In this document: positions 1-64,000 of the stretch, in pieces
Position numbering within the stretch: position 1 is the stretch's first letter
Layout: each line of letters opens with the position of its first letter
IMG/VR virus record: IMGVR_UViG_3300037322_000296
Coordinates: 3,085-67,084 of that record
Direction: 5' to 3' (one strand)
Length of the DNA: 64,000 bases
DNA from: a virus
The notes under the pieces: generated by a model
What the model was told of the DNA's origin: nothing
Database searches by the model: none
The model's input: only the letters and a program-made list of their open reading frames with translations
Program-made: the position numbers and the translations under genes

Positions 1-2
1 AT

Positions 3-209
3 AAAAACGTATCTCAAGGAAATGCTTGTGCTATTAATTCAGGAAATGCAGTTACTCAATATATTGACACAAGTTCATTTACTTCGGCATCTAATTTATA
101 TCAAGATATTAATGGACTTTATAATGCTTCTTATGGATATTATACAAACGGAAGTTTATACAGACTTTGGGATGGATTTGCATTTATAGGCGCAACAACA
201 ACTTGTTAA
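3..209 (+). CDS. C-terminal fragment of a probable virion structural protein (5' end outside window)
   Basis: Open frame from base 3 to TAA at 207-209 (...YGYYTNGSLYRLWDGFAFIGATTTC*), upstream of the packaging module. Confidence 0.55.
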   Translation, partial: KNVSQGNACAINSGNAVTQYIDTSSFTSASNLYQDINGLYNASYGYYTNGSLYRLWDGFAFIGATTTC

Positions 210-219
210 AAAAAATAAA

Positions 220-465
220 ATGGCAAATAAAATTAGAAAATTATCAATTGGTGCGGAAATAAAAGAACGATTCCATTATATTGTAGAAGAAAGTAAAGCA
301 GTCTATAACGCTACGATAAATGGAAAACAAGACCGATTCAGTTTAGTAGCAATAGAAGAAACAGAAAATCATTTCCTTCTTTACTTAAAAAGCGGGGATG
401 AAGTTCATCTTTGGAAGAAAGAACCTAAAAATGAATTTACAGCAATCGAATATTTTTTAGATTAA
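220..465 (+). CDS. hypothetical phage protein
   Basis: 81-aa ORF, A-rich leader, tightly packed with next gene. Confidence 0.7.
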   Translation: MANKIRKLSIGAEIKERFHYIVEESKAVYNATINGKQDRFSLVAIEETENHFLLYLKSGDEVHLWKKEPKNEFTAIEYFLD

Positions 466-469
466 TACT

Positions 470-1018
470 ATGCGTTCACCATTCAAATTTATAATATCAC
501 CAATAAATAACGAGCAATATGTTAATCAGATTGGTGGGTTAATAGTAAACACAAGCATAGAAGAAGCCGAAGATGTTCAAAGAATTGGAGAGGTAATATC
601 TATTCCTTTTGGATATACAGGCTTTATTAAAATAGGAGATTTAGTTGTTGTTCAACATAATGTATTTAGAATAACTTTTAATGACCAAGGAGTTCCTATG
701 CAGTCTGATAATCATATTTTAGATAATAAATTTGGTGTAACTGCTGATATTATTTATATGGTAATTAGAAACGGAGAGAAAATGTCAAGCGATAATTATA
801 TTTTTGTAGAGCCTATTGTAGAAGATGATTTTTGGACAGGAAAAAATACATTGAAAAACGAAGGAATTGCTAGATACATAAATCCAAAAATAGAAAGTCA
901 AGGTGTTTCAAAAGGTTCAAGAATCTCTTTTGGCAACTATGGGAACTACTTATTTGAAATATTTGGAGAAAAACTATATATGATAAGGAATAAAAAAATA
1001 ATGTCTGTATTAGGCTAA
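470..1018 (+). CDS. GroES-like (co-chaperonin fold) phage protein, probably two domains
   Basis: GLIVNT...RIGEVISIP...IKIGDLVVV pattern resembles Cpn10; second half (YIFVEPI...GIARY...GVSKGSRISF...LYMIR) resembles a second copy. Confidence 0.55.
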   Translation: MRSPFKFIISPINNEQYVNQIGGLIVNTSIEEAEDVQRIGEVISIPFGYTGFIKIGDLVVVQHNVFRITFNDQGVPMQSDNHILDNKFGVTADIIYMVIRNGEKMSSDNYIFVEPIVEDDFWTGKNTLKNEGIARYINPKIESQGVSKGSRISFGNYGNYLFEIFGEKLYMIRNKKIMSVLG

Positions 1019-1020
1019 AA

Positions 1021-1048
1021 AAGACCTCTCTTAATCGGGAGGTTTTTT
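1021..1048 (+). terminator. intrinsic terminator
   Basis: gacctctc-loop-gggaggtt followed by T-run directly after stop codon. Confidence 0.65.
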
Positions 1049-1064
1049 CATTTGTATTAATACG

Positions 1065-1072
1065 TATCTTTG
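1065..1072 (+). promoter_or_regulatory. Bacteroidota sigma-A -7 element (TATCTTTG)
   Basis: Matches TAnnTTTG with TTTG about 10 bp upstream; 26 bp before terminase ATG. Confidence 0.6.
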
Positions 1073-1097
1073 ACATTATATTTTAAATCTAAATTAA

Positions 1098-3752
1098 ATG
1101 GTAGGATTAAGCTCAGATATTGAAATCGCTATAAAGGATTCTATTGAAGGAATGAATCTAAGCGTTAATGTTTTAAACGTTGACGATGATAAATTAGAAA
1201 AATTGATGAAGTCAAGATTAGATTCTTTTTCATCAATAAAACACATGATTAAACTTTGGCAAGAAAGTCCAAATTCTCCAAGTCAAGAAAAGCTACGTAG
1301 GTATTCAAAAGATTTAATAAAGTCAGGAGAAAACTCTATTGATGTATTAAGACAAGCATTAAGAAAAAAAATATCTTTTAGTGAATTACACGCTGAACAA
1401 TATGGTGCTGCAATTAAATCTAAACCAATTATATTTCGTGCTATAACCGAAATAAACTCAGGAGTAATATCTTTAAAACTCCAATTAGATGCAGGACTAT
1501 TAGACTTTAAGGAAAGAGAATTTAAACGTTCGTTTCCTGAGAAATTTGCAAATCAAGAATTTTACCCAGAAAAAGACTATCATAAAGAGTGGTATGATGA
1601 GAAAAAAGATAGCGTAATTCTTTGCCCTTTTGGAACTAAGGGTAATATGATAACGCTTGACGGACTTAACATTACATTGCCAATTCCTCCAAAAAACAAA
1701 GAAGATATTTTATTTAGCAATTTACCAATAGAAGAACAATATTGGAGAAGAATTGAATTGCCATCAGGACTAACTCTTGAGAACGAAGATATGTACTATG
1801 AGTTCATTATGAATGAATTTAGACGAAGAAGGGAAGGAATATTTTTTATGAATAAAGGAGAAGTAGTTTACCTAACTCCTGCTCATTATATGGCTTTACA
1901 GCACGTAAAAATGCTTGACGATGGTTCGTATATGGATTTTAGATACGCACAATTAAATATGTTTTACTTTACAAAAGCTTGCGTACTTGACAAAAGATGT
2001 TTGGGCGAATTTTTTGTAAAATCCCGTAGAACAGGATTTACATACCAAATTATTTGTGAGATGATAAATGACGGAACAAGTATGTCAAATTCAAAATTCG
2101 GTATAATATCTAAAACGGGAGATGATGCACAAGAAGCATTTCTTAAAATGACTTATGGTATTCAGAATTTACCGTTCTTTTTTATTCCTGTTGTTAAAGG
2201 AAAAATAGATAGCAAAACCGAAGTTGAGTTTTCAAAACCTTCTGATTCAACCAAAATATCAAAAAAGAAAAAAGATAACAATACAGATGATTATCTTAAT
2301 ACACTAATGAATTGGAAAACTACTACTGAATCCGCTTATGATGGACAAAAAATGAAACGCTTGTTAGTTGATGAAGCATCAAAGCCATTACCACCATTTT
2401 CTTTAGAAACTTATTGGGGTAGGGTATCTCCAACTGTAGAAAATGGAGGAAGAATTGTGGGTAAAATATATGTAGGAAGTACCGTAAACCCAATGAAGTC
2501 AGGTGGATTAGCTTTCTTAAAAATGTATAAAGGCTCAATTGTTTCTAAGCGAGATGTACACACTAAAAGAACTGCAACAGGATTATACGCATACTTTCTT
2601 CCGGCACATCTAAATATGGAATTATTTACAGACAGATATGGTGTTTGTCATACAGTAGTTATTCCTGGTGATTATTTTATAAATGTTTATGGAGATAAAA
2701 TATACGAAGGTTCAATTCAATTTTTAGAAAACAAAAGACGTTCAAAAAGGAAACAATCTGATATTCTTTACAATGAGGAATTACGAGCTTTTCCTATGAC
2801 CATAGAAGAAGCCTTTAGAGATGAAAGTAAAGGAAGTTTATTTAACTTAGAAAAGATAAACGATCAAGTTTCTTACAACGACAGCGGAAATATAGAAGAC
2901 ACAATAGTTCGAGGTAATTTTGAATGGGAAGGTGGAATTAAAGATACTTTAGTTGTTTGGCGACCAAGTTCAAAAGGTAGATTTTTAATATCTTGGTTAC
3001 CTCCAAAGGAAATGCAAAATAAATGGATTGAAAAAAATAACATTTTTGGTGGTAGAAGTAAGCATCCTATAAACGAAGATGTAGGTTGTTTTGGAGCAGA
3101 TACTTACGATATTGATTCTACAGCGGGAAGTAAATTAGAAAATACTGAAAATGGTTCTGAATATAATTTAGGTTCAAAAGGTGCAATTAGTGGAGTTACG
3201 AGTTTTTCAATGAAAAATATTCCTAGTAATTTCTTCTTTTTAGAATACATAGCAAGACCACAATCGGCAGAGATATTTTTTGAAGATGCCTTAATGTGTT
3301 GCGTTTTTTACGGAATGCCTATGTTGATAGAAAGTAATAAGGCTCGAATGCTTTATCACTTTAAAAACAGAGGGTATAGAGGGTTTTCACTTAGCAGGTT
3401 TGACAAAGAAACTAACAGACTTTCTCCAACAGAAAAATTGCTTGGTGGAGTGCCTTCAAATAGTGCAGACGTAATATCTATGCATGCGTCTGCAATAGAA
3501 GCCTACATTAATAAATATGTTGGTTTTTATGAGCAAGGAGATGATTTATACCTAGTGCGAGAAGAAAATGAAATCGGTTCAATGCCGTTTAATAGAACTT
3601 TAAGAGATTGGGCGGGATTTAACATCGGAAAACGTACAGACTTTGATATATCTATTGCTTCGGGGTATGCATTGATGGGTGTTAACAGAAAATCATACAA
3701 AGCGCAATTACCTACAAAACAACCAATTCAATTTAAGATTAGAACGTATTAA
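1098..3752 (+). CDS. terL: terminase large subunit with N-terminal extension
   Basis: Walker A KSRRTGFT, Walker B LLVDEASK, motif III GST, nuclease FGADTYD and FDISIASG; directly upstream of portal. Confidence 0.92.
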   Translation: MVGLSSDIEIAIKDSIEGMNLSVNVLNVDDDKLEKLMKSRLDSFSSIKHMIKLWQESPNSPSQEKLRRYSKDLIKSGENSIDVLRQALRKKISFSELHAEQYGAAIKSKPIIFRAITEINSGVISLKLQLDAGLLDFKEREFKRSFPEKFANQEFYPEKDYHKEWYDEKKDSVILCPFGTKGNMITLDGLNITLPIPPKNKEDILFSNLPIEEQYWRRIELPSGLTLENEDMYYEFIMNEFRRRREGIFFMNKGEVVYLTPAHYMALQHVKMLDDGSYMDFRYAQLNMFYFTKACVLDKRCLGEFFVKSRRTGFTYQIICEMINDGTSMSNSKFGIISKTGDDAQEAFLKMTYGIQNLPFFFIPVVKGKIDSKTEVEFSKPSDSTKISKKKKDNNTDDYLNTLMNWKTTTESAYDGQKMKRLLVDEASKPLPPFSLETYWGRVSPTVENGGRIVGKIYVGSTVNPMKSGGLAFLKMYKGSIVSKRDVHTKRTATGLYAYFLPAHLNMELFTDRYGVCHTVVIPGDYFINVYGDKIYEGSIQFLENKRRSKRKQSDILYNEELRAFPMTIEEAFRDESKGSLFNLEKINDQVSYNDSGNIEDTIVRGNFEWEGGIKDTLVVWRPSSKGRFLISWLPPKEMQNKWIEKNNIFGGRSKHPINEDVGCFGADTYDIDSTAGSKLENTENGSEYNLGSKGAISGVTSFSMKNIPSNFFFLEYIARPQSAEIFFEDALMCCVFYGMPMLIESNKARMLYHFKNRGYRGFSLSRFDKETNRLSPTEKLLGGVPSNSADVISMHASAIEAYINKYVGFYEQGDDLYLVREENEIGSMPFNRTLRDWAGFNIGKRTDFDISIASGYALMGVNRKSYKAQLPTKQPIQFKIRTY

Positions 3753-3794
3753 ATATAAAAAAATAGTAAATTATAAAACACTACCATTTTTTAT

Positions 3795-3802
3795 TATCTT
3801 TG
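3795..3802 (+). promoter_or_regulatory. -7 promoter element (TATCTTTG)
   Basis: TAnnTTTG 20 bp before portal ATG. Confidence 0.6.
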
Positions 3803-3822
3803 TTACAAATATTTAGTAACCA

Positions 3823-6258
3823 ATGGATAACCAAAATAAGACTTTAGAGATTTCTCCAACTATAATGTTTCCTAGCCAATTAGATTCTTTTGAAAATAAA
3901 AAAAAGAAAGCTTGGGGATTAAGATTGGCGCAAACGATTGTTAGTGATTGGTTTTACGGAAAAAATATTACCGATAACTCAATGTCTAAGTTTTTTACAC
4001 AACGTAATGAATTTATAGAACGTAGGCTGTATGCAAAAGGATTGCAATCTATGGACAAATATAAAGAATCATTTACTTCAGATGGAGATAAATCTTTCTT
4101 AAATCTTTCTACTAAGCCAATTAGTATTATTCCAAAAAATGTAAATATTATAGTTAACGGAATGTGCGACAGAGGTTATTCTATACGAGCAACCGCAATA
4201 GATGTTTTATCTACTAACGAACGAATTGCTTATAGAAGAAGAATTGAAGACGATCAAAATACTAAAGACTTTATAATTGCTGCCAAAGAAAAATTAGGAA
4301 TTGATGTTGGAAATATGCCGGTTGAACAAATACCTGAATCAAAAGAGGAATTAGATTTACACATGCAATTGGAATACAAACAGTCAATAGAAATTTCAGA
4401 AGAATTAGCTATTGACCATACAATGAAAGAAAACTTTTTTGAAGAGATAATTGACAGAACTATTAAAACTGATTTAACTATTTTAGGTGTTGCATGGGTT
4501 AAGCATAAGTTTTGTAAAGAAAAAGGAATAGTTTTAGAATCGGTAAATCCCGAAAATAAAATTCAATCGTATTCAGATGATAAATATTTTAGAGATTGTT
4601 TTTATCATGGTGAATATAAAGTAGTTCCTATTAGCGAAGTTTTAGTAGAATTTCAATGGTTAAATGAAGAAGAACACGCAGAAGAAAGAAAACAATTAGA
4701 AAGTTCTGCAACTCAATGGTGGGATTATAATAGAATTACAGAAAACGAAAGGATAAAAGGAACGGTTAATTTATTGTATTTTACCTACAAAACTACTCGT
4801 GATAAAGTAAAAAAAGTAATTGATACTGAAACGGGCGGAAAAGAAGTTGGCGAATTTACCGAAGGGAAAAACAAGAAAAAAGACTTTAGAAAATATAAAA
4901 CTGTTACAAGAACAGAAGAGGTATTGATGGAAGGAGTACTTGTTTTAGGCACTAATATTCTTTTAAAGTGGGAACTTTCTGAGAATATGTCAAGACCTAA
5001 ATCAAACAAACAAAAAGTAATTGACCAATATATAGGAGTTGCTCCTGAGAAAGAAAAAGGCTACATAGATTCTTCAGTAGCTAGAATGATTCCAATAGAA
5101 GATAAATTAAACGTTTTAGAGTTAAAAGCCGAACAAATAATTCAAGCAATTCAACCAGACGGTTTTATTATCGATCCAGATTCAATGGCGGAATTAGACA
5201 TGGGTGGTGGAAATATATTAACTGTTCAAAACCAAATGGATATGTTTTGGCAAACAGGTAGTGTTTTTGCTAGAAGTTACGGAGCTAATGGCGATCCAAT
5301 TTACTCAAAACCAATTAGCGAATTAAGAACAGGAGATTCTTTAAATAAATTACAAGCCTTACGTAACGAAAGAGAAGGCTATATGAATTTAATGCGTGAT
5401 GTTGTAGGCTTAAACAAGGCTTCTGATGCATCAACTCCTGATAAAGAATCTTTAGTAGGAATACAAAAATTAGCGGCTTTAAGTAGCAACATGGCGACTA
5501 GGCATATTTTAGATGGTGCTTGTTTTATGACTAAATTATTGGCTCAAGGAATTAGTTACAGACTTGCCGACTTGCTTAAATACTCAGATTTAAAAGAAGA
5601 CCTTGCTAGAATAATTGGAGCAACAGCCGTAGCTGATTTAGAAGAAATTAAGTCATTACATTTATACGATTTTGGTATCCATTTAGATTTACATTTAGAC
5701 CACGAAGAAAAAGCTAAATTAGAAATAGATTTATCAAACGAAATCGCAAATAAAACTTTGAGTTTTTCTGACAAGTATAAAATTTTGTCTATTCCTAACT
5801 TTAAGTATGCGGTAAATTACGCTTCTATTCTGCGTGAGAAAAGAATGAAAGAAATAGAAAAGTCTGAGATGGCTAAAATACAAGCAAATACAGAATCACA
5901 ATCTGCAATATCTCAAAACGCAGAAGCTTCAAAGCAACAAACCGCTCAAATTATTGGAAATATAGAAATGCAAAAACAAGCAATGATTAATGAAGGCTTG
6001 ATTGCAAAAGAAAGAATTAAGGCAGAAGAAGAAAGACTTACTTTACAAACTAAATTTAATGGAGATTATCAAATAGCCAATTTAAACGCAAGTTCTCAAT
6101 CTAACAAGGTAAACATCATAGAAGACAGAAAAGATGAAAGAGGCGTTGCTGAAGCCACAAGAGATTCTAAAAAAATAAAGCAAAGACAATCTGACGGAGA
6201 ACCGATTGATTTTGAATCAGAAGAGCAACAAAACAGAATTTTTGAATTAGAAGATTAA
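3823..6258 (+). CDS. portal protein
   Basis: 811 aa, follows terL, long C-terminal Q/E/K coiled coil as in podovirus portals. Confidence 0.85.
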   Translation: MDNQNKTLEISPTIMFPSQLDSFENKKKKAWGLRLAQTIVSDWFYGKNITDNSMSKFFTQRNEFIERRLYAKGLQSMDKYKESFTSDGDKSFLNLSTKPISIIPKNVNIIVNGMCDRGYSIRATAIDVLSTNERIAYRRRIEDDQNTKDFIIAAKEKLGIDVGNMPVEQIPESKEELDLHMQLEYKQSIEISEELAIDHTMKENFFEEIIDRTIKTDLTILGVAWVKHKFCKEKGIVLESVNPENKIQSYSDDKYFRDCFYHGEYKVVPISEVLVEFQWLNEEEHAEERKQLESSATQWWDYNRITENERIKGTVNLLYFTYKTTRDKVKKVIDTETGGKEVGEFTEGKNKKKDFRKYKTVTRTEEVLMEGVLVLGTNILLKWELSENMSRPKSNKQKVIDQYIGVAPEKEKGYIDSSVARMIPIEDKLNVLELKAEQIIQAIQPDGFIIDPDSMAELDMGGGNILTVQNQMDMFWQTGSVFARSYGANGDPIYSKPISELRTGDSLNKLQALRNEREGYMNLMRDVVGLNKASDASTPDKESLVGIQKLAALSSNMATRHILDGACFMTKLLAQGISYRLADLLKYSDLKEDLARIIGATAVADLEEIKSLHLYDFGIHLDLHLDHEEKAKLEIDLSNEIANKTLSFSDKYKILSIPNFKYAVNYASILREKRMKEIEKSEMAKIQANTESQSAISQNAEASKQQTAQIIGNIEMQKQAMINEGLIAKERIKAEEERLTLQTKFNGDYQIANLNASSQSNKVNIIEDRKDERGVAEATRDSKKIKQRQSDGEPIDFESEEQQNRIFELED

Positions 6259-6276
6259 TCACTAAATCATAATAAA

Positions 6277-6537
6277 ATGGAAAAAAAAGAAACGGTAACG
6301 CAGAAGAAAGTAGCGGTAAAAAAGGTAAAAAAGGCTAAGGTAAATAAAGAAATCCCAACAAGAGTACAATTAGTACAAGATGGAATTGATTTTAAGTCGG
6401 AAGGAAATAACATCTATTTTGATGTTAAAAAACTAAAAACAAAGTATAACTTTCTAACAAATTTTGAATTTGACGAGAAGGAATTTGAAGATGGTTTTAT
6501 TGGTGTTAAACTGCAAGATTTACAGATTAAAGAATAA
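6277..6537 (+). CDS. hypothetical protein
   Basis: 86-aa ORF followed by terminator. Confidence 0.65.
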   Translation: MEKKETVTQKKVAVKKVKKAKVNKEIPTRVQLVQDGIDFKSEGNNIYFDVKKLKTKYNFLTNFEFDEKEFEDGFIGVKLQDLQIKE

Positions 6538-6539
6538 TA

Positions 6540-6568
6540 AAAAAGCTCTCATAATTGGGAGCTTTTTT
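6540..6568 (+). terminator. intrinsic terminator
   Basis: aaaaagctctc-ataatt-gggagcttttt hairpin. Confidence 0.7.
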
Positions 6569-6777
6569 AATGTAATACGATAATTTAATAGCATTATGAA
6601 AGATACCTTTTAAAGAACTATTAGGGAAACAATCATTACCGCAATCGACTATCTATACCGAGATAGATTAATTCTCCTTAAAAGATGACTGTAAAGAACA
6701 AATCTAATAAAATTATACTCATAAAAACAATAATTTCTAAAAATAATATAGGAATGTCTTTTGTGATAAACTTTTTA

Positions 6778-6785
6778 TATCTTTG
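6778..6785 (+). promoter_or_regulatory. -7 promoter element (TATCTTTG)
   Basis: TAnnTTTG with TTTG upstream, ahead of scaffold/capsid operon. Confidence 0.6.
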
Positions 6786-6822
6786 TAGTTCAAAATACAT
6801 TTTAAATTTAATCTAAATAGCT

Positions 6823-7893
6823 ATGCCACAAGACGAAGAAATTCCGGAAGTAATAATTGACGAAACTAAAACTTCGACTGATGAAATAATTCAGCCTTGG
6901 AAATTAGTTGGAGAAGAATACGAATCACCTATTCAACAAGAAGTGGTTTTAGAAGAGAAGGAAGTTATAATTCCTGAAGCAGTAGAAGAAGAAGTTATAG
7001 AAAAAGAAGTTCCTTTAGTTATTGATGATAATTCAGTATTAAGTTACTTAAAAGAAAAAGGGTTTAACGCAGAAACTTTGGAGGATTTAAAACCTAAAGA
7101 AATTGCTAAATTAGATTCTGAAACTCAAAAGTATTTGGAGTATAAAAAAGATACAAATCGTTCTTACTCAGATTTTTTAGAAACACAAAAAGATTGGAGT
7201 ACGGCAGAAAAAGAAGACATCTTATTGCAGAATTTAAAATTGGAAAATCCAACATTAAATACAAAGCAAATAGATAGATTATATCAAAGAGAATATGGTT
7301 ATGATGCTGAGTTTGATGATGATGATGTCATTACAGACAAACAGATTAACATAGAGAAAGACTATCAAAAAGGATTAGTAAAACTAGAAGGTCAAAAAGA
7401 AAAGTACAAAGTAGTCAAAGGTTTTGACGAAACGATACCAGAAGATTTTCGAAATGCTAAAGAATTTTCAGATAACTTTCAAAAACAACAAGAAGAAAAT
7501 AAAGTTGCTTACGAACAGACAGCAAAAGATTTTCAAGAAAAAACAGATGAAGTTTATTCTAAAGATTTTGAAGGTTTCAAAGTCAAAATAGGAGAAGACG
7601 AATTTACTGTTAAACCTGAAAATTTAGAATCAAGTAAAAAAAATCTGTCTGATTTAAACAATTTTAACGACAAGTTCTTTGACCAAACCGGAAAACTAAA
7701 AGATGCAAATGGATATTACAAAGCATTACACTTTGCAATGAATCCTGATAAAGTTGCCGAACATTTTATTAAAATTGGAATGTCTAAGCAATTAGAGAAT
7801 GATGAAAAAGAATCTAAAAACATAACTGTTTCAGGTTCTAAAAACATTCAAACAGGAAGTCCGATAGTTAAATGGAACGTGGTAAAAGAATAA
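6823..7893 (+). CDS. capsid scaffolding protein (putative)
   Basis: Very acidic, helical 356-aa protein between portal and major capsid. Confidence 0.7.
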   Translation: MPQDEEIPEVIIDETKTSTDEIIQPWKLVGEEYESPIQQEVVLEEKEVIIPEAVEEEVIEKEVPLVIDDNSVLSYLKEKGFNAETLEDLKPKEIAKLDSETQKYLEYKKDTNRSYSDFLETQKDWSTAEKEDILLQNLKLENPTLNTKQIDRLYQREYGYDAEFDDDDVITDKQINIEKDYQKGLVKLEGQKEKYKVVKGFDETIPEDFRNAKEFSDNFQKQQEENKVAYEQTAKDFQEKTDEVYSKDFEGFKVKIGEDEFTVKPENLESSKKNLSDLNNFNDKFFDQTGKLKDANGYYKALHFAMNPDKVAEHFIKIGMSKQLENDEKESKNITVSGSKNIQTGSPIVKWNVVKE

Positions 7894-7960
7894 GTCATTT
7901 CTTAGTGTTGATAATGCGATAAAAAAAGGTAAAAACAACAACACAAAAAATTAAGAAACT

Positions 7961-9271
7961 ATGGCATTACAAGCTATTCCAGGAGTACAATATACTCCAT
8001 CTCCAACCAAAGTTCCTACTCCACAGAATTATATTTCTAATTCTGAGTACAACTTACTAACTCAGTACATTCCTGAATTAGAAGCTCAAATTTCCGATGG
8101 TTACGGATCACAAATGGTTACAGGTATGATTGCTGCATTAGGAAAAGAATCTCCTTTCCAAGCAGATTTAATCAAATGGAACGAAGAAGGTCGTCTTGAC
8201 CAATTAGCAACAGGTGTTGCTCGTACAGGTAATGTATTTACAACTGCTGCCCATACTTTTAGAGAAAATGACACAATTGTAGTAAGAGATGCGGCAGGTG
8301 CTGTATTAAGAAAAGGACAAGTTACTGCGACTACAACAGGTGGATTTACTGCATTATGTGGTAATGACTTGGGTTGGACTTTAGTAGGAACTACAGGTTT
8401 AGTAGTTTATACTTTCAGTAATGAGTACGCAAAAGGTTCTGAGTTTGTTGGCGGTGGTTTAACTAGCCAAGTAAAGCAGTACACTCAAAAGCCAATTATT
8501 ATTAGAGAAATAATTGAAGAAAGTCGCTCAAACTTAGCTTTAAGAACATGGGTTGATACAGGTTCAGGTTTCTTATGGTACTTTAAAAATCTTGAAGACA
8601 CTAAAAAACGTTTTGACAACAAAATTGAAAACCAACTTATCTTAGGAGAAAATTGGGGTGGAGATTTGGCTGCTGCTGGAGTTCAAGGTTCTGAAGGTTT
8701 ATTTGCTGCTGCTGAAGAAGGAAATGTATTTGCAGGTCCTGTTGTAGATTTGAACGATAGAGATGAATTGATTGACAGATTAAACGCTCAAGGTCATATC
8801 TCTGAGAACTATGAATATGCCACTTCTGCTCAAAACAGATTAACGGACAGAATGCTTCAAGCAGAAAACGTTACAGGTTCTTCTTGGGGTGCATTTGACA
8901 ACAAGGAAACAGGTATTAAATTAGGGTTTAAAGATTTTAATTATGGAAACTACAATTTCTATAAGTCTAATTGGAGATTCTTAGACCACGTTACAGGAGA
9001 AGGTTCTGCGGTAGGAGCTACTAAAGTTCATGGTATTTTAATTCCGTCTGCATCTAAAAAGGTGTACGACATAATGGAAGGAAAAGAAGCAACTGTTCCA
9101 ATGTTACACGTTAAGTATCGTGCATCTCAATCAGTTAATCGTAAGTACGAAATGACTGTTAGAGATTGGGCAACAGGTACGAACAGAAAAGATGTTAGAG
9201 AAACTGAATTCTTAACAGAAAAAGCCTTAATGGTTTCAGGAAGAAACAATCTTGTTATCTACAAAGGATAA
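7961..9271 (+). CDS. major capsid protein
   Basis: 436 aa, after scaffold, biased codon usage typical of highly expressed genes, followed by strong terminator. Confidence 0.85.
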   Translation: MALQAIPGVQYTPSPTKVPTPQNYISNSEYNLLTQYIPELEAQISDGYGSQMVTGMIAALGKESPFQADLIKWNEEGRLDQLATGVARTGNVFTTAAHTFRENDTIVVRDAAGAVLRKGQVTATTTGGFTALCGNDLGWTLVGTTGLVVYTFSNEYAKGSEFVGGGLTSQVKQYTQKPIIIREIIEESRSNLALRTWVDTGSGFLWYFKNLEDTKKRFDNKIENQLILGENWGGDLAAAGVQGSEGLFAAAEEGNVFAGPVVDLNDRDELIDRLNAQGHISENYEYATSAQNRLTDRMLQAENVTGSSWGAFDNKETGIKLGFKDFNYGNYNFYKSNWRFLDHVTGEGSAVGATKVHGILIPSASKKVYDIMEGKEATVPMLHVKYRASQSVNRKYEMTVRDWATGTNRKDVRETEFLTEKALMVSGRNNLVIYKG

Positions 9272-9290
9272 TATTATTATGTAATACCCT

Positions 9291-9326
9291 AATAAGGCTT
9301 GTTGTAATAGCAAGCCTTATTTTTTT
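9291..9326 (+). terminator. intrinsic terminator
   Basis: aataaggcttg...caagccttatt plus T-run. Confidence 0.8.
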
Positions 9327-9351
9327 AAATAAAAATTAAAATCAAATCAAA

Positions 9352-10350
9352 ATGGAAAACACAGAAGAAAAGAAGCATTGGAAAACTATTGAAAAGGAAG
9401 AAAAGGAAAAATTAGCATTGGCAGAAAATCCTCAAGAAACCGAAGTAAAAGAAGCTACCATTCCAATATCTCAGGTAGAAGAAATGATGGCAAGGCTAAA
9501 AGAAGATATTTTAGCAAATCTACCAACTCAGCAACCAAAAAAAGCTGAAGAAAAAATGGCGTACAAGCAATTAAATGTACAAGAAGAAAACTTTGATGAA
9601 ATCCCAGGCTTAGAAGATTTTGAAATTAAAGACAGAATGTATGTTTTGTGTAATAACGCAAAGCCTTTAACACAAGGGATTAAGAATAGAAGTAGACCTA
9701 ATAGTCCTTTGACTTATTTAAACCCAAGAACAAAAAAAACACATTCTTTAAGATACTCTATAAATCAAGTATCATTCTTTGAGGACCAACAATCAGGAGA
9801 TGTTAGGGTAACAACTATTCTTACTAGAGATGGTATGTTGAAAACCACAAGAGATGAAATTCCTTTACAAAAATTCTTGTCTATACACCCTGACAACGTG
9901 GTTAATGGGGGTTCTGTTTTTGAAGAATACGATCCTGTAAAAGAAGCTTCTATTGACTTAGAAAAGGAAGATAAATTATACGAAGCTCAAACTTTGGTTC
10001 GTTCAATTAACGAATTAAAAAAAGATGCTATTGCAAGATTAATGTGTTCTGATTATAATGAAAGCTGGAGTTCTGCGGAATTAAAGCGTTCTTTATTTAG
10101 TGCGGTTGTTAAAAGTCCTGAGAAATTCTTGACGTTAGTAAACGACACTTCATTAGAAGTAAAAGGAATCTCAAAAACTGCTTTGGCAAGAGGTGTTATT
10201 AGTTATTCAAACTACAAATGGTACAACGAAAATAAAGAAGTAATTGCAGAAGTTTCAAGAAACGAAGACGAATTTGACGCTATTGCTACTTATTTACTTT
10301 CAGGAAAAGGACTTTCTTACTACGAATTTTTGAAAAATGCAATTGGATAA
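9352..10350 (+). CDS. conserved phage protein in structural module
   Basis: 332-aa ORF immediately after the capsid gene. Confidence 0.7.
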   Translation: MENTEEKKHWKTIEKEEKEKLALAENPQETEVKEATIPISQVEEMMARLKEDILANLPTQQPKKAEEKMAYKQLNVQEENFDEIPGLEDFEIKDRMYVLCNNAKPLTQGIKNRSRPNSPLTYLNPRTKKTHSLRYSINQVSFFEDQQSGDVRVTTILTRDGMLKTTRDEIPLQKFLSIHPDNVVNGGSVFEEYDPVKEASIDLEKEDKLYEAQTLVRSINELKKDAIARLMCSDYNESWSSAELKRSLFSAVVKSPEKFLTLVNDTSLEVKGISKTALARGVISYSNYKWYNENKEVIAEVSRNEDEFDAIATYLLSGKGLSYYEFLKNAIG

Positions 10351-10374
10351 CAATTAGCAAATGCTTAATATTTT

Positions 10375-10404
10375 AAAAGCCACTCTATTACGAGTGGCTT
10401 TTTT
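10375..10404 (+). terminator. intrinsic terminator
   Basis: aaaagccactc-tattac-gagtggctttt. Confidence 0.8.
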
Positions 10405-10427
10405 ATTACTTATTACTTATTATTAAT

Positions 10428-10435
10428 TATCTTTG
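10428..10435 (+). promoter_or_regulatory. -7 promoter element (TATCTTTG)
   Basis: TAnnTTTG after terminator, before tail operon. Confidence 0.6.
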
Positions 10436-10452
10436 TCATTAAAATAACTACA

Positions 10453-11319
10453 ATGGCAACAACTATTCCTTCCGAGTATTATGAGAATGAAGAAAATCAA
10501 GGTTCGTATCAGTTCGTTTCATTAGAAAACATCGTAAATAACTTTACTCAAAACTATTTAGGAGATGATACTTTACTTGGCTACATACCTCGTTCAAAAG
10601 TCATTTATCAAGCAAAACAAGGAATTAGAGAGTTTACTTTTGGTGCTTTAAAAAATGCTAAGGTGGTGGAGTTAGAATTAGGAGATAATTTAGATATTAT
10701 CAAACCTTTTGACTACGTTGATTATATTAGAATTTCTTGGGTAAATAAAGAAACAGGTAAGATACACCCAATGTCTGTAAATAGAAATACGCCATTAGGG
10801 ATAGCTCATTTACAAGATAATGAAGCGGAAATACTATTTGATAACGATGGAGATGTTTTAATCGGAACAACAGCCATTGAAGCGGTAAACGATTCTTTAG
10901 CAGACGAGTATCAAGTATCTAGCAATTATAATAACAATCCTAATATTTGCAACTATGGAGTTAACAATAATTGGGCGGTAGATACTTCTTTAAATCATAA
11001 TGGAACTTTTAATATTAATGAAAAAAGAATCCATTTTAGTTCAGAAAATGCAGATAGAATTATTTTGCTAGAATATGTTTCTGACGGAAATGAAGTGTTG
11101 GAAGCAGATATGAAAGTTCATAAATTTGCAGAAGAAGCTTTGTACTCTTACATACACGATAGGCTAGTTAAGGTTTCTATTAGAATCCCTGATTACGAAA
11201 AAAGAAACGTAAAGAAAACTTACGATACGCTTTACAGAAATGCTAGAGTTAGATTATTAGGTATTAAACCTCAAGAATTCATACAGTCTTGGAAACAAGG
11301 TAAAAAATGGATAAGATAA
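10453..11319 (+). CDS. head-tail connector / tail ring protein (putative)
   Basis: 288 aa, just upstream of the large tail stabilisation gene. Confidence 0.6.
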   Translation: MATTIPSEYYENEENQGSYQFVSLENIVNNFTQNYLGDDTLLGYIPRSKVIYQAKQGIREFTFGALKNAKVVELELGDNLDIIKPFDYVDYIRISWVNKETGKIHPMSVNRNTPLGIAHLQDNEAEILFDNDGDVLIGTTAIEAVNDSLADEYQVSSNYNNNPNICNYGVNNNWAVDTSLNHNGTFNINEKRIHFSSENADRIILLEYVSDGNEVLEADMKVHKFAEEALYSYIHDRLVKVSIRIPDYEKRNVKKTYDTLYRNARVRLLGIKPQEFIQSWKQGKKWIR

Positions 11320-11320
11320 T

Positions 11321-14300
11321 ATGAAAATACAAAACACTTTTATTTCAGGTAAAATACAAAAAGACCTTGACGGAAGATTCGTACAAACCAATGAATTAAT
11401 AGACGCTGAAAATGCTATTGTAATTACTTCAGAAGATTCTAATTCGGGAGTGTTGAAGAATGTTACAGGAAACATAAAAAAGACATCTCTTAATGCTTCT
11501 AATGGTAAAACAATCGGACATGGGGTTTTGGCTTCTAAAAATAAAATATACAATTTTGTATCAGGAAGTGTCTACGATTATATTGTAGAGATTGATTCTA
11601 CCACTTGGAATTCTGTAATTGTTTGCCAATCTTCTGTTGGGCAGTTACTTAATTTCAATCCAAACAAAAGAATGACCGATGTTGAAATAGTTATCGATCC
11701 CGAAGGAGATGGAGATTTACTTTTCTTTTGCGGAAATGGATATAGATTAGGTTGTTTAAATATTAAAATAGCTAAAACTTGGGCGATTAACGGATTTTCA
11801 GTAGATGAAATTTCTTTGATGAAACCAAGTCCAATATTTGCTCCTAACATAAATTTAACCACAAGCGTTGACGGAGTGGAGAATAATTTTATAGAAGACA
11901 AATTTCTTTGCTTTGCTTACAGATATAAATATGTGGGTGGTTTTTATTCTGCACCAGGCTCTTGGAGTAAAGTTGCTTTTCAGCCAAGAGATTTCATACT
12001 TGATTTTCAGTCAAACGTAAATAATGGAATGTTAAATATTTCTAATGCAGTAGACATTTCATTTAATGTTGGACCAAGAGATGTTATATCGGTTGATTTA
12101 TTATTCAGAGAAAGCGATACACAAACTATTTATGTAATAGAGCAATTTGTAAAACAAGAAAAAGGTTGGGCAGATAGTTCAATTCAAGAATACCAATTCA
12201 GTAAAAGTAAAATATATTCTGTTTTAGGTGAAGACCAATTCCTAAGAAACTTTGACAACGTTCCTCTTGAAGCAAATTCTATGGCTTTAATTGGTAATAG
12301 GGTTGCTTACGGAAACTTCTTAGAAGGTCAAAACATATTAGAGCAAACAGATTTTGAAGTTTCTTTAGTTACTGATAATTCCATTTCTGATAGTAAAGAT
12401 GCTAATATAAGTAATTTTGTAGATGTAATAAGTCGTTCAAATAATACAGATTTTGTAGAGGGTATTCCTGGTGGTGGTTCAAATACCGTAGACCAAATGA
12501 ATTACACAAACAACGAAATAACCATAGCATCAGCACCTTCAGGAAGTGATTTTTATGATTTTAACATAGAGATTACTCCAAAAGCAGGATATTCTACAAC
12601 TCCTTATAACATATTTGTAAAAGACGGAAACACCGTTTTGGAATCTTGGTTGTTACAGACAGGAACGCAAGTAAAGTCATTCGGTAGTGGCGTAGGTGTA
12701 AATATAAAGATATTTGTAACTTCCACAGACGGATTACTATACGCTTCTAAATTAACTTACGACATTGGAAATTTAGGAACTTTAGCTTCAAGATACAGAT
12801 ACTACGGATATAATCAATTAGCATATCCCAATTCTACAGCATATCCTTCTACATTAGAGGGAAATACCGTAATAAATACAATAGCGGAATTTGACCTAAC
12901 AGGAATACAATTTACTTCAGGAAGACAACTTAGGATAAACTTTGAGTTAAAATCTTCTCTTGTAAGTGATTTTTTACCATCTGTTACTTTCTTTTATAAT
13001 TTAACTAAAAACCATACTGACTTAGCAGATTTTATAGCAAATTCATCGTTCAAACAACAATTAGAAGATATATTTTCTTTAAGCTTTAAAAATTCAGAAA
13101 TAAGTAATGCAGGAACAATTGTAAGCTATACTGATTTTGAATTAACCGTAGTTGGCAATTCTATTTTTATAAAAACTCCTTCGGTAGTTTATAATGTAAC
13201 CGAGCCTTCAAATGCGGTAGAAAACAAAACGGAATTTTATTTAATTACAGAATCTTTACTTTTCTTCACAACTCTTAACGGATTTGCTTCAAGACATTCT
13301 AATCGAGATAATGAAGTTGGAATGATATATATGGATGGGAAAGGAAGAAAATCAACCGTATTAGTTTGTGGTGCAAATTCAATTCATATTCCCATTGACA
13401 GTAGCGACTTGATAACTTCTTTAAGTGTTAAGGTAAATAATCCTCCTCCAACTTGGGCAAAGTACTATAAGTTTGCTATAAAACAAACAAAGAGAGATTA
13501 CGACATAATTTACGGAAACGTTGTTTATACAGATGGTATTTTTCGTTGGATAAAACTTATTGGCGGAGATAAAGGAAAGGTCTTAGAAGGAAATTTATTA
13601 ACGGTAAAAAGAGATTATGCAGGTGCTTTAGAAAGCTTACAAAAAGTAAAAGTTTTAGAAGTTGTTGAAAAACAAGCAAACTTTATATCAGATAATTTTA
13701 TTTCTGCAAATAATGAATTAAAAGAAGAAGCCGGACTTTACTTTAAAATTAAACAGGGTGCTTTTGATATAAATATAACTACGGCAGATTTCCTTACATT
13801 TAAAGGTACTGCAAAAAGAAGATATGCATCTGAATCTTTTACTTTAACAAATCCTATTTTTGGAGAAGAAAATCTAGGTGTTTATACCCCATACGATGTA
13901 AAAGGCGGTTCTAGGGTTAGATTCTTTTTGCAGTTCAAGGCTTTTGGAGCAATCTCATTTACAAATACTTTTGAAAAAAACTTAATAGCACAAGAAGATT
14001 ATTTAAGCGTTCAAGATTGGTTTAATGCCGAAATAGCAATATTAGGAGATTGGATTCAATATGCTTCTGAAAACCTAACTTCTTTTGGCTTTACTGCCGA
14101 CGGAAAACAATTTCAAGTAAAAGTAAATAGAGATGGTACTCAGGTTAGAGATATTTTAACAGACATTGAATTTGATATAAACTTTTCAGGCGGAACACTT
14201 GTTTTTGAAACCGAACCTATTGAGCAGTTAACGTCTTCTTTCTTTGAAACTCCTGAAACTTTTACAATAACAAATGGAAATCACGAATTTGTAAATCACG

Positions 14301-15679
14301 TATTGAACGATGCGTTTAATTGTTTTTCTTTTGGTAACGGTGTGGAGAGTTATAAAATTAGAGATTCTATTACAGGTAAATCATTTTCGGTAGATTCTAA
14401 TCCTAACGGAGTAAACAAAGAGGGCTATCGTCAAATTAGAAGATTTGCTGATATTACTTATTCCGAAGTTTACAATTTTGGAACGAATATAAACAGACTA
14501 AACGAATTTAATTTGTCTTTGGCTAATTACAAAGATGATATAGAGAAAGCGTATGGTCCAATTTATAAAATGCGAGGCAAAGACACAAATTTAGAAGTTT
14601 GCCAAGAAGATAGAGATTCAATTGTATTTTATGGTAAAGATATTTTATACAACGCAGATGGAAGTACAAATTTATCTCGAATAAAAGAAGTTTTAGGTCA
14701 ACAAAAAGTATATTCGGGAGAATATGGTATTTCAACACATCCTGACAGTTACGATTTCTACGAAAACACATCTTTTCATACAGACCTAAAGCGTGGAGTA
14801 GTTGTTAAATTAGGCGGAAACGGAATGTTTGAAATTTCATCTTTGGGAATGAGAACATACTTTAAAAAATTATTTAGAGATAATACAATCACTCAAATAA
14901 TAGGGCGTTACGACCAATTTTATGATTACTACTTATTAAATATAAAGTATATTGACTGCGATAATGATCCTCAATATGTTACTTGGGCGTTTTCAGATAA
15001 AATAAATGGTTGGTTAACTAGACTTACTTTTAATCCAGAAGATATGTGTAGAATTAATTCTCAATTCGTATCGTTTAAAAAAGGAGAGGTTTGGTTACAT
15101 AATAGCGATGCGATTTATAACACTTTCTACGGAAAAGAAACGCAAAGTAGCTTTAAATTTAATTACAGCCAAGAGCCAAGTACAAGAAAAATATACAAAG
15201 CTTTGTCTATTGAAGGAACAATCCCTTTACAAACCGATTGTTTTACCGACTTAGAAAAAGGATATGTAAACCGTTCTGATTTCGATAAGAAAGAAAACGT
15301 TTATTATGGATATATAAGAGGTAAGAACGGAGAATTAAACACAAGTCAACTTAGTTATCAAGGAGTTGGAAATTGTTCTTTAAACGGCTTTGTTTTATCT
15401 TTTGATTTTGAACTAGACAGTATCATATCTGTTGGAGATATTGTATTAAACTCTAGTCTGCAAACAATTGGAACTATTTTACTTAAAAGTCCAAACAGCC
15501 TTACATTAGATACCGTAGTTAATATCTCAAATGGAGATTTCGTGTTAGTTTCTAAGCCTGAAAGTATTCAAAAGCAAGGTGTTTTAGGTTATCACTTAGA
15601 AGTAGATTGCTCTTTTTCAAGCAATTCAAAAGAAGAAATTTATAGTATTGGTGCTGAAATTGTAAAGTCGTATATGTAA
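11321..15679 (+). CDS. tail stabilisation / tubular protein B-like (nozzle)
   Basis: 1452 aa beta-rich; N-term FISGKIQKDLD...AENA, FAYRYKY; position equivalent to P22 gp10 / T7 gp12. Confidence 0.75.
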   Translation: MKIQNTFISGKIQKDLDGRFVQTNELIDAENAIVITSEDSNSGVLKNVTGNIKKTSLNASNGKTIGHGVLASKNKIYNFVSGSVYDYIVEIDSTTWNSVIVCQSSVGQLLNFNPNKRMTDVEIVIDPEGDGDLLFFCGNGYRLGCLNIKIAKTWAINGFSVDEISLMKPSPIFAPNINLTTSVDGVENNFIEDKFLCFAYRYKYVGGFYSAPGSWSKVAFQPRDFILDFQSNVNNGMLNISNAVDISFNVGPRDVISVDLLFRESDTQTIYVIEQFVKQEKGWADSSIQEYQFSKSKIYSVLGEDQFLRNFDNVPLEANSMALIGNRVAYGNFLEGQNILEQTDFEVSLVTDNSISDSKDANISNFVDVISRSNNTDFVEGIPGGGSNTVDQMNYTNNEITIASAPSGSDFYDFNIEITPKAGYSTTPYNIFVKDGNTVLESWLLQTGTQVKSFGSGVGVNIKIFVTSTDGLLYASKLTYDIGNLGTLASRYRYYGYNQLAYPNSTAYPSTLEGNTVINTIAEFDLTGIQFTSGRQLRINFELKSSLVSDFLPSVTFFYNLTKNHTDLADFIANSSFKQQLEDIFSLSFKNSEISNAGTIVSYTDFELTVVGNSIFIKTPSVVYNVTEPSNAVENKTEFYLITESLLFFTTLNGFASRHSNRDNEVGMIYMDGKGRKSTVLVCGANSIHIPIDSSDLITSLSVKVNNPPPTWAKYYKFAIKQTKRDYDIIYGNVVYTDGIFRWIKLIGGDKGKVLEGNLLTVKRDYAGALESLQKVKVLEVVEKQANFISDNFISANNELKEEAGLYFKIKQGAFDINITTADFLTFKGTAKRRYASESFTLTNPIFGEENLGVYTPYDVKGGSRVRFFLQFKAFGAISFTNTFEKNLIAQEDYLSVQDWFNAEIAILGDWIQYASENLTSFGFTADGKQFQVKVNRDGTQVRDILTDIEFDINFSGGTLVFETEPIEQLTSSFFETPETFTITNGNHEFVNHVLNDAFNCFSFGNGVESYKIRDSITGKSFSVDSNPNGVNKEGYRQIRRFADITYSEVYNFGTNINRLNEFNLSLANYKDDIEKAYGPIYKMRGKDTNLEVCQEDRDSIVFYGKDILYNADGSTNLSRIKEVLGQQKVYSGEYGISTHPDSYDFYENTSFHTDLKRGVVVKLGGNGMFEISSLGMRTYFKKLFRDNTITQIIGRYDQFYDYYLLNIKYIDCDNDPQYVTWAFSDKINGWLTRLTFNPEDMCRINSQFVSFKKGEVWLHNSDAIYNTFYGKETQSSFKFNYSQEPSTRKIYKALSIEGTIPLQTDCFTDLEKGYVNRSDFDKKENVYYGYIRGKNGELNTSQLSYQGVGNCSLNGFVLSFDFELDSIISVGDIVLNSSLQTIGTILLKSPNSLTLDTVVNISNGDFVLVSKPESIQKQGVLGYHLEVDCSFSSNSKEEIYSIGAEIVKSYM

Positions 15680-15685
15680 AATTTG

Positions 15686-15693
15686 TATATTTG
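15686..15693 (+). promoter_or_regulatory. -7 promoter element (TATATTTG)
   Basis: TAnnTTTG in short intergenic gap before ejection-protein operon. Confidence 0.55.
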
Positions 15694-15712
15694 TTGAAGT
15701 CAAATCAATTAT

Positions 15713-16111
15713 ATGAAATTTCAGGTAAAGCAAGTAAAAAAAGAAGAAATATATACAGATTACGCAAGAATGTGCAGTCTACATCACTTTACTTCTTGGA
15801 ATATTGATTTACTGCCCGAATACGCTTTTGTTTGCTACGCTGATGAAATACCAATATACCTAGTGTGGTTTTGGTTTACAAACTCTAAAATGGCAATTGT
15901 TACATTCATACTCTCTAATAAAGGAGTTAATTATAAAAAAAGAATTGGTGGTATGCAGTTTTTAATTACGGAAGTGATAAATTACGCTAAAAAGAAAAAA
16001 CAGAAAATGATATATTTTCCAACTTCAAATCAAGAGGTTGCCAATAAACTAATAAAATTAGAATTTTTTGAAGGAGATCCTGGATTCGGACAATACTTCT
16101 ATAAACTTTAA
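15713..16111 (+). CDS. GNAT-like protein (T7 gp13-like position)
   Basis: 132 aa, LITEVINYAKKK...LIKLEF acetyltransferase-like pattern, between nozzle and ejection proteins. Confidence 0.5.
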   Translation: MKFQVKQVKKEEIYTDYARMCSLHHFTSWNIDLLPEYAFVCYADEIPIYLVWFWFTNSKMAIVTFILSNKGVNYKKRIGGMQFLITEVINYAKKKKQKMIYFPTSNQEVANKLIKLEFFEGDPGFGQYFYKL

Positions 16112-16121
16112 AACACAAAAA

Positions 16122-16844
16122 ATGGGAGCAGGAGCAGCGGCAGCAGGAGCGCAATCAGCGGTTGGAATGGGAATGGGAATTTACCAAACTATAAAAGGCG
16201 CAAAAGAAAAAAGAGATGCACAAACAGCCTTAGAGAATATTGATCGTCAAGATTTAACTAATTCTTTTGATAGTACCGCAATTTCTACTTTAGGTGCAGA
16301 CAGAGCGCAAACCGAACAAGCTAGACTTGCTTCAGGTCAAATTTCTGCATTACAAGATTCAGGCACGCGTGGATTAATAGGCGGACTTGGTAGAGTTGAA
16401 GTTGGAAACCAAAATGTAAACCAACAAATTGCAGTAAATTTAGACGAGCAACAAAAATCTATTGACTTTGCTAGAGCAAACGATCAAACCAGAATTCAAG
16501 GTATGCAAGAAAATCGTGAAAACGCAGATATAGCAGCGTTGTCTTCTCAATATATGGCAGGAAAACAAGACGAAAACACAGGACTTTCAAATGCTGTATT
16601 AGGAGCAGGAATGTTAGGAAATCAATTAAGTGGACAGACAGGCGGAGTTGGGTTACAAAATGAACAACAACAAGCAGTTACTATGAATGCTGTGGGAGTA
16701 AATCCAACACTTGCAAGACCTCAACCTCAGTTTATAAACATAAGGGGTAACGGTACGTTTAAACAACCAGGTATTCCTCAATCACAGTACGGAAGAATTA
16801 TTACAGGATATAATATGAGTGGTGAACCAATTTATAATCAATAA
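16122..16844 (+). CDS. internal virion / ejection protein
   Basis: Probable ATG at 16122 (MGAGAAAAG...), G/A/Q-rich like T7 gp14 / P22 gp7. Confidence 0.7.
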   Translation: MGAGAAAAGAQSAVGMGMGIYQTIKGAKEKRDAQTALENIDRQDLTNSFDSTAISTLGADRAQTEQARLASGQISALQDSGTRGLIGGLGRVEVGNQNVNQQIAVNLDEQQKSIDFARANDQTRIQGMQENRENADIAALSSQYMAGKQDENTGLSNAVLGAGMLGNQLSGQTGGVGLQNEQQQAVTMNAVGVNPTLARPQPQFINIRGNGTFKQPGIPQSQYGRIITGYNMSGEPIYNQ

Positions 16845-16847
16845 GAT

Positions 16848-18413
16848 ATGGCAATAGGTAGAGTTGGATCGTTTGCTACAGACAGACCTGTTCAAGATGG
16901 TATTGGAGATGCTTTAAAGTATAACGAACAAATGGGTTTCAACTATCGTGCTGAAGCTGAAAAAAAGAAAGAGAAAGAGGATGCTATAAAGGCTGCTAAG
17001 GAAAAAGATTTAGAGTTACCTAAAATGGAAACTGTTTATACTCCTTACGCATCTGATAACGCTATGAGATTAGGTTTTGGTACTAAATCGAAAAACACTA
17101 TTATTGAAGCAGGGAACAAAGTAAGGTTAGGCAAAATGACTGCGCAAGAGTTTAGCTTGATAAAGGCTAACGTAATGGAAGGTTTAAGTCTTTTTAATCA
17201 AGGAGCTAAAAACATAAACGAAGCGGCTGCTGCTAACGGAGTATTAATAAAAGAAGGGAAATTAGCTGATGGTGGAATAAAAGAAGCTATGAATTTAGGA
17301 TATGCCTATGAAAATAGAAACGTAGATTTTCAATTTAACCCTGACGGTACTTCAAATGTAGTAACTTACGATGAAGACGGAACAACAGTACTTGCTAAAG
17401 AAGGATTGGAAAAAGTAGGTTATAAATTATATAATCCTGTTTATAAAGTTGATTTTAACGATGAGTTGTTACAATTTCAAAAAACACACTCTATGGATTC
17501 TACGGAGTGGATTTCAAGAAACCAAAAAACAGGTTTAGAAGAAATGACACCAAGATTAAAAACGAGTATTTCTAATTATGCAGATGCTAAATTACAAGAT
17601 AAAACTGCTTTAACTAATGCTTATTATTCTGCTACGGGAAAATTCAAAAGAGATATAACTGACGAAAAAGAAATTGCTGCTGCAAAAGAATACGTTGTAG
17701 GAACTTTTGAAAAATCTTATAACAGAAAGAAAACTGCTGCCGAAGCTTTTCAAGGAGCTAACTTTGGATTAGCTAAAAAAGCTGCTGAAAAAGACGAAGT
17801 AAAAGGTAAAGAATTTGTTTCTCAAACTGATTTAATAACTGATTTACCAAAAGGATTCGTGGTAGAAAAAGAGAAGTATTATCCAAATTCAATCGGATTT
17901 GCAGAGAATACATTAAAATTTAATAATTTAGGAGGCAAAAAGTCAGGTATAAATAATGGATATGTAAACTCTTTTCACTTAGAAAAAGACGGACACGTTA
18001 TAGCTCAAGTTAAATATTTAATAGATAAAGGACAAAAATTCACGTTACCTAGCGGGAAAGAAGTTAGTTATAACGTTGGTATGGCAATGTATGGCGACGA
18101 AACTACGCCTCAAGCTACAAAAGACGCATTAGCTCCTCAATTAAATAGTTTTACAACTTCCGCTACTTATGGAGAAACGAATGTTATTTATAACGGAAAC
18201 GATCCTGAATTAAACTCATTGGCAGTAAAAGCTAATTATACAAATAAAGATCAATTGATTAAAAAGTTAAAAAGAGATAATCAAAAAGAAATTTTATCTG
18301 ATAGAAAACGCAAAACAGAAAAATCAAAAGATACCAAAAACGAAAGACCAAAAACTGTAACTCAAAAAGGAGTTACCTACACTTGGAATGAAAGCAACCA
18401 ATCTTACGAATAA
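16848..18413 (+). CDS. internal virion / ejection protein
   Basis: 521 aa between small and giant ejection genes. Confidence 0.65.
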   Translation: MAIGRVGSFATDRPVQDGIGDALKYNEQMGFNYRAEAEKKKEKEDAIKAAKEKDLELPKMETVYTPYASDNAMRLGFGTKSKNTIIEAGNKVRLGKMTAQEFSLIKANVMEGLSLFNQGAKNINEAAAANGVLIKEGKLADGGIKEAMNLGYAYENRNVDFQFNPDGTSNVVTYDEDGTTVLAKEGLEKVGYKLYNPVYKVDFNDELLQFQKTHSMDSTEWISRNQKTGLEEMTPRLKTSISNYADAKLQDKTALTNAYYSATGKFKRDITDEKEIAAAKEYVVGTFEKSYNRKKTAAEAFQGANFGLAKKAAEKDEVKGKEFVSQTDLITDLPKGFVVEKEKYYPNSIGFAENTLKFNNLGGKKSGINNGYVNSFHLEKDGHVIAQVKYLIDKGQKFTLPSGKEVSYNVGMAMYGDETTPQATKDALAPQLNSFTTSATYGETNVIYNGNDPELNSLAVKANYTNKDQLIKKLKRDNQKEILSDRKRKTEKSKDTKNERPKTVTQKGVTYTWNESNQSYE

Positions 18414-18421
18414 AAAAAAGT

Positions 18422-21400
18422 ATGTTACAACCTAAACCAAAATTCGATCCTAATCAACCATACAAGGTTGTTAAAGAAAATAAATCTGAAACTACAGGAA
18501 AACCAGCGTTCGATCCAAACGAACCATTTGATGTTGTAAAAAAAAAAGAAGATACTACATCAACTTCTACAATTCAGAAGGAAAATTTGGCTTTGGAACA
18601 GAAAAGTGGTTCTTCGGATTTGCCAAAAATGAAGTCTTTTGATGGATTAAGTAAAAAAGATATTGCTTCTTTAAAGTCTAATCCTAATGCACCAAAATTA
18701 AATATTCCAAAACCTATTGAACGTACTTTGACAGGAACAAATGCGTATTTAAAAAAATTATCAAATAATAAACCTAAAATATTAGAAAACTACACCAAAC
18801 TTACAAATTCAGAAGTAGTAGACCAAGCATATATTGACCAAGAAAGACAAGACATAGAAGCTGATTTTAACGATACAGGGTTTTTAAATACCGTTACGAC
18901 AGGACTAAAAAACGTAGCCAACGCTATTATTGCACCAACACAAGCCGCATTAACTTTTGGAACATCTGATCCAGAGCCATTTTTTCAAACAGATCCTTTT
19001 TCTAAAGAAAAGTTAACCGTTGAAAAAAGAATTACATTAGAGATTTCAGAAGCTAAAAAACTAAACCTTCCAAAACCTATTTATAATCAAGAAGCCATTA
19101 ATAAAATGGTTAAAGAAGAAAAGTTATCTAACAATATAGCTTTAAAAAAAGAAAGTCAAGTTCGTAGTTTTATTGAAGATTTAGATGAATCAGATAAAGA
19201 CGATTTAAGCAACTATAAACTAATAGATGCTCTATCTTTAGATTTAAAAGAAAAAGACAACCTAAAGAAGCAAGGCGTTATATCAGAAACAATTTCTGTA
19301 ACACAAGAGGAAATATTAGGATTAGTATCTAAGTCTAAGAAAGGTAATTTAACCGAAGACGAAAAAGTTAATTTACAAAATTATTCTGCTAGTGTAAAAC
19401 AAAACCAAACCGAACTATTAAAACTAAAAGAAGATTTTTATAGCAATGATAAAAAATTAGGTACTGCTAAAGAAAATTTAGATTTATTGAAAAGAGATTA
19501 CACGTTTTCTCGACACTTTAAAAACCTAGAGGCTTCTGTTGTAGATTTATTTTCAAACACATCAGGCGTTTTAGATTATGGATTTAAAGCAGGACAAAAT
19601 GTGGTTGATAATTTTGATATGCCTATACTTTCGGGTGCTATGAAACTAGGTCAACGGGTTTTTGGAGAATCTTCTATTGAATTGAAAAAAGATTCAGAAA
19701 ATTTAAGGTCAAAAACTGCAAAACCTATTTCTGTAGATGGTATAAAAAGTTTAGACGATCTTGGTAGTTGGGCGGGAGATAATTTTACTTCGCAAGCGAC
19801 TGTTTTTGCATTAATTGCTACAGGATTACCAGGCGTTGCTACATTAGGTGCAACTTCTACAGGTCAAAAATACCAAGAGATGAAGGCTGAAATGGAAGCA
19901 GGAACTGAAATTTATGACGATTCACAATTATTATCAATTCCTGCAATTTTTGGAGCATCTGAAATAGCTAGTGCAACCGTTGATTTGTATTTATTCAAGC
20001 AAGCTCAAAGAACTTATCGGGCAGCAACAAGCGGAGAAAGAAGTATGATTGCTGACGGATTTGGAAAAAAACTATTTAACTTAGTAAAAGCTCCTGCAAT
20101 TGAAGTTCCTGACGAAATAAGCACACAATTTGTTCAAAACGCTGCTGATATTTACTTAGGCGGAAAGACAGATAAAGACCTTACCGATGGGTTTAAAGAT
20201 GCGGGTGCAGCAGCAGTACTTTTTGGATTAGTAATTGGTACAGCTCCTGCAATAATATCAAAAGCAACTAACAAATATAGTACAGATACAAAACTTCAAA
20301 AGGTTAATGCAGAAATGATTGGTTTACAAGCCGAACTAGACAAATTTGACATAAGTGATGCTAATAGAAAAACCATTACAGACCAACTAAACGTTGCAAA
20401 AGAAAAATCAACTTCTTTACTAAAAAAGAGAGTTAAGGATATGTCAACTTTATCCAACGAGCAATTTTTAGAGATAAATAAGATTGAAAAAACACAAGCA
20501 AATATTCGAGATAAAGCAAAATCTATAAAAGAAGATACTTCGTTAAATAACGACACTAAAAAACAGATTTTAGGCAATTTAAAAGAAGAATTTAACGCTA
20601 CAGAACAAAGACGTGTAGATTTATTAAATCGTGGCGCAAATGTACAGTTAGAAAGAATAGACGAGAAAGATAGAACTCGTTTAAAAGAAAAAGCGTTAAA
20701 AGAATTAACTAAAGAGCAAAACCCTGATGGCACAAAAGAAATCACTATTAAAGATGATGAAATTTCTAAACGTGCAGTTCAAATTTACAATCAGGAAGTT
20801 CAAGTAAAAAACGCAAAAATAAAAGAGGCGATTTTAAAAGAAGAAGCTTTAAAGAAAGAAGAATCAGAAAAAATAGTTCCTGTACAAGATGTAGTTATTC
20901 AGCCTATTGAATTAAGTGTTGAATCAAATACTATTGAAGATATAAATGAAAAAGGAATTGAATTTGGTTTAGACAAGCCTTTAAGAAGAGAGTTTGAAGA
21001 AGGAGAAGATGGAGATAAAAAATATGCGGAGGCTAATATACAACACAATAAAAATGTAGATGAAGCAATATCGGGTTTGACTCAAAATGGGATATTGATT
21101 GCCGAAGGTGCAGAATATGAAGTTGAAGTTACTTCACAAGGAGTTACCGTAAGACCAAAAGGACAAGATTACAAGAATTATTATAAAGGCAAACGTGTTT
21201 CAGCAGATACGCCATTTACGAAAGGATTTAAGTTTATACCAAACGAAGTAAAACCACAAATAAATACTCCTGCTCAACAAGTAGAAGGTCTTAGAGCAGA
21301 CGAACAAGCAGAACTTCGAGAAGCGATACCTAACGCAGAACAATTTGTTACAGATGGTAAAATTGATGAAACTAAGTTAGAAAATACCGAAGATAAAGCA

Positions 21401-24400
21401 AAGTTTAATGAAATTTACGACAAGTACGACAAGTTAATTACTCCATTATTAGAGCAACAAAATGAAGCAACACCGAGCAAAGATACTCCTGCTAATGGAA
21501 ACGTTCGACCTAGAATTGATGGGTTGGAGCAAACACCGCAACAACCAACTAATACACCAAGTAACGTTTCCGAAACCGTTGACGTTGGAGAAAGTGAAGG
21601 CGATGTTGAAGTAGTAAAAAAACCTGTAACTTTACAAGAGGATGCGAAACCTAACGCTTTAGATTTTTTAGATAAGAATATATTTGCTGATTTCAATAAA
21701 GAAGGCGAAACCCCAAAAGCAGTCAAAACACCTAATAAAGTGGTGCAAAAAGGAATATCCACTTCTGTTACGGACTTACCGATTAAAGATATTGTTACAG
21801 ACGAGTCAAGATTTCAAAACAGAGAAGGACTAGACGAAGAAAGAGTTCAAAATATAGTTGAAAATTTTGACAAGAACAAATTACTCCCTATCACAGTTTT
21901 TGAGGAAGGTGGTAAATACACCGTTTTATCAGGCCATCACCGTTTTGAAGCAATGAAACGTATGGGCGTTAATAAAATTGCGGTAAAAATATTCGATGGA
22001 ACAGAAGCCGAAGCTAAGGAATTTGCAAAAGACAGCAATACATTAGAAAAGCAAGAAACGGCAATAGAAAGAGCAAGTCGTTATAGAGAATTAAGAGCGC
22101 AAGGGCTATCTGAAAAGCAAATTACAGATATGGCAAGACAGGCTCATGGTAGCGATGCGGTTAAGATTGTAAATATGTCAAGACTTGAACCGAATGGAAA
22201 AGCATTGGAAACCGTTAAGCAGTTTGAAAAAAGCACTGATACTGATACTAAAAATAAAGTTCAAGCAGTGGCAGAATGGATAGGAAATGTCAAATCCAAG
22301 CATCCTGACTTATCAAAGGTTCAAGAAAATGAAATGTTTGATTATTTAATGGATGCTTATTCTACTAAAAAAGGAGCAGGAAAAATAACCAACAGAACAC
22401 AATTTTTCGATTTAGCTAACGCACTGATTACTAAGTTAAAAGAAAAAGGTAACTTTGACGAAAACACAACCGTAAATTTTAAAAACTCATTAGGCAAAAG
22501 CAGTATCGAACTAGAGTACGATAAAGCATTAAACGACGCAAAAGAAGCCGTTAAATCAGCTCAGAAAGAATTAGATAATAAAAGAGCCGACTTTTTAGCT
22601 AAGGGAGCTACAAAGGAAGATTTTGATAGAGTATTACCAAGTTACGAGAGTAAATTACAAACCGCTATTAAGAATGAGAATGATATTAGAAAAGACAAAG
22701 GTTTATTAAAAGAAGCCGTAAAAGACCAAGTATCATTATTTGACGAGATAGAAAATAATAAATTAGATGAAAAACCAAACGCCCACAGAGAAGTTCAGAA
22801 CATTCTTGAAGGAAACTCAGAAGAAACACCAAGCGATAAGAGAAGTGCTGAAGAAGAACAGCAAGAAGTAGGTAAAGAAAACTTAATAAAAGTATATCAT
22901 GGAGGTAGTGTTAAATCTATCGAAAACTTAGATAAAGGAGAACCATTATTTGTATCTGAAAATGAAGCGCAGGCTAAAGAATATACTAAGGAAAACGAAG
23001 GGAGTGTTGCTAGTTTTGAAATAAACGAAAATACAGTAGCTTCCGAAGAAACAGTAAGAGAAGCTATAGCGGAATTAGGTTTAATACCTAAAGAAGAAGG
23101 TTGGGAGGCAGATGAATTGAATATTTTTGAATTAATAGACCCTAAATTTGATACGTCTTTTACCGTTGAAGATATTAATATATTATTTAGAGAGTTAGAA
23201 AAAAGAGGTTTTGAGTCAGCTAGGTTTTACGATACTAACCTTAAAACTCTTAAACAAGATATTGAAAATATAGTAATATTTAATCCCCAACAAACATTAA
23301 GCGATAAACAAAAACCTCTAACCAAAGAACAAAAGAAACAAGTCAAGTTTAATGCTATTGATGTAGCAGTAGGAAAGATAAATAAAGCGCTCCCAAAAGG
23401 AGGCGGTGATGGTTACGACGGAAACATAAACGGAGTAAACCAAGATGCTATTTTAGACCACATAGCCGAAGCTATAAAAAAAATGGTTAGCGCAGGATAC
23501 GATATTGAAGAAGCTATTACTGAAATGATAAAAACGGTAAAAAACAACTTTAACTTTGATTTAAACATCGACGACATCAAGGCAAGGCTAAATCAAAAAA
23601 CAAAACAGCAAGGAGAGGAATTCGAAAGAAAATCAGGTAAAAAGTCTATTGCTAACAGAATATTTGACGGAGATAATAAAGCAATGCGAAAAGCCGTTTC
23701 TAAATATTCTCTTGATTATGAAGTGGAGAATCAAAACGAAGCAAAAGAAAATGCTGAAAATTTTGTAGACGAAGTAGGTATTCAAAACGCATATAATGAA
23801 GTTAAAAAAGGCAATATAAAAGGTGCTGAGAAAGCATTTGTTTATGCTAAAATAATAAAAGAATTATCAGAAGATATAAATTCTTTCCCAGAATCAGAAA
23901 GGTCGGAGATTGAAAGCATAAAAGAAAAGATGCTAGAAGATATTCAGCAAGAATTTGACCAAGAAGCTAGAAGTTCAGGTAGATTTATTGCTGCATTGGC
24001 AAATGTGTATAATTCTTCTCAAGGAGCATATAGTTTTAACAAAATGGTTAAGGATTATAAGGCTAAAAATAAAGGGAAAATAGATACCGAAACTTTAAAA
24101 AAGTTTGTTGAATTAGAAGCTAATTTAAAAGCATTAGAAGATAAAGTAAAAGTACTAGAAGCTCAAAAATTAGTTGAAGAAGAAAATCAAGCTTTCAACA
24201 ATATAGTTGAATCAATTGCTCGTGGTAAAAAAATAAACACAAATCAAAAAATAACCAACAAGCAAAAAGCAAAAAGTTTAGCTGATAAATTAAGAACTTT
24301 TAAAACAACCAATAAAGGAAATTTAAACGCTGCAACTCCGTTTAGTTTAGCTTACGACCTTGCTATTGAAGCCGCAGCAAAAATAATTGAAACTTCAGGA

Positions 24401-27319
24401 AGTATTGCAGATGCTATAAAAGCAGGACTAGAATCAATTAGAAAAAGTAATTTAGATAAAAACGAAAAAAGTCAAGCAGTAAATGAACTTTTTGATGCTT
24501 TTGATAATACGGAAGGAAGTTCTAAGGCTTCAATGTCAATAAACGAAGATGGAAGATTACGTATTCCGAATTCATTGATTAGAGAAAAGGTAGAAAGCGG
24601 AATTGATAATATTGAAGATTTAACTACGGAAATACTAGCTGAGGTTGAAGAAATGTTTCCTGACCAAGAGTTTACAGAAAGAGAAGTTAGAGATGCAATT
24701 ACCGGATATGGAAAAACTTCTAACCCTAACTTAGACGATATACAAACCGAAGTTTCAGTAATGAAATCTTTAGGTAGAATTGCGTCAGGAATAGAAGATG
24801 CTAATGCAGGGAAAAGACCTTTGCGTTCAGGACAACAACGCAGAGAAACCACTCCTAAAGAACGTATGGAGATGAAGAAATTAAAGGCGTTGTTAAGAGA
24901 TTTACCTTTAGCCGCTGCTGATATTGAAAAGGCATATAAAACAGCCTTAGAAACGATTAAAAAACGTTTATCAAACGAAATTGAAGAAATAGACATTCAA
25001 CTTGCGAATGGAGAAAGAAGAAAAGGAGAAAAAAGCGTAATTGAATACGACAAAGAAGCAAATGAATTAAAAGCTATTCGTAATTCTAAAAGAGAACAAC
25101 TTGATGAATTAGTTGGAAAACCTCAATTAACAGATGAACAAAAAATCGAAAGATCAGAGAAACTTTTACAAAAGAGAATTGATGATTTACAAGAGAAAAT
25201 AGCTAAAGGCGAGATTGAGTATGCTAAAAAGCCAGAACAAGTAACTTCTAATAAATTAGAAGAAATGCGTAAGGTTAAAAAAGAATTAGACGATCAGGTT
25301 AATAAGATGCGTGAAGATTCAGGTATGTTAGAAACTAGATTAATTGAAATTGCAAAGAGAAACGCAAGAAAAAGACTTGAAACCTTAAAGAAAAAAATTG
25401 CCGATAAAGATTTTTCTAAAACAAAAAGAAAGCCAGGTCCAACAGATGTAGAATTAGATAAATTAAAATCACAAATATTAGAGCAAAAGGAATTATACGA
25501 TACAGAAAGTTATTTGATAGAATTAAAAAACAGAAGTAAAGCTAAAAAAATAGGAGATTTTATAAAAGATTTAATATCTGTTCCTAAAATTATGAGTTTT
25601 ACTGTCGATTTAAGTTTTGTGGGGATACAAAATGTAACTCAGGTTTATAAAATGAGTGCTAATTCTCTAGTAAGTTTAATAAAAACAGGTAAGCTAAAGG
25701 GCGAATTAAGGGGTTCTTTAATGAATATGGCTAAGGCTATGGCTAGTCCTGATTTTGAGCAGAAATATATGGATAAAGTTAAATCAGATCCAATGTACGC
25801 ATTAATGAAACAAGTGAAACTAGGTTTAGTAGAATCTCATTACAAAGAAGCCGCTAAAGCTGAAGTATTTCAAAATAACTTAATAAGCACTTTGTTTGAT
25901 TTATTTGGTAATTATGTAGCTAGACAAGGTTTTGAAAAGGCAGGAGATATAATTAAAAACTATGTAAATATAGTTGCTATTTTTGAAAGAGGACAAACCG
26001 TATTTGAAAATGAAATAAGAAGAAAACGTTTTGAAGAAGGCGTAAAGCTTTTAGAGATTCAAGGATATAATCCCATAGAAAATATTGATGAATACAAAAA
26101 AGTAGCTGCTGCGGTAAATACATTAACAGGTAGAGCAAATACAGGTAGTAAAATTGCATCAGGATTAAGAGAAATGAATGGAATATTATTTTCTTCTTTC
26201 TCAAATTGGGCAGCAGGAATTAATCAACTAAATCCTTATTGGTATTCTACATTAACTCCTACTGCAAGAAAAATGGCTTTAACAGACGTGGCGCATCATA
26301 TTATAGGCGCAGGATCTATAGTAACAATGGCTGCAATGTATGGATTAGGTCAATCGGGAGAAGAAGACGAAAAAGATAAAGTAACTGTTGAAACAGATTT
26401 AACTAGCTCAGATGCCGGAGTTATTAAAGTGGGTAACGTTAGGATTGATCCTTGGGCAGGTAAGAAAACAACGATTGTTGCTATGTCAAGATTATTTAAA
26501 GGAGGTAGGTTAGATAAATACGGAAACTTCAAAGAATACGGGAATAAATATGAAGATATACCATACATAGATTTACCTTTAGATTATGCAGGAAACAAAC
26601 TTGCTCCTGGAATTAGAGCTGTTTTAGAAAGAACTTTTTTAACTGAAAAAGTAGAGCTAAATAACGGAGAATCTTTCAGAGAAGACAAATACGGAACTGA
26701 TTTTAAAGAATCTGATTATTTAACTCCGCTTGTTTTTGATGCTTTTTCGGAAGTAAATAGAGAACAACCTGGACTACTTGGAAAAGCAGTAATGGCTATA
26801 TCTTGGACAGGATTAGTAAATACTAATGTGTATGGCGGATATAGAGAAGGTATAAAAGGAATGCGAGATGGTCGTATGGATATAGAAACTAAAGAAGAAC
26901 TTCAAAGACTAACCGACAAAGAAGGTGTTTTTAAAAATAAATTTGACAAATTGGCTAAGGATGCTTTTGAAGAAAAACTAAATCCTAAACAAGTTCAAGA
27001 TAGTCTTTACAAATTAGTACAAGGAGATCCTGAATTATACAATAAAAAAATGGAATCTTTAATAAATAAAGTAGATAAAGAGAACGTGAAAAAGTACGTT
27101 ACAGATGCTTTCTTTATAGCTTTAGAAAAAGAAAATAATCCTGAGAAACAAGCCATAATGTATTACTCTCAGTTTAAGGATGGAAAAGGATTAAGTAAAG
27201 AGGTACAGAAAGATATAGACAAAAACAGTATGTTAGTTAAGTTTAAAGTAACTCCTGAATTCTTGGATGCTTATAGAAAAATAATAAAATTAAAAAGTGA
27301 AAAGAAAGCCATCAATTAA
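18422..27319 (+). CDS. giant internal virion (polyvalent) protein with ParB/Srx-like and ART-like domains
   Basis: 2965 aa; PITVFEEGGKYTVLSGHHRFEAM (ParB-like) and KVYHGG...LFVSENEAQAKEY (ADP-ribosyltransferase-like). Confidence 0.8.
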   Translation: MLQPKPKFDPNQPYKVVKENKSETTGKPAFDPNEPFDVVKKKEDTTSTSTIQKENLALEQKSGSSDLPKMKSFDGLSKKDIASLKSNPNAPKLNIPKPIERTLTGTNAYLKKLSNNKPKILENYTKLTNSEVVDQAYIDQERQDIEADFNDTGFLNTVTTGLKNVANAIIAPTQAALTFGTSDPEPFFQTDPFSKEKLTVEKRITLEISEAKKLNLPKPIYNQEAINKMVKEEKLSNNIALKKESQVRSFIEDLDESDKDDLSNYKLIDALSLDLKEKDNLKKQGVISETISVTQEEILGLVSKSKKGNLTEDEKVNLQNYSASVKQNQTELLKLKEDFYSNDKKLGTAKENLDLLKRDYTFSRHFKNLEASVVDLFSNTSGVLDYGFKAGQNVVDNFDMPILSGAMKLGQRVFGESSIELKKDSENLRSKTAKPISVDGIKSLDDLGSWAGDNFTSQATVFALIATGLPGVATLGATSTGQKYQEMKAEMEAGTEIYDDSQLLSIPAIFGASEIASATVDLYLFKQAQRTYRAATSGERSMIADGFGKKLFNLVKAPAIEVPDEISTQFVQNAADIYLGGKTDKDLTDGFKDAGAAAVLFGLVIGTAPAIISKATNKYSTDTKLQKVNAEMIGLQAELDKFDISDANRKTITDQLNVAKEKSTSLLKKRVKDMSTLSNEQFLEINKIEKTQANIRDKAKSIKEDTSLNNDTKKQILGNLKEEFNATEQRRVDLLNRGANVQLERIDEKDRTRLKEKALKELTKEQNPDGTKEITIKDDEISKRAVQIYNQEVQVKNAKIKEAILKEEALKKEESEKIVPVQDVVIQPIELSVESNTIEDINEKGIEFGLDKPLRREFEEGEDGDKKYAEANIQHNKNVDEAISGLTQNGILIAEGAEYEVEVTSQGVTVRPKGQDYKNYYKGKRVSADTPFTKGFKFIPNEVKPQINTPAQQVEGLRADEQAELREAIPNAEQFVTDGKIDETKLENTEDKAKFNEIYDKYDKLITPLLEQQNEATPSKDTPANGNVRPRIDGLEQTPQQPTNTPSNVSETVDVGESEGDVEVVKKPVTLQEDAKPNALDFLDKNIFADFNKEGETPKAVKTPNKVVQKGISTSVTDLPIKDIVTDESRFQNREGLDEERVQNIVENFDKNKLLPITVFEEGGKYTVLSGHHRFEAMKRMGVNKIAVKIFDGTEAEAKEFAKDSNTLEKQETAIERASRYRELRAQGLSEKQITDMARQAHGSDAVKIVNMSRLEPNGKALETVKQFEKSTDTDTKNKVQAVAEWIGNVKSKHPDLSKVQENEMFDYLMDAYSTKKGAGKITNRTQFFDLANALITKLKEKGNFDENTTVNFKNSLGKSSIELEYDKALNDAKEAVKSAQKELDNKRADFLAKGATKEDFDRVLPSYESKLQTAIKNENDIRKDKGLLKEAVKDQVSLFDEIENNKLDEKPNAHREVQNILEGNSEETPSDKRSAEEEQQEVGKENLIKVYHGGSVKSIENLDKGEPLFVSENEAQAKEYTKENEGSVASFEINENTVASEETVREAIAELGLIPKEEGWEADELNIFELIDPKFDTSFTVEDINILFRELEKRGFESARFYDTNLKTLKQDIENIVIFNPQQTLSDKQKPLTKEQKKQVKFNAIDVAVGKINKALPKGGGDGYDGNINGVNQDAILDHIAEAIKKMVSAGYDIEEAITEMIKTVKNNFNFDLNIDDIKARLNQKTKQQGEEFERKSGKKSIANRIFDGDNKAMRKAVSKYSLDYEVENQNEAKENAENFVDEVGIQNAYNEVKKGNIKGAEKAFVYAKIIKELSEDINSFPESERSEIESIKEKMLEDIQQEFDQEARSSGRFIAALANVYNSSQGAYSFNKMVKDYKAKNKGKIDTETLKKFVELEANLKALEDKVKVLEAQKLVEEENQAFNNIVESIARGKKINTNQKITNKQKAKSLADKLRTFKTTNKGNLNAATPFSLAYDLAIEAAAKIIETSGSIADAIKAGLESIRKSNLDKNEKSQAVNELFDAFDNTEGSSKASMSINEDGRLRIPNSLIREKVESGIDNIEDLTTEILAEVEEMFPDQEFTEREVRDAITGYGKTSNPNLDDIQTEVSVMKSLGRIASGIEDANAGKRPLRSGQQRRETTPKERMEMKKLKALLRDLPLAAADIEKAYKTALETIKKRLSNEIEEIDIQLANGERRKGEKSVIEYDKEANELKAIRNSKREQLDELVGKPQLTDEQKIERSEKLLQKRIDDLQEKIAKGEIEYAKKPEQVTSNKLEEMRKVKKELDDQVNKMREDSGMLETRLIEIAKRNARKRLETLKKKIADKDFSKTKRKPGPTDVELDKLKSQILEQKELYDTESYLIELKNRSKAKKIGDFIKDLISVPKIMSFTVDLSFVGIQNVTQVYKMSANSLVSLIKTGKLKGELRGSLMNMAKAMASPDFEQKYMDKVKSDPMYALMKQVKLGLVESHYKEAAKAEVFQNNLISTLFDLFGNYVARQGFEKAGDIIKNYVNIVAIFERGQTVFENEIRRKRFEEGVKLLEIQGYNPIENIDEYKKVAAAVNTLTGRANTGSKIASGLREMNGILFSSFSNWAAGINQLNPYWYSTLTPTARKMALTDVAHHIIGAGSIVTMAAMYGLGQSGEEDEKDKVTVETDLTSSDAGVIKVGNVRIDPWAGKKTTIVAMSRLFKGGRLDKYGNFKEYGNKYEDIPYIDLPLDYAGNKLAPGIRAVLERTFLTEKVELNNGESFREDKYGTDFKESDYLTPLVFDAFSEVNREQPGLLGKAVMAISWTGLVNTNVYGGYREGIKGMRDGRMDIETKEELQRLTDKEGVFKNKFDKLAKDAFEEKLNPKQVQDSLYKLVQGDPELYNKKMESLINKVDKENVKKYVTDAFFIALEKENNPEKQAIMYYSQFKDGKGLSKEVQKDIDKNSMLVKFKVTPEFLDAYRKIIKLKSEKKAIN

Positions 27320-27331
27320 GATGGCTTTTTT
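27305..27331. terminator. bidirectional terminator between convergent operons
   Basis: aaagccatc-aattaa-gatggcttttt at the junction of + and - genes. Confidence 0.75.
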
Positions 27332-27332
27332 G

Positions 27333-27710
27333 TTATTTCAACTTGTCTATAACCTCTTGTAAATCTGCAATAGAACTGCCCGTCAATTGCTTAATTTCTT
27401 TAATTATCAATAACAAGCTTTTCAATTTTAAAGAATCTCGAAGCGCATACCTTTCTTTTCTAATTAACATTCCGTCTATTTCTTCTTCTGTAACCCATAT
27501 AGCATCTAGCTCGTTTTTATCAATTAAAATTCCTTCCATTGGGTGTTGCTTGTACATATCCTCTAAAGGCACACGTTTTTTAGGTTTGTTAACTGTTTCT
27601 TCAATTAGCAAATTCTCTAAAAATACGTTAAGTAAAAACTTACGTTTCTTTTTTCTACTACTCAATGTTTTGATGTAATCTAATTGCTCTTCGTTGATTT
27701 GTAGTTTCAT
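27333..27710 (-). CDS. hypothetical protein
   Basis: 125-aa ORF ending at the terminator. Confidence 0.65.
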   Translation of the reverse strand: MKLQINEEQLDYIKTLSSRKKKRKFLLNVFLENLLIEETVNKPKKRVPLEDMYKQHPMEGILIDKNELDAIWVTEEEIDGMLIRKERYALRDSLKLKSLLLIIKEIKQLTGSSIADLQEVIDKLK

Positions 27711-27733
27711 AATTATTTGGGTTTTAGTTTTAA

Positions 27734-27825
27734 TATCTATTTTTTTTAGCGCAATTGGTTAAATTTTTAATTGTTTGGTTATTAGTTATTTAGAAACGTA
27801 GGTTCGTATATATACAAGTTGTAGG
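27734..27825 (+). repeat. attI-like anchor, copy 1 (inverted repeat of 45619-45709)
   Basis: 92 bp, 7 substitutions and 1 gap versus reverse complement of 45619-45709; ends TATATATACAAG|TTGTAGG at first cassette. Confidence 0.9.
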
Positions 27826-27836
27826 TAATGCTGCGT

Positions 27837-28964
27837 TTATCTTAAATAAGACAATATGTAAGCTATAACATCGATTGTCCAGCCATTACCTAACATTTTG
27901 TATCGTTGTGTATCTGAAACGTGATTTGTATAGTTTTCAGGTACGGTTTGCAATCTTTCACATTCTATTGGTGTTAATCTTCTTATGTTGGTTTTTGTTT
28001 GTATTAAATCCATATCACTATGATTCCCACCACTATTTCCGCCAGCAGTATAACAACTCGCTTTTTGTTGATTTTTTTTAATATTTCCTTTTTTATCAAC
28101 TTTTATATAAGTATCGGCATTTCCCATTTTGTGAACTCTTGCACTTATGCAACTTGATTTATTTTCAGATTGTAATGTTTCAGTTGTATATTTATTGAAA
28201 ACTTCGTGATTTTTCAAACATTCTAACATTTTGCCACTCAAAAAATATTTATCAGCAACATCAATTTCTAAAATATCTTTCAATAAAATTCCTTTGTCTT
28301 TTGGTTGTGGAATTGTACATTCTAAATCGCCAAAAAATCCAATTTGTTCAACTCCAATATTTGTCCAGTACAAACGATTTCTATTTTGAGCAGAAAGCAA
28401 AGCACTATTAATTTGGATCGGATTAATTCCGATTGCTCTTGTTAATACTTTTTGCCACTTTTCGCCCATTACTACGTTTTCAAGTAAAAAGTAAATGTTT
28501 GGATTAGTTTCTCGCAATTCGTTTAGTATTCGGATATATTCCCAAAACAAATAAGATTGTCCTTCAAATTCAAAGTTTTGACTTTTCAACTCCAGGTAAT
28601 GCTCGATTGATAAAATTTCAAGTTCACATTTTGTTGCCATTCCTTTTCTTTTTCCAGCAAACGAAAAACTTTGACAAGGCGAACCTCCAGCAAGTATGTG
28701 TACAAATCCTAAATCTTTACCTTTTACGTTTCTTACATCGCCAATTTGTATCGTATTTGGAAAATTAGCCATTGTAACTTGTATTGGATATTTTTCTATT
28801 TCAGAAGCGTAATATTTTGTTGGTGTTTTACTAATTTTATTTAACGCTAATTGAAAGCAACTCATTCCATCGAACAAAGAAACTGCTACAAAATCCGCAC
28901 TACCTACAACACGTGTTTTGCAAGATTGTGAATCCTGTGGTTTAATAATATTTTCGTTTCGCAT
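27837..28964 (-). CDS. C5-cytosine DNA methyltransferase (cassette 1)
   Basis: SLFDG, GGSPCQ, LLENV, QNRNRLY, GNGW motifs. Confidence 0.93.
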   Translation of the reverse strand: MRNENIIKPQDSQSCKTRVVGSADFVAVSLFDGMSCFQLALNKISKTPTKYYASEIEKYPIQVTMANFPNTIQIGDVRNVKGKDLGFVHILAGGSPCQSFSFAGKRKGMATKCELEILSIEHYLELKSQNFEFEGQSYLFWEYIRILNELRETNPNIYFLLENVVMGEKWQKVLTRAIGINPIQINSALLSAQNRNRLYWTNIGVEQIGFFGDLECTIPQPKDKGILLKDILEIDVADKYFLSGKMLECLKNHEVFNKYTTETLQSENKSSCISARVHKMGNADTYIKVDKKGNIKKNQQKASCYTAGGNSGGNHSDMDLIQTKTNIRRLTPIECERLQTVPENYTNHVSDTQRYKMLGNGWTIDVIAYILSYLR

Positions 28965-29027
28965 TGTAATTTATTTTAAGTTGAAATTTTACTGTTACGA
29001 AGTTCACAACCTCGCAAAGCACCAAAC
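28911..29027. repeat. attC-like palindromic spacer A (117 bp)
   Basis: Arms gtgttttgcaagattgtgaa / ttcacaacctcgcaaagcac between AAC and GTT. Confidence 0.85.
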
Positions 29028-29040
29028 GTTAGGCGTAATG

Positions 29041-29994
29041 CTAAGACAACCCTCCGAAGATATGAGCAATCGTATCAACATTCCATCCATTTCCTATCAT
29101 TTTTCTAATTTGGTTATCACTTGCCACACCATCAAAGTAAGTTTCAGGCACGGTTTGTAATCTGCAATATTCTTTGATTGAGTAATAGCGGAAAGGTAAA
29201 TTGTTTTTGAATGCGTTAGGGTGTCGTCCTATTGGCATTGTGGTTAAAACATTGTCTTTTGCTACTGTGGTTAAACAGTTGCTTTTATCTCGGTTTGTGG
29301 CTCTCACTTCAAGGCATTGCGTTATTGGTATTTCTTTGTTGTAATCCTCTCGTTTACCTTTATCGTTCAATCTTCTACCCAAAATAGTAGCCTTATTCAA
29401 TCTTCGTCCTCTTATTGGACTTGGACCAATCATCCCAGTATCTTCTAAAATATCAATCAATTTTATTTGTTTGTCGGTTGGTTGTTCAATTGTAAAGTTT
29501 GCCCAATACAATCGTTCTCTATTTTGGGCTGATACCAAAGCACTATTTATCCTTACAGGTTCTACCCCTAAGTGTTCGGTTATCACTTGTTCAAATTCCT
29601 TTTTCATAACCACATTTTCCAAAAGCCAATATTTCGGTTTACATTCCTTAATCAGTCTTACAAATTCAAAAAATAATTTGCTTCGTGGGTCATCAAAATT
29701 CAATTGCTTCCCGCTAAAACTAAATCCTTGGCAAGGGCTTCCACCTATCAATAAATCTACTTTCGGTAAATCCGTGCCTTTAATATCGGTAACACTTCCA
29801 AGTTGTATCGTATTAGGGTAATTGTGTTGTGTTACTTTTATGGCGTGTTTATCAATCTCCGAAGCATAATATTTGCCATAGGAAATGGATACTCTGTTGA
29901 GTGCAATTTGTCCGCAACTCATACCATCGAATAACGAAAGCACTGCACCTAACACGGGTTTGGCAAAATTGCCGTTTTGTTCTTCTATCAACAT
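29041..29994 (-). CDS. C5-cytosine DNA methyltransferase (cassette 2)
   Basis: SLFDG, GGSPCQ, LLENV, QNRERLY, GNGW motifs. Confidence 0.93.
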   Translation of the reverse strand: MLIEEQNGNFAKPVLGAVLSLFDGMSCGQIALNRVSISYGKYYASEIDKHAIKVTQHNYPNTIQLGSVTDIKGTDLPKVDLLIGGSPCQGFSFSGKQLNFDDPRSKLFFEFVRLIKECKPKYWLLENVVMKKEFEQVITEHLGVEPVRINSALVSAQNRERLYWANFTIEQPTDKQIKLIDILEDTGMIGPSPIRGRRLNKATILGRRLNDKGKREDYNKEIPITQCLEVRATNRDKSNCLTTVAKDNVLTTMPIGRHPNAFKNNLPFRYYSIKEYCRLQTVPETYFDGVASDNQIRKMIGNGWNVDTIAHIFGGLS

Positions 29995-30065
29995 TCGTTC
30001 TTAATTATTAAGTTTTGTATTTCAATTGAGCTTTCGGTTCGGCAACTTCGCCAAGCCCGAAACCG
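29954..30065. repeat. attC-like palindromic spacer B (112 bp)
   Basis: Arms cgggtttggcaaaattgccg / cggcaacttcgccaagcccg. Confidence 0.85.
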
Positions 30066-30077
30066 TTATGCCTCATT

Positions 30078-31046
30078 TTAGGAGGACTTACAGAAACAAT
30101 CAGTTTCAAATTCAAATAACTCTTGTTGTTGTTTTGAAAGTTCGTGTAAATCTTCCGCTTTTGTGAATGGTCTTTGTGCCATTTCTACAAGTTCCTCAAT
30201 ACTTTTATTTGTTCTTAAATCAAATCTCGGTACATCTTCAAAAGCATAAGTTTCTTCCATTCTTTGCCACCATTCCGCAATACTTGGATTATCTTTTATA
30301 ATTGTTAATCGCTTTTTTAATGACTTTTTAAAGCATAAATCACAATTTCCCTCGTAATCTTTTAAACCTAAATCAAAACTTTGTTTTTCCCAAAACTCAC
30401 GAACCATTCTTTGATTCATTGGCAATTCATCGCACAAAGGGTAAATTATATTTTCTTCTTTAGCGTGTATTGATTTTCGGTGCGCCTCGTCTGCTCTAAT
30501 GCCTATTGCACGAATTATATTCATATTTTTAAAATTATCTCTTAAATATGCGTCAATAGGCCTTTGTTTTAACTCTCTTGTGCAATTTGAAGCCATGTTG
30601 TTTGGTAATGGGTATTTTTTAAGCATTGCTTCAAATGGTTCTCCGTTTCTTGATGCAGTTTCAAAATTTACTATTGTGTATGTCGTACCTGTTTTAAAAA
30701 ACCTTACGTCTCTATCAAATTCTCTTAAACCAATAGCGTAATTTTCTCCAAGCATTTCTTTAAAGTCTTCCAGTCCATTTATATCGCATTTCATTCTTCC
30801 GAATCCTGGATAAACAAAATCGTAATTAACGCTTGCTTCAAGCCATATTAAATTTAATCCAAACTCTTTATCACATTTATCGGCAAAAATTAAACTCTTT
30901 TCTAATTCTCTACCTGTATTTAAAAACACATAAATAACGTTTGGATATTTATGTGGATTTTCTTTTAAATGCTTTGCTAAAATTGCAGATGTTCTACCAC
31001 TTGAAAACATACATACATACAATTTATTATTCAATGATTTTTCCAT
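30078..31046 (-). CDS. PAPS-reductase-family (PP-loop) protein (cassette 3)
   Basis: FSSGRTS, NTGRE, CTRELK, IGIRADE, GNCDLCF. Confidence 0.85.
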   Translation of the reverse strand: MEKSLNNKLYVCMFSSGRTSAILAKHLKENPHKYPNVIYVFLNTGRELEKSLIFADKCDKEFGLNLIWLEASVNYDFVYPGFGRMKCDINGLEDFKEMLGENYAIGLREFDRDVRFFKTGTTYTIVNFETASRNGEPFEAMLKKYPLPNNMASNCTRELKQRPIDAYLRDNFKNMNIIRAIGIRADEAHRKSIHAKEENIIYPLCDELPMNQRMVREFWEKQSFDLGLKDYEGNCDLCFKKSLKKRLTIIKDNPSIAEWWQRMEETYAFEDVPRFDLRTNKSIEELVEMAQRPFTKAEDLHELSKQQQELFEFETDCFCKSS

Positions 31047-31197
31047 AAGTATCTATTTCAAATTTTAATTCAAATTCACATTTTATTCCAAAATTTTGAG
31101 TGGAACAAGGATATTTAGATTTACAAACATTACAATAAAAACGAGGCATAACATCGGTTTGCACGCATTGCTCGTTTTCGTTTATATCGTTTTTCAT
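31027..31197 (-). CDS. 56-aa Cys-rich peptide starting inside spacer C (not in ORF track)
   Basis: MKNDINENEQCVQTDVMPRFYCNVCKSKYPCSTQNFGIKCEFELKFEIDTYGKIIE*, overlaps PAPS-reductase start by 20 nt. Confidence 0.55.
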   Translation of the reverse strand: MKNDINENEQCVQTDVMPRFYCNVCKSKYPCSTQNFGIKCEFELKFEIDTYGKIIE

Positions 31198-31262
31198 TTA
31201 CTTTTAGTTTTTAATAATTAAAATTCGTTTTCATAAGTCGCAACGACGTGCAAGCCGCAGCC
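31153..31262. repeat. attC-like palindromic spacer C (110 bp)
   Basis: Arms cggtttgcacgcattgc / gcaacgacgtgcaagccg (one extra base). Confidence 0.85.
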
Positions 31263-31275
31263 GTTAGCAAACAAC

Positions 31276-31725
31276 TTAGTTTGATTCTGCCAATAGTTCA
31301 GGATTTTCAAAAATGTTTCCAATTACATTACAAACTAGATTAATGCAGTTAATTCTAAAAGTCATTTCTTGTTGATTGTATTTGGGTAGTTTATTATTAT
31401 AAACAAAATTACATACGAACATTCCTTCTTTAAACCTCATTATTCCTTGAGCATTAAATCCATTATGTAAAATATCTCCTTCGTAAATATCAATGCCGTT
31501 TTTATCTTTTAATCCTGTAAACTGCATTATGTTTATTTCTCTTGAAAATTGGTCATTTAAAGGTGCATATTCTGAAAAAGCAAAGTCACTACCATAAAGC
31601 ATTTTTGGTTCAGAACAACCAGTAAGATGTTCGTCAAAAACCCTAAAAAATCTAAATTTGAAAAGTCGATTTGCTAACAACGGTTTGAACGCATTGCTTA
31701 AATCTGTGGAATTACTTTTTTTCAT
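31276..31725 (-). CDS. YopX family protein (cassette 4)
   Basis: MQFTGLKDKNGIDIYEGDIL and VIGNIFENPELL. Confidence 0.9.
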   Translation of the reverse strand: MKKSNSTDLSNAFKPLLANRLFKFRFFRVFDEHLTGCSEPKMLYGSDFAFSEYAPLNDQFSREINIMQFTGLKDKNGIDIYEGDILHNGFNAQGIMRFKEGMFVCNFVYNNKLPKYNQQEMTFRINCINLVCNVIGNIFENPELLAESN

Positions 31726-31790
31726 GTTCGTTTGTTTTTAATTATTAAATTTTGTTTTCATAAGCAAGCAACGACGTGCAAGCCGCAGCC
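31679..31790. repeat. attC-like palindromic spacer D (112 bp)
   Basis: Arms cggtttgaacgcattgctt / aagcaacgacgtgcaagccg; last 23 bp identical to spacer C. Confidence 0.85.
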
Positions 31791-31803
31791 GTTACAAGAC
31801 AGT

Positions 31804-32286
31804 TTAGGACAACTGAATAAAACGACCTTTTATGTTGCAGTTCTTTAATATTTCAGCATTGTTTTTTCCGTATGCTATTAATACACTTGGTGCGCCAGCC
31901 GAAGATCCTTTTACTCCTGTAACATGGTAAAAACTTAATCGACCTTTTATAAACAATATCGCATCAGCTTTTTCCCAAACGCACTTAAAAAACATTTTAG
32001 TTTCAGTTCTTGCAAAAGTCAAAGCAATACAATTTCCATGCATTGCAGCTTTTTCTAAAAAATGTTCAGCATATTTTCCATAAGGTGGATTACACCAAAC
32101 CCTACCAAACCAATTTTGCATTAATCCGTTATCATTTATATTGAAATGATTTGTCGCAGTATCCCATGGTCTATTTATCGGAGAACAAGGATCTAAGTCA
32201 AAATCCCCCAATGATTTTATTAGTTCTGGAGGCGTTAACCATTCGTCTTTTCCTGTTGCTGTATTTCCTTCAAAAGTTACATTCAT
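31804..32286 (-). CDS. phage N6-adenine DNA methyltransferase (cassette 5)
   Basis: DEWLTP, LDPCS, WCNPPY, ARTET; probable ATG at 32286 (MNVTFEG). Confidence 0.88.
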   Translation of the reverse strand: MNVTFEGNTATGKDEWLTPPELIKSLGDFDLDPCSPINRPWDTATNHFNINDNGLMQNWFGRVWCNPPYGKYAEHFLEKAAMHGNCIALTFARTETKMFFKCVWEKADAILFIKGRLSFYHVTGVKGSSAGAPSVLIAYGKNNAEILKNCNIKGRFIQLS

Positions 32287-32317
32287 AATTTGTGTGAATA
32301 AAAAACCGTCTTGTAAC

Positions 32318-32436
32318 ACTCGTTTTGTGCTATTACGGCAGTTGTGGTTAATTCATATTTGTTTTGCACGTAGGCGTTTATTTTTAATTGAAAATCTAGT
32401 TTTCGCTAATCCGTAACAGACACAAAGCGAGGGAAC
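32318..32436. repeat. attC-like palindromic spacer E (119 bp)
   Basis: Arms ctcgttttgtgctattacgg / ccgtaacagacacaaagcgag (one extra base). Confidence 0.85.
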
Positions 32437-32437
32437 G

Positions 32438-32875
32438 TTAGTGGTCAGTTAAAGAACTAATCTGCAATTCTTCACTATTCCGAAAAAAGAATATATTTTG
32501 CAAGTGGTGTAGCCCTTTGATTTCAACTCTTGAAACGTATTCAATCCATAGTCCATTGATGAAATTAATTTGCATTCCAAATAAATTAAAACTTGGAAAA
32601 TCTTTTAAATCTAACTTTACAGCATTTAATTTTAAAAGCAATTCTTCTGAAATTGGTATCGATTCAAATTCAGAGTGTTCGGTATAATCAAACGTAATTT
32701 CATCAATGTATAAGTATTCAGAATCTACACCAGTAACTGTACTATATTTTCTTTCTCCGTAAATTAATTTTACAATATTTCCAATACGTATTTCGGTTGG
32801 TAAAATAGCCGAACCGCTGACAGCATTTTGGCAAGATTGCTGATTTTGTGGTTCATTAATGTTTTCGTTTAACAC
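32438..32875 (-). CDS. hypothetical phage protein (cassette 6), paralog of 35466-35852
   Basis: EIRIGNIVK...IPISEELLLKL...LHHLQNIFF; TAA stop lies inside the cassette end TAAC. Confidence 0.8.
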   Translation of the reverse strand: MLNENINEPQNQQSCQNAVSGSAILPTEIRIGNIVKLIYGERKYSTVTGVDSEYLYIDEITFDYTEHSEFESIPISEELLLKLNAVKLDLKDFPSFNLFGMQINFINGLWIEYVSRVEIKGLHHLQNIFFFRNSEELQISSLTDH

Positions 32876-32894
32876 AATAAGTAATTTTAAATTT

Positions 32895-33617
32895 TTATTT
32901 ATTAACTTTTATTTTATCGGCAAAGTATATTTGACCTTTGCCTGTAATTTTGGTAGTTTTAGTTGTAAATGTTTCTAAGCCACTTCCAATAGTCCTAGTT
33001 ACCACTTCAAATAGTCCAGAAGCAACATGGTTTTGATATGGTTCATTATCTTTGTTTAAGTATTTTTTATCTCTAAACCATTCAAAAACTCTATTTTGAC
33101 CTATTTCAAAACCGCTATCACATAAATCCTTAGCAAATTGACGAACTAATATTGAGTTTGAACTGCCAATGACACTTTCTGCAAAAATAACCTTAGATTT
33201 ATCCTGTTCTATCTTATCAGTCGCTTCTAGTAATAAATTAGATACTCTAATGTTCTCAACCAACAATACTCTTTCTGAATCAATTACTTCCAGATGTGTT
33301 CTTGGTCTTAGGACTGCTTTTTCACAAGCGATAAAATATCTTCTAACTTCTTTTCCTTTTGGAACTTTAGAAAGCATCGCTAATTCCTTAGCGCAATCAA
33401 TAGTTAATGCATAGTCAATTCTATTAGTGCCTCCAATTCCGTTATCGTGGTTAACGTATGCCTTAATCGCCTGATAATCAATGTTCTCATCAAATTGAAC
33501 TTTATTATCATCAAACCATTGTGTAAAGTGATTTTTAATATCAAGAGCTTCGTAAAGATTTCTTGCGGAAACAACTTGTTCTCCGTTTCTTTCTGTAATT
33601 TTTATTAATTGTTCCAT
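32895..33617 (-). CDS. phage antirepressor (AntA + KilAC domains)
   Basis: VVSARNLYEAL...AKELAM...VRRYFI and DKSKVIFAESV...TKITGKGQIYF. Confidence 0.9.
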   Translation of the reverse strand: MEQLIKITERNGEQVVSARNLYEALDIKNHFTQWFDDNKVQFDENIDYQAIKAYVNHDNGIGGTNRIDYALTIDCAKELAMLSKVPKGKEVRRYFIACEKAVLRPRTHLEVIDSERVLLVENIRVSNLLLEATDKIEQDKSKVIFAESVIGSSNSILVRQFAKDLCDSGFEIGQNRVFEWFRDKKYLNKDNEPYQNHVASGLFEVVTRTIGSGLETFTTKTTKITGKGQIYFADKIKVNK

Positions 33618-33618
33618 T

Positions 33619-33816
33619 TTAAAAAGGTAATTTTTTAATTATTTTTTTAATTTCAGATAGCTCCCAATTATGAAGCTTTAATCTTCTCTCTAAGGTAGGT
33701 CTTGTGAATCCAATAATACCACAAATTTGGCCCTTTGTTAACGTTCCAACCCAATTTAATACACCGTAAGAAACCAACTTTTTGTTAACTATTAATTTTT
33801 TCAAACCTTCATCCAT
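33619..33816 (-). CDS. small HTH DNA-binding protein (Cro-like)
   Basis: TKGQICGIIGFTRPTLERRL. Confidence 0.6.
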   Translation of the reverse strand: MDEGLKKLIVNKKLVSYGVLNWVGTLTKGQICGIIGFTRPTLERRLKLHNWELSEIKKIIKKLPF

Positions 33817-33831
33817 ATCTAAATATTTTTA

Positions 33832-33839
33832 CAAATATA
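33832..33839 (-). promoter_or_regulatory. -7 promoter element (TATATTTG) for the HTH-antirepressor-cassette operon
   Basis: Reverse complement of caaatata 16 bp before ATG at 33816. Confidence 0.6.
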
Positions 33840-34002
33840 TTAAAAATATATTAAAAATATATTAATTACAAAGTTTTTGATTAAAAAAATAATTTCTATG
33901 CTATTTTTATGGTAAACTCACATCTTGGATTTTCTTTATCAATAAACTTTCTTGCATGTATTAAAGAGCAATTATTATCGTTTTTAATAACCTTTAATTT
34001 GG

Positions 34003-35046
34003 TTATTTTTTATATAACTTGTAATAATGCTTTCTACATAATTCTTTTGAGTGATTTTTATTTTCACAACCATCAACAGAACACTTTATTACTGAACTTA
34101 AATATTCATCTGAATCTAAAATACCCCAGTTAGGGATAAAAGAAGATGCTTTCTTAATCTCATTATATCTTTTTTTATCTATTAAAGACATTTTTTCGTT
34201 TGGATAATATTTTGCAAATCTTTTTAATTTAGTTTTTGATTTATCATCCATCCAACCTTTAATTTCTATCCAAAATTGAGATCCATCAATATTTGTTATT
34301 AATAAATCAGGTTTATAACTTCTAACACCTCTTTTTATTAATTCAAACCAAAATGTTTTAGGTTCATATTCCCATTCCTTTATTTCATTTTTAGTTTTTA
34401 AAAACTCATAATAAGCTATGATGTTAGCTTCCCAAGAAGACCTAACAAAAACAGTTTTACCACCAATAGTTATTGTTCCTTGTTTTGCTCTAGAATAATT
34501 ACTAGATAACACTCCATTTGCTCTATTTTTACTCATTATGTTAGATTGGTTTTGTTTATGTTCTTCTGAATTAAAAAAGTGATTTTTATTTTCCCATGCT
34601 TTTTTAGTTGATTCTGAAATCTTTTTTTTAGTTTCTTGACTATGTTTACCTCCTAAAAATCCTTTTGGATGCCCTTTTTCTTTTAACCTTTGTTTTGTTT
34701 TTTTTGATAAATTATCTTTAGCTTTATCTGGTATTTTTGAATTTCTATTTGTTAACCCTAATTTTTTAGCTTTTCTACTAATGAAAGGGATTGTTCTATT
34801 CATAATTAAAGCTAATTCTTTTAAGTTCCAATCATCTTTGTATTTTTCATAATTTTCTATCAAAAATTTTTCATCTTCTTCTGTGAAATAATTTATTTTT
34901 TTACATAAATTATGTTTGCTTAAAACAAAATGTATATATTGACCTGTAAGGTTAAAGAAATGACCAACCTTCCATACGTTTTTTAATTCAATATATTTTT
35001 TATTTATTTCAGACAAATGTATTCCTTTATAAAAAATATCTTCCAT
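34003..35046 (-). CDS. putative freestanding homing endonuclease (NUMOD3-like motifs + PD-(D/E)XK nuclease)
   Basis: GGKHSQETKKKISES; RSSWEAN, YEP, YKPDLL, IEIKG; C-terminal C-x4-C...C-x2-H; probable start MEDIF after own -7 motif at 35057-35064. Confidence 0.7.
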   Translation of the reverse strand: MEDIFYKGIHLSEINKKYIELKNVWKVGHFFNLTGQYIHFVLSKHNLCKKINYFTEEDEKFLIENYEKYKDDWNLKELALIMNRTIPFISRKAKKLGLTNRNSKIPDKAKDNLSKKTKQRLKEKGHPKGFLGGKHSQETKKKISESTKKAWENKNHFFNSEEHKQNQSNIMSKNRANGVLSSNYSRAKQGTITIGGKTVFVRSSWEANIIAYYEFLKTKNEIKEWEYEPKTFWFELIKRGVRSYKPDLLITNIDGSQFWIEIKGWMDDKSKTKLKRFAKYYPNEKMSLIDKKRYNEIKKASSFIPNWGILDSDEYLSSVIKCSVDGCENKNHSKELCRKHYYKLYKK

Positions 35047-35116
35047 TTTTTTTTGACAAAGATAATACATTTAAGAGTATAGAACAAAGTATTTTTGCTG
35101 ATAATTCCATTTATTT

Positions 35117-35476
35117 TTAGTTTAAATATCCTAATTCTCTTGCTTCTTTTGGGTTATCGTGAATCCAAAGATGTCCTTCTCTGCTAACAGCTAGCCAAGT
35201 TTCTGTGTCTAAGTAATACTTGGCTCTATCTTTTCCTGAAAATTTGTGATGAACTTCTGTTGTTTGCCATTTTGTAATAGAGCAAATCTTATTTTCTGGC
35301 TTATTTAAAAATTCTAATCGTAATTTTTTATACTCAGCATCTTCTATTTTTCTTTTATCTGATACTTTTTTAATTCTACTAGGTACTTTTGCCTTTTTAT
35401 TATTTAAAGCCTTAGAATCGCACTTTATTTGACAAATTTTAGATGTTTCAGAGTAAGGGCAGTCTTTACAATTCAT
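35117..35476 (-). CDS. HNH-type endonuclease
   Basis: CSIT...EVHHK...GHLWIHDNPKEARELG; probable start MNCKDC. Confidence 0.65.
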   Translation of the reverse strand: MNCKDCPYSETSKICQIKCDSKALNNKKAKVPSRIKKVSDKRKIEDAEYKKLRLEFLNKPENKICSITKWQTTEVHHKFSGKDRAKYYLDTETWLAVSREGHLWIHDNPKEARELGYLN

Positions 35477-35852
35477 TTTCTTTATCACTATTTACAATTA
35501 ATTCATTTTTTGTTAGTGCAAAGTATAAATTTTGTAATTCGTGTAAGTAATACGGCATTCCTAATTCTACATTATTTTTGCATTTAGTATGAATCCAAAT
35601 TAATTCTCTACTTGTATTAATTAAAATATCATCTAGTTCGTAGCAAAAAGCCTCTTCACTTTGAAAACCTAGTTTAATTAACCATTCTTCTGTTAATTCT
35701 ACTGGTTTTAAATGTATTATTTTTATAGGAATTAATTCTTTAAATTTTACATACGCTGATGAAAATTCGCCCGAAGTAAGCCCTGTTACTATTCTATTTT
35801 CACCTAATACTTTTACAATATTACCAATTCTCAATTCTTTTACCTGTATCAT
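35466..35852 (-). CDS. hypothetical phage protein
   Basis: ELRIGN...PVELTEEWLIKLGF...LHELQNLYFALT. Confidence 0.8.
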   Translation of the reverse strand: MIQVKELRIGNIVKVLGENRIVTGLTSGEFSSAYVKFKELIPIKIIHLKPVELTEEWLIKLGFQSEEAFCYELDDILINTSRELIWIHTKCKNNVELGMPYYLHELQNLYFALTKNELIVNSDKENEL

Positions 35853-35863
35853 AATTTTTTGTT

Positions 35864-36061
35864 TTATAACAATACTATTTCAAATTTAATTTTTAGATTA
35901 TCTAGTATGTCTGCTAATTTGTTGTAAGACAATGGTAAATCACCTTTTAACCAAACATGTAGGTTTCCTGATCCTTTCAAGCCGCATTGTATTGCAAAAT
36001 CTAGTTTTGACATTTCTGAATTATCAAATAAATCTCTTAATATTTGGTTCGTTTTATACAT
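35864..36061 (-). CDS. small HTH protein
   Basis: MSKLDFAIQCGL...LHVWLKG, XRE-like. Confidence 0.6.
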   Translation of the reverse strand: MYKTNQILRDLFDNSEMSKLDFAIQCGLKGSGNLHVWLKGDLPLSYNKLADILDNLKIKFEIVLL

Positions 36062-36212
36062 TTTCTATTATTTCTATCGTTTTAATAAATCTAAATTTTT
36101 CTTTTGCCTGGTCTATTGCTTCTTCCGGAGAATTAGCAATTACATCATATTCCTCAAAATCTTCTTCTTGGTTACCAATGAAGAACCACACTATTAATCT
36201 AAAGTTTTTCAT
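36054..36212 (-). CDS. 52-aa hypothetical protein (not in ORF track)
   Basis: MKNFRLIVWFF...VIANSPEEAIDQAKEKF..., fills the gap between neighbours exactly. Confidence 0.6.
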   Translation of the reverse strand: MKNFRLIVWFFIGNQEEDFEEYDVIANSPEEAIDQAKEKFRFIKTIEIIENV

Positions 36213-36213
36213 T

Positions 36214-36579
36214 CTATTTGTTGTGTTTTTTTAATACTCTGTGAGTTGTAGCTTCTATTGTTTCTTTTTCTAAATTAAAAGCCTGAATCATTTGGGTTAA
36301 AATAACCTTGCTTGGCACGTCAAAATCTCTAATTTGAGAAACTAAATTCTCGTATTCTCTAATTATATTTTGAGTTTCAAATTCTCCGTTTTTAAATACA
36401 ATTCCGTAATCTCTTTCGGCTAATGGTGCTATTACACTTAGTGATTTTTTTAAACAAGATTTTATTTGCATCTTGTTGTAGTGGTTTTCAATTTGGAAAT
36501 TTTCTATTTTTTCAACTAGCATTTGCATTAATATTACAATATCTAGCAGGTCCATTAAATCCTTCTCTTTTTGTTTCAT
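36214..36579 (-). CDS. hypothetical protein
   Basis: 121-aa ORF in operon. Confidence 0.65.
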   Translation of the reverse strand: MKQKEKDLMDLLDIVILMQMLVEKIENFQIENHYNKMQIKSCLKKSLSVIAPLAERDYGIVFKNGEFETQNIIREYENLVSQIRDFDVPSKVILTQMIQAFNLEKETIEATTHRVLKKHNK

Positions 36580-36673
36580 TTTAAATAAATCATCTTGTTA
36601 TTAACCCCTTTCTTTACTACAATTTTGTTCTCATAGTGCAGTTCGTTTAGTATTTTTTTTATTTGGTTCATAT

Positions 36674-37579
36674 TTAAAATTTTACGTCGTCATTAAATTT
36701 ACTTTCTTCTTGATAAAAATCTTCGTTTGTTACATAGGGAAGCCAATCTTTGTTTACTGAAATTGAGAAGTCAGCAAATTTTTTACCTCTGCCTCTCTGA
36801 CAAATAACTCTTGAACTATCGCCCTCGTCTTTTATAATAATTACAGTTTCAGATTTTTGTTGTAAAATAGTTCCTAAATGACCTCTTCCTTTGTCTTGAC
36901 CAGGATTTAAGTGCAAAACACCTGTTATATGACTTTTACTAATGGTCGAATATTTCATTAATGATTGTGTAAAATCTACACATTCTACAAGATCATTAAA
37001 GTTGTCTAACATATCTACATATCCGTCTATCGAAACTATACCAAGTTTATTTTTATACTCAGATTCCATAAAAATCCAATTCAAATATTCTCTTCGTATT
37101 TTAGCAGAATGTTCTCTAAGATTTACAGATACATAATTTTGAGGAACTACTATTTTATGAGGATCACCATACATTTTTGGTATTCTACTAGCCGCTAACC
37201 AATTATAATATTTATCTTGCTCTGTATCAACATCAATTATATATTTATCTTGAAGTTCGTGTCCTCTAATATCTTTAGAGTAATTATTTGAGTTTCCCCC
37301 AAGAGAACAAGCTAGTATTAAAGACTTTAGCCATGATTTTCTAGCTTTTTCTTCTCCTTTAATCATAGATATATTACCAAAAGTTCCAAGTATCAAAGGA
37401 AAATACTCTCCGTTAAAAGACACATCGTCATAACCTACTGAGATAGCCAATGGAGGTCTTTGTGGCTTCCCTAATAGATTTATTGTTGCTTTTGAGTGTA
37501 TATCATTAAAGTCTAAATTTAGTGGCTCAAAAGCTTGTTTTAATTGAATGTCGGGTATTGTTATTAAAAAATCGCTCAT
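36674..37579 (-). CDS. RecA-fold (SF4/AAA_25-like) helicase ATPase
   Basis: GEEKARKS Walker A, DVDTEQ, IDGYVD, VLHLNP, RGHLGT. Confidence 0.8.
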   Translation of the reverse strand: MSDFLITIPDIQLKQAFEPLNLDFNDIHSKATINLLGKPQRPPLAISVGYDDVSFNGEYFPLILGTFGNISMIKGEEKARKSWLKSLILACSLGGNSNNYSKDIRGHELQDKYIIDVDTEQDKYYNWLAASRIPKMYGDPHKIVVPQNYVSVNLREHSAKIRREYLNWIFMESEYKNKLGIVSIDGYVDMLDNFNDLVECVDFTQSLMKYSTISKSHITGVLHLNPGQDKGRGHLGTILQQKSETVIIIKDEGDSSRVICQRGRGKKFADFSISVNKDWLPYVTNEDFYQEESKFNDDVKF

Positions 37580-38094
37580 TGTTTGTTTTTAAATCGGTTA
37601 ATAAATTCTGTAATTGTGTTGTTAAGTGATTTTCTAGTCGGTTCTTCTTCAAAAACTCCATTAAGATATTTTAACATCTCGGTTTGGTTTTCTTTAATTA
37701 CTTTTTCTTTAAATAAAATTTCTTCATCTGTTAGAGTTTTAGGATGGTTATTTGATAATCCTAAAATTTCTGTATAATTATTCATTGCTAAATCATTTAT
37801 ACTTTTTGTAAACATTTCATAATGCTGTTCAATTGGCATTTCTAAATAGTCAGCAATTTTCTTTTGAGATAGTTTAAAATCTCCTTTGTAATAATTTACC
37901 TCTTGTGTAAAAACGTGAATAAACATTTTAGCAAACAATGTGTTTTCTTTTAGATTTTTTTCTTTTTCTCTGTTTATCCAATCTACAATGAAATTTAAAG
38001 CTTCTACATCACTTTGGTTTGGTTCGTATTTTCCATGTTGCAGTCTGTAAACAAATTGGTCAATGGCTTTTTCTATGTTGAATATTTTTTTCAT
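37576..38094 (-). CDS. hypothetical protein
   Basis: 172 aa, 4-bp overlaps with both neighbours. Confidence 0.7.
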   Translation of the reverse strand: MKKIFNIEKAIDQFVYRLQHGKYEPNQSDVEALNFIVDWINREKEKNLKENTLFAKMFIHVFTQEVNYYKGDFKLSQKKIADYLEMPIEQHYEMFTKSINDLAMNNYTEILGLSNNHPKTLTDEEILFKEKVIKENQTEMLKYLNGVFEEEPTRKSLNNTITEFINRFKNKQ

Positions 38095-38837
38095 TGTTTT
38101 GATTTAATTATTAAAGTCATAATTTGTTTTCTTAATTTTTCAGTTGATAAAATATTACTTATCCAAAAGTCGCCTTTAGGAGATCTTAAATATTTTATAA
38201 CATTTCTTAAATCTTGAATATCACATTCTTTGTTTTCAAGCATTAACCTAACAGGCGTTACCCAATTTAAAAATTTAGCATTCTCAACGGATTTTGTACT
38301 TACCTTTTTATCAGAAAGATTTTTAATGATTATTTCTTGAAAGTTTTTAGCAATAGTTGCATAAAGCTTTAAAGAATCTTCTACGTCGGAAATTTCAATT
38401 TCTGACAAGAGAACTTTTTTATCTTCTCTTCTCTTCTCTTCTCTTATGGCATCGTTTTCGCATTGCGGTTTTGATGCGCTCGCATTGCGCTCGCATTTAT
38501 CCCTTTGGCTACGCACCTTTTCCCATCTTTCTTTTGCGTTTTTACTATTTTGTTTGCTTGTATTTTCAAATTCTGCTAGTTGCTCATTAAGAAAATTAAT
38601 ACAAATACAATCATCAATAACTTCAAAAATAAGCTCTTTTATAAGCGAATCGAATGCGATCGCATTGCCACCGCATAACTTTTGTACAGCTAACTTTAAT
38701 GGAACATCTCCTAATCTTGACCAATACATAGAGCATAGATCAATAAATAATCCTTTGTCTTCTCTGGATAACATTTGTATATTTCCATTTTCCCATTGGT
38801 TTGGTTCAAATTTAAAATAAGGTAATTCCTTTGCCAT
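38091..38837 (-). CDS. replication initiator-like protein (DUF1376/YdaU-like N-terminus)
   Basis: LPYFKFEPNQW...KGLFIDLCSMYW; C-terminal FWISNILSTEKLRKQ. Confidence 0.7.
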   Translation of the reverse strand: MAKELPYFKFEPNQWENGNIQMLSREDKGLFIDLCSMYWSRLGDVPLKLAVQKLCGGNAIAFDSLIKELIFEVIDDCICINFLNEQLAEFENTSKQNSKNAKERWEKVRSQRDKCERNASASKPQCENDAIREEKRREDKKVLLSEIEISDVEDSLKLYATIAKNFQEIIIKNLSDKKVSTKSVENAKFLNWVTPVRLMLENKECDIQDLRNVIKYLRSPKGDFWISNILSTEKLRKQIMTLIIKSKQ

Positions 38838-38877
38838 GTTTTTTAGGTTAATATTTTTAACTTTTTTTTGCTAAAAA

Positions 38878-39036
38878 TTAAGCTTTAATTAATATAGCAC
38901 CGTTTACAGTAACGGTACTTACTTTATTCTCTTTTATTAATTTATTTACATACGGAACAGATTTGCATATTTTCTTAGCATACTCTGTCTGCGTATATAA
39001 ATCTTGTCTAATTTCTTTTTTTATTTGAGTTAACAT
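38878..39036 (-). CDS. 52-aa HTH DNA-binding protein (not in ORF track)
   Basis: LYTQTEYAKKICKSVPYVNKLIKENKV; -7 motif at 39094-39101 upstream. Confidence 0.6.
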   Translation of the reverse strand: MLTQIKKEIRQDLYTQTEYAKKICKSVPYVNKLIKENKVSTVTVNGAILIKA

Positions 39037-39129
39037 TTTTTTTAGTTTTGACTTAATAAAAGCGGTAAATTTTATTCTACCGCTATTGAATTACAAATAT
39101 AGTTATTTATTTGTTATTTACAAATTATT

Positions 39130-39510
39130 TTAAAATGGTAAACCCGAATGATCCTCTTCATTAAAATCCGAAGTAGGTGCATTAGGAGTAGAATCTTGCA
39201 AAGGTTTCGCTTCGTATTGAGCAGCGTTTTCTTGACTATCCAATCGTTCTAATTTCCAACCCTTAATTGAGTTGAAATATTTAGTTTCTCCTTTAGGATT
39301 AACCCATTCTCTCCCTCCAATATTTATACCTACTTTAACCGATGTTCCAATTGCCAAATTCTCCAATGAATCAACTTTATCTTGCACAAATTCAATTAAA
39401 ATGTGCTGTGGATATTGCTCTTCTGTAGTAACAACCAATTCTCTTTTTATAAACGTTGGACTAACTGATATAAGTTCTCCAACAAATTTTACTTTTCCTT
39501 CTAATTCCAT
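39130..39510 (-). CDS. single-stranded DNA-binding protein (DUF3127-like)
   Basis: KRELVVTTEEQYPQ, GREW, YFNSIKGW, acidic tail ending LPF. Confidence 0.88.
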   Translation of the reverse strand: MELEGKVKFVGELISVSPTFIKRELVVTTEEQYPQHILIEFVQDKVDSLENLAIGTSVKVGINIGGREWVNPKGETKYFNSIKGWKLERLDSQENAAQYEAKPLQDSTPNAPTSDFNEEDHSGLPF

Positions 39511-39515
39511 AATTT

Positions 39516-39779
39516 CTAGTTTCTAAACCAATTAGTCTTGGCTGTTATGTATTTATATCCTTTTATTGTTGAGTTTCTACTCTCTATGATTTCTAATATT
39601 TCATAATTAGAGTTTTCACCATCGCTTCCGTCAATTGTTAAAACATCAAGTTCTTCTACATCGAACTTATCTTTTATATTGAATTTAACAATATTGTTTT
39701 CGTTTCTTTTATTGGGATCAGTTTCCCAAATCATAAGTCTAAAATCTTGATTTTCAATGTTCAATCTGTAATTTGTCAT
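39516..39779 (-). CDS. hypothetical protein
   Basis: 87-aa ORF in operon. Confidence 0.6.
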   Translation of the reverse strand: MTNYRLNIENQDFRLMIWETDPNKRNENNIVKFNIKDKFDVEELDVLTIDGSDGENSNYEILEIIESRNSTIKGYKYITAKTNWFRN

Positions 39780-39784
39780 AATTT

Positions 39785-40171
39785 CTAGTTTATTAATTTT
39801 GTTAAATCTACTGCTTGAAACCCTTCTGGCTTTAAAATCTTACCAAATTCATTTCTTTTTACTTTTCCATCAGGACCAACTTTTGTCATATTATTCAAAT
39901 GAACAAGGTTGAAAGCTTCTCCAACTACGTTTTGCAACCCATGAAAATTAATTGTTCCTGCTAAAACATATAATTGATCTACACAAGCGTCTAAAATTTC
40001 AATTAAATCTGAATCTCTACACGCATCTATGTATTCTTCATTTTCTTCCTTCATAAGGTCGAATCTAAGATTTGCGTGGTCTATTTTTGATAAAGTTGGC
40101 TTATCGCTTGTTGGTTGTCCTGTGGCTTTTTGAAAGTCCGATACCGATTCTAATAATTCTTTTAAATTCAT
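39785..40171 (-). CDS. MazG-like NTP pyrophosphohydrolase
   Basis: LMKEENEEY, EILDACVDQLYV, VHLNNMTK, GKILKPEGF. Confidence 0.88.
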   Translation of the reverse strand: MNLKELLESVSDFQKATGQPTSDKPTLSKIDHANLRFDLMKEENEEYIDACRDSDLIEILDACVDQLYVLAGTINFHGLQNVVGEAFNLVHLNNMTKVGPDGKVKRNEFGKILKPEGFQAVDLTKLIN

Positions 40172-40174
40172 ATT

Positions 40175-41074
40175 TTAGTTTTTATTCTTTTCGTAAATTT
40201 CTATTTCTTTCTCACACAAATATTTTCTTGCCAACATAACGACTAACTTCATTTCGTCTATGTCTTCTGGATATAATTCAATGTCAAACTTTTTAACTCT
40301 AAATTGTGGCGGAATTGTAAAATCAAGAATTTTGCTTTGAAACACATAATGTGGAAATTCCTCTTGAAATTCTTTTATATCAAACACCATATTTCTTTCT
40401 AACTGCTGAATTGCCTTGATCCAACTTTCGTTATCATCATCAGGATTTCCTGCTTGATAAAACATTCTAGTTTTCTCGTTTAGAATTTGATGTACCGGAT
40501 TATTTACACAACAATAAACCAACTGACCTTTGTTTAAATTAGTAAGCCAACAATATGCTTTTATTTGAGATTCATACAAGGTCGTAATATCCGAATTTTC
40601 AAAAGATTCTAAATCAAACGAACACTTTGTATCTCTGACTATTTTATCAACATTATCAGGCGTTCCGCAAACGTATTCATTCTCAAAATATTCATCATTT
40701 TTGGAATAAAATGCGTTATCTACTTTAGATAATAAGTCTAGCGCATTTTGCTCTTGAAAATTTCCTTTTTCTAAATACTTATTTGCTAAAAACCTTTTCC
40801 TTTTCCAAAATAAATCTCTAAAAACTTCATCGAGATATGATTTTGCACCTTTTGATAATTCATCTGGCGCATCTCTTTTTGCTTTTAGCTCACCTAGTTT
40901 AATTCGCATATTTTCAGTCAATGCTAATTTAGGGTTGTTCATTGATTCCAAAACTCTTTCTTCAAGTTTTCTAAGTTCGTCTAATTGGTTTTGGGTAATT
41001 TTATTCAAACTACCCATTAATTTACCAATAGAACTTGCTCTAGCCTTCCAATTTTTAAAAACTAATTCGCTCAT
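40175..41074 (-). CDS. lambda-exo/YqaJ-like exonuclease
   Basis: ARASSIG, GTPD, DTKCS, YESQIKAY. Confidence 0.8.
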   Translation of the reverse strand: MSELVFKNWKARASSIGKLMGSLNKITQNQLDELRKLEERVLESMNNPKLALTENMRIKLGELKAKRDAPDELSKGAKSYLDEVFRDLFWKRKRFLANKYLEKGNFQEQNALDLLSKVDNAFYSKNDEYFENEYVCGTPDNVDKIVRDTKCSFDLESFENSDITTLYESQIKAYCWLTNLNKGQLVYCCVNNPVHQILNEKTRMFYQAGNPDDDNESWIKAIQQLERNMVFDIKEFQEEFPHYVFQSKILDFTIPPQFRVKKFDIELYPEDIDEMKLVVMLARKYLCEKEIEIYEKNKN

Positions 41075-41077
41075 AAT

Positions 41078-41992
41078 TTATTTTTTAGTTTTGAATTCTT
41101 TTAATTTATCTGAATACTCTACAAATAAGTCATAATCGTCTTCAGCAGAAGGAGTAAATACACAACTTTTCAACTCTTCTAATGTTGTGCTTAATAACAT
41201 GTGCTTTCGTACATAAGTACTAATCAAGTCGGCATCAATTGGACGGATGGCAGCAGAACATTTTTCTAATTCTGCAATTGTGGCAGATTCTTTTTCAATA
41301 TGCGAAATTACTCTTGCGTGTTGTTTATTTATCGCTACTTCTTGAACACTTGCTTTAGGAGTAACATCAATGTATGGACCAACTTCTGAAGCGTCGCCGT
41401 CAGGAATGTCAGTTCCTTCAACCGTATTAAATAACCATCTTCTTGCTTTTCTTTCTGCTTTGCCTAAAATAGCGTCAGCAGTAGCATAAGCATTTGATTT
41501 AATAGCAAATTCTTGTTCTTGAATGTTAGATACTCCATTCAATTCCCATTTAATTGTAGCGGTACAATTTGCAGAAGACTTGTCTGTTGTAAAAATTGGA
41601 TTAGAATAAGAAATAGAGTATTTCAATCCATTTATTTTTTTAAGAAGCGATCCAAATCCTTGTCGAGTTGGGTACATTTGTTTTGCTATGATGTTAAATT
41701 CATTATTTGTGGGAGAAAGCCCAAGCAAAACTGCATCAATAAGACAAGCTTTAACTTCCTCCATTGAATAAACTTTATCTGTCTTAAATCCTAAATTAGA
41801 GCCTTGAAGAGCCAAAATTGGGTTCATAAATTCAGGAGTTAATTTTTTTTGCAAAACCATTATAGCTGATGCCGTAACGAATGCTTTTTCAAATCCTTCA
41901 ATTTTATTACTTAAAACTGCTAAAATTTGATTGTTTAGTTCTTGCGACACTAAAGATTGTGATTCTGTGATGTTTTTAATTTCTGTTGACAT
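41078..41992 (-). CDS. putative ssDNA-annealing recombinase (RecT-like)
   Basis: AVLLGLSP motif; adjacent to exonuclease and SSB. Confidence 0.55.
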   Translation of the reverse strand: MSTEIKNITESQSLVSQELNNQILAVLSNKIEGFEKAFVTASAIMVLQKKLTPEFMNPILALQGSNLGFKTDKVYSMEEVKACLIDAVLLGLSPTNNEFNIIAKQMYPTRQGFGSLLKKINGLKYSISYSNPIFTTDKSSANCTATIKWELNGVSNIQEQEFAIKSNAYATADAILGKAERKARRWLFNTVEGTDIPDGDASEVGPYIDVTPKASVQEVAINKQHARVISHIEKESATIAELEKCSAAIRPIDADLISTYVRKHMLLSTTLEELKSCVFTPSAEDDYDLFVEYSDKLKEFKTKK

Positions 41993-41996
41993 TTTT

Positions 41997-42218
41997 TTAC
42001 TTTTTAAATTGTTTTAAATATTTTTGTTCAATTCTAGGCGATTTCCCTATAAATACTTTAATAATATCGCCATTTTTTATTTTTCGGTTTACAGTATCTC
42101 TTGAAAGACCTGTTAGTTTGGCAAATTCCGTAATTGAATAATTCCTATCATCATCGGACTTTACATTAATGATGATTCGTTCTCCTGGGTTAACATCTAT
42201 TGTTCTTTCTTCTGCCAT
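41997..42218 (-). CDS. excisionase-like HTH protein
   Basis: YSITEFAKLTGLSRDTVNRKIKNGDI...IGKSPRI. Confidence 0.7.
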   Translation of the reverse strand: MAEERTIDVNPGERIIINVKSDDDRNYSITEFAKLTGLSRDTVNRKIKNGDIIKVFIGKSPRIEQKYLKQFKK

Positions 42219-43414
42219 TATTTTTTAGTTGGTACGTTATAATCTTCTTGCAATATATTCAAGACTTGAAGTAGAACATCTTGTTTCGATCCGTAGTCAA
42301 TTTTATCTGCAATATAATTAAAAATTGAATCCCAAGTTTCTTCAAACTCTACTTCTTGGACCACGACTTCAGTATCTAAAATTACTTTGTCTTCAAGCAT
42401 TGGCAATTCTACTTTTTCTACAACTACTTCCTTTATAGGATCGGGTTTTAAACTTTCTGCTAATTTAGCATCTAAAACTAATTTTTTAGCTTCAAATTCT
42501 ACTTTTTCCTTTTCAAATTTATCTTGTGCAATTCGGTTTTTTTCGTCAGCAAGTCTTTGATCTTCTATCTTAGATATTATTTCTACCTGCTGATTTAAAC
42601 GAGTTTGCATTATAGAATACTTAGCATAAAATTCTTCTTGATAATGCTTTAAACCTGATAATTTAGCAGATTTAAAAGAATTTTTCATTTCCGCAATGTC
42701 TTGAAGTTTCAAAGACGATCCATTTGCGTTCCATTCATTTTCCCACATCCAAATTTTAGTTTGCTCCGATTTCTTTTCTGCAATCAATAAATTCTCAACA
42801 CGAATATTTTCTTGTTCGGTAAGAGTAGAAATTTTATTTTCAAAAACATCGTCTATATAATTTGTTGTTTGCTCAAATAAAACATCATACTCTTGAAATA
42901 AATTTCTATCTACTTCAGAAACCGAAATAGAGTATCCGTCTTTTATTTCTTGAATATTTTCATACTGCATAACTGAAATTTCATTTTCCCATTTTTCCTT
43001 AAATTCTGCAATAGTTTCCTTAATACCATTAATTCTTTCTTCTTCTAAACGTACTTTTTCAAGGCGTTCAAGCTCTTTTACTTCTTCCCAAGCCGAAACC
43101 TTTTCTTGACGAACTTCTTCCGCTAGTCTAACTTCTTGTATTAAAGATTCGTACTGCGTTTTAACCGATTCTATTACGATCACCTTCAACTTACTTACAA
43201 CTTCTTTAGATTCTCTTTCCAAACCTGTACGCAACGTTTTAACGGCAGTTCTTGACTTTTTCATATCTTCATACGAACTGTTGTCAATTACATCTTTAAT
43301 AGGGTTGTTTTTTATAACCTCAGCGATGCTTTCTTTTTTACCTTGAAGTTCTGGTAGATTTTCTGATTTGAACTTCGATAAATCAATAATTTCATTTTTA
43401 ACTTGTTTTGCCAT
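42218..43414 (-). CDS. coiled-coil protein (DUF1351/Gp157-like)
   Basis: 398 aa, helical, first gene of recombination operon. Confidence 0.55.
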   Translation of the reverse strand: MAKQVKNEIIDLSKFKSENLPELQGKKESIAEVIKNNPIKDVIDNSSYEDMKKSRTAVKTLRTGLERESKEVVSKLKVIVIESVKTQYESLIQEVRLAEEVRQEKVSAWEEVKELERLEKVRLEEERINGIKETIAEFKEKWENEISVMQYENIQEIKDGYSISVSEVDRNLFQEYDVLFEQTTNYIDDVFENKISTLTEQENIRVENLLIAEKKSEQTKIWMWENEWNANGSSLKLQDIAEMKNSFKSAKLSGLKHYQEEFYAKYSIMQTRLNQQVEIISKIEDQRLADEKNRIAQDKFEKEKVEFEAKKLVLDAKLAESLKPDPIKEVVVEKVELPMLEDKVILDTEVVVQEVEFEETWDSIFNYIADKIDYGSKQDVLLQVLNILQEDYNVPTKK

Positions 43415-43446
43415 ATTAAATAATTTAGATTAGTAACTCTTGAATG

Positions 43447-43651
43447 CAAAGATAAGAATGTATTTTAAATAACCGCACAATTATTGTATTATTTTTATAT
43501 AAAAAATATCGGAGTAAAGTTTTTCCTACAAATGAAAAGTTACCTAAAACGCTAGGAGTATAGTCTTTGCACTACAATCGTAATATGATTGTGTTTTTAA
43601 TAAAAAATTGTATTAAAATTGTGCGGTAATCAAAAATAATTTATATATTTG
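43447..43651. promoter_or_regulatory. divergent promoter pair with shared AATTGTGCGGT box
   Basis: Minus -7 TATCTTTG (43447-43454) and plus -7 TATATTTG (43644-43651); 11-bp inverted repeat at 43472-43482 and 43617-43627 over each -33 region. Confidence 0.7.
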
Positions 43652-43700
43652 CGTATTGAATAAAACCGCGGTTATAGGCAGTATGGGAATTTAAAAATAA

Positions 43701-44429
43701 ATGAAAATGAAATATATGGGAAGTAAGGCAAGGTTTGCAAAAGAACTATTGCCAATAATATTAAAAGATAGAAAAGAAAATCAATACTATGTAGAGCCTT
43801 TTGTTGGTGGTGCAAATATGATTGACAAAGTAAATGGGTTGAGGATTGCTGGAGATAGTAATAAATATCTAATTGCATTATGGAATGGTTTAAAAACTAA
43901 TAGCGATTTACTTATGGAAATATCAAAAGACACTTTTTCAAAAGCAAGAACTGAATACAATGACAAAACTAATATTGAATTTACAGATTTTGAATTAGGT
44001 TGGATTGGTTTTATGGGAGGGTTTAATGGTAGATTTTATGGTGGGGGATATTCAGGCAAGCATAGAAATAGAGATTATGTAAATGAGCAAATCCGAAATA
44101 CATTAAAGCAATTAGAAGCCATAAAAGATATTGATTTTAATAGTTGTAATTACGACCAATTAGAAATACCAAACGGAAGTATTATTTATTGCGATATTCC
44201 TTATCAAGGTACAAAAGAATATGATACAAAGGATAGATTTAATCATACAGAATTTTGGAGCTGGTGTAGGGAAAAATCAAAAAATAATACTGTCTATGTT
44301 TCAGAATATAATGCACCAGATGATTTTGAGTGTGTTTGGGAAAAGAAAGTAAACGTATCAATTAGACCAACAAAAACCTTACAACAAACAGAACGATTAT
44401 TTAGGCTAAAATCGACTATTGAAAACTAA
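43701..44429 (+). CDS. DNA adenine methyltransferase, D12/Dam class (cassette 7)
   Basis: KYMGSK, YVEPFVGG, IYCDIPY, VSEY. Confidence 0.9.
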   Translation: MKMKYMGSKARFAKELLPIILKDRKENQYYVEPFVGGANMIDKVNGLRIAGDSNKYLIALWNGLKTNSDLLMEISKDTFSKARTEYNDKTNIEFTDFELGWIGFMGGFNGRFYGGGYSGKHRNRDYVNEQIRNTLKQLEAIKDIDFNSCNYDQLEIPNGSIIYCDIPYQGTKEYDTKDRFNHTEFWSWCREKSKNNTVYVSEYNAPDDFECVWEKKVNVSIRPTKTLQQTERLFRLKSTIEN

Positions 44430-44448
44430 TAATAATATTGCCTATAAC

Positions 44449-44567
44449 GTTCCCTCGCTTGCTCGTCGTTGCGGATTTCGTAACGATAAATTTTCAACTT
44501 AAAAATAAATATGATGCGAAACGAAAATATGATTAAACCAATAAACTCACAATCTTGCAAAACACGT
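44449..44567. repeat. attC-like spacer F (119 bp), apparently chimeric
   Basis: Most of it resembles reverse complement of spacer A (…tcacaatcttgcaaaacacgt identical); first 12 nt match reverse complement of spacer E end. Confidence 0.8.
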
Positions 44568-44634
44568 GTTGTAGGCATACCACTTAACACTTTTAAAAAT
44601 AACTTAAATTAAAAATAACTTAAATTAAATAAAA

Positions 44635-45600
44635 ATGAAAAAATATCCAAGTATCGAGCAGTTTAGAAATGTTATTAGAACTGTAAAAACAAATCACGAT
44701 TATCAAGGTAAAGATGAAAATGGAGAAAGTATTTATTCTCACAATTCTAATTACCCAACTTTAAAATTCAAAGGAACTGTAAAGCTTCACGGAACAAATG
44801 CTGGAGTTGTAAAATACGCTGATGGAAAAATAGAATTTCAATCAAGAGAAAGAGTTTTAACTTTAGATTCAGATAATTCTGGATTTATGAATAAAATGCA
44901 CTTATTAGATTTTGAAAAATATTTTTCTCAATTAACATTTACAGAAAGTTGTGCGATTTATGGAGAATGGTGTGGTGGAAACGTTCAAAAAGGAGTTGCT
45001 ATAAACGGACTTGAAAAAATGTTTGTGATTTTTGGAGTAAAAACAGATGATGAATGGATTGAAATTCCTGTAACATTTATAGATGAAGAAAATAAAATAT
45101 TCAATATTAATCAATTCAAAACGTATGAAGTTGAAATAGATTTTAATAATCCAGAATTAATACAAAATAAACTTATTGAATTGACTATTGAAGTTGAAAA
45201 TGAATGTCCTGTTGGTAAATATTTTGGGAATATTGGTATTGGAGAAGGAATTGTATTTACTTCTTTAAAGTACCCTGATTTAATATTCAAATCAAAAGGA
45301 GAAAAACATTCTGTATCAAAAGTAAAAGTGTTAAATGAAATTGATGTTGTAGCAATGGAAAATATTAATGAATTTATTGAACTATCTGTAACAGAAAATA
45401 GATTGAAACAAGGATTACAAGTTTTAAAAGAAAATGGAATATTGATAGAGACTAAATCAATTGGAGAGTTTTTAAGATGGATTGTAACTGATGTTTTAAA
45501 AGAAGAAAAAGACACTTTAGAAACAAGTAGATTAGATGAGAAAAAAGTGAAAGGAGCAATTGTAAACAAAGCAAGAGTTTGGTTTTTAAACAATTTTTAG
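44635..45600 (+). CDS. RNA ligase, Rnl2-like (cassette 8)
   Basis: Motif I KLHGTN, QSRER, YGEW, GEGIV, FKSK. Confidence 0.88.
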   Translation: MKKYPSIEQFRNVIRTVKTNHDYQGKDENGESIYSHNSNYPTLKFKGTVKLHGTNAGVVKYADGKIEFQSRERVLTLDSDNSGFMNKMHLLDFEKYFSQLTFTESCAIYGEWCGGNVQKGVAINGLEKMFVIFGVKTDDEWIEIPVTFIDEENKIFNINQFKTYEVEIDFNNPELIQNKLIELTIEVENECPVGKYFGNIGIGEGIVFTSLKYPDLIFKSKGEKHSVSKVKVLNEIDVVAMENINEFIELSVTENRLKQGLQVLKENGILIETKSIGEFLRWIVTDVLKEEKDTLETSRLDEKKVKGAIVNKARVWFLNNF

Positions 45601-45618
45601 CGATAATATGGGCGGTTG

Positions 45619-45709
45619 CCTACAACTTGTATATATAAGAACCTACATTTGTAAAATACTTATAACCAAACAATTAAAAATTGAACCAATTGCGCTAAAA
45701 AAATAGATA
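45619..45709 (-). repeat. attI-like anchor, copy 2 (inverted repeat of 27734-27825)
   Basis: See copy 1; ends at the base immediately before the recombinase ATG (45710). Confidence 0.9.
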
Positions 45710-46960
45710 ATGAATATAATTTATAATTTAAAAATAGGAAAAAAGAGCAATCAATTATTTTTGCGGTTGTATAAATCTAAGCTTGATATTAGTTGTAGTA
45801 TTGGGATTGTTTTAGATACTAATGATTGGAATCAAGAATTACAATTAGCAAATTCTTCAATTATTAATCAGAAGTTGTCAGAACTTAAGTCTAACGTTTT
45901 AAGAAGCTATAACGAAATGTTTGTGCAAGGTTTTATAATTGATAAAAACGCTCTTAAAAATATAATATCTGATTGTTTTAATAGGCCAACAAAAGAAATT
46001 TCACAAGCAAATAATGACATGTATGTTTATTATTCAGATTTTGCTCAAAATTGGCTTGATAAAGATTCGGATCAATGGAAAACTTCTGCTAGAAAAACAA
46101 TGGTTAAGTCCTTGAAAAAACAATACCAGGACTTTGTTAATTTGTTTTTAGAATTTGAAAAAACATTGGAATCGAAACTTATTTTAAAGGATATGACTAT
46201 TGATGATTTTTACGGATTTGCTAATTATATGGAAGAAGAAAGCTACAATAATAGCACGATAAAGAGAACGCTATCTAGGATGAAGTTTTTTTGTCAAAGA
46301 GCAAACGAGCAAGGGATAAAGATTTCCTCTGCTTATAATCAAAGAGTTTTTGTAGAAAATGATAGTGATGAAATTGAAGGTGTATATTTGAATGAGGTGG
46401 AAGTTTTAAAAGTTTATAATACTGATTTTAGTTTTGATCCAAAATTGCAAACGGCAAAAGAAAATTTGTTGATAGGTATTTTTAGCGGACTTCGTTGTAG
46501 TGATTACCTAACAAATTTAGATTTAAAAAATATCAAAGATGATTTTATTACAATAACCACTCAAAAAACTAAAACGAAAGTCGTGATTCCGGTACATGAC
46601 ATAATAAAAGAAATTATTAAAAGTAATTTTGGTCAATTACCTCCGAAAATGAATGCTTTTGAATTTGGAAAGTCTATAAAGATAATTGGGCAAATTTGCG
46701 GATTTGATGAATTAGTATTTGGAAAAAAATGGGATGCTGATAAAAAAAGAAAAATAGTTGGTTATTTCAAACGTTACGAACTATTTACTACACACATTGC
46801 GAGAAGGAGTATGGCTAGTAATTTGTATGGTAAAATTCCTAATGATAGTATTTTATCGATATTGGGATGGCAGAATGAATCCATGTTATTTCATTATGTT
46901 AAAACCTCAAAGAAAGAACACGCACAAAAATTAAACGATTATTGGCAAACTAAAAACTAA
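45710..46960 (+). CDS. tyrosine recombinase / phage integrase
   Basis: SGLRCSD (R), TQKT (K), HIARRS (HxxR), LGW, FHY (Y); N-terminal arm-binding and SAM-like regions. Confidence 0.92.
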   Translation: MNIIYNLKIGKKSNQLFLRLYKSKLDISCSIGIVLDTNDWNQELQLANSSIINQKLSELKSNVLRSYNEMFVQGFIIDKNALKNIISDCFNRPTKEISQANNDMYVYYSDFAQNWLDKDSDQWKTSARKTMVKSLKKQYQDFVNLFLEFEKTLESKLILKDMTIDDFYGFANYMEEESYNNSTIKRTLSRMKFFCQRANEQGIKISSAYNQRVFVENDSDEIEGVYLNEVEVLKVYNTDFSFDPKLQTAKENLLIGIFSGLRCSDYLTNLDLKNIKDDFITITTQKTKTKVVIPVHDIIKEIIKSNFGQLPPKMNAFEFGKSIKIIGQICGFDELVFGKKWDADKKRKIVGYFKRYELFTTHIARRSMASNLYGKIPNDSILSILGWQNESMLFHYVKTSKKEHAQKLNDYWQTKN

Positions 46961-46965
46961 AAAAT

Positions 46966-47337
46966 ATGACAAAACCAAAAACAGGAATAGCCGTTGATGG
47001 AGCTTGCTCGGGAAATCCTGGTCCTGCTGAATACAGAATAGTAGATATAGCGACAAATAAAATTTTGTTTGAAAGAAAAATAGGTATCGGAACTAATAAT
47101 CATGCTGAGTTTATTGGTTTATGTGATGCTATTTCTAAATTCCCTAATGAAACAATATATACTGACAGTCTAACAGCTATATCTTGGGTATTTAAAAGAA
47201 AAGTAAATAGTAAGCATTATCACAAAGAAATTGATAAATGGATTGATATGCTTAAAAAAATTTCTAAATTTCCAAATATTGTAAAATGGGAAACTAAAAA
47301 ATTTGGAGAAATTCCTGCTGACTTTGGCAGAAAATAA
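46966..47337 (+). CDS. ribonuclease HI (catalytic domain only)
   Basis: VDGACSGNPG, TNNHAEF, YTDS, GEIPADFGRK. Confidence 0.9.
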   Translation: MTKPKTGIAVDGACSGNPGPAEYRIVDIATNKILFERKIGIGTNNHAEFIGLCDAISKFPNETIYTDSLTAISWVFKRKVNSKHYHKEIDKWIDMLKKISKFPNIVKWETKKFGEIPADFGRK

Positions 47338-47338
47338 C

Positions 47339-47444
47339 TATATTTGCCTTAAATAACAAGTAAGGCAGTTATGAACTTTTAAAAGTCCTTTTACAAGGCA
47401 CATATAAAGTCTAATAGAACGCCTTACTTCTATTGGACTTTTTT
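47339..47444 (+). promoter_or_regulatory. -7 promoter followed by terminator hairpin with alternative pairings
   Basis: TATATTTG 47339-47346; stem 47406-47441 plus T-run; gccttactt (47421-47429) complementary to aagtaaggc (47358-47366). Confidence 0.55.
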
Positions 47445-47858
47445 GTTTTTTACAAGTATTGAATAAATGGTTTTCAACTGCATACCATTAAACGATTTTG
47501 CAACAACGCAAACTAAAAAAAGCAGAATAATACAATATGAGTTTAAAATAAAAAGAAAATGTTGAAAGGAACGTGCCAAAGAAACACCTGCTCTGTATTA
47601 GCTTTACAACAGGCAACTCCTGCATCGAAAGATGGTTTCGGTAACGAGTTAAAAAGAATGAAATTTAGTAGGATTCATTCACCTAAAATTAGGTAAGGGG
47701 TAACAATTGTCCGATTAAGCATAGTGTAATAGTCCTAAACTCAAAATCAATTTTATTTTAAACTTAGTTGTTGTAGATAGGAGGGGTAAAAGCGAAGCTA
47801 TATTTTATAGTTAAAAAATCAAATAAAAAAACCACTTATTTCTAAATGGTTTTACTTT

Positions 47859-48218
47859 TTATCTATGTTGTTCTTGTCTTGTTTTTAAAACTTTATCGTT
47901 TGATATTTTTGTATGGTATTTTAATTCTTTTCCTTTTTCAATTAACATTTCGTGCGTGAAATACAAAGGTTGTCCTACAACATCAACTCCGATTTGAAAA
48001 GAAACTTCTTGTGTTCTAAATCTATTGGTTAAGTTTTTTTCTTGAACTATTTTGTTTTCTAACTTTTTTACCAGAATAAGCAAGTCTGCTTGTTTTTCTA
48101 TCCACCGGCTTTTTAGAAATTGTTTACCTGCTGCTGAAGTTTTTGGTCTGCCTGGATTTTGATGTTCGATAACCTTTACGTATCGGTTAATCAATTCGTC
48201 AATGCTACATTTTTTCAT
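47859..48218 (-). CDS. hypothetical protein
   Basis: 119 aa, ATGA overlap with upstream gene. Confidence 0.65.
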   Translation of the reverse strand: MKKCSIDELINRYVKVIEHQNPGRPKTSAAGKQFLKSRWIEKQADLLILVKKLENKIVQEKNLTNRFRTQEVSFQIGVDVVGQPLYFTHEMLIEKGKELKYHTKISNDKVLKTRQEQHR

Positions 48219-48688
48219 GGTTTTTCATTTTGAATTTCAATTATATCTTTTAGTATTTTTAATTGATACCCCGATATGTTATCAGGAATTTTGCCTGTAT
48301 TTCTAAACACATTCAAGCCATTGGTTATCATTTCTCTACTTTGCCGCTTGACTAATAACTGTTGGTGTACTTTGTTGTTTAGAAACGGTGTTTTTGGATC
48401 TACTTTACTTAAGTTAATGAAAGTATTCGTAGATTCGATTAGGTCGGATGAAACTATATTTTCTTGCATTTTGTTATTTTTTTCTATAAGCAAACTTACT
48501 AAATTAATTCCTAAATACTTTACAATTTTATCTACTGTATTGAAAGTAACTCCTTGATTAAGATTTCTTTCTATTTTAGAAATTACGCTGGCATAGTTTT
48601 CAGTTCCGTAAATTTGTTTTGATAATTCTTGCAAGGTTAATTCTTTTTGCGTTCTTAGATCTTTGATTTGTTCGCCTAATTCTCTCAT
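48215..48688 (-). CDS. XRE-family HTH regulator
   Basis: LGEQIKDLRTQKELTLQELS...ISKIERN; probable start MRELG at 48688. Confidence 0.8.
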   Translation of the reverse strand: MRELGEQIKDLRTQKELTLQELSKQIYGTENYASVISKIERNLNQGVTFNTVDKIVKYLGINLVSLLIEKNNKMQENIVSSDLIESTNTFINLSKVDPKTPFLNNKVHQQLLVKRQSREMITNGLNVFRNTGKIPDNISGYQLKILKDIIEIQNEKP

Positions 48689-48765
48689 AGTAAATTGTAT
48701 ATTATAACCACCGCTATTATGCTTCCTATTCTGTAACATAACTCTTTGTTTGTTTCTGACATGGT

Positions 48766-48939
48766 TTAGTTTATAAGGTTTTGTAATTGTATTTTTTGGT
48801 TTTTTGATAGTTTGACTATTGGTAAGTTAAATGAAGGATCGGTTGCTAAGGTTTCCAATTCGTGTTTAGGAAGTCTTTTTATGCTATTAATCATTTTAAG
48901 TTGTAGCATCCGGTTGTTGTTTTCTATTATTTTTTTCAT
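48766..48939 (-). CDS. 57-aa hypothetical protein (not in ORF track)
   Basis: MKKIIENNNRMLQLK... fills gap, A-rich leader. Confidence 0.45.
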   Translation of the reverse strand: MKKIIENNNRMLQLKMINSIKRLPKHELETLATDPSFNLPIVKLSKNQKIQLQNLIN

Positions 48940-48954
48940 AATTTTTATTTTTTA

Positions 48955-49272
48955 TTAGTCCATTCCTAACCTTTTTTTGATAGTCGATATTTCATCTGCT
49001 AAATATTTCACACGCCCTGATATTAAAGATTTCATTCTGCTTTTTGGGATGTAACAACTTTCTGCAATTTGATCTTGATCCATTCCAAGAAAATTCAATT
49101 CATCTATGATTCTAAGGTTGAATTCTGCGGAATTAAATCCTATTGAACTTTCAATTATTAAAAACCTTTCTTGAGGTAATTCCTTATTCATTTTTGATTC
49201 AAATATTAAGTCAGTATCTATTATTACAGATTCAAATATTAAGTCTTCCTTTTTTGGTTTTTTAAGCTTCAT
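48955..49272 (-). CDS. HTH-containing protein
   Basis: GMDQDQIAESCYIPKSRMKSLISG. Confidence 0.65.
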   Translation of the reverse strand: MKLKKPKKEDLIFESVIIDTDLIFESKMNKELPQERFLIIESSIGFNSAEFNLRIIDELNFLGMDQDQIAESCYIPKSRMKSLISGRVKYLADEISTIKKRLGMD

Positions 49273-49438
49273 ATTCCTCTATTTTTTTAACTATTTTGTA
49301 AGCCGAAAGAGTAATTAAAAAGCATCCTAAACCCATTGTGAAAATTACATATATGTTTACAAAAAAGCATTCAGAAATCAGTAGCGATCCTGTAAATAAC
49401 ATAATTCCTGCGATTAAAATTATTAAATTTCTTACCAT
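49262..49438 (-). CDS. 58-aa two-TM membrane peptide (not in ORF track)
   Basis: MVRNLIILIAGIMLFTGSLLI...IYVIFTMGLGCFLITLSAY; overlaps both neighbours. Confidence 0.55.
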   Translation of the reverse strand: MVRNLIILIAGIMLFTGSLLISECFFVNIYVIFTMGLGCFLITLSAYKIVKKIEEYEA

Positions 49439-49926
49439 TTTTTATATTTATCAAAAATCCATATTACTCCTACATAATTACTAAAATTCCAATTATTCCC
49501 ACCATATAAATAATCCAGGTCCGTTCGTGCTGACAAATTTGTTGTTGCTGAAATTCCTAAATTATCATTTATCATGTAAATACATTCGATATTTGCGCCT
49601 ATTGTCCACGTGTTTAGTTTATATCTTTCAATCCATCCGGCTTCAAGAGAAGGTATTAATAACAAGGATTCAGTTACCGGAATTCTTTGTCCTAAATCTA
49701 CGCAATATTTGTTAAAATCAATTGCTTTAAAGTTTTCGTAAATAAGTCCAACTTTGAAACCTTTATTACCTAAAACTCCCATTTTGAATAGTAAATCTAT
49801 TTCGGGTTTGTTTTCCGTACCTGCTGATCCAACGATTGCGTTTTTTCCATCTAATTGTAAAGATACGTAAGGCTGGGCGTTTAAAAATTGAGTTGCTAAA
49901 ATAGCTAATAAGATTAATTTTTTCAT
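49432..49926 (-). CDS. secreted outer-membrane beta-barrel-like protein
   Basis: Signal peptide MKKLILLAILATQFLNA|Q, alternating hydrophobic strands, C-terminal YVGVIWIF. Confidence 0.7.
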   Translation of the reverse strand: MKKLILLAILATQFLNAQPYVSLQLDGKNAIVGSAGTENKPEIDLLFKMGVLGNKGFKVGLIYENFKAIDFNKYCVDLGQRIPVTESLLLIPSLEAGWIERYKLNTWTIGANIECIYMINDNLGISATTNLSARTDLDYLYGGNNWNFSNYVGVIWIFDKYKKW

Positions 49927-50078
49927 GGTTTCTAGTTTTTAATTGTAGTTTTTATTTTTGTATTTTGTCCAAAATTTTAATAGTTTATTATTCAAGTCAA
50001 TTATTTTTTCTGAACTTGCTTTTTGCGATATTTTTTTTATTTCATTCACATAAAAATCTATTCTTTTGTTTACAGATT

Positions 50079-50354
50079 CTAGTTTTTACGTGTGAAAGTT
50101 ATCTTTTGAACTTCTTGTATGTTATGCAAATAATCGTTTGTAATTCGCTCTAATTTCGCTCTAAATTTATAGTTAAAACTTAGTTTGTTTTCTTTCAATC
50201 CTTGCAATTCATTCGGATCTAATTTTTGCTTAACTAACTTCATTTTTACGAACGAATCAAAAAGGTTTTTTTTAGGTGCGCTGCATTCGTTTATCGGCTT
50301 GTCGTTTATGGTCCAATAACCATTTTTTACTTTTATGTTAATTTCGTTTTGCAT
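50079..50354 (-). CDS. hypothetical early protein
   Basis: 91-aa ORF in co-oriented cluster. Confidence 0.6.
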   Translation of the reverse strand: MQNEINIKVKNGYWTINDKPINECSAPKKNLFDSFVKMKLVKQKLDPNELQGLKENKLSFNYKFRAKLERITNDYLHNIQEVQKITFTRKN

Positions 50355-50359
50355 GATTT

Positions 50360-50689
50360 CTAATTTTTTATTTGTTGTTTTAAATTTTCTATTTGATTCT
50401 CTATTATTTGTAAAAACAAAACTCTTTTTTGCTTTGTTGTTTCAATGATTTTTTGATTCTCGGATAATTGATCCAATTTAATAAGTTGTTCGTTTATTTC
50501 AAGCGAAATAGATTCTACATAACATTGCAGTTCTTGGTTTCTTTCAATTTTCACTTCGTAAACAATAACGCTTCCGAATATTTCCGAACGCTTAAAAAAC
50601 AAAGCTGCTTTTTTTTGAAAATTGTGAGTTCCTCGTTCCTGGATATTTTTATATAAAAAGCAAGTAACTTTTGTTTTTTTGCGGTCCAT
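50360..50689 (-). CDS. hypothetical early protein
   Basis: 109-aa ORF in co-oriented cluster. Confidence 0.6.
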   Translation of the reverse strand: MDRKKTKVTCFLYKNIQERGTHNFQKKAALFFKRSEIFGSVIVYEVKIERNQELQCYVESISLEINEQLIKLDQLSENQKIIETTKQKRVLFLQIIENQIENLKQQIKN

Positions 50690-50706
50690 GATGTTAGTTT
50701 TTTTAA

Positions 50707-51051
50707 TTAATCCTCTGTTATTACTTCAATCAATCTTTCTCTATTTTCATCTAAAATAGCCAAACAAACGTTTTTTATCCAATTGTCATAATTTCTAGTT
50801 CCTTCCTCTAAATCTTGGTAAGCGTCAAAACTTTGCGAATTGTGTGTAAAAGTTTTAATAATTACTTTTGTTTTATTGATTTCAATTCTCAAAACAAAAT
50901 AATATGATCCATAGCCTGAAGCTCTTTCCATGCCGCAAGAATCTAAATAAATCTCGTTTGTTCCTTCAGGTAGTAATTTTAAAATATTATTCTCAAATCT
51001 TTTTGTATTTTTCATTCTTAATCCGTTTAAATAATCTATTGATTTTTTCAT
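50707..51051 (-). CDS. hypothetical early protein
   Basis: 114-aa ORF. Confidence 0.65.
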   Translation of the reverse strand: MKKSIDYLNGLRMKNTKRFENNILKLLPEGTNEIYLDSCGMERASGYGSYYFVLRIEINKTKVIIKTFTHNSQSFDAYQDLEEGTRNYDNWIKNVCLAILDENRERLIEVITED

Positions 51052-51189
51052 GATATTATTTTTTAAGTTTGTTAATTTCTTTTTTGTAATTTTCTATTAT
51101 GTGGTCCGGTATATGATCCACCTGAAGCCATTTTTTGTATTTTTCAAATAACTTTTGTTCGTGTTTTGTTTTCTTTACTATCATGGTTT

Positions 51190-51792
51190 TTAGTTTGTTA
51201 ATTGTTCCATATTTTTTACTGACAAATAAGGCGGCTCTATCATGCCGTCGTTATAAGCATAATTAATAATATCAAAGTTTTCATTCTTGCAAATAAAATC
51301 TAGTATTGCATATATTTCGATGTGGTCCAAGTTTTTAAAAGAATTCATTTTTTCAAGCCAAAAGTTTAAATCATATTCGTAAAAACTACTAAAACCATCG
51401 TAACTTTTAAAATTATTTCTTAAATAGGATTCAAAACTTTCTAAATTTTCATTAATGTATTTTTTACAATTTTTTATGTTAATGTCAATGCTGCATTCTA
51501 TAACATCATTCTCAAAATTGTAATATTTTGGGCTATGTAGTTTAATAAATTTTATACTTTTTATTATTCCCAAATCTTGCAAAAATACTTCAACTGAATT
51601 GGTTAAAATAACATTCCATTCATTAAAATATTGATCATAATCATAATCAAAATCATTATCATTTTCTAACTCTTCAAAACCTTTTTCAAGTCTTAATTCG
51701 TTAATATAATCTAGTTCGCCTGAAGTATCTGGATCGCTTATTATTGATCCGTAATATCCTGTAAATGCTGGTAAATTTGAATTTGTTTTCAT
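51190..51792 (-). CDS. hypothetical acidic early protein
   Basis: 200 aa, FTGYYGS...LHSPKYYNFEND...SYDGFSSF. Confidence 0.7.
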   Translation of the reverse strand: MKTNSNLPAFTGYYGSIISDPDTSGELDYINELRLEKGFEELENDNDFDYDYDQYFNEWNVILTNSVEVFLQDLGIIKSIKFIKLHSPKYYNFENDVIECSIDINIKNCKKYINENLESFESYLRNNFKSYDGFSSFYEYDLNFWLEKMNSFKNLDHIEIYAILDFICKNENFDIINYAYNDGMIEPPYLSVKNMEQLTN

Positions 51793-51811
51793 GATGTTAA
51801 TTTTTAAAGTT

Positions 51812-52390
51812 TTAAAATATATTTCCTGCTGCTGTAAATTCGTAATTGTTTGCCATTATGTTTTCGATTATGTTTTCGTCGCTATATTGATACTCAATTT
51901 CTTTATATCCTGTATTTTCTAAATCTTTGCATAAATTAGTATATAAATCCTCGAGCATCTCGCAAACTTTGTTTATTGCTGCATCAATATTTTTTGAACT
52001 TCTTGCATAATAATTATCAAGATAAAAATCTAAATCGCTTTTTGCAGCATAACAATAATGCCCTGTATTTCCTTTTAATTCAAACGAACAATTGTTTATA
52101 ATGCAGTCTATAGTTTTTTGCTTTCCATGTCCTAAAACTTTTGTAAACAATTCATTTAATTTGTCGTAATAATCACAAGAAAAACTTAATCCGTCGCCTT
52201 GACAATACGACAAAGAATATTGCATTTTAATATTTCCTTTAAATCCTGCATTTTCAATTTGTTCTTTTGCATCTTCTTTAAAAAAATCTAAAAATATTTC
52301 TTGATCTTTTTTGTACCATTCAACTGCGTTTTCTTTTGCGTTTTCGTTTAATTCGTTAAACTGAAAAACTTTGGTTCTTATTGTTCTCAT
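51812..52390 (-). CDS. conserved-type phage early protein
   Basis: MRTIRTKVFQFNEL...SYCQGDG...NYEFTAAG. Confidence 0.75.
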   Translation of the reverse strand: MRTIRTKVFQFNELNENAKENAVEWYKKDQEIFLDFFKEDAKEQIENAGFKGNIKMQYSLSYCQGDGLSFSCDYYDKLNELFTKVLGHGKQKTIDCIINNCSFELKGNTGHYCYAAKSDLDFYLDNYYARSSKNIDAAINKVCEMLEDLYTNLCKDLENTGYKEIEYQYSDENIIENIMANNYEFTAAGNIF

Positions 52391-52587
52391 AATTTGCCCG
52401 TCTTTTTAAAGTGAAGCGGCTAACACAATTTGAAGTTTTAAATATTTATAGTTTGCTAATTAAAGCGGTTGATCCTTTGCCGGTATCGATCCGGTTAACG
52501 TCTAAACGTTCAAAGGTTTTTAATTTAATTTAAATATTTATTGTAATTCGTTTCTTTTGGCTGCTTGCTGTTTAAAGGTCATGGCTT

Positions 52588-52857
52588 TTATTTTTTAAAA
52601 TAATAATGACTTTCAAAATAAATACTTGCTTCAGTTTCCCAATTTGCAAACCTTAAAAAGTCCGCTTTTGATACTCTTATAAAGTTATTTTTTACTGGGT
52701 TAAATTCCTTTATATAATCTATTCCGGTTTTGTCGTATGTTTTTAAAATGTTCATTAAGTCCGTCGCCGAACTAAAAATAAATTTGTTATCTGTAGTTTT
52801 ATATAAAAAACTAACTAAAAAAATTCTTGTATCTGTGTTTAAAATTGTGTTTTTCAT
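52588..52857 (-). CDS. hypothetical early protein
   Basis: 89-aa ORF. Confidence 0.6.
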   Translation of the reverse strand: MKNTILNTDTRIFLVSFLYKTTDNKFIFSSATDLMNILKTYDKTGIDYIKEFNPVKNNFIRVSKADFLRFANWETEASIYFESHYYFKK

Positions 52858-52861
52858 TATA

Positions 52862-53104
52862 TTATTTTTTAAGATTAATTATTAAATTTAATTTTTCGCG
52901 CATTGTGGTAAAATTTACTCGGGATTCACACCCATTACCGCCAAAAGCTCCAAAGCTTGCACCGGTTTCCTTTTTTATAGTTACTAATCTATAACCACCG
53001 TACACAGATGAGTGTTCCATAAAATAACGCATTCCAATTGGTGCGGGTGTAATCGATTGAATTTCATCTAATAATTCGTTTAAAATTTGTTTTCTTGTTG
53101 CCAT
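52862..53104 (-). CDS. hypothetical early protein
   Basis: 80-aa ORF, YGGYRL motif. Confidence 0.65.
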   Translation of the reverse strand: MATRKQILNELLDEIQSITPAPIGMRYFMEHSSVYGGYRLVTIKKETGASFGAFGGNGCESRVNFTTMREKLNLIINLKK

Positions 53105-53115
53105 AATGTTTTGTA

Positions 53116-53310
53116 TTAAATTGTTATTTCGTTTTCGTTAATTAATTCTTTAAAAATTCTTATTGCTTCCGTTAAACTGAAATGTGAGTCAATTTCTATC
53201 ATCCCATTTTCTAAAATACTAAATCTGTTTTGATCCTCGAATTCGGGCGTTAAATAACCGCTATAGGCTACTAGTTCAAAAATTCCGTTTACTTTACAAA
53301 GTGCCTTCAT
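53116..53310 (-). CDS. hypothetical early protein
   Basis: 64-aa ORF. Confidence 0.55.
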   Translation of the reverse strand: MKALCKVNGIFELVAYSGYLTPEFEDQNRFSILENGMIEIDSHFSLTEAIRIFKELINENEITI

Positions 53311-53498
53311 AATAAATAGTATTAATAGTTTATATAAATCGCTTGAAATTCTGTATTATTTAAGCAGTTTAAAACTGTTTCTTTGTAAATTGATTGATTA
53401 GGATAGCAATAATTTAACGCTTGAATAGTTCGCTTAATTCGTGTGAAATTTGTCATAATAAATAGTATTAAATTAATATTGTTTGTTGTTATCTTTAG

Positions 53499-53506
53499 CA
53501 AACATA
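53499..53506 (-). promoter_or_regulatory. -7 promoter element (TATGTTTG) for the early leftward cluster
   Basis: Reverse complement of caaacata at the head of the minus-strand gene block. Confidence 0.55.
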
Positions 53507-54564
53507 CGAACGTAATTTGATTAAATTATATAAAATCGTATAAATCCGATTAACTGTATGGTTTAATCGATGAAATGCATTAATGTTGTTGTATTTTCCT
53601 ACAATTATATATAAAATTAGGTAATAAATTTACTGGAACTAAAAAAAATATAGTTTGGAATATGGTTAATTTGCTAATGAAAAAAGAAGTAAGAAGCAAG
53701 AAAAACAACAATAACAAAACAGGAAACAACCAAAAAAAAACAGATCTTACATATATTTACATATATTCGATTTAAGCGATCTAAACATTATAAACGTTGT
53801 TTGCACTACATAAACTTATATTATACTTACATCGCCTTAATTATCGCATTATTAAACCTATTATTTGAAATTTGCCCAATTTGCTAATGAAAGAAGGAGG
53901 AAAGCAAGAGAAGAACAACACAACAACCATAAAACAAACTATAAATGTAACTTTCTAAAAAAAAATAGAGTTGATCTTATATCTAATTTAAACGTTTGTA
54001 ACCGTTTGTTGTCGGTTAATTTGTGGGGTATTGTGCATCCCTTTACACGTGCAAGAGTAACGAAATCAATACTTTACAGATGTTATTGTAGTACTTGGAT
54101 CACTACATTAATACAAGTCAATACTACAATTATCGGACTAATCGACAAAGAAAATATATAATGTACTGAAGTATAGGTAGTTATATTTATAAAACACAAT
54201 CGTAGTAAGATTATATTTTTGTAATTCAGTTACTAAAATAGTTCACAAATCGAGTCTAGTTTGTACGTAATGCGTTGTAAATCAAGTACATAAAGCTAAA
54301 AGTATTTGAAATTGAAAACTCAAAAAATGTAACGGGTGGATCAAAAAAAGCGTTTCGGAAACAGGATTTTTGCCTGGGATATGGGGGTATTATCCACACT
54401 TCCCACACACCCACACCAATTTACAAGAACCTTCATAAAACCCTTTAAAACGTTAGCTTTATTGAATTAATAAAAAAATTAACATAAATAGTAGTCTTAG
54501 TGTAATGAATGTACATTACATTTGCATCGTACAGAAGTTACACGTACGTTACATGAGGTATTAT

Positions 54565-55104
54565 ATGGGAAAGAGAAAGGTTACGCTTATTTATGGTGAG
54601 AAGACGGTTCAGGTTAACTTTAGAATACCTGAGAGCAAGCGGGATATTATTGAGAAGGAGATATATGGTTTACTTGAGAAGTATCAGAATGTTCAGAGAG
54701 TTGAGATAGATGTGAAGAATCAGTCATCTGTGATTGCTGGATGGGATAGTAAGTTAGTTCGGAATATGAGTAAAAAAATCGAACCACAAGTGGTTGTAGA
54801 TATTGCTGCGAGGGTTTCGGAGAAAAAGGTAGTTGATATGGATGCATTGAGAGCTATTGCAAGTGGTATTAATTTGAGTGATAGTTTTGTTAAGAAGAAG
54901 GTTAATATTGACGAGGTGTATGATTTTGAGATATGCAAGGGTATTCCTGTTGGCGATGATGCTATTTATTTGGATAAGCAAGGATTGGCTTGTTACAATC
55001 GTTATGATTTGGGAATTTATTATGTTAAGTGGGAGAATAGGTATTTGAAGTTTTTGGACAAGAAGGAGTTTGACAGATTTAGTAAGGAATATTTAAAATT
55101 TTAG
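54565..55104 (+). CDS. hypothetical protein with N-terminal ribbon-helix-helix-like motif
   Basis: Probable start MGKRK after -7 TACATTTG (54517-54524); KTVQVNFRIPESKRDII. Confidence 0.6.
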   Translation: MGKRKVTLIYGEKTVQVNFRIPESKRDIIEKEIYGLLEKYQNVQRVEIDVKNQSSVIAGWDSKLVRNMSKKIEPQVVVDIAARVSEKKVVDMDALRAIASGINLSDSFVKKKVNIDEVYDFEICKGIPVGDDAIYLDKQGLACYNRYDLGIYYVKWENRYLKFLDKKEFDRFSKEYLKF

Positions 55105-55108
55105 AGTT

Positions 55109-55345
55109 ATGAAAGCAAAAGAAAAAGCAAAGGAGTTGTTTGATAAATTTAGACCGCTTGCGTATCACGATGAAAGAGAAATAAGTTCATATCAATTAAT
55201 GCAAGAAATGCACAACGCAAAGCAATGCGCGTTAATTTTAGTTGATGAGATATTAGAAAACAACGAAATTATTTTACATCCAGACGAATGTTATTTATAT
55301 TCTTTACATTGGAAAGAAGTTAAACAAGAAATAACCAAACTATGA
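55109..55345 (+). CDS. hypothetical phage protein
   Basis: KEKAKEL...AKQCALILVDEIL...WKEVKQEI. Confidence 0.75.
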   Translation: MKAKEKAKELFDKFRPLAYHDEREISSYQLMQEMHNAKQCALILVDEILENNEIILHPDECYLYSLHWKEVKQEITKL

Positions 55346-55830
55346 AATACTTTAAAGTAAACAGAAAGAAAGAGAAGAAGGACATCGAGAAATTGATTAA
55401 ACTGCTAAAACCGATTATAACAAAAGATACTGTTATTGTGAATTGTAGTCCAGATTACTCGTCTATTATTTCTCAGCAAGTGATTCACGCATATTTTGAC
55501 AATCCTTTAACGATGATTAATTTTGAGATGCCGTTTCCTAATACTCCATTTGAATTAAAATATCCTGAATATTGCCGAAGATTTACTTTAAATTTATTAA
55601 GAAACAAGCATCATGTTTTTATTGATAGTGGCGTACTTAGAGGTAGAAACTTTAAAACGCTATATGATACTCTAGTAGATTTTAGCTATACAAACTTTAC
55701 ATTTGCTTCGCTATATGTTCAAGATGATGCGATATTTACTCCTGAGTATTACGTAGAAGAATTTAATAGAAAAGACGAAGGAATGTTACTGTTCTGGTGG
55801 GAAAATAAAAAATGTAATTTATTCGATTAA
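55342..55830 (+). CDS. phosphoribosyltransferase-like protein
   Basis: HVFIDSGVLRGRNF resembles PRPP-binding loop; FASLY; C-terminal LFWWE. Confidence 0.55.
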   Translation: MKYFKVNRKKEKKDIEKLIKLLKPIITKDTVIVNCSPDYSSIISQQVIHAYFDNPLTMINFEMPFPNTPFELKYPEYCRRFTLNLLRNKHHVFIDSGVLRGRNFKTLYDTLVDFSYTNFTFASLYVQDDAIFTPEYYVEEFNRKDEGMLLFWWENKKCNLFD

Positions 55831-55832
55831 TT

Positions 55833-56165
55833 ATGAAAACAATAATAATTGACCAAAGACTTCATTTTGAAGCTCAAGTAAAATATACCTTAGCAAAAAT
55901 AGAAAGTTTGCTAATAACAAAAGGCAGAGAATACCAAAGAAACAACGATGTATTTCACAACTTCAATCAAGGAAGTAATAAAACAGGAAAAACTCCCGAA
56001 GAAGTACTAAAAGGATTTTTATTAAAGCACGAGATTAGCGTGGAAGATATGATCCAAGATATTTCAACAGGCAAGTTGCCTAAATTAGAAACCGTTGAAG
56101 AAAAATTAAACGACATACTAGTTTATAATATTATTCTGAAATGTATGATAATTAGTAGATTGTAA
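55833..56165 (+). CDS. all-alpha nucleotide-metabolism-associated protein (putative)
   Basis: LITKGREY...DVFHNF...LLKH...EKLNDILVY. Confidence 0.5.
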   Translation: MKTIIIDQRLHFEAQVKYTLAKIESLLITKGREYQRNNDVFHNFNQGSNKTGKTPEEVLKGFLLKHEISVEDMIQDISTGKLPKLETVEEKLNDILVYNIILKCMIISRL

Positions 56166-56437
56166 TGATAACAAAAAAACTATTTGTTGAGGTTATTGAG
56201 AGTATGCGAGTTCAATACATACAAGACGTAATAAATAAGGATTTGCTCATTGATTTAGAACAAAAAGAAGCGTATTTTATTTATGACAACGCAATTTTGT
56301 ACAATCAAATTATTAATTTGTTATCTTTATGGTTCGATAGAAATGATTTAACACATTTCTGCTTTGTTTGCGATTTTGGTAAATTAGATGATACATCAAT
56401 AGAGGATTTTTACGAACAATTAAATAAAAAAATATGA
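56165..56437 (+). CDS. hypothetical protein
   Basis: 90 aa, TAATG coupling. Confidence 0.65.
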   Translation: MITKKLFVEVIESMRVQYIQDVINKDLLIDLEQKEAYFIYDNAILYNQIINLLSLWFDRNDLTHFCFVCDFGKLDDTSIEDFYEQLNKKI

Positions 56438-56688
56438 TTTCAGGATTAAAATTAAACTGTTCTTATGTTTCAGAAGAAATGATGAACGAATCTGAGTTAA
56501 TTGGCAAGGAAATTACTCAAAACGATATTCTAAAAAAACCAATTACGTTTTATATCATATCACACGTAATTCCTATTGATAAATCTAGCTGTACAGTTGT
56601 TTCAGACGGTTGTGAGTATATGGTTAGCGAATCTGCCGATAAGGTAAACGTATTAATTGCTGAAAGAATGTCCTTCAAATTAAACTAA
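56434..56688 (+). CDS. hypothetical protein
   Basis: 84 aa, ATGA coupling. Confidence 0.65.
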   Translation: MISGLKLNCSYVSEEMMNESELIGKEITQNDILKKPITFYIISHVIPIDKSSCTVVSDGCEYMVSESADKVNVLIAERMSFKLN

Positions 56689-56689
56689 A

Positions 56690-57487
56690 ATGGCAGAAGA
56701 AAAAAAAGACGGAAGATCAAATAACGGAAAAAGATTAGGTTCTAAAAACAAATTACAAGGCGAAATTGCACCTAAAAAAGACAGGTTTGGTAGCGTTTTA
56801 GCTAAGACTTCTAACTATCAATCACAAACTTTAGAGTTGTTTTTAAAAAGAAGACAAGGCGAAAGCTTTGAGCAATGGAATAAGCGAACGGAAAGTAGAA
56901 GAATTCATGGTGTAAATAAAAAAACGCATCTAAAAATTGCTCAAAAAGGCAAGGTGGTAGTAAAACCACAAGTTTTAAAGGGAATGAAAAGAGAACTTCA
57001 ATTAACTGTTGTAAATCGTTTTATTGAAAGACCTTACGACTACCTGGAAAACTACGCTTTTGTAATGCGATGGGCAAGCGTTCGATATGGCATTAGCAAA
57101 GACGATATTGAGATAGCATTTTTCTTCTACAACAAAGGAATGTTTACTAAAGATGAATTTAATCGTGTGTGCGTACAATTAGGTACTGTTCGTGGCGTTT
57201 GGTCAAGATTTGTTAAAAAGCCATACATTACTAAATCAATTTTGGTAATGGAAGATAAGATGGTAAGAGAATTTGAATATTATCAGTTAACTTCTGAGTT
57301 TTTAAGACTTTTAAATGCGATTTATGGTGCTTTATCTAAAGTAAATAAACTAACTTTGACGGCTCGAACAAGTGCCGATTATAAAAGAGTTGTCGTTTCT
57401 CCTGAATTGAATGAATTTTTAACTCAGCTAAATAGAGAAGTAGATGAAGTTAATTTAGGAATAGAAAAGCCAATATCCAAGAAATAA
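56690..57487 (+). CDS. hypothetical basic protein, possibly DNA-binding
   Basis: 265 aa, K/R-rich N-terminus. Confidence 0.65.
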   Translation: MAEEKKDGRSNNGKRLGSKNKLQGEIAPKKDRFGSVLAKTSNYQSQTLELFLKRRQGESFEQWNKRTESRRIHGVNKKTHLKIAQKGKVVVKPQVLKGMKRELQLTVVNRFIERPYDYLENYAFVMRWASVRYGISKDDIEIAFFFYNKGMFTKDEFNRVCVQLGTVRGVWSRFVKKPYITKSILVMEDKMVREFEYYQLTSEFLRLLNAIYGALSKVNKLTLTARTSADYKRVVVSPELNEFLTQLNREVDEVNLGIEKPISKK

Positions 57488-57537
57488 GCGGAATCCGAAA
57501 AGCTAAACAGAGTAGGAAAAATTAAAATTAAATTAAA

Positions 57538-57786
57538 ATGACTAAATCAGATGTAATTAAATTAGTAGCAGAGAAAACTTCTTTGACTAGGCTACAAGTA
57601 AAGGAAGTTATTAATGCAACTTTACAAATTATCAAAGAAGGAACGATGTCAGAAGGAAAAGTTCAATTAGCCGAGTTTGGAGTTTTCAAGAAGCACAATA
57701 GTCCTGCAAGAAAAGGTCGTAATCCGCAAAGTGGAGCAGAAATTGATATTGCAGCCAAGACTACTATGAAATTTAAGGCTTCATAA
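57538..57786 (+). CDS. HU/IHF-family DNA-binding protein
   Basis: MTKSDVI...VQLAEFGVF...ARKGRNPQSG...KFKAS. Confidence 0.93.
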   Translation: MTKSDVIKLVAEKTSLTRLQVKEVINATLQIIKEGTMSEGKVQLAEFGVFKKHNSPARKGRNPQSGAEIDIAAKTTMKFKAS

Positions 57787-57805
57787 ATACAACAACAATG
57801 CAACT

Positions 57806-57836
57806 AAAAAAGCCAACACTAATAATGTTGGCTTTT
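57806..57836. terminator. bidirectional terminator
   Basis: aaaagccaaca-ctaataa-tgttggctttt between convergent genes. Confidence 0.8.
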
Positions 57837-57839
57837 ATT

Positions 57840-58004
57840 TTATTTCTTGTTTTTAATTTTCTTGTCTTGCTTCAGCATCGCTTTTGTTGGTTGCTTTGGT
57901 TTTGCACCGGTTTCTTTATTCTTTTTAGCAGCATCTCTAATATTGTCGTACAATCCTCTTGGAGATGAAGAACCATCTGCTCTTTTAATCATTTGTTTTG
58001 CCAT
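57840..58004 (-). CDS. 54-aa basic peptide (not in ORF track)
   Basis: MAKQMIKRADGSSSPRGLYDNIRDAAKK...KIKNKK*, ends at terminator. Confidence 0.65.
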   Translation of the reverse strand: MAKQMIKRADGSSSPRGLYDNIRDAAKKNKETGAKPKQPTKAMLKQDKKIKNKK

Positions 58005-58021
58005 TTTGTTTTTATTAATTA

Positions 58022-58474
58022 TTAATCAGTTGTTTTTGTATATTCTAAAATACGATATTGTCCTACAAATATAGTCGGAAACTCTGTTTCTGTATCCGTT
58101 GGAAAAGGATCACTATCTAACTTAACCAATCTGTAAATTGGCTTACCATCAATCCAAGTACCACTTGTTTTCACTTCGGTTAGTGAGTAACTTTCAATTT
58201 GGGGCGTCGCTCCACCCAAATTAAAATTTACAACAAGAAGTAATAATTTTTCGTATGCATCTTCTATATCTACGGGTAATATTGAATCAATTGTACCGAT
58301 CTGATTGAAATACATTGCGGTTTTATACACGCCACTTTCGTTCATTATGATTTTATCAACCGATAACTCAAAACTTGGTTGTTTGAAAGATTCCAAGCGA
58401 GGACTTTGACCTACTTCTACATCAAGCTCTTTTATAAAAGAACTTCCAACTATTCTAAAATTGTATTTTCCCAT
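58022..58474 (-). CDS. hypothetical, possibly minor structural protein
   Basis: C-terminal YSLTEVKTSGTWIDGKPIYR...LEYTKTTD resembles tail-associated modules; -7 motif at 58504-58511. Confidence 0.55.
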   Translation of the reverse strand: MGKYNFRIVGSSFIKELDVEVGQSPRLESFKQPSFELSVDKIIMNESGVYKTAMYFNQIGTIDSILPVDIEDAYEKLLLLVVNFNLGGATPQIESYSLTEVKTSGTWIDGKPIYRLVKLDSDPFPTDTETEFPTIFVGQYRILEYTKTTD

Positions 58475-58598
58475 TTTATTTTTTTTAAGTCGTTAACTAT
58501 CAGCAAAAATAAGAAATATAATCCATAGTGTTTTATTATTTGTTTGTGAATTTTTAATATCCTAAATTTGTGAATTAAATTTAATCTAAAACTAAATT

Positions 58599-60146
58599 AT
58601 GAGAGAGAGAATCTTAAAAGACATTACTTCAAAAGAGGATGCCAAAAAACTTTTAATGTCAGGAATTGACAAGGTAGCAGATGTTGTTTCTTCTACTTTT
58701 GGGTATCGTGGAAGAACGGTACTTATAGAATCTGATTACGGTATGCCCGAACCTACAAAAGATGGTTATAAAACACTTCAATCAATATTTTTAGAGGATG
58801 CAGTTGAAAATATTGCTTGTGAAATTGCAAAACAAGCATCTCAAAAAACAGTTGATTTTGCAGGAGATGCTACAACTTCAACTATAATACTTTTACAAGC
58901 GTTTTTTAAACTTTCTATTCAAGCGTTAGAAAACGGAACATCTCCAATAGATATAAAGTATCAAATAGAGAAATCAAGAGATTTAATACTAGAACATCTT
59001 GATAAAATATCTACTCCAATAACGAATAAGCTAATTTACGATGTTGCTTTTACATCGGCAAATGGAGAAAAAGAAATCGCAGATATTGTTTCAGATGCAT
59101 TTATAAAATCAGGGGAAGATGGTTCTGTGGCACATTTCCGAAGCAATACAGACGAAACTTATTTAGAATTTATTGAAGGTACTCTTTTGGAATCAGGATA
59201 TGTAGACGAAAGATTTACAAACGTTTTTTCTGACAGAACTTGCGTTTTTGATAATAATCCTTTGGTTATTTGCTCTACAATAGAGTTTAAAACAACAAGA
59301 CAGATTTTACCTTTTATGAAGTATGCACACGTAAATAAAAGACCATTGGTTATTATTTCAGAAGTTGCTCCAAACGTAAGAGATGTTGTTTTACAGAATG
59401 TACTTGAAAATAATGTACCTTTTGTGGTTGTAAACGCTCCAAGTTTCGGTAAAAAAAGAATTGACTTTCTAAATGACTTAGCGGTTTTGTGTAATACGCA
59501 GGTTATAAACACATTATCGGGAGATGATTTTGAAGGTAGAGAACATTTGTTTTTAGGAGAATGTAAGAAAATAATTGTAGGAAAAACAGACACAATTATT
59601 ACTCCTATGAAAACTTCTGATATTCAAGAAGTTGTAGATAGTAAAATTGCAGAGATAAAAACTATTATTGAAACCACTAAGAATACTGCGGAGAAAAAAT
59701 ACTTACGTGAGAGAATTTCTAAGTTGTTTGGTGGTGTTTCAATTATTAAAGTTGGCTCTATTATAGAATCGGAATTACAAGAGAAAATAGATAGAGTAGA
59801 CGATGCGGTTTGTGCAGTAAGAAGTGCGAAAGAAGAAGGAGTTTTAGCAGGTGGAGCTTCTGCATTATATAATTCTGCAAGACTTGATTTAGATCCAATC
59901 ACAAAAATTGTAGTAGTAGCTCCTTTGAATAAACTATTAGAAAACGCTTCAATTACAGAAAATATAAACTTAGGAGAATACCCAATGGGATATGACTTAA
60001 AAGAATTTAAAGAAGTAAATATGTTTGATGCGGGAATTGTAGATAGCACAAAAGCAATCAAGTATGCGTTAATTAACGCAGTCGCAGCAAGCAACACTTT
60101 GCTCTTAACCAACACAGTATTAACCAACCAAAGAATCATTACATAA
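58599..60146 (+). CDS. groEL: chaperonin GroEL
   Basis: TKDG, AGDATTS, APSFG, RERISKL, DRVDDAVCAVRSA, EGVLAGGA, GIVD. Confidence 0.95.
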   Translation: MRERILKDITSKEDAKKLLMSGIDKVADVVSSTFGYRGRTVLIESDYGMPEPTKDGYKTLQSIFLEDAVENIACEIAKQASQKTVDFAGDATTSTIILLQAFFKLSIQALENGTSPIDIKYQIEKSRDLILEHLDKISTPITNKLIYDVAFTSANGEKEIADIVSDAFIKSGEDGSVAHFRSNTDETYLEFIEGTLLESGYVDERFTNVFSDRTCVFDNNPLVICSTIEFKTTRQILPFMKYAHVNKRPLVIISEVAPNVRDVVLQNVLENNVPFVVVNAPSFGKKRIDFLNDLAVLCNTQVINTLSGDDFEGREHLFLGECKKIIVGKTDTIITPMKTSDIQEVVDSKIAEIKTIIETTKNTAEKKYLRERISKLFGGVSIIKVGSIIESELQEKIDRVDDAVCAVRSAKEEGVLAGGASALYNSARLDLDPITKIVVVAPLNKLLENASITENINLGEYPMGYDLKEFKEVNMFDAGIVDSTKAIKYALINAVAASNTLLLTNTVLTNQRIIT

Positions 60147-60451
60147 TGGATAGTATAAACAAAAAAATAGTAGATTCTTTCAAAGGTCAAGCCTTAAATT
60201 TTGTAGTTGTTTTAAAAGAAATAGAAAACAAAAACGAAACCGAATCTGGATTAAATATTAGTTCAGATGTTGACAAAAACGAGAAGTATAAAAAAGCAAT
60301 CGTAGTTTCTATTGGAACAGAGTGTCCAAAAGACGATATAAAGACGGGAGATATTGTGATTTACGACAAATACAAAGCAAGTTCGTTTACACAAAACGCA
60401 ATAGAATTCACAACTTTATATTACGCAGACCTTATTTGGGTTTCTGAGTAA
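60146..60451 (+). CDS. groES: co-chaperonin GroES
   Basis: ETESGLNI...AIVVSIG...IKTGDIVIY; TAATG-coupled to groEL. Confidence 0.85.
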   Translation: MDSINKKIVDSFKGQALNFVVVLKEIENKNETESGLNISSDVDKNEKYKKAIVVSIGTECPKDDIKTGDIVIYDKYKASSFTQNAIEFTTLYYADLIWVSE

Positions 60452-60475
60452 AAATTGGCAAAACATATAAATACT

Positions 60476-60505
60476 AAAACACTTCTTATAGAGGTGTTTT
60501 TTTTT
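60476..60505 (+). terminator. intrinsic terminator
   Basis: aaaacacttct-tat-agaggtgtttt plus T-run; next -7 TATCTTTG at 60507-60514. Confidence 0.75.
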
Positions 60506-60533
60506 ATATCTTTGTCAATAAAACATATCTATC

Positions 60534-61265
60534 GTGATTTCAATCAACTACATACGTAACGCTACATTGTTTATCCTAAATAAGTCAAATCTTGGGTATA
60601 TTGGAGTAGATGAATTTAACATATTTTGCGGATTAGCGCAACAAGATATTTTTGAAAACCTTTTTTTTCAATACAATCAATTTGTAAATAGACAAAACAA
60701 AAGATTAACAGGTACAGACTATGCTGATTTACCCAAAAACCTTAGGGAACAAATTGATGTTTTTGCAGAATATACATTACCGACTAATTTTACTTACCAA
60801 TCATCTACGAATACTTGGAATTATATAGAAAGCGACCTTTACAGAGTAGAAAATCTTTCTTTAGTAAAAACATCTACAAATAAAAAAATAGACGTTGAAG
60901 AAGTGAATAAACGTCAATTGAATATGATGCTTAATTCAGAAATGACCAAGCCAAGTTTATTATTTCCTGTTTACGAAAAAGTAGGTGCGGGATTTAGAGT
61001 TTTCCCAACTATACCAACTACACATTCTTTAGAGATGTTCTATCTAAGAACTCCAAAATCTCCAAAGTGGACTTTTACTAATGTAAATGGAAATCCTGTT
61101 TACAATGGTGGAGCAAGCGATTTACAGAACGTAGAATTACACCAAAGTTTACTAATACCTTTCATAACTAAGGTTTTGGCTTATTGTGGACTTTCAATTC
61201 GTGAAGAAGAAATAAAGCAATATGCAAATAGTGAAGAAGTAAAAAAAATACAAACACAAGTATAA
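60534..61265 (+). CDS. virion connector/ring structural protein (putative)
   Basis: 243 aa, LNKSNLGYI...EFN...AQ, YLRTPKSPKW, ELH. Confidence 0.6.
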   Translation: MISINYIRNATLFILNKSNLGYIGVDEFNIFCGLAQQDIFENLFFQYNQFVNRQNKRLTGTDYADLPKNLREQIDVFAEYTLPTNFTYQSSTNTWNYIESDLYRVENLSLVKTSTNKKIDVEEVNKRQLNMMLNSEMTKPSLLFPVYEKVGAGFRVFPTIPTTHSLEMFYLRTPKSPKWTFTNVNGNPVYNGGASDLQNVELHQSLLIPFITKVLAYCGLSIREEEIKQYANSEEVKKIQTQV

Positions 61266-61268
61266 AAA

Positions 61269-61589
61269 ATGAAAACAGGATATAATAAATATCGAAAAGG
61301 AGATACTTTTGATGGAAGAAAAATAATTTTTCCATTTAGTATGGTTGGGGTTTCTGTTTTGATTCAATTTAAAGAGTTATCGTCTTTAAGTTTAACGTTT
61401 GAATACAAGACTTCTGACGCAACAATAACAACATTAAATGCATTAAGCGGAGAAATATTTTTAACTCCTAGAAAAATGGATTATCCCGCAAGTACTTATA
61501 CTTATGACGTTCAATTAACATTTCCGAATGGTAAAACAAAAACATATTTACAAGATAAACTAATACTATTTACAGATGTCAGCAGATAA
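61269..61589 (+). CDS. BppU-like tail fibre attachment protein
   Basis: KGDTF...YTYDVQLT...KTYL...DVS. Confidence 0.6.
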   Translation: MKTGYNKYRKGDTFDGRKIIFPFSMVGVSVLIQFKELSSLSLTFEYKTSDATITTLNALSGEIFLTPRKMDYPASTYTYDVQLTFPNGKTKTYLQDKLILFTDVSR

Positions 61590-64000
61590 TATTACTATAC
61601 AAGAACAGATACAAGACATTACTATCGAGGTTATCGAAAACATCGAAGTAGTTACTATAACCGTCAACGAAGGAGTTTTTGCTGCCGATGGACTTTCTGC
61701 CTATGAAGTTGCGTTACAAAACGGATTTTTAGGTACTCAAGTAGAATGGTTGGCTAGTTTACAACCTATTGTTATTAACCAAGATAATATTCAAGTAACA
61801 AAACAAGTATCTATAAATGCCGATGTAAATACAGTTTCAAAAGCACAAATATTAACTGCCATAAATAGTATTCCAAGTTATACTATTTCAGAAACGCAAG
61901 TGTTTAATTTAATAGAGTTAAAGTTTTACGAAATTGTTAATGGTGCAAATATCTTTAAATCAACTTTAAACTATGCAGTTAGTGGATTAGGAAAAGGTAA
62001 TTATGGAATTGGAAACATTCAAATTATTTATTCAAATTTGACATTAATTGGTTCTTTTTTACCAACAGCAGACGATTATCTTAATGATCCGACAACCGAA
62101 ACTATTGTAATTGAAGATTTAGGAGGATTAGATGTTTCACAATTCGTAAATGTAAAAAACCCATTTTATGTAGTTAAATCAATTTCAGAAGGACGAACAT
62201 TATTTGCTACACCAAGCGGAATATATTTATTTAAACTTGCAGGCGGTAATTACGGATTTAATGGTATTTCAACCACAACTTTGGCAGATTATGAGTTGCT
62301 AAGTGAAACCGCTACAATACCTACAATAGATGCCGAAGTTATAGAAAACAGTACTAATGCAGTAAGTGGCGGTGGTGTTTATGATTTTGTGCAACCAACT
62401 TTAGAAAAAGAAGTTCCAATAATAACAGATTCTTTTACCATTTTAGATAGTGTCGATTCTAAAAGAAAAAAATTAACATTTGATAATTTAATAAATTACG
62501 TTAAGGTGTTTATAGATAATTCTTTAGCATTATTTAAAACAACTAATTTTTTAGATGCTACAAGTTCTATACAAACACAAATAAATTCCGCATTAAACAG
62601 AACTTTTGCTCAATTAGTAGGAAGCGCAGCATTTATTACTAATTCTGCAAGAATTTTTTGGATTAATGGATTTTTTAATTCAAGTATAAATCAAGAAAGT
62701 TTAGATTTTACATTTTATAACCAACCTAATAATCAATATAAATTTCTTAGAATTAATTTTGGAGGAATATCAACTAGAAAAGTTTATAACGGCGATAGTT
62801 ATAGCTTTGAATTTCCAGAAGGAAATGGAGTAGGTGCTTTTCAACCAGAAATAACGACAGGATTACCTATTACTATACAAAAATTTAAAACGTACATAAA
62901 TATAGTTAATACAGTTTATAATCCTGCGTTTGTATTAACAGATAACTTTGAATTTACAATAAGAGTTATTTCAGGTACGGCTACGTTTAGTAGCACATCA
63001 TTTGTTTTTTATCCTGGAGATAATGTAATCTTAAGATATTTTTCTGGAGTTTGGACTGTATTTAATTTAAACAACCCAACCACAAACTTTTTACCTAAAA
63101 AGGGAGCGAGTGGCTTTGTAGATAGCGCGATTAGTGAGGATGCAACAAATGTTTTAAGTTCAAAAGTCTTAAGATTAGCGGCGGGTTTAACACCAAGTAA
63201 CGCACAAGACTTAACGCCTAAATCCTACGTAGACGCAATACCAAACCCAACCACAAACTTTTTACCGAAAAAGGGAGCGAGTGGCTTTGTAGATAGTTCG
63301 ATTAGTGAGAATGGAACTAATGTTGGGATAGGCACAACAACGCCAACTGAAAAATTAGATGTATTAGGAAATGGAAAGTTTAGTGGTAAAGTAACAGCAA
63401 GTAACGGAACTCTTTTAGCAGGCACAGGAACAACAAACCAACTAGCAAAATTCACGGCAAGTGGTACGGTTGGTGATAGTTTAGTATCGGATAACGGTGG
63501 TACTGTTCTAATAAATGGTAGGGTTGAAATTAACAGTGGGTTAATTCAATCGGATAGGTTGGTTGTTTTTGGTGAAAGTGGGCGGTTAATTTTAGGAGGT
63601 GCAAATGGACGGACTATTTCGGCTTTAAACACGGCTGGTCTTGCTTTATCAGCTATTGACTTTTCTGCGGTTAACGTTTTTTTTAACTCAGATTTATTAA
63701 TGGGCACAAGCAAACAAATTAGGAGCAACGGGAGAGTCATCATCAGTCCTAATATATCTGATAAAGTCATTCAATTAAATGGAGATGGCTTATTTAGTGG
63801 AACAGTATCTTTTGGACAATTTACAACAGCAACAGAACCAGCCTATGTTAAAGGAGCAACATTTTTTAACACGACATTAAACAAGTCAAAGATTGGCGGA
63901 GAAACAGCATACGAAACGCAAATAACAGGCACAGGAACAACAAACCAACTAGCTAAATTTACAGCTAGTGGAGCGGTGGGTAATAGTGTAATTACTGAAT
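61576..64000 (+). CDS. tail fibre protein (3' end outside window; not in ORF track)
   Basis: ATG 61576, frame open to window end; GLSAYEVALQNGFLGTQVEWLASL, NVGIGTTTPTEKLDV, internal repeats. Confidence 0.85.
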   Translation, partial: MSADNITIQEQIQDITIEVIENIEVVTITVNEGVFAADGLSAYEVALQNGFLGTQVEWLASLQPIVINQDNIQVTKQVSINADVNTVSKAQILTAINSIPSYTISETQVFNLIELKFYEIVNGANIFKSTLNYAVSGLGKGNYGIGNIQIIYSNLTLIGSFLPTADDYLNDPTTETIVIEDLGGLDVSQFVNVKNPFYVVKSISEGRTLFATPSGIYLFKLAGGNYGFNGISTTTLADYELLSETATIPTIDAEVIENSTNAVSGGGVYDFVQPTLEKEVPIITDSFTILDSVDSKRKKLTFDNLINYVKVFIDNSLALFKTTNFLDATSSIQTQINSALNRTFAQLVGSAAFITNSARIFWINGFFNSSINQESLDFTFYNQPNNQYKFLRINFGGISTRKVYNGDSYSFEFPEGNGVGAFQPEITTGLPITIQKFKTYINIVNTVYNPAFVLTDNFEFTIRVISGTATFSSTSFVFYPGDNVILRYFSGVWTVFNLNNPTTNFLPKKGASGFVDSAISEDATNVLSSKVLRLAAGLTPSNAQDLTPKSYVDAIPNPTTNFLPKKGASGFVDSSISENGTNVGIGTTTPTEKLDVLGNGKFSGKVTASNGTLLAGTGTTNQLAKFTASGTVGDSLVSDNGGTVLINGRVEINSGLIQSDRLVVFGESGRLILGGANGRTISALNTAGLALSAIDFSAVNVFFNSDLLMGTSKQIRSNGRVIISPNISDKVIQLNGDGLFSGTVSFGQFTTATEPAYVKGATFFNTTLNKSKIGGETAYETQITGTGTTNQLAKFTASGAVGNSVITE
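63073..63971 (+). repeat. two pairs of direct repeats inside tail fibre
   Basis: 63073-63138 vs 63244-63309 (PTTNFLPKKGASGFVDS.ISE); 63420-63464 vs 63927-63971 (GTGTTNQLAKFTASG). Confidence 0.85.

Follow-up and report, generated by a model that had tools for sequence, protein, structure and literature searches.

Integrons are viewed as a bacterial system for gene storage and shuffling. They hold single-gene cassettes in tandem, every cassette having one site of ~60-130 nt that is an imperfect palindrome, and at one end of the array a conserved non-palindromic terminal site lies beside a tyrosine recombinase of the Xer/IntI clade. The sites have a conserved ...YAAC / GTTR... core with crossover at G|TT, complementary own ends, an unpaired central spacer and an extrahelical base, and the two strands differ in how well they fold. 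Mosaic 'hyperplastic' regions of phage genomes are also well known. In T4-type phages conserved intergenic stem-loops, the PeSL motifs, flank small accessory genes in such regions, and the available text of two reports describes gene-sized insertions, deletions and replacements among relatives that are thought to arise by homologous recombination between the repeated motifs (PMC2839356, PMC4122927). According to the accessible part of another study, attC clusters occur in virulent and temperate phages, often with orphan DNA methylases; a screen of 10,705 phage genomes with classical attC models yielded 17 CALINs (attC clusters without an integrase), in E. coli IntI1 recombined attI1 with one attC from the Flavobacteriia phage P12002L (a Polaribacter phage), and the sites were regarded as fragments of bacterial integrons (PMC9892861, Front Microbiol 2023).

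We analysed a window of 64,000 nt (the whole stretch, positions 3,085 to 67,084 of IMG/VR record IMGVR_UViG_3300037322_000296) from a 67-kb phage of a Flavobacterium-type host. We found that its accessory genes, including DNA methylases, are organised as cassettes (Table 1), and we consider it likely that this phage carries mobile gene cassettes in an integron-like array. Six gene modules, all oriented along the minus strand, make up the main array (27.7-32.9 kb). Five hairpin elements of ~120 nt (TAACG...TGTTA) and one decayed half-site separate them. A second array of two cassettes lies at 43.67-45.63 kb. The initial annotation had described six tandem modules with inverted ends, and these were recovered; five sets of its coordinates stood, while module 3 starts at 30065 rather than 30066. 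It had written them on the plus strand, which is the antisense strand since all main-array genes are on the minus strand. The spacers measured 117, 111-112, 110, 112 and 119 nt, in agreement with the 110-119 bp first given, and each has a 17-21-bp imperfect hairpin, as had been described. The single extra base reported for spacers C, D and E corresponds to an insertion in the alignment of the 5' arm. The sixth module fits less well as a bracketed cassette, as its weak ends (7/9) indicate decay and the site upstream of it is the 3' half of an element.

Table 1. Cassettes, terminal anchors and recombinase gene in the window. CM, covariance model. Main-array end matches are ungapped counts over the first 9-15 nt, written on the plus strand of the initial annotation; rc, reverse complement.
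Feature	Coordinates	Strand	Gene and best match	Element and module ends
Terminal anchor, main array	27734..27817	-		After last cassette; sense ...CAAC|TTGTATATATACGAACC...
Cassette 1	27818..29031	-	C5 cytosine DNA methylase, ORF 27837-28964; PF00145 E 2e-37; ATG within hairpin loop	Element spA 28907-29031, CM 78.6 bits; module 27818-28910, ends 13/14
Cassette 2	29028..30068	-	Second C5 DNA methylase, ORF 29041-29994; PF00145 E 1e-38; ATG within loop	Element spB 29950-30068, CM 117 bits; module 29028-29953, ends 12/15
Cassette 3	30065..31266	-	PAPS-reductase-like, ORF 30078-31046; phrog_424 E 4e-46	Element spC 31149-31266, CM 73.7 bits; module 30065-31152, ends 14/15, G/A at position 11
Cassette 4	31263..31794	-	YopX family, ORF 31276-31725; PF09643 E 2e-19; ATG within loop	Element spD 31675-31794, CM 74.4 bits; module 31263-31678, ends 9/9, bulged T, then 4 matches
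Cassette 5	31791..32440	-	Dam-type N6-adenine methylase, ORF end 31804, start probably ATG 32286; PF05869 E 4e-13	Element spE 32314-32440, CM 73.1 bits; module 31791-32317, ends 14/15
Cassette 6 (decayed)	32437..32894	-	ORF 32438-32875; phrog_10066 (unknown function)	3' half-element only, 32822-32894, no CM match, resembles spA-type elements; module 32437-32821, ends 7/9
Second array, first cassette module	43671..44448	+	D12-class N6-adenine methylase, ORF 43701-44429; PF02086 E 3e-13	No recognisable hairpin element upstream; ends GTTATAGGCAGTAT / rc GTTATAGGCAATAT, canonical G/A at position 11
Second array, second cassette	44445..45628	+	RNA ligase, ORF 44635-45600; PF09414 E 5e-11	Element 44445-44571; module 44568-45628, ends GTTGTAGGCA...TGCCTACAAC, 10/10
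Terminal anchor, second copy	45629..45709	+		Extends to ATG of integrase gene
Tyrosine recombinase, 416 aa	45710..46960	+	PF00589 E 8e-7, PF13102; phrog_1 integrase	

On the coding strand each element consists of TAACG, an unpaired spacer of 4-5 nt, an imperfect hairpin of ~16-20 bp with an AT-rich loop, and TGTTA. Next come ~11 bases specific to the cassette and then the gene, and at or just past the stop codon the same bases recur as their complement. We found that a 24-base pattern from the window matches 114 viral stretches and at least 120 genome stretches, nearly all from Flavobacterium or Bacteroidota, where by our estimate far below one match is expected by chance. A covariance model of the family recovered 389 non-overlapping copies of the hairpin element in arrays of up to 16, with one orientation per locus apart from two exceptions. 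TAACG begins 367 of the 389 copies and TGTTA ends 378. In the window the model scored the five main-array spacers at 73-117 bits (E 2e-22 to 5e-13) and the plus-strand copy in the second array at 50 bits (E 4e-8), and the next-best match was the antisense of spacer B (E 0.015). A search of Rfam returned no family for the region. Compensatory changes were seen in 16 of 21 stem pairs, and cells were paired in 96.1% of cases versus 70.3% in shuffled and 34-47% in slid controls, both in an alignment fitted to the model; an independent MAFFT/RNAalifold run gave compensatory changes at 9 of 21 pairs. When folded as DNA, the window spacers were always more stable on the minus strand (z-scores -1.0 to -3.4, versus -0.1 to -2.0 on the plus strand).

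The two ends of a cassette match each other and not those of the neighbour, as first annotated, and this proved true across the family. Among 274 modules in other contigs the median own-end match was 10 nt (up to one mismatch allowed per run), versus 5 nt in shuffled pairings. When 247 distinct modules were classified, 133 paired without gaps, 26 had a one-base bulge and 88 fell in neither strict class. Position 11 is G/A, a G.T wobble, in 132 of the 133 ungapped and 25 of the 26 bulged modules, and the bulged base is T in 23 of the latter. A generic 15-mer end scan of the window alone was weakly above chance (4 pairs versus 0-3 in shuffles), and what was distinctive was the position of the pairs and a mismatch that was always G/A at position 11. 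Rebuilding the sites from own ends made them 4.7-11.4 kcal/mol more stable than in situ, and the sense strand was 3.6-7.5 kcal/mol more stable than the antisense.

Cassette 2 recurs over ~1041 nt in three viral contigs with unrelated flanks (L091, 96% identity; L073, 96%; L092, 92%). The homologous segment runs precisely from GTTA to ...CGTTA, so that its junctions lie at G|TT, and the 96% identity suggests recent movement. In L073 the cassette adjoins a terminal site and not a hairpin, which cannot be explained by homologous exchange between hairpins. Cassette 1 has an 84-87% match in L142. We found that when two contigs share the downstream flank and differ upstream (82 pairs, 27 groups) the element identity is 0.90, and when they share the upstream flank and differ downstream (19 pairs, 13 groups) it is 0.62, equal to the background of 0.64; the pairs are not all mutually independent. 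In the 27 and 13 independent groups, it is precisely at the TAACG edge that identity between contigs shifts from background to about 95-100% or the reverse. These comparisons indicate that the hairpin moves together with its downstream gene, and that cassettes are discrete units bounded at G|TT with complementary own ends. The initial proposal of independently mobile cassettes is therefore supported by the exact-edge breakpoints together with the family-wide matching of own ends. PeSL-type exchange within a repeated motif is ruled against by homology that ends at the TAACG edge and by the copy that abuts a non-hairpin site. The hairpin cassettes differ from PeSL loci in having single breakpoints at an exact edge, private complementary ends and a linked site-specific recombinase.

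This recombinase is a small protein (267-293 aa) of the Xer/IntI clade and is the first gene past the last cassette in all four viral records that hold one. Among 120 bacterial stretches, 13 carried a homolog, which in every case lay at the array's downstream end in convergent orientation, and the cassette genes point toward the terminal site and the recombinase. The small recombinase scored 145 bits against the integron integrase model TIGR02249, under the 265-bit cut-off, and was below every NCBIfam cut-off, integron integrase included. It has 34 residues where VchIntIA (2a3v) has 82, that is ~48 fewer at the IntI-specific domain. We searched the phage genome and found no IntI and no small Xer-like recombinase. 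Its sole tyrosine recombinase is the 416-aa integrase, which is directly downstream of the second array and co-oriented with it, matches no integron integrase (TIGR02249) and shows no similarity to the small array recombinases; its homologs in two other records are not adjacent to arrays. The anchor after the main array, which is followed by a 125-aa ORF (27333-27710), is ~91% identical over 75 nt to the anchor preceding the integrase gene, and its first ~20 nt fit the terminal-site motif found after the last cassettes of other contigs. A tyrosine recombinase of any kind was found in 6 of 50 element-bearing viral records and in 4 of the 18 near-complete ones, which indicates that most phage arrays lack an enzyme of their own. 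Since this phage lacks the small Xer-like enzyme, the acting enzyme probably comes from the host or a co-infecting element. A less likely candidate is the 416-aa integrase of the phage itself, located where other arrays have the small recombinase.

The cassette system shares with integrons each of the features listed at the outset, and the closest type is the sedentary chromosomal integron with long uniform attC sites. Its sites have the imperfect hairpin, the RYYYAAC / GTTRRRY cores, the central spacer and the extrahelical base of attC sites. However, the gene here lies on what integron nomenclature calls the bottom strand, so that the site is upstream of its gene, usually with a start codon and leader peptide. 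The R-box stem, with its fixed G.T wobble, measures 15 bp versus 7 bp in integrons, the recombinase of related arrays lacks the IntI-specific domain and stands at the end to which the genes point, and this phage lacks even that enzyme. No IntI with the additional domain lies beside an array in the genome, the ORFs do not lie upstream of an attC, and the genes do not point away from an attI/intI end. The integron signature that had been read from the cassette ends is thus integron-like; without IntI and with reversed cassettes this is not an integron. A CALIN is defined by two or more neighbouring attC sites with no IntI close by. Provided that their structure is enough to class the present sites as attC-type, the five within 3.5 kb and the one at 44.4 kb, in a genome with no IntI, constitute a CALIN.

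The initial annotation had considered an array in a phage unusual and possibly undescribed, but attC clusters in phages have a precedent and the kind is therefore partly known, at least from the available text of that report (PMC9892861). The same text describes neither the size of the present family, the start codon in the hairpin, the 15-nt ends, the terminal site nor the Xer-like recombinase. In P12002L itself we found short-loop TAACG...GTTA elements at the methylase genes, with complementary module ends around them, and the covariance model of the present family gave weak matches. These elements are presumably the published attC sites.

In the reading that we favour, a tyrosine recombinase would cut TAAC|G (G|TTA on the other strand), and the excised single-stranded circle would juxtapose the cassette's own two ends. 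The joined ends would lengthen the hairpin by a 15-bp 'R-box' stem with its fixed G.T wobble and, often, one extrahelical T. Insertion would then occur at another such site or at the conserved terminal site that closes an array downstream. The hairpin would double as a translation start, with an ATG in the loop of most cassettes and a leader of ~15-20 residues translated through the 3' arm into the gene. The cargo, mostly orphan DNA methylases, probably shields phage DNA from host restriction.

A less probable alternative, though one we take seriously, is that the site-specific movement is past and that the orphan cluster is now a frozen relic serving this phage as a compact anti-restriction operon. 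The missing cognate recombinase, the decay of cassette 6 and of the first site of each array, and two extra mismatches in the end pairing of cassette 2 would all fit a relic. However, five sites retain strong covariance scores, cassette 2 is nearly identical to copies in other contexts, and the hosts of this clade carry the recombinase in their chromosomes.

Translation-start regions of Bacteroidota are A-rich, and so are the loops of these hairpins. Of 274 modules, 155 have an ATG in the loop, and 94 of these also have their stop codon directly against the TAAC that follows. The strand that folds more stably, with its wobble pairs, is the mRNA strand, so that the wobble pairs and loop ATG fit an RNA structure equally well. 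The elements might thus act at the RNA level on a polycistronic early transcript, for instance as platforms for translation start, as processing sites or as stabilisers, with shuffling arising only by homologous recombination between the repeats, as the available text proposes for PeSL motifs (PMC2839356, PMC4122927). The absence of a recombinase from most phage records is consistent with this, but we consider it unlikely. Homology breaks at the TAACG edge and not within the conserved arms, one copy of a cassette adjoins a non-hairpin terminal site, and a dedicated recombinase is found at array ends. An RNA structure also offers no role for cassette-specific 15-nt complementarity spanning 150-1200 nt of translated RNA. 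Elements differ in the frame in which the 3' arm is read, which suggests that conservation is at the nucleic-acid level and does not stem from a shared peptide.

The ends of IS200/IS605 transposons have subterminal imperfect hairpins, an extrahelical T and a short conserved cleavage word, to which these elements bear a likeness. Movement by an HUH/Y1 transposase of this kind, or by another hairpin-guided nuclease, is nevertheless very improbable, as the Y1 transposase (TnpA) model PF01797 gave no match anywhere in the genome at E up to 1, the array-end gene is a tyrosine recombinase, the TAAC/GTTA core fits the integron R-box consensus and, in the accessible part of the phage attC study, an integron integrase recombined a related phage's site (PMC9892861).

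Going beyond the integron-like array itself, we give roughly even weight to a broader reading, in which Bacteroidota and their phages have their own gene-capture system parallel to integrons. Its enzyme would be a minimal Xer-like recombinase, devoid of the IntI domain, that acts on folded attC-like hairpins, and the hairpin before each gene would supply a start codon and leader peptide, so that a captured coding piece could be expressed at once. Array phages without an enzyme would borrow the host recombinase during infection to exchange methylases and other counter-defence genes with chromosomal arrays of the host and with other phages. The two inverted anchors of this phage would be its insertion sites.

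The cassette design is common to many related phages and Flavobacterium chromosomes. If our interpretation is correct, it would provide a site-specific mechanism for the mosaic regions of phage genomes and a route along which cassettes could move from phages to host chromosomes or the reverse. Phages of a major aquatic and gut phylum would then keep accessory and anti-restriction genes in cassettes of the integron kind, with a different enzyme and reversed gene orientation. It would also be a natural test of which integron parts are essential, as an Xer-like enzyme appears able to deal with folded sites despite lacking the IntI domain. Current integron finders would be missing a large family, with hundreds of sites in the small sample searched, and the hairpin recombination site as a portable translation start would become a testable idea.

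Individual elements of the main array also differ in detail. The loop ATG of cassette 3 starts a different, 56-aa ORF (31027-31197) and that of cassette 5 meets a stop after two codons. The arms of spC and spD are near-identical to each other, and the half-element of cassette 6 abuts an Ant antirepressor gene (32895-33617; PF03374/PF08346).

The viral record is 67,084 bp long, is rated complete by CheckV and is covered almost entirely by the window. Its genes include those for a large terminase, a portal, virion proteins, an integrase and a chaperonin resembling GroEL. The six minus-strand genes of the main array (27.7–32.9 kb) encode two C5 cytosine methylases, a PAPS-reductase-like protein, YopX, a Dam-type N6 methylase and an unknown protein. 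We confirmed that these genes form an array of modules with inverted ends. The ends match at 13/14, 12/15, 14/15, 9/9 and 14/15 positions in modules 1–5 and, weakly, at 7/9 in module 6. The module ends listed in the initial annotation are correct, apart from the start of module 3, which is at 30065 and not 30066. The five spacers between the modules (spA–spE, 110–119 nt) are homologous to one another and, as had been proposed, each folds into an imperfect hairpin of 17–21 bp. When both strands were folded the minus (coding) strand was the more stable for every one of the five. We refer to this TAACG...TGTTA hairpin as the element, and to an element together with the module after it as a cassette.

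In cassettes 1, 2 and 4 the downstream gene has its start codon inside the hairpin loop, and translation runs via the 3′ arm into the gene. The decayed cassette 6 has its listed GTG start within the surviving half-site, and the frame also passes through the 3′ arm, while the genes of cassettes 3 and 5 start within the module. The Pfam domain begins shortly past the 5′ inverted end, and the stop codon either overlaps the 3′ inverted end or immediately precedes it. The loop ATG of cassette 3 opens a separate ORF of 56 aa, which shares 20 nt, in a different frame, with the beginning of the PAPS-reductase-like gene; this ORF may be a frameshifted leader or an additional small gene. No tRNAs were found. 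A whole-region search of deposited phages found no close relatives, only methylase-gene similarity of 65–74%, and a search of viral contigs gave no confirmed relatives of the flanking 125-aa protein or of the 416-aa integrase.

We used a search pattern of 24 specified bases, derived from three of the five spacers. It matched 114 stretches of viral contigs and at least 120 bacterial genome stretches, nearly all of the latter Flavobacterium or other Bacteroidota among the matches listed. A covariance model (CM) was then built from an alignment of 36 diverse copies, the consensus of which has 21 pairs with compensatory changes in 9. With the element alignment, nhmmer recovered just 7 copies in viral contig L028, where the CM found 15 (E ≤0.001) or 17 (E ≤0.01), and the CM was used instead. 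The five window spacers score 73–117 bits, and the CM located a sixth copy in the window. Across the 114 viral stretches and the window we found 389 non-overlapping copies, in arrays of up to 16 and in one orientation per locus, two loci excepted. TAACG is present at one end of 367/389 copies and TGTTA at the other end of 378/389. In an alignment of 122 distinct matches, which was fitted to the CM and so biases pairing and covariation counts towards structure, 96.1% of cells were paired, compared with 70.3% in shuffles and 34–47% with slid partners; compensatory changes were seen at 16 of the 21 pairs, and two G.U pairs were near-invariant. Rfam holds no family matching the spacers, the only hit being a chance miRNA match (E 0.99). 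Chance palindromes are ruled out by the CM E-values and covariation, a shared leader peptide as the cause of conservation by the differing reading frames of the 3′ arm, and transposon terminal repeats by ends that are specific to the individual module. Very long arrays are present in some viral contigs (L124, the contig of record G020, at 20.8–28.9 kb; L009; L112); they have 15–17 sites and occupy a quarter of a 33-kb genome.

The initial annotation had claimed that the two ends of one cassette match each other rather than those of a neighbor. This held for the 274 modules that lie between consecutive elements, where own-end complementarity had a median of 10 nt versus 5 nt in shuffled pairings. 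The pairing is a stem of ~15 nt, GTTA-N5-N-G-N4 against its complement. An ungapped class comprises 133 of 247 distinct modules, and in 132 of these the 5′ copy has G where the other copy has A, which on the coding strand is a fixed G.T wobble. In a bulge class (26/247) position 10 carries a single additional base, T in 23 of these modules, and 25 of the 26 have the same wobble; the remaining 88/247 lie outside both strict classes. In the window, modules 1, 3 and 5 are ungapped, module 4 falls in the bulge class, and modules 2 and 6 have extra mismatches. Scanning the window generically for 15-nt inverted ends gave a result only weakly above shuffles. We found that rebuilding a site from the two ends of its own cassette made it 4.7–11.4 kcal/mol more stable than the in-array site, and that the coding strand was 3.6–7.5 kcal/mol more stable than its complement.

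Coordinates of array components and neighboring features in the window
Feature	Position	Strand	Remarks
2965-aa ORF	18422-27319	+	ends 14 nt short of the 125-aa minus-strand ORF beyond the main-array anchor
Main-array anchor	27734-27817	-	terminal sequence after the last cassette
Cassette 2	29028-30068	-	
56-aa ORF of cassette 3	31027-31197	-	cysteine-rich
355-aa protein	34003-35070	-	weak Holliday-junction-resolvase / DUF1064 and HNH-like matches; 1.1 kb upstream of main array
Second-array cassette	43671-44448	+	D12 N6-methylase; found by same end grammar
Sixth element copy	44445-44571	+	
Second-array cassette	44568-45628	+	RNA ligase; found by same end grammar
Second-array anchor	45629-45709	+	terminal sequence after the last cassette
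Integrase	45710-46960		416 aa, phage-type tyrosine recombinase
DUF805b RNA motif (Rfam)	57485-57518	+	43.6 bits vs gathering score 35.6; directly after ORF 56690-57487
GroEL-like chaperonin	58599-60146	+	phrog_5725, E 2e-102

Clustering placed the 274 modules in 260 nucleotide families, which left few families for comparison between contexts, and therefore flank-based pair statistics were used. Where one module was found in two contexts, as shown for three families, homology began at the TAAC of the upstream element and stopped at the TAAC(G) of the next element downstream. Element identity was 0.90 when the downstream flank was shared and the upstream flank was not (82 pairs, 27 connected groups). 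When the upstream flank alone was shared it was 0.62 (19 pairs, 13 groups), against a background of 0.64. Position by position, identity changes exactly at TAACG. This indicates that the unit of exchange is the hairpin element, the gene that follows and the 3′ end repeat of that gene. Cassette 2 recurs in three other viral contigs at 96, 96 and 92% identity over ~1041 nt; the flanks of the copies are unrelated and the edges of homology are exactly GTTA and ...CGTTA. The initial annotation had itself proposed comparing related phages for junctions at G|TT, and the outcome supports its integron-like reading. In contig L073 the copy of cassette 2 adjoins a non-hairpin terminal site.

The 4–6 nt following TAACG are a local hot spot adjoining the inferred crossover. 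Identity at element positions +6 to +11 is just 52–85%, with four of the six at 52–61%, and it stays low between copies that are ~90% identical in the remaining element and downstream gene. Only 2 of the 274 viral modules have cassettes in common with the 120 bacterial stretches listed, too few to support phage–host exchange. In the bacterial-genome collection, L142, a 2-kb contig assigned to a Coxiellaceae MAG, carries an element and matches window cassette 1 at 84–87%; the contig probably represents a fragment of phage that was misbinned.

Read on the antisense strand, the + strand of the initial annotation, the unit TTA-X...gene(rc)...X′-TAAC-hairpin-G corresponds exactly to an integron cassette whose crossover is at G|TT. 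In this comparison the R box is matched by the 15-bp stem, the central spacer by the 4–5 unpaired nt and the L box by the lower stem of the hairpin. As is established for attC (PMC9892861, PMC6393395, PMC3458562), it is the "bottom" strand of the phage site that folds better. However, the phage cassette gene is on the bottom strand, and thus the site precedes its gene and carries the gene start. In 155/274 cases an ATG within the element opens a frame that continues into the module; in 94 of these 155 the ORF ends −15 to +4 nt from the next TAAC, and in 42 the TAA of TAAC itself serves as the stop codon. Since there is no IntI, cassette orientation is reversed and the start codon is in the site, the phage array is not a strict member of the integron family. 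PMC9668308 treats the IntI-specific domain as defining and reports integrons in Bacteroidota; PMC4889954 defines CALINs and notes integrons with an inverted integrase. The hairpin may also have a role at the RNA level, which could coexist with recombination. Part of the window (share ≤0.49) is contained in 24 DNA sequencing runs, and no RNA run is listed as containing it. The recombination reaction itself, including single-strand folding and circles, is inferred, as is the enzyme acting for this phage.

Clusters of attC sites in phages have a published precedent. According to PMC9892861 (Front Microbiol 2023), IntegronFinder and HattCI screening of 10,705 phage genomes gave 3 integrons, one In0 and 17 CALINs. 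Polaribacter phage P12002L has a CALIN with two methylase genes, and in E. coli IntI1 recombined an attC site of this CALIN with attI1, through the bottom strand only (PMC9892861). The window array agrees with the concept of a phage CALIN as published. In the P12002L methylase region (NC_028924) we found short-loop TAACG...GTTA and CAACG...GTTG elements, including elements at about 29.97–30.08, 30.85–30.97 and 32.22–32.28 kb, which may or may not be the published attC sites. Its module ends are complementary in the same manner as those of the window family, and it scores only weakly with the CM, which was trained on long-loop copies. In a literature search with thin coverage of subscription journals, PMC9892861 alone was relevant, and the accessible texts gave no account of the reversed layout, the 15-nt ends or the Xer-like enzyme of this family. 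The array belongs to a much larger, distinct and apparently undescribed variant.

The genome encodes one tyrosine recombinase, the phage-type integrase, for which no integron-integrase match was found, and no Y1 transposase. The integrase gene directly follows the second array after the 81-nt anchor. A copy of this anchor in inverted orientation (~91% identity) lies ~18 kb away, where the main array ends. Integrase action on the two inverted anchors could flip the entire early region, or one of the anchors may be the phage attachment site. Across contigs a common motif follows the last cassette, TAAC|T..(A/T)ATATA(C/T)G(C/A)AAC-like, and both window anchors fit it (TTGTATATATA[A/C]GAACC). Homologs of the window integrase in two other records do not adjoin arrays: that of L009 (43% identity) is not beside an array, and the same is true of the large integrase of L121.

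A PF00589 match is present in just 6/50 element-bearing viral records, and in 4/18 of those that are at least 90% complete. The records with cassette 2 copies are fragments without a recombinase match, and as fragments they carry no information on this point. Four viral records encode a small recombinase of 267–293 aa (mutual identity 36–56%), always as the first gene beyond the last cassette and co-oriented with it. Homologs with 35–52% identity are present in 13 of the 120 bacterial stretches listed, each at the downstream end of an array and convergent with it; L141, L149 and L158 hold such homologs. The small recombinase is nearest to archaeal XerA, XerC/D and IntI, under all curated cut-offs, and over the segment that includes the IntI-specific domain it has 34 residues, compared with 82 in VchIntIA. 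No significant similarity was found between the window integrase and this Xer-like enzyme. In G020, two tyrosine recombinases are encoded back to back at the array end.

Follow-up and report, generated by a model that had tools for sequence, protein, structure and literature searches.

Why does a single phage genome carry two copies of the same short noncoding element, one at the end of each of two gene arrays, in inverted orientation? The stretch of DNA analyzed here (the window, 64,000 nt, positions 3,085 to 67,084 of IMG/VR record IMGVR_UViG_3300037322_000296) belongs to a temperate Flavobacteriaceae-type phage with two divergent early operons, each ending in an array of accessory genes (DNA methylases, an RNA ligase, and others). 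The element, hereafter the anchor, occurs twice in the full 67,084-nt virus record, and both copies lie in the window. Sequence comparison leads us to consider it fairly probable that in the anchor we see the fixed end of a cassette system that is integron-like, belongs to Flavobacteriaceae phages, and would be acted on by a host recombinase.

The two anchors correspond to inverted repeat I2, with 88-nt arms at 27741-27828 and 45616-45703 that are 91% complementary and separated by 17,787 nt. Among the inverted repeats of the window, only I1 (28903-29010 and 44468-44575, 108 nt, 84%) is longer, and the 45 other pairs span 27-40 nt at 70-85%. Since I1 is nested just inside I2, one unrelated gene lies between each anchor and a related hairpin junction. 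When 27650-27900 (plus strand) and the reverse complement of 45540-45790 were aligned using MAFFT, we found a single similarity block, which begins with the T run ahead of the initial conserved segment and extends to the final 7 nt (the TTGTAGG side), with flanks that could not be aligned on either side. The 7 substitutions and one single-base indel that the initial annotation had counted by hand were recovered unchanged, and its remark that the anchor forms no hairpin held as well, with RNA folding z-scores of 0.44, -0.01, and -1.16 for three copies, no better than shuffled sequences. No tRNAs were found in the window, and the sole Rfam match in it at gathering scores was a DUF805b motif away from the anchor. 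The anchors and the genes that they lead are as follows.

27734..27817, minus strand: anchor, left copy; begins straight after the AAC (27820-27818) of the last cassette and leads to orf125.
27817-27800, minus strand: anchor core, left copy; the first ~18 nt, which recur even where the remainder is replaced.
27333..27710, minus strand: orf125, led by the left anchor; no family match.
45627..45709, plus strand: anchor, right copy; begins straight after AAC 45624-45626 and extends to the integrase ATG.
45627-45644, plus strand: anchor core, right copy.
45710..46960, plus strand: 416-aa tyrosine integrase, the gene that the right anchor leads; ordinary phage/Bacteroidota type, neither IntI-like nor of the array-associated family.

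The accessory genes of both arrays are parted by ~140-nt hairpins with strong covariation, five full ones in 28900-32452 and one at 44433-44578, which are of attC type according to a model that was built here and is not the published one. The hairpins and the cassette ends are the following.

27818..27827, minus strand: 10-mer at the cassette end next to the anchor, left array; its exact reverse complement follows hairpin 28900-29043.
28900..29043, minus strand: attC-like hairpin, left member of I1; its loop holds the ATG (28964) of C5 methylase 27837-28964.
29943..30080, minus strand: attC-like hairpin; its loop holds the ATG (29994) of C5 methylase 29041-29994.
31142..31278, minus strand: attC-like hairpin with a mini-ORF in its loop; the PAPS-reductase-like gene 30078-31046 begins 96 nt on.
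31668..31806, minus strand: attC-like hairpin; its loop holds the ATG (31725) of YopX-like gene 31276-31725.
32307..32452, minus strand: attC-like hairpin before Dam-like gene 31804-32319; together with the preceding 145-aa gene, it is 91% identical to a block of phage contig L004.
32837..32923, minus strand: half hairpin that comprises just a loop and a right arm; it precedes ORF 32438-32875 and ends the left array on the promoter side.
43671..43680, plus strand: 10-mer exactly reverse complementary to 44439-44448, on a right-arm remnant inside the divergent promoter region.
44433..44578, plus strand: attC-like hairpin, right member of I1; its leader ORF ends early, and RNA ligase 44635-45600 starts from a codon of its own.
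45617..45626, plus strand: 10-mer at the cassette end next to the anchor, right array; its exact reverse complement follows hairpin 44433-44578.

Judged with our model, these elements have the attributes of attC sites: they are imperfect hairpins with conserved ends (..AAC and GTT..), in which pairing is kept and sequence is variable. Compensatory changes affect 18 of the 24 base pairs, while the outer helix is nearly invariant, and 91.2% of cells are paired versus 68.5% in shuffled alignments (none of 500 reached the observed value) and 30-48% when the alignment is slid. The stems are not conserved in sequence, and the loops hold start codons and do not end in a T run. Folding energies of single hairpins are unremarkable (z from 0.81 to -4.53, below -2 in two of the six).

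The ends of the cassettes follow a second rule. The 10-mer that follows a hairpin recurs, as its reverse complement, ahead of the next hairpin or of the anchor. Complementarity across a cassette averages 5.0 of 6 variable positions (22 pairs), versus 2.35 within one hairpin (23 pairs) and 2.14 in an all-against-all comparison; the observed sum was reached in none of 20,000 random draws, and seven of seven anchor-adjacent pairs score at least 5/6. Each cassette has, as in integrons, a private 10-nt inverted repeat. The inverse core to which the start of a cassette is complementary belongs, as Hall and Stokes are said to have found, to the attC of that cassette and not to its neighbor's, and the phage cassettes obey this end-complementarity rule of integrons. 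A general 7-nt cassette core was considered and rejected, since the motif has 15 matches in the window against 6 expected but only 4 of these are in the arrays; it is the private end of one cassette, and there is no general core.

The association of the anchor with cassette arrays, on which the initial annotation had staked its reading, recurs elsewhere: besides both arrays of the window, the anchor closes arrays of six other phage contigs, giving nine copies in seven phage records. Its further claim that the anchor meets the first cassette at an exact base applies to every one of these copies, homology starting directly after the ..AAC of the last cassette with single-base precision in nine of nine. 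The turnover of cassettes stops at this base. Eight different cassettes adjoin the same site, and when the eight full anchor copies are compared in pairs, blastn detects no similarity between the 403 nt on their array sides in any of the 28 comparisons. On the far side, 490 nt are 90-95% identical over the full length in all 15 pairs from the six loci with a common downstream gene of 277 aa. Across the anchor, the neighbor of the array in the six other records is this AAA-like gene or another gene. In phage contig L007, a second array (L007b) is closed by the ~21-nt core alone, followed by a different sequence. We found the anchor neither in the bacterial genome contigs, nor in the metagenome contigs, nor in the 50,697 isolate phage records searched, and it is thus known from a small clade only; a 19-nt end pattern had no match in viral contigs. 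An att core or attP site for the adjacent integrase was dropped as an explanation of the anchor because six other records bear the anchor without an adjacent integrase.

The alternative that survives best, although we consider it unlikely, is that the anchor serves only as a movable promoter with a 5' leader, comparable to the mobile PeSL modules, whose sharp edge results from homologous recombination between repeated regulatory sequences and not from a site-specific enzyme. Indeed, the start codon of the gene that follows always lies at or close to the end of the anchor, and three genes unrelated to one another are led by it (orf125, the integrase, and the 277-aa gene). A box resembling the Bacteroidota -7 box TAnnTTTG is found in the right orientation in seven of the nine anchors, perfect in four of them, including the right copy (45644-45651), and with the last base off in three, and one recurring variant of the same box type lies 25-45 nt before several structural genes of the phage. 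However, the box is missing from the L020 and L007b anchors and is not enriched in the window (119 found versus 112.7 expected), and in the anchor it lies 59 nt before the ATG, farther than in the other candidate promoters of the phage. An operator motif common to the anchor and the divergent promoter region was rejected (6 matches versus 4.75 expected). Nor do genes of this kind need such a leader: anchor and hairpins are both present in six of six loci whose 277-aa gene is a close copy (95-100%), but neither an anchor nor a full hairpin was found in any of eight loci with distant (60-67%), array-free copies, for which reason the anchor was also rejected as the native promoter of that gene. 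These hairpin negatives come from covariance searches with filters off, the default filters missing an 80-bit hairpin in contig L006. Homologous exchange leaves unexplained both the private 10-nt end complementarity and the single-base precision of all nine junctions. The two readings are not exclusive, and the last ~65 nt of the anchor may well be a leader in addition to the docking site that we favor.

We regard it as improbable that the hairpins and the anchor act in RNA only, by controlling mRNA processing or translation of each accessory gene, with no role in DNA recombination. It is true that all hairpins are on the sense strand (23 of 23 matches with E ≤ 0.03 are on the strand of the genes and the anchor), that a start codon is enclosed in four of the six window hairpins, and that three base pairs are kept as G-U on that strand. 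A local RNA hairpin, however, explains neither complementary 10-mers that lie a whole gene apart nor the swapping of unrelated genes exactly at these points, and the same hairpin family is fixed beside a bacterial tyrosine recombinase and a palindromic core site, in arrays where at least one cassette ORF is on the opposite strand. Weaker still, and very improbable, is the inversion that the initial annotation had also raised, whereby the adjacent integrase or a host enzyme would flip the 18-kb replication/methylase block and switch which operon reads into the integrase or orf125: there are inverted repeats at the borders (88 nt, 91%, with identical runs of ~20 nt) and a tyrosine recombinase gene starts directly after the right copy, but the two L007 copies are in direct orientation on the same strand, all nine copies point along their genes so that the inverted arrangement needs no inversion, the left copy shows no sign of exchange with the right one because it is closer to the L005 copy (97% versus 90% identity), and inversion would change little since each copy would still lead its own downstream gene.

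The architecture seen in the phage has a parallel in bacteria. Our hairpin model matches 42 of 151 Flavobacteriaceae genomes, and in Flavobacteriaceae chromosomes the same hairpin family is found beyond the 3' end of a Xer/IntI-like recombinase gene: 12 of 30 recombinase loci have hairpins, all 15 of which are found past that 3' end and point the same way. [quoted passage not shown] The site-proximal chromosomal cassettes follow the same complementarity rule, with at least 5/6 in 8 of 12 and a perfect score in 5 of 12. The attI analogue proposed in the initial annotation stands insofar as the anchor is a conserved site with no fold of its own, same-base junctions, unrelated cassettes in all pairs, and the position of a core site; a link to an adjacent host integron integrase is not supported. 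The anchor was not found in bacterial genomes, and the neighboring phage integrase falls outside the array-associated family. It is an ordinary and distantly related phage integrase that reaches only 26.9 bits with XerC and has no TIGR02249 match at E ≤ 0.01; no relatives of it were found in genome contigs. None of five anchor-bearing phage records, including that of the window, reaches the NF040815 cutoff for the array-associated recombinase. PF00589 has no match in three of five related records (four phage contigs and phage 2A) and none in one complete genome with terminal repeats, and no neighboring recombinase was found in the other anchor-bearing phage records searched. At the sequence level, an HMM of the bacterial site aligns in register with the window anchors at 4.2 and 4.0 bits (E of 16-18; third- and fourth-best matches in the window) and picks up four of the nine anchor copies, none of this similarity being significant, and an HMM of the anchor finds nothing in 56 bacterial loci. 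With neither HMM significant, we rejected the idea that the anchor was copied from the host core site, and we keep only as a lead the apparent resemblance of the two over ~12 nt beside the junction.

How does this compare with known systems? A word search of open-access text for such a system in Flavobacteriaceae or their phages returned only two close matches, Qi et al. 2023 (PMC9892861) and the rAID-1 preprint (Ross et al., bioRxiv 10.1101/471110). The former describes clusters of attC sites without integrase (CALINs) in phages, such as Polaribacter phage P12002L with two methylase cassettes. As in the window, arrays of attC-like hairpins surround accessory genes, DNA methylases in particular, and the Flavobacteriaceae phage that carries them has no IntI; the published attC1 of P12002L starts as the left arm of the window hairpins does. 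In the window record, our model finds at least two attC-type sites close together and no IntI-like gene, the makeup of a CALIN, and on P12002L it gives a weak, compact match beside a methylase gene. The window differs in that its hairpins have a 70-90 nt loop with the start codon of the next gene, its genes read towards the docking site, and one genome holds two arrays and two docking sites; in the excerpts of PMC9892861, a conserved non-hairpin closing site is not described for those virulent phages. The rAID-1 elements of gut Bacteroidales are chromosomal and, as far as the accessible part of the preprint describes them, combine a XerD-like tyrosine recombinase in cis, a conserved motif past its stop codon, and an array of immunity genes with repetitive integron-like intergenic sequences. 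Such a combination is present in the Flavobacteriaceae loci with the same hairpin family, a likeness of description and not of sequence, whereas in the phage arrays this recombinase is lacking and the genes point in the opposite direction. PeSL promoter/stem-loop cassettes of T4-like phages, according to excerpts of PMC2839356 and PMC4122927, likewise flank small accessory genes of plastic regions as recurrent regulatory elements, with a presumed role in shuffling these genes by homologous recombination at conserved motifs; in the window, by contrast, the stems vary in sequence with pairing kept, and cassettes have private complementary ends.

Classical integrons (e.g., class 1 and Vibrio chromosomal ones) share with the phage arrays the structure-conserved, sequence-variable hairpins ending in AAC and GTT, the cassette start complementary to its own inverse core, and a separate array-end site that is no hairpin but is joined at the very base used by the hairpin sites. 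They differ in that the phage element has no IntI-type integrase, the recombinase of its bacterial relatives scores below the TIGR02249 cutoff (205-212 versus 265 bits, matching in two parts and leaving out the center of the model), the anchor is not beside its recombinase in phages, and there is no promoter reading from the anchor into the array, the cassettes being transcribed towards the site and on the opposite strand relative to it.

Sequence comparison shows the layout of the arrays, their exact junctions, the turnover of cassettes at the anchor, the covariation, and the parallel architecture in bacteria; from this comparative evidence we infer that recombination takes place at the anchor, which enzyme performs it, and the promoter role. 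Under the reading that we favor, each accessory gene would be a cassette led by an imperfect, structure-conserved attC-like hairpin, usually enclosing the start codon of that gene, with bounds (GTT plus 7 nt and 7 nt plus AAC) complementary to each other within one cassette. The first ~20 nt of the anchor, right after the last AAC, would be a double-stranded attI-like docking site for the insertion or exchange of cassettes, and the remaining ~65 nt an A-rich leader, perhaps a host-type promoter, that restores expression of the gene after the array. The enzyme would be the array-associated Xer/IntI-like tyrosine recombinase of the host and not a phage enzyme. The inverted orientation of the two anchors would simply follow from the presence of one array, with its docking site, on either of two divergent early operons. 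A bolder proposal, possible rather than probable, is that stand-alone docking sites in some Flavobacteriaceae phages mimic the host core site and borrow the Xer/IntI-like enzyme during infection or lysogeny to load, unload, and swap hairpin-led genes (such as methylases and an RNA ligase, likely anti-defense cargo), which would make the system an integrase-free "mirror integron" with translation starts inside recombination hairpins, genes read towards the site, and room for two platforms in a single genome, one per early operon.

This bears on how phage accessory genes, above all methylases and counter-defense genes, turn over so fast, which is mostly ascribed to illegitimate or homologous recombination. 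Here, nine copies define the turnover point to a single base, and eight cassettes unrelated to each other adjoin it. Were a host recombinase to act on the anchor, a bacterial gene-capture system would be serving phages directly, one that would differ from the classical integron in enzyme and polarity, and phage CALINs would be working platforms rather than debris.

Counting against the favored reading, exchanges are not confined to the anchor. The block that the window shares with L004 (32314-32903, 91%) ends at the GTT of the downstream hairpin, and the right I1 hairpin (44433-44578) is a hybrid since its two arms do not pair; exchanges therefore also occur at other points. Finally, the D12 Dam methylase gene at 43701-44429 is a cassette as well, because the 10-mer at 43671-43680 is the exact reverse complement of 44439-44448.

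The window is a temperate Flavobacteriaceae-type phage. At the DNA level it is closest to Flavobacterium and Polaribacter phages, and the top relatives (52-61%) of its DUF3127 single-strand-binding-like protein come from Flavobacteriaceae genomes. Its genes are laid out as follows.

Structural genes: to 27319, plus strand
Minus-strand operon: 43414 down to 27333, minus strand; replication genes, Ant, a 145-aa ORF, a Dam-like methylase, YopX, a PAPS-reductase-like gene, two C5 methylases and orf125, in that order
Divergent promoter region: 43415-43700
Plus-strand operon: plus strand; D12 Dam methylase, RNA ligase, tyrosine integrase, RNase H-like gene

In each operon, a ~90-nt repeat, the anchor, lies 3' of the final accessory gene and immediately 5' of the next gene, which is orf125 (27333..27710) on the left and the integrase on the right. 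The two ~92-bp stretches that the initial annotation had matched by hand do differ, once aligned, by seven substitutions and one single-base indel, and their flanks are dissimilar on either side. A repeat search of the window returned them as an inverted repeat of 88 nt (91%; arms 27741-27828 and 45616-45703), and these are the only two copies in the full 67,084-nt virus record. The anchor folds no better than shuffled sequence, in line with the initial remark that it does not form the spacer hairpin. Another inverted repeat, I1 (28903-29010 and 44468-44575, 108 nt, 84%), is nested just within the anchor pair. On the outer side of the left anchor, the structural block ends in a single 2,965-aa ORF (18422-27319) that stops 14 nt short of orf125, with which it is convergent; the gap contains a short GC-rich inverted repeat and a T run.

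The accessory genes are separated by a recurrent hairpin. In each of the intergenic regions of 27837-32452, and in the one at 44430-44634, a sequence ending in AAC is followed by a GC-rich arm; the complementary arm, with an end starting in GTT, comes after 70-90 nt. The stretch that separates them contains an A/T-rich leader and, in most cases, the next gene's start codon and opening codons. In five such copies alone, 9 of the 24 pairs already show compensatory change. A covariance model built from them, run over the window, four related IMG/VR loci and Flavobacterium phage 2A, returned 23 copies at E<=0.03, each on the gene strand. Among 28 aligned matches, 18 of the 24 pairs were compensatory and 91.2% of cells were paired, in an alignment that is model-fitted and favors structure; shuffles gave 68.5% (the observed value was reached in 0 of 500) and slid partners 30-48%. 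Individual folding energies were nothing remarkable; the case for structured hairpins is one of covariation. Infernal default filters miss an 80-bit hairpin on AT-rich DNA (positions 5425-5567 of the related contig L006) that a search without filters recovers; unfiltered, the window contains six hairpins in full and, in addition, a loop-only remnant. Phage 2A, an isolate phage of a fish pathogen, carries a run of five hairpins of this family (6470-8997); the one at 8852-8997 has no gene to lead apart from a short ORF.

The sequences flanking each gene are also related to each other. Behind a hairpin comes a 10-mer, GTT plus seven nt, whose reverse complement (seven nt plus AAC) stands in front of the next hairpin or anchor. 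Across a gene, this complementarity averaged 5.0 over six variable positions (22 pairs), compared to 2.35 within one hairpin (23 pairs) and 2.14 all-against-all, and the observed sum was reached in none of 20,000 random draws. Two pairs in the related contig L005 fall short, at 0 and 1 of 6; the seven pairs next to an anchor all reach 5 or 6. A perfect 10-nt inverted repeat (43671-43680 and 44439-44448) also brackets the D12 Dam gene of the right operon, so the right array comprises two cassettes and the left array six. Judged by its flanks, each accessory gene is a predicted cassette with private ends; Hall and Stokes reportedly defined integron cassettes and their crossover point by this same argument. 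The C5 methylase cassettes are a pair of paralogues whose DNA is 78-79% identical in patches (28266-28412 versus 29443-29550), which accounts for the likeness of their 3' ends and cassette ends.

Pattern scans of IMG/VR, together with relatives of a 277-aa gene found downstream of the anchor, provided seven further anchor copies in six contigs, making nine copies in seven records. Similarity starts immediately after AAC in all nine. On the array side (403 nt), none of the 28 pairs formed by the eight full copies showed detectable similarity; on the other side, all 490 nt are 90-95% identical in 15/15 pairs of the six loci with the 277-aa gene, and in 12 of 13 pairs that include a window copy similarity is confined to the 77-96 nt of the anchor. 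Close relatives of the 277-aa gene (95-100%) have anchor and hairpins in six of six cases; among eight distant relatives (60-67%) neither an anchor nor a full hairpin was found, the unfiltered search returning one loop-only partial. By this comparison, the anchor is tied to arrays rather than to the gene it leads. The initial proposal of an attI analogue is supported, the base-exact junctions and the position at the array end indicating that the anchor is probably a docking site, a reading drawn from comparative anatomy rather than from observed recombination. L007, a 4.6-kb phage contig, has two array ends (547 and 3668), which share one orientation and lie 3.1 kb from each other. Of the anchor, the second array end retains just the initial ~21 nt, beyond which both sequence and gene are different, so the array-terminal function seems to be located in this ~21-nt core. 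The array of phage 2A ends at 5834 in AAC followed by a different, non-anchor sequence.

Behind the core, the anchor matches the Bacteroidota -7 box, perfectly in four copies and with the last base off in three; the box is absent from the L020 copy and from the second array end of L007. After the box comes an A-rich leader that reaches the ATG. Across the window the -7 box shows no enrichment (119 versus 112.7 expected). One 8-nt variant of it lies 25-45 nt 5' of start codons at the following sites.

1065, 3795, 6778, 10428 and 60507, plus strand, and 43447, minus strand: 8-nt -7 box variant upstream of several structural genes and, on the minus strand, of the first early gene

Its position upstream of several phage genes suggests that host-type promoters are in use, and these sites are likely promoters of this phage. 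The last ~65 nt of the anchor might plausibly be a promoter or leader, which is compatible with a docking-site role.

That the two anchors would be the ends of a switchable, invertible segment is unsupported, and the indirect indications go against it: all anchor copies point along their genes, including the two direct copies in L007, the left anchor shares 97% identity with the L005 copy but 90% with the right one, and after inversion each anchor would lead the same downstream gene as before.

The docking-site reading gains a counterpart in bacterial chromosomes. At E<=1e-4, the hairpin model has matches in 42 of 151 sampled Flavobacteriaceae genomes, some as arrays. Hairpin-rich genomes encode a tyrosine recombinase of 375-420 aa, which scores 226 and 224 bits against NF040815 ("tyrosine recombinase/integron integrase"; cut-off 220) and 205 and 212 bits against TIGR02249 (integron integrase), below the cut-off of 265 and in two stretches that skip the middle of the model; relatives at E<=1e-50 occur in 101/151 genomes. 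Of 30 recombinase loci, 12 have hairpin matches, 15 in total; every one of these lies past the recombinase 3' end and points towards the gene. Between the recombinase stop and the AAC of the final cassette, 27 of the 29 loci with enough flank have a core site consisting of two 7-nt inverted arms and an 8-nt spacer.

Bacterial core site: loci L136-L165 (e.g., L151, L152, L153), 2 nt from the AAC of the last cassette and 5-40 nt from the recombinase stop

Complementarity of the ends of the site-adjoining cassette was at least 5 of 6 in 8/12 cases and perfect in 5/12, one failure being a mis-located site. The core site has the look of a double-stranded partner site for a chromosomal integron-like platform whose recombinase falls short of the IntI-model cut-off. 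With hairpin family, complementarity and layout shared, the phage anchor occupies exactly the position of the chromosomal recombinase core site.

Several observations limit this parallel. In HMM searches both ways, likeness between the anchor and the bacterial core site extends over only ~12 nt beside the junction, short of statistical significance. The array-associated recombinase was found in none of the five anchor-bearing phage records searched, the window's own among them; the integrase that the right anchor leads (45710..46960) shares 22% identity with it over 238 residues and matches general integrase families only. In one complete relative with terminal repeats, nothing at all matched a tyrosine recombinase. 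Phage cassette genes read towards the site, opposite to the direction in an integron. In one bacterial locus (L131), the cassette ORF is on the opposite strand relative to the hairpin, which makes the phage version a mirror image. The array ends argue that a hairpin would move together with the gene it leads; however, a contrary case is the one block shared at 91% with another phage (32314-32903), which comprises a gene and the hairpin after it and ends at the GTT of that hairpin. The arms of the right-hand I1 hairpin are unpaired. Both arrays start, on the promoter-proximal side, with half a hairpin, so exchanges take place inside loops too.

The chromosomal platform has the same architecture as the rAID-1 clusters of gut Bacteroidales, for which the available part of Ross et al. 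(10.1101/471110) describes a XerD-like recombinase, a motif past its stop and integron-like intergenic repeats. Clusters of attC without an integrase are already published in phages, as the accessible portion of Qi et al. 2023 (PMC9892861) reports; among them is a Polaribacter phage that carries methylase cassettes and has a first attC beginning like the left arm here, and that portion, dealing with virulent phages, describes no conserved terminal site. Compared with the open-access papers found by word search, a base-precise, integrase-free putative docking site, its presence twice in one genome, a hairpin around the cassette's own start codon and the tie to a Xer/IntI-like chromosomal platform of Flavobacteriaceae are new.

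Elsewhere in the window, an Rfam DUF805b RNA motif (57485-57518, plus strand; 43.6 bits, gathering score 35.6) lies amid two small plus-strand genes. Direct repeats of 80-81 nt, 81-93% identical, at 63073-63324 and 63404-63990 within the open-ended ORF 61576-63999, suggest a repetitive fiber-like protein. Finally, 521 nt without any ORF of at least 70 aa (47338-47858), after the integrase and RNase H-like genes, are a candidate phage attachment site.

Follow-up and report, generated by a model that had tools for sequence, protein, structure and literature searches.

Two integron-like cassette arrays lie in the 67-kb genome of a salt-lake phage and carry DNA methylases together with other accessory genes. 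The sequence analysed here (the window) comprises 64,000 nt of IMGVR_UViG_3300037322_000296, record positions 3,085-67,084. Pfam matches identify two C5 DNA methyltransferases (PF00145, E 2e-37 and E 1e-38), a YopX protein (PF09643, E 2e-19), a Dam-like N6-adenine methyltransferase (PF05869, E 4e-13), and a D12-class N6-adenine methyltransferase (PF02086, E 3e-13). The PAPS-reductase-like gene shows a weak match to PF01507 (E 0.0026) that falls below the cut-off, and the 145-aa protein has no Pfam or NCBIfam match. Successive cassettes are separated by junctions, which we designate A to G (Table 1).

Table 1 Parts of the two cassette arrays and their flanks, in window coordinates.
Feature	Position	Strand	Details
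125-aa gene	27710-27333		next after tail 1
Anchor (tail 1)	27711..27817	-	non-palindromic; directly after AAC of last cassette
C5 DNA methyltransferase 1 cassette	27818..28910	-	arms GTTGTAGGTAGTGCG / AGCATTACCTACAAC; ORF 28964-27837(-), start MRNENIIKPQDSQSCKTRVVGSA; loop ATG at -54 from GTT
Junction A interior, 117 nt	28911..29027	-	hairpin stems and AT-rich loop, ATG at 28964; folds; R1 124 bits
C5 DNA methyltransferase 2 cassette	29028..29953	-	arms 9/12 complementary; ORF 29994-29041(-), start MLIEEQNGNFAKPVLGAV; ATG at -41
Junction B interior, 111 nt	29954..30064	-	ATG 29994 within loop; ssDNA fold z -2.9; R1 112 bits
56-aa ORF and PAPS-reductase-like gene cassette	30065..31152	-	arms GTTATGCCTCG / TGAGGCATAAC, exact 10-mers; 56-aa ORF 31197-31027, opened by loop ATG at -45
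Junction C interior, 110 nt	31153..31262	-	ATG 31197 within loop; R1 86 bits
YopX cassette	31263..31678	-	arms GTTAGCAAA / TTTGCTAAC; ORF 31725-31276(-), start MKKSNSTDLSNAFKPLLANR; ATG at -47
Junction D interior, 112 nt	31679..31790	-	ATG 31725 within loop; R1 96 bits
Dam-like N6-adenine methyltransferase cassette	31791..32317	-	arms GTTACAAGACG / CTGTCTTGTAAC, exact 10-mers; own ATG 31 nt past GTT
Junction E interior, 119 nt	32318..32436	-	sole leader ORF GTG-started, 32369-32283; R1 125 bits
145-aa protein cassette	32437..32821	-	degenerate 5' core (GTC), poor arms; ORF 32875-32438(-), start (GTG)LNENINEPQNQQSCQNAVSGSA
Half site F	32822..32880	-	loop remnant, GTG start 32875, 3' stem; 5' stem missing
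TATATTTG, -7 box candidate	43644..43651	+	just 5' of array 2's first cassette
D12-class N6-adenine methyltransferase cassette	43671..44448	+	arms GTTATAGGCAG / ATTGCCTATAAC; 5' hairpin truncated to ~20 nt
Junction G interior, 119 nt	44449..44567	+	chimeric; R1 104 bits
RNA ligase cassette	44568..45626	+	PF09414, E 5e-11; own ATG 67 nt past GTT
Anchor (tail 2)	45627..45709	+	last base immediately 5' of integrase ATG
416-aa tyrosine integrase	45710-46960	+	gene starting right after tail 2

Each junction forms an imperfect hairpin of ~150 nt bounded by an invariant TAAC and an invariant GTTA. A 22-pair consensus built from 25 junctions displays compensatory changes in 15 of its 22 pairs. Paired cells amount to 90.5%, compared to 70.7 ± 1.2% in shuffles (0/500 reach the observed value), with a covariation score of 0.469 vs 0.128 and slid controls at 33-45%. 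Judged by these sequence comparisons, the hairpin is real and has been kept by compensatory changes. Recurrent features include a 3-4-nt 5' bulge, a C.A 1x1 mismatch (13 cases), and a loop of ~65-75 nt, and the interior spans 108-122 nt in 40 junctions. The R1 hairpin model matches exactly six junctions in the 64-kb window, all on the gene strand; a search of Rfam with the junctions returned no match. The junctions share the organization of attC sites, namely an imperfect hairpin with an inverse core AAC and a core GTT in which structure rather than sequence is conserved. Invariant G.T pairs in the consensus are G.U-compatible on the gene strand, and the sense strand is the more stable in 19/25 junctions with DNA parameters and in 13/25 with RNA parameters.

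Every gene is additionally enclosed by its own inverted arms (GTT-x...x'-AAC). Across 30 cassettes, own arms are complementary at 9.8/12 positions, as opposed to 4.3/12 for foreign arms and 5.15/12 for those of array neighbours; cassette ends are complementary here as they are in integrons. Arm position 8 is never Watson-Crick paired (0/30), with G in the 5' arm of 24/30 and T in the 3' arm of 29/30. Empty cassettes that consist of arms only are present in L011 and L085. Repeat elements with terminal inverted repeats could resemble the junctions in length (~120-150 nt), inverted termini, AT-rich middle, copy number, and intergenic location. This explanation is scarcely credible, however, given that no target-site duplication is seen by eye in the flanks, each of which pairs with the opposite end of its own gene rather than with the other flank, that the stems vary among copies by compensatory changes, and that the junctions are spaced strictly in tandem, one per gene, next to a constant anchor.

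The cassette genes face the anchor in all arrays seen. This constant element directly adjoins the AAC of the last cassette whatever the cargo, both in the two window arrays and in L003 and L006-L011. Tails 1 and 2 are 92% identical over 85 nt, sequence of the tail 1 type also stands after the final cassette of 7 IMG/VR arrays, and variant tails occur after the AAC in L014/L075, L067, L076, and L095. In most tail blocks, homology begins 2-6 nt before the AAC end; in a few it reaches another 10-22 nt into the last cassette. At the opposite end, the first cassette has a complete 5' hairpin after the backbone ...TAAC in L003, L006, L007, L011, L067, and L076. This is also the end with a promoter-like box: boxes similar to TATATTTG, which by its consensus we take to be a candidate Bacteroidetes-type -7 box, precede the first TAAC in these same six loci. 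At one and the same backbone site, the cassette sets of L003 and L006-L011 differ, and L012-L019 have no array. Between close relatives (window/L006 and L009/L010), promoter-side cassettes are held in common and the anchor side differs.

In a classical integron, the gene lies upstream of its own attC and is read away from attI under the control of Pc; the ORFs here instead read towards the anchor. The preliminary description had proposed that the mobile unit is a gene plus the hairpin on its 5' side, with the polarity of the array reversed. This idea largely stands: gene orientation, the AAC-anchor boundary, the first hairpin, the position of the recombinase (see below), and anchor-side turnover together fit a 5' hairpin and gene docking at the anchor. 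The points that sit poorly with it are chimeric interiors and junction E, which is shared with L006 up to GTTA, after which the cargo differs. That break, at which the window and L006 part exactly past GTTA after a common 145-aa gene and junction E, is what would be expected under classical polarity, with a unit of gene plus 3' hairpin, a crossover at G|TTA, and an attI-like promoter end. Related first interiors before different cargo in L006, L007, and L003 point the same way, and the gene-strand order AAC...GTT after the ORF resembles the classical top strand. Nonetheless, classical polarity is very unlikely in view of the array ends, since no hairpin ever follows the last cassette, whose AAC leads straight into the constant anchor, a full hairpin precedes the first cassette, and the recombinase lies on the anchor side. 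Moreover, L009 and L010 part immediately after a shared ...AAGCGGTAAC, and shuffling would put two out of every three fused leaders in the wrong frame. The preliminary description also presented half site F and the bare GTT at 43671 as consequences of the reversed arrangement. Here it was mistaken, as 5' hairpin units predict a full hairpin at these positions and the L006 orthologue of half site F is a full hairpin with an ATG; both sites are truncations.

IntI is a tyrosine recombinase with an IntI-specific extra domain. In relatives of the window phage, a gene for a small Xer/IntI-like recombinase starts ~52 nt past the last AAC, encoding 266-267 aa in L067, L076, and L095 and persisting as a 34-codon remnant in L075. 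The protein scores 187 bits against the NCBIfam XerA/integron-integrase model and matches Pfam Phage_int_SAM_4. Its scores against the IntI models, which it matches in two stretches, lie below their cut-offs (146 vs 265 bits for TIGR02249; 95 vs 435 for NF011946). In bacterial assemblies, the gene begins 51-52 nt past ...AAC in seven of eight close-homologue loci, five of which have R1 hairpin matches just upstream on the same strand. The genome of the window phage contains no recombinase of the small type, and its only PF00589 match is the 416-aa integrase; the window has no match to an IntI model. The six hairpins of the window are thus present with no Xer/IntI-type recombinase, and no IntI lies beside either array. 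The 416-aa integrase is itself absent from three array-bearing relatives that are 93-100% complete (G001, G002, and G003), two of which (G002 and G003) lack any PF00589 match, and the small recombinase is absent from G006 and G008. The window phage has probably lost the small recombinase, leaving orphan arrays that would be either served in trans or frozen.

Exchange also appears to take place at or inside the hairpins, because of the break at junction E and the chimeric nature of two other interiors. The 145-aa protein has an orthologue in L005/L006 within a block (594 nt, 91% identity) covering the gene and junction E, whose orthologous junction is present in L006; the break from the window lies on the GTTA side. 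Junction G begins its 5' stem with ~16 nt that match junction E, whereas its loop and 3' stem resemble junction A, with which it shares 84-86% identity. The first junction of L003 is likewise chimeric. Interior families are reused with unrelated cargo, as in A/G, C/D (90% identity over 61 nt), and L006-J4/L011. These chimeras and recurring families suggest that homologous exchange in interiors also shapes the arrays.

Exchange of this kind is known for PeSLs, regulatory cassettes found in T4-type phages (Arbiol et al. 2010, PMC2839356; Comeau et al. 2014, PMC4122927). As far as the available text of PMC2839356 describes them, PeSLs are repeated intergenic stem-loops that flank non-essential genes in variable parts of the genome, mediate modular shuffling, and could give mini-circles; each combines a strong promoter with a terminator, and they recombine by homology. 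The junctions could similarly be regulatory hairpins that act at the RNA level, either as translation insulators whose loop presents a start region free of structure or as processing sites, with the cassettes shuffled by homologous recombination between the repeats and no dedicated site-specific enzyme. The chimeric interiors and the reuse of interior families would follow, some complete phage genomes have arrays with no detected tyrosine recombinase, and both the start codons in about half of the loops and the invariant G.U-compatible pairs on the gene strand would suit a regulatory role. We nevertheless consider this origin unlikely. The promoter motif TAnnTTTG occurs in 0/25 interiors, and two scans that are crude for Bacteroidota found no excess over shuffles, with 24 sigma-70-like sites vs 23.7 expected and three terminator-like sites vs 2.7 expected, none lying on the gene strand of a junction. 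The paired promoter and terminator of each PeSL repeat were accordingly not found here. PeSL-like hairpins would also leave unexplained the cassette-specific inverted arms, the exact AAC|anchor boundary irrespective of cargo, the arms-only empty cassettes, and the Xer/IntI-like gene ~52 nt past the last AAC in 10 loci.

Many hairpin loops contain the start codon of the gene that follows. According to the preliminary description, each spacer contains a start whose ORF crosses the GTT core, and all three reading frames are used. The leader peptides that it quoted are all present, as are the 56-aa ORF, which overlaps the beginning of the PAPS-reductase-like gene (31046), and the GTG leader of junction E (VQNKYELTTTAVIAQNECYKTVFYSHKL*), whose TGA overlaps the ATG of the Dam-like gene; all three phases are indeed found. 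Among A-F, the crossing ORFs begin with ATG in A-D, whereas E and F have GTG starts only, the sole ATG ORF of junction E stopping before GTT. The junction G leader ORF, MMRNENMIKPINSQSCKTRVVGIPLNTFKNNLN*, ends 22 nt 5' of the ligase ATG. The C5 methyltransferase 1 cassette has no ATG of its own ahead of the conserved domain, and Pfam domains begin after the leaders in both C5 methyltransferases (residues 28 and 18) and in YopX (residue 23).

The loop contains the first ATG of the cargo frame in 14 of 25 full junctions, at 41-69 nt upstream of GTT, and under a looser criterion a loop ATG is found in 8 of 18 others; because of these counts, the arrangement holds for about half of the junctions rather than for each. 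In the other 11 of the 25, the frame closes either past GTT or at most 35 nt upstream of it, and the gene has its own ATG past GTT, at +5 to +38 in nine cases and at +67 and +106 in two. No GTT-crossing ATG ORF exists in 15/43 junctions. The proposal that the recombination site doubles as a translation start is thus borne out for about half of the cassettes, with about a third using their own ATG past GTT. As a sequence pattern, the loop-ATG arrangement is more than chance, and translation probably begins in the loop where it occurs. The frame of a 124-aa cassette is kept between L006 and L008 despite a 6-nt difference in the leader. Near-cognate core starts (TTG in YopX and GTG in methyltransferase 2) could substitute for the loop ATG.

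Taken together, these features probably reflect an integron-like array in which units of 5' hairpin and gene dock at an anchor, with the start region in the loop for about half of them. The mobile unit would most likely comprise the hairpin interior, the GTTA-arm, the gene, and the arm-TAAC. Once a unit is circularised, its two arms and its interior would combine into one long imperfect hairpin (TAAC...GTTA) analogous to attC. Units would dock at the non-palindromic anchor at the downstream array end, with a crossover at or beside TAA|C. Docking at this position, which in relatives lies ~52 nt before the small recombinase gene, would explain why the genes are read in the direction of the anchor, the reverse of the classical integron layout. 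The cassettes would be promoterless and the array transcribed from the far-end promoter. In about half of the cassettes, the AT-rich loop would provide a start region, an ATG, and a 14-24-codon leader that runs through the 3' stem and GTT core; the remaining cassettes would use their own ATG just past the 5' arm.

We propose more tentatively that the arrays represent a distinct IntI-independent system for gene capture, used by Bacteroidota phages and also by their hosts, in which the folded site is an expression module, the hairpin travels with the gene behind it, and the gene strand recombines. With the start region, ATG, and leader all supplied by the loop, captured genes would need no promoter or start codon, and transcription of the whole array towards the recombinase gene could link the expression of cassettes to the supply of the enzyme. 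We found no published description of such a reversed, start-in-loop, non-IntI variant. If correct, this would be a working integron variant run by a compact Xer-like enzyme, with genes facing the docking site and a recombination hairpin that doubles as a translation start. The hairpin-cassette principle would then be older and more flexible than IntI, and the rapid swapping of anti-restriction methylases by phages of Flavobacteriia would be explained. The sites, the anchor, and the 267-aa recombinase of relatives are all short, which makes the system compact enough for bench work.

Among known systems, the pdif modules of Acinetobacter plasmids are gene modules bounded by inversely oriented XerC/XerD sites; these are short, double-stranded, and fixed in sequence, whereas the arrays here have long hairpins with arms that differ per cassette. 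Sedentary chromosomal integrons possess homogeneous attC sites of ~120 nt. The arrays resemble integrons in their promoterless one-gene cassettes in tandem, their sites, which form imperfect hairpins with AAC...GTT cores and are conserved in structure but not in sequence, their complementary cassette ends (as R'' and R' of one attC), their non-palindromic docking site beside a tyrosine recombinase gene transcribed away from the array, and their variable cassettes at the docking end. They depart from the classical layout, as outlined in parts of PMC4670013 and PMC5027507, in that the genes face the docking site, the hairpin is 5' of its gene, and the promoter is at the far end. In addition, arm complementarity reaches 11-12 nt past GTT and includes a fixed G.T position, the loop bears a start codon and leader in about half of cassettes, and the recombinase is a 266-267-aa protein below IntI cut-offs in relatives and missing from the window.

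Clusters of attC sites that lack an integron integrase (CALINs) have been reported in phages (Qi et al. 2023, Front Microbiol, PMC9892861). They share with the arrays attC-type sites, DNA-methyltransferase cassettes, and the lack of IntI; the available portion of that paper contains no description that we could find of reversed genes, loop start codons, an anchor, or an Xer-like recombinase. It does note the "divergent directions" of two sites in P12002L, a Polaribacter phage of marine Flavobacteriia in which one site recombined with attI1 by IntI1. The P12002L region (L020) differs from the arrays in having no R1 match and hairpins of ~55 nt, which belong to another sub-type; GTT...AAC arms of ~30 nt surround its D12 methyltransferase and Mom-like genes.

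The window, bases 3085-67084 of a single virus sequence of 67,084 bp, contains two cassette arrays. All long ORFs between 27333 and 43414 lie on the minus strand. In transcription order, the stretch with array 1 carries an antirepressor gene, a gene for a 145-aa protein of unknown family, a Dam-like methyltransferase gene, YopX, a unit made up of a 56-aa ORF and a weakly PAPS-reductase-like gene, two C5 methyltransferase genes (MTase 1 and MTase 2), and a terminal 125-aa gene. The shorter array 2, on the plus strand, carries a D12 methyltransferase gene and an RNA ligase gene, followed by the gene for a 416-aa tyrosine integrase.

Hairpins bounded by TAAC and GTTA separate the cassettes (junctions A-E and G in the window; junction F is a half site). 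On the gene strand, each junction runs from the stop codon of the upstream gene through a 5′ stem, an AT-rich loop, and a 3′ stem ending in ...CAAAACCGxT to GTTA. The upstream stop lies 8-9 nt ahead of TAAC in four of five junctions and is the TAA of TAAC itself at junction E. Single-strand folds pair the stems with each other in A, B, D, E, and G. Alignment of 25 full junctions with MAFFT and RNAalifold (six of them in the window, the other 19 from eight IMG/VR contigs, with interiors of 110-122 nt) yields a consensus of 22 pairs, 15 of which show compensatory double changes. Standard pairs fill 90.5% of the cells compared to 70.7 ± 1.2% after shuffling (0 of 500 shuffles reach the observed value), the covariation score is 0.469 against 0.128 in the control, and sliding the consensus structure by 1-3 columns leaves only 33-45% paired. 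Two G·T pairs are practically invariant (24/25 and 25/25 junctions), and a C·A 1 × 1 mismatch is seen 13 times. A covariance model built from this set, R1, recovers exactly the six junctions from the 64-kb window, on the gene strand only; a search of 20 kb against Rfam families gave no match. The folding energies of the two strands offer no choice between them, and we infer the folding strand, as we do recombination and the crossover point.

Each cassette is further marked by inverted ends of its own. The 12 nt past the 5′ GTT and the 12 nt ahead of the same gene's 3′ AAC are reverse complements of each other. Across 30 cassettes, complementarity averages 9.8/12 for a cassette's own arms and 4.3/12 (sd 1.7) for arms from different cassettes; two arms meeting at one junction match at 5.15/12. 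Position 8, which is Watson-Crick in 0/30 cassettes, is a fixed G·T on the gene strand, with G in the 5′ arm of 24/30 and T in the 3′ arm of 29/30. Counting GTT+7/7+AAC ten-mers without further conditions gives no excess over shuffles in the window because of AT-rich noise; the arm signal emerges only if the arms must contain GC and show the fixed mismatch at position 8. Of all the features, these cassette-specific arms argue most strongly for a unit at the DNA level. In integrons, R′ and R′′ of one attC are complementary in the same way, although the arms described here are complementary over a longer stretch. We reject a MITE reading, as the flanks show no target-site duplication and the pairing of the arms spans the gene. 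Some loci also hold empty cassettes, in which the two arms alone make up a GTT...AAC unit of 32-63 nt.

The preliminary description held that the mobile unit is a gene plus the hairpin on its 5′ side, with ORFs pointing toward the anchor, a constant tail after the last cassette. Array ends, the tail boundary, and the side on which a recombinase lies agree with such a unit; the break at junction E and chimeric interiors do not. Whatever the cargo, the last cassette's AAC abuts a constant tail of ~85 nt, both in the two window arrays and in seven IMG/VR arrays with the same tail (L003 and L006-L011), and in most tail blocks pairwise homology begins 2-6 nt before AAC ends. An 18-mer scan for further tails returned 47 loci, none with a new true tail. 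At the opposite end, the first cassette is preceded by a full hairpin in L003, L006, L007, L011, L067, and L076, and ahead of that hairpin all six have a backbone ending in ...TAAC plus a TAnnTTTG box. Near relatives have the promoter-side cassette in common and differ on the tail side (the window versus L006, and L009 versus L010, which diverge immediately past a common ...AAGCGGTAAC). Flipped, the layout reads recombinase, anchor, and (gene, hairpin) repeats, which is the classical order with every gene reversed. In the more distant relatives L012-L019 (for L014, at 8001 and upstream), a 277-aa backbone gene directly follows the upstream gene, and promoter, array, and tail are all missing; the three therefore behave as one inserted module.

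Against this unit stands a 594-nt block common to the window and L006. It covers the 145-aa gene together with the whole of junction E, ends 3 nt past the G of GTTA, and gives way to unrelated cargo. In junction G the 5′ stem begins like that of E, the loop and 3′ stem resemble those of A, and pairing is poor. A comparable chimera forms the first junction of L003, and interior families recur ahead of unrelated cargo. These observations indicate that exchange also takes place inside the hairpin or at its 3′ end, probably driven by homology. The hairpin-plus-gene model had also been said to explain the half site and a bare GTT at 43671. This fails, since the model predicts a whole hairpin, which the L006 orthologue has; both are truncations.

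Coordinates of array features and related loci
Feature	Sequence	Position (strand)	Remark
Tail 1	window	27711-27817 (-)	anchor
Tail 2	window	45627-45709 (+)	anchor
Junction F	window	32822-32880	half site
Shared-leader cassette	window	28890-28964	
Shared-leader cassette	window	32822-32875	
Shared-leader cassette	window	44511-44580	
Shared-leader cassette	L007	6700-6770	
Empty cassettes	L011	about 6226-6436	
Empty cassettes	L085	5101-5160, 5843-5905	
Small tyrosine recombinase, 266-267 aa	L067	6182-6985	directly after last cassette
Small tyrosine recombinase, 266-267 aa	L076	6175-6975	directly after last cassette
Small tyrosine recombinase, 266-267 aa	L095	1501-2301 (-)	directly after last cassette
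D12 MTase and Mom-like genes	L020 (P12002L)	5880-7570	
2965-aa ORF	window	18422-27319 (+)	

The hairpins were also proposed to supply translation starts. All of the leader peptides quoted for them are present in the sequence, and all three phases across GTT are in use as described. The claim that each spacer provides its gene's start holds for about half of the cassettes: in 14/25 junctions the loop contains the first ATG of the frame that stays open into the cargo, 41-69 nt ahead of GTT, far more often than expected if an in-frame open ATG were placed by chance. One further junction has a loop ATG that opens a small ORF, 2/25 have leader-only ORFs, and 8/25 have no ATG ORF across GTT. The 11 cassettes lacking a main-frame loop ATG carry their own ATG downstream of GTT, between +5 and +38 in 9/11. 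Among 18 further junctions from integrase-linked arrays, eight are fused (any ATG ORF spanning at least 60% of the cassette), three are leader-only, and seven have neither. In the window, the ATG ORFs of junctions A, B, and D are fused in frame to MTase 1, MTase 2, and YopX, respectively. The 56-aa ORF starts in junction C, and junction E gives only a GTG leader ending on the Dam ATG, both as first reported. Junction F has a GTG start (ATG in the L006 orthologue), and the 33-codon leader of junction G stops before the ligase gene. Pfam domains of the loop-started proteins begin downstream of the leaders, and a 124-aa cassette stays in frame in two phages despite a 6-nt leader difference. We infer that the loop is the start region from which about half of the cassettes are translated. 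One leader type, M-R-N-E-N-x-x-x-P-x-x-x-Q-x-C-x-x-x-V-x-G-S-A, is common to four unrelated cassettes. Its Ser codon is AGT in one and TCG in the other of MTase 1 and the 145-aa gene, which hints that the peptide may be under selection, for example as a targeting or processing tag.

The 416-aa integrase is the only PF00589 match in the genome; it matches Xer models only weakly and IntI models not at all. Scanning IMG/VR with this protein alone returned no relative; use of an alignment gave 27 loci with homologues, and the family occurs in phages of 65-75 kb. R1 matches and an arm scan place arrays within 7 kb of a homologue in 6/23 loci searched, and in two of these (L073 and L083) the array lies on the opposite strand. 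We set this protein aside as the cassette enzyme; it is missing from complete array-bearing relatives. It is probably a lysogeny integrase.

A better candidate is the small Xer/IntI-like protein of the related phages L067, L076, and L095, whose gene starts about 52 nt past the last AAC. It contains a Phage_int_SAM_4 domain and scores 187 bits with the XerA/integron-integrase model and 146 bits with the IntI model, both under the cut-offs. Close homologues occur in Flavobacterium and other Bacteroidota (52-82% identity); in 7/8 of the closest loci in these assemblies the gene starts 51-52 nt past ...AAC, and five of them have R1 hairpins just upstream on the same strand. L075 retains a 34-codon remnant ahead of a homologue of the 416-aa integrase. 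The window has lost the small recombinase, so its arrays are orphan arrays, as CALINs are.

Clusters of attC sites without IntI have been reported in phages (Qi et al. 2023, PMC9892861). Polaribacter phage P12002L carries two methyltransferase cassettes, and one of its sites was recombined with attI1 by IntI1 (PMC9892861). In that genome, a D12 MTase gene and Mom-like genes lie between inverted arms of ~30 nt ending GTTACC.../...GGTAAC. Unlike those of the window, its hairpins between the arms are short (~55 nt), and R1 has no match to it. Small genes nearby contain ...AFSLNxV|GTT... inside ORFs, which suggests that these ORFs may have much longer leaders. The nearest phage analogue for repeat-based shuffling is PeSLs, in which repeats mediate shuffling (PMC2839356); in contrast, the junction interiors described here contain neither the TAnnTTTG promoter box (0/25) nor a terminator signal. 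Our literature search, including the portions of PMC9892861 it covered, found no published description of a reversed, loop-start, Xer-like variant.

A blastn search found no syntenic GenBank phage, with matches to methylase and antirepressor genes only. Parts of the stretch are present in 24 metagenome DNA runs (share 0.5 or less), and the run listing includes no RNA run containing it. The two window anchors are inverted copies, 92% identical over 85 nt and 18 kb apart; the segment between them could invert if one recombinase acted on both. The 2965-aa ORF, which includes a ParB-like segment (...SGHHRFEAM...) and is hydrophobic in its C-terminal part, resembles a polyvalent virion protein, and its homologues in L001 and L002 share 63% identity over the C-terminal 499 aa.
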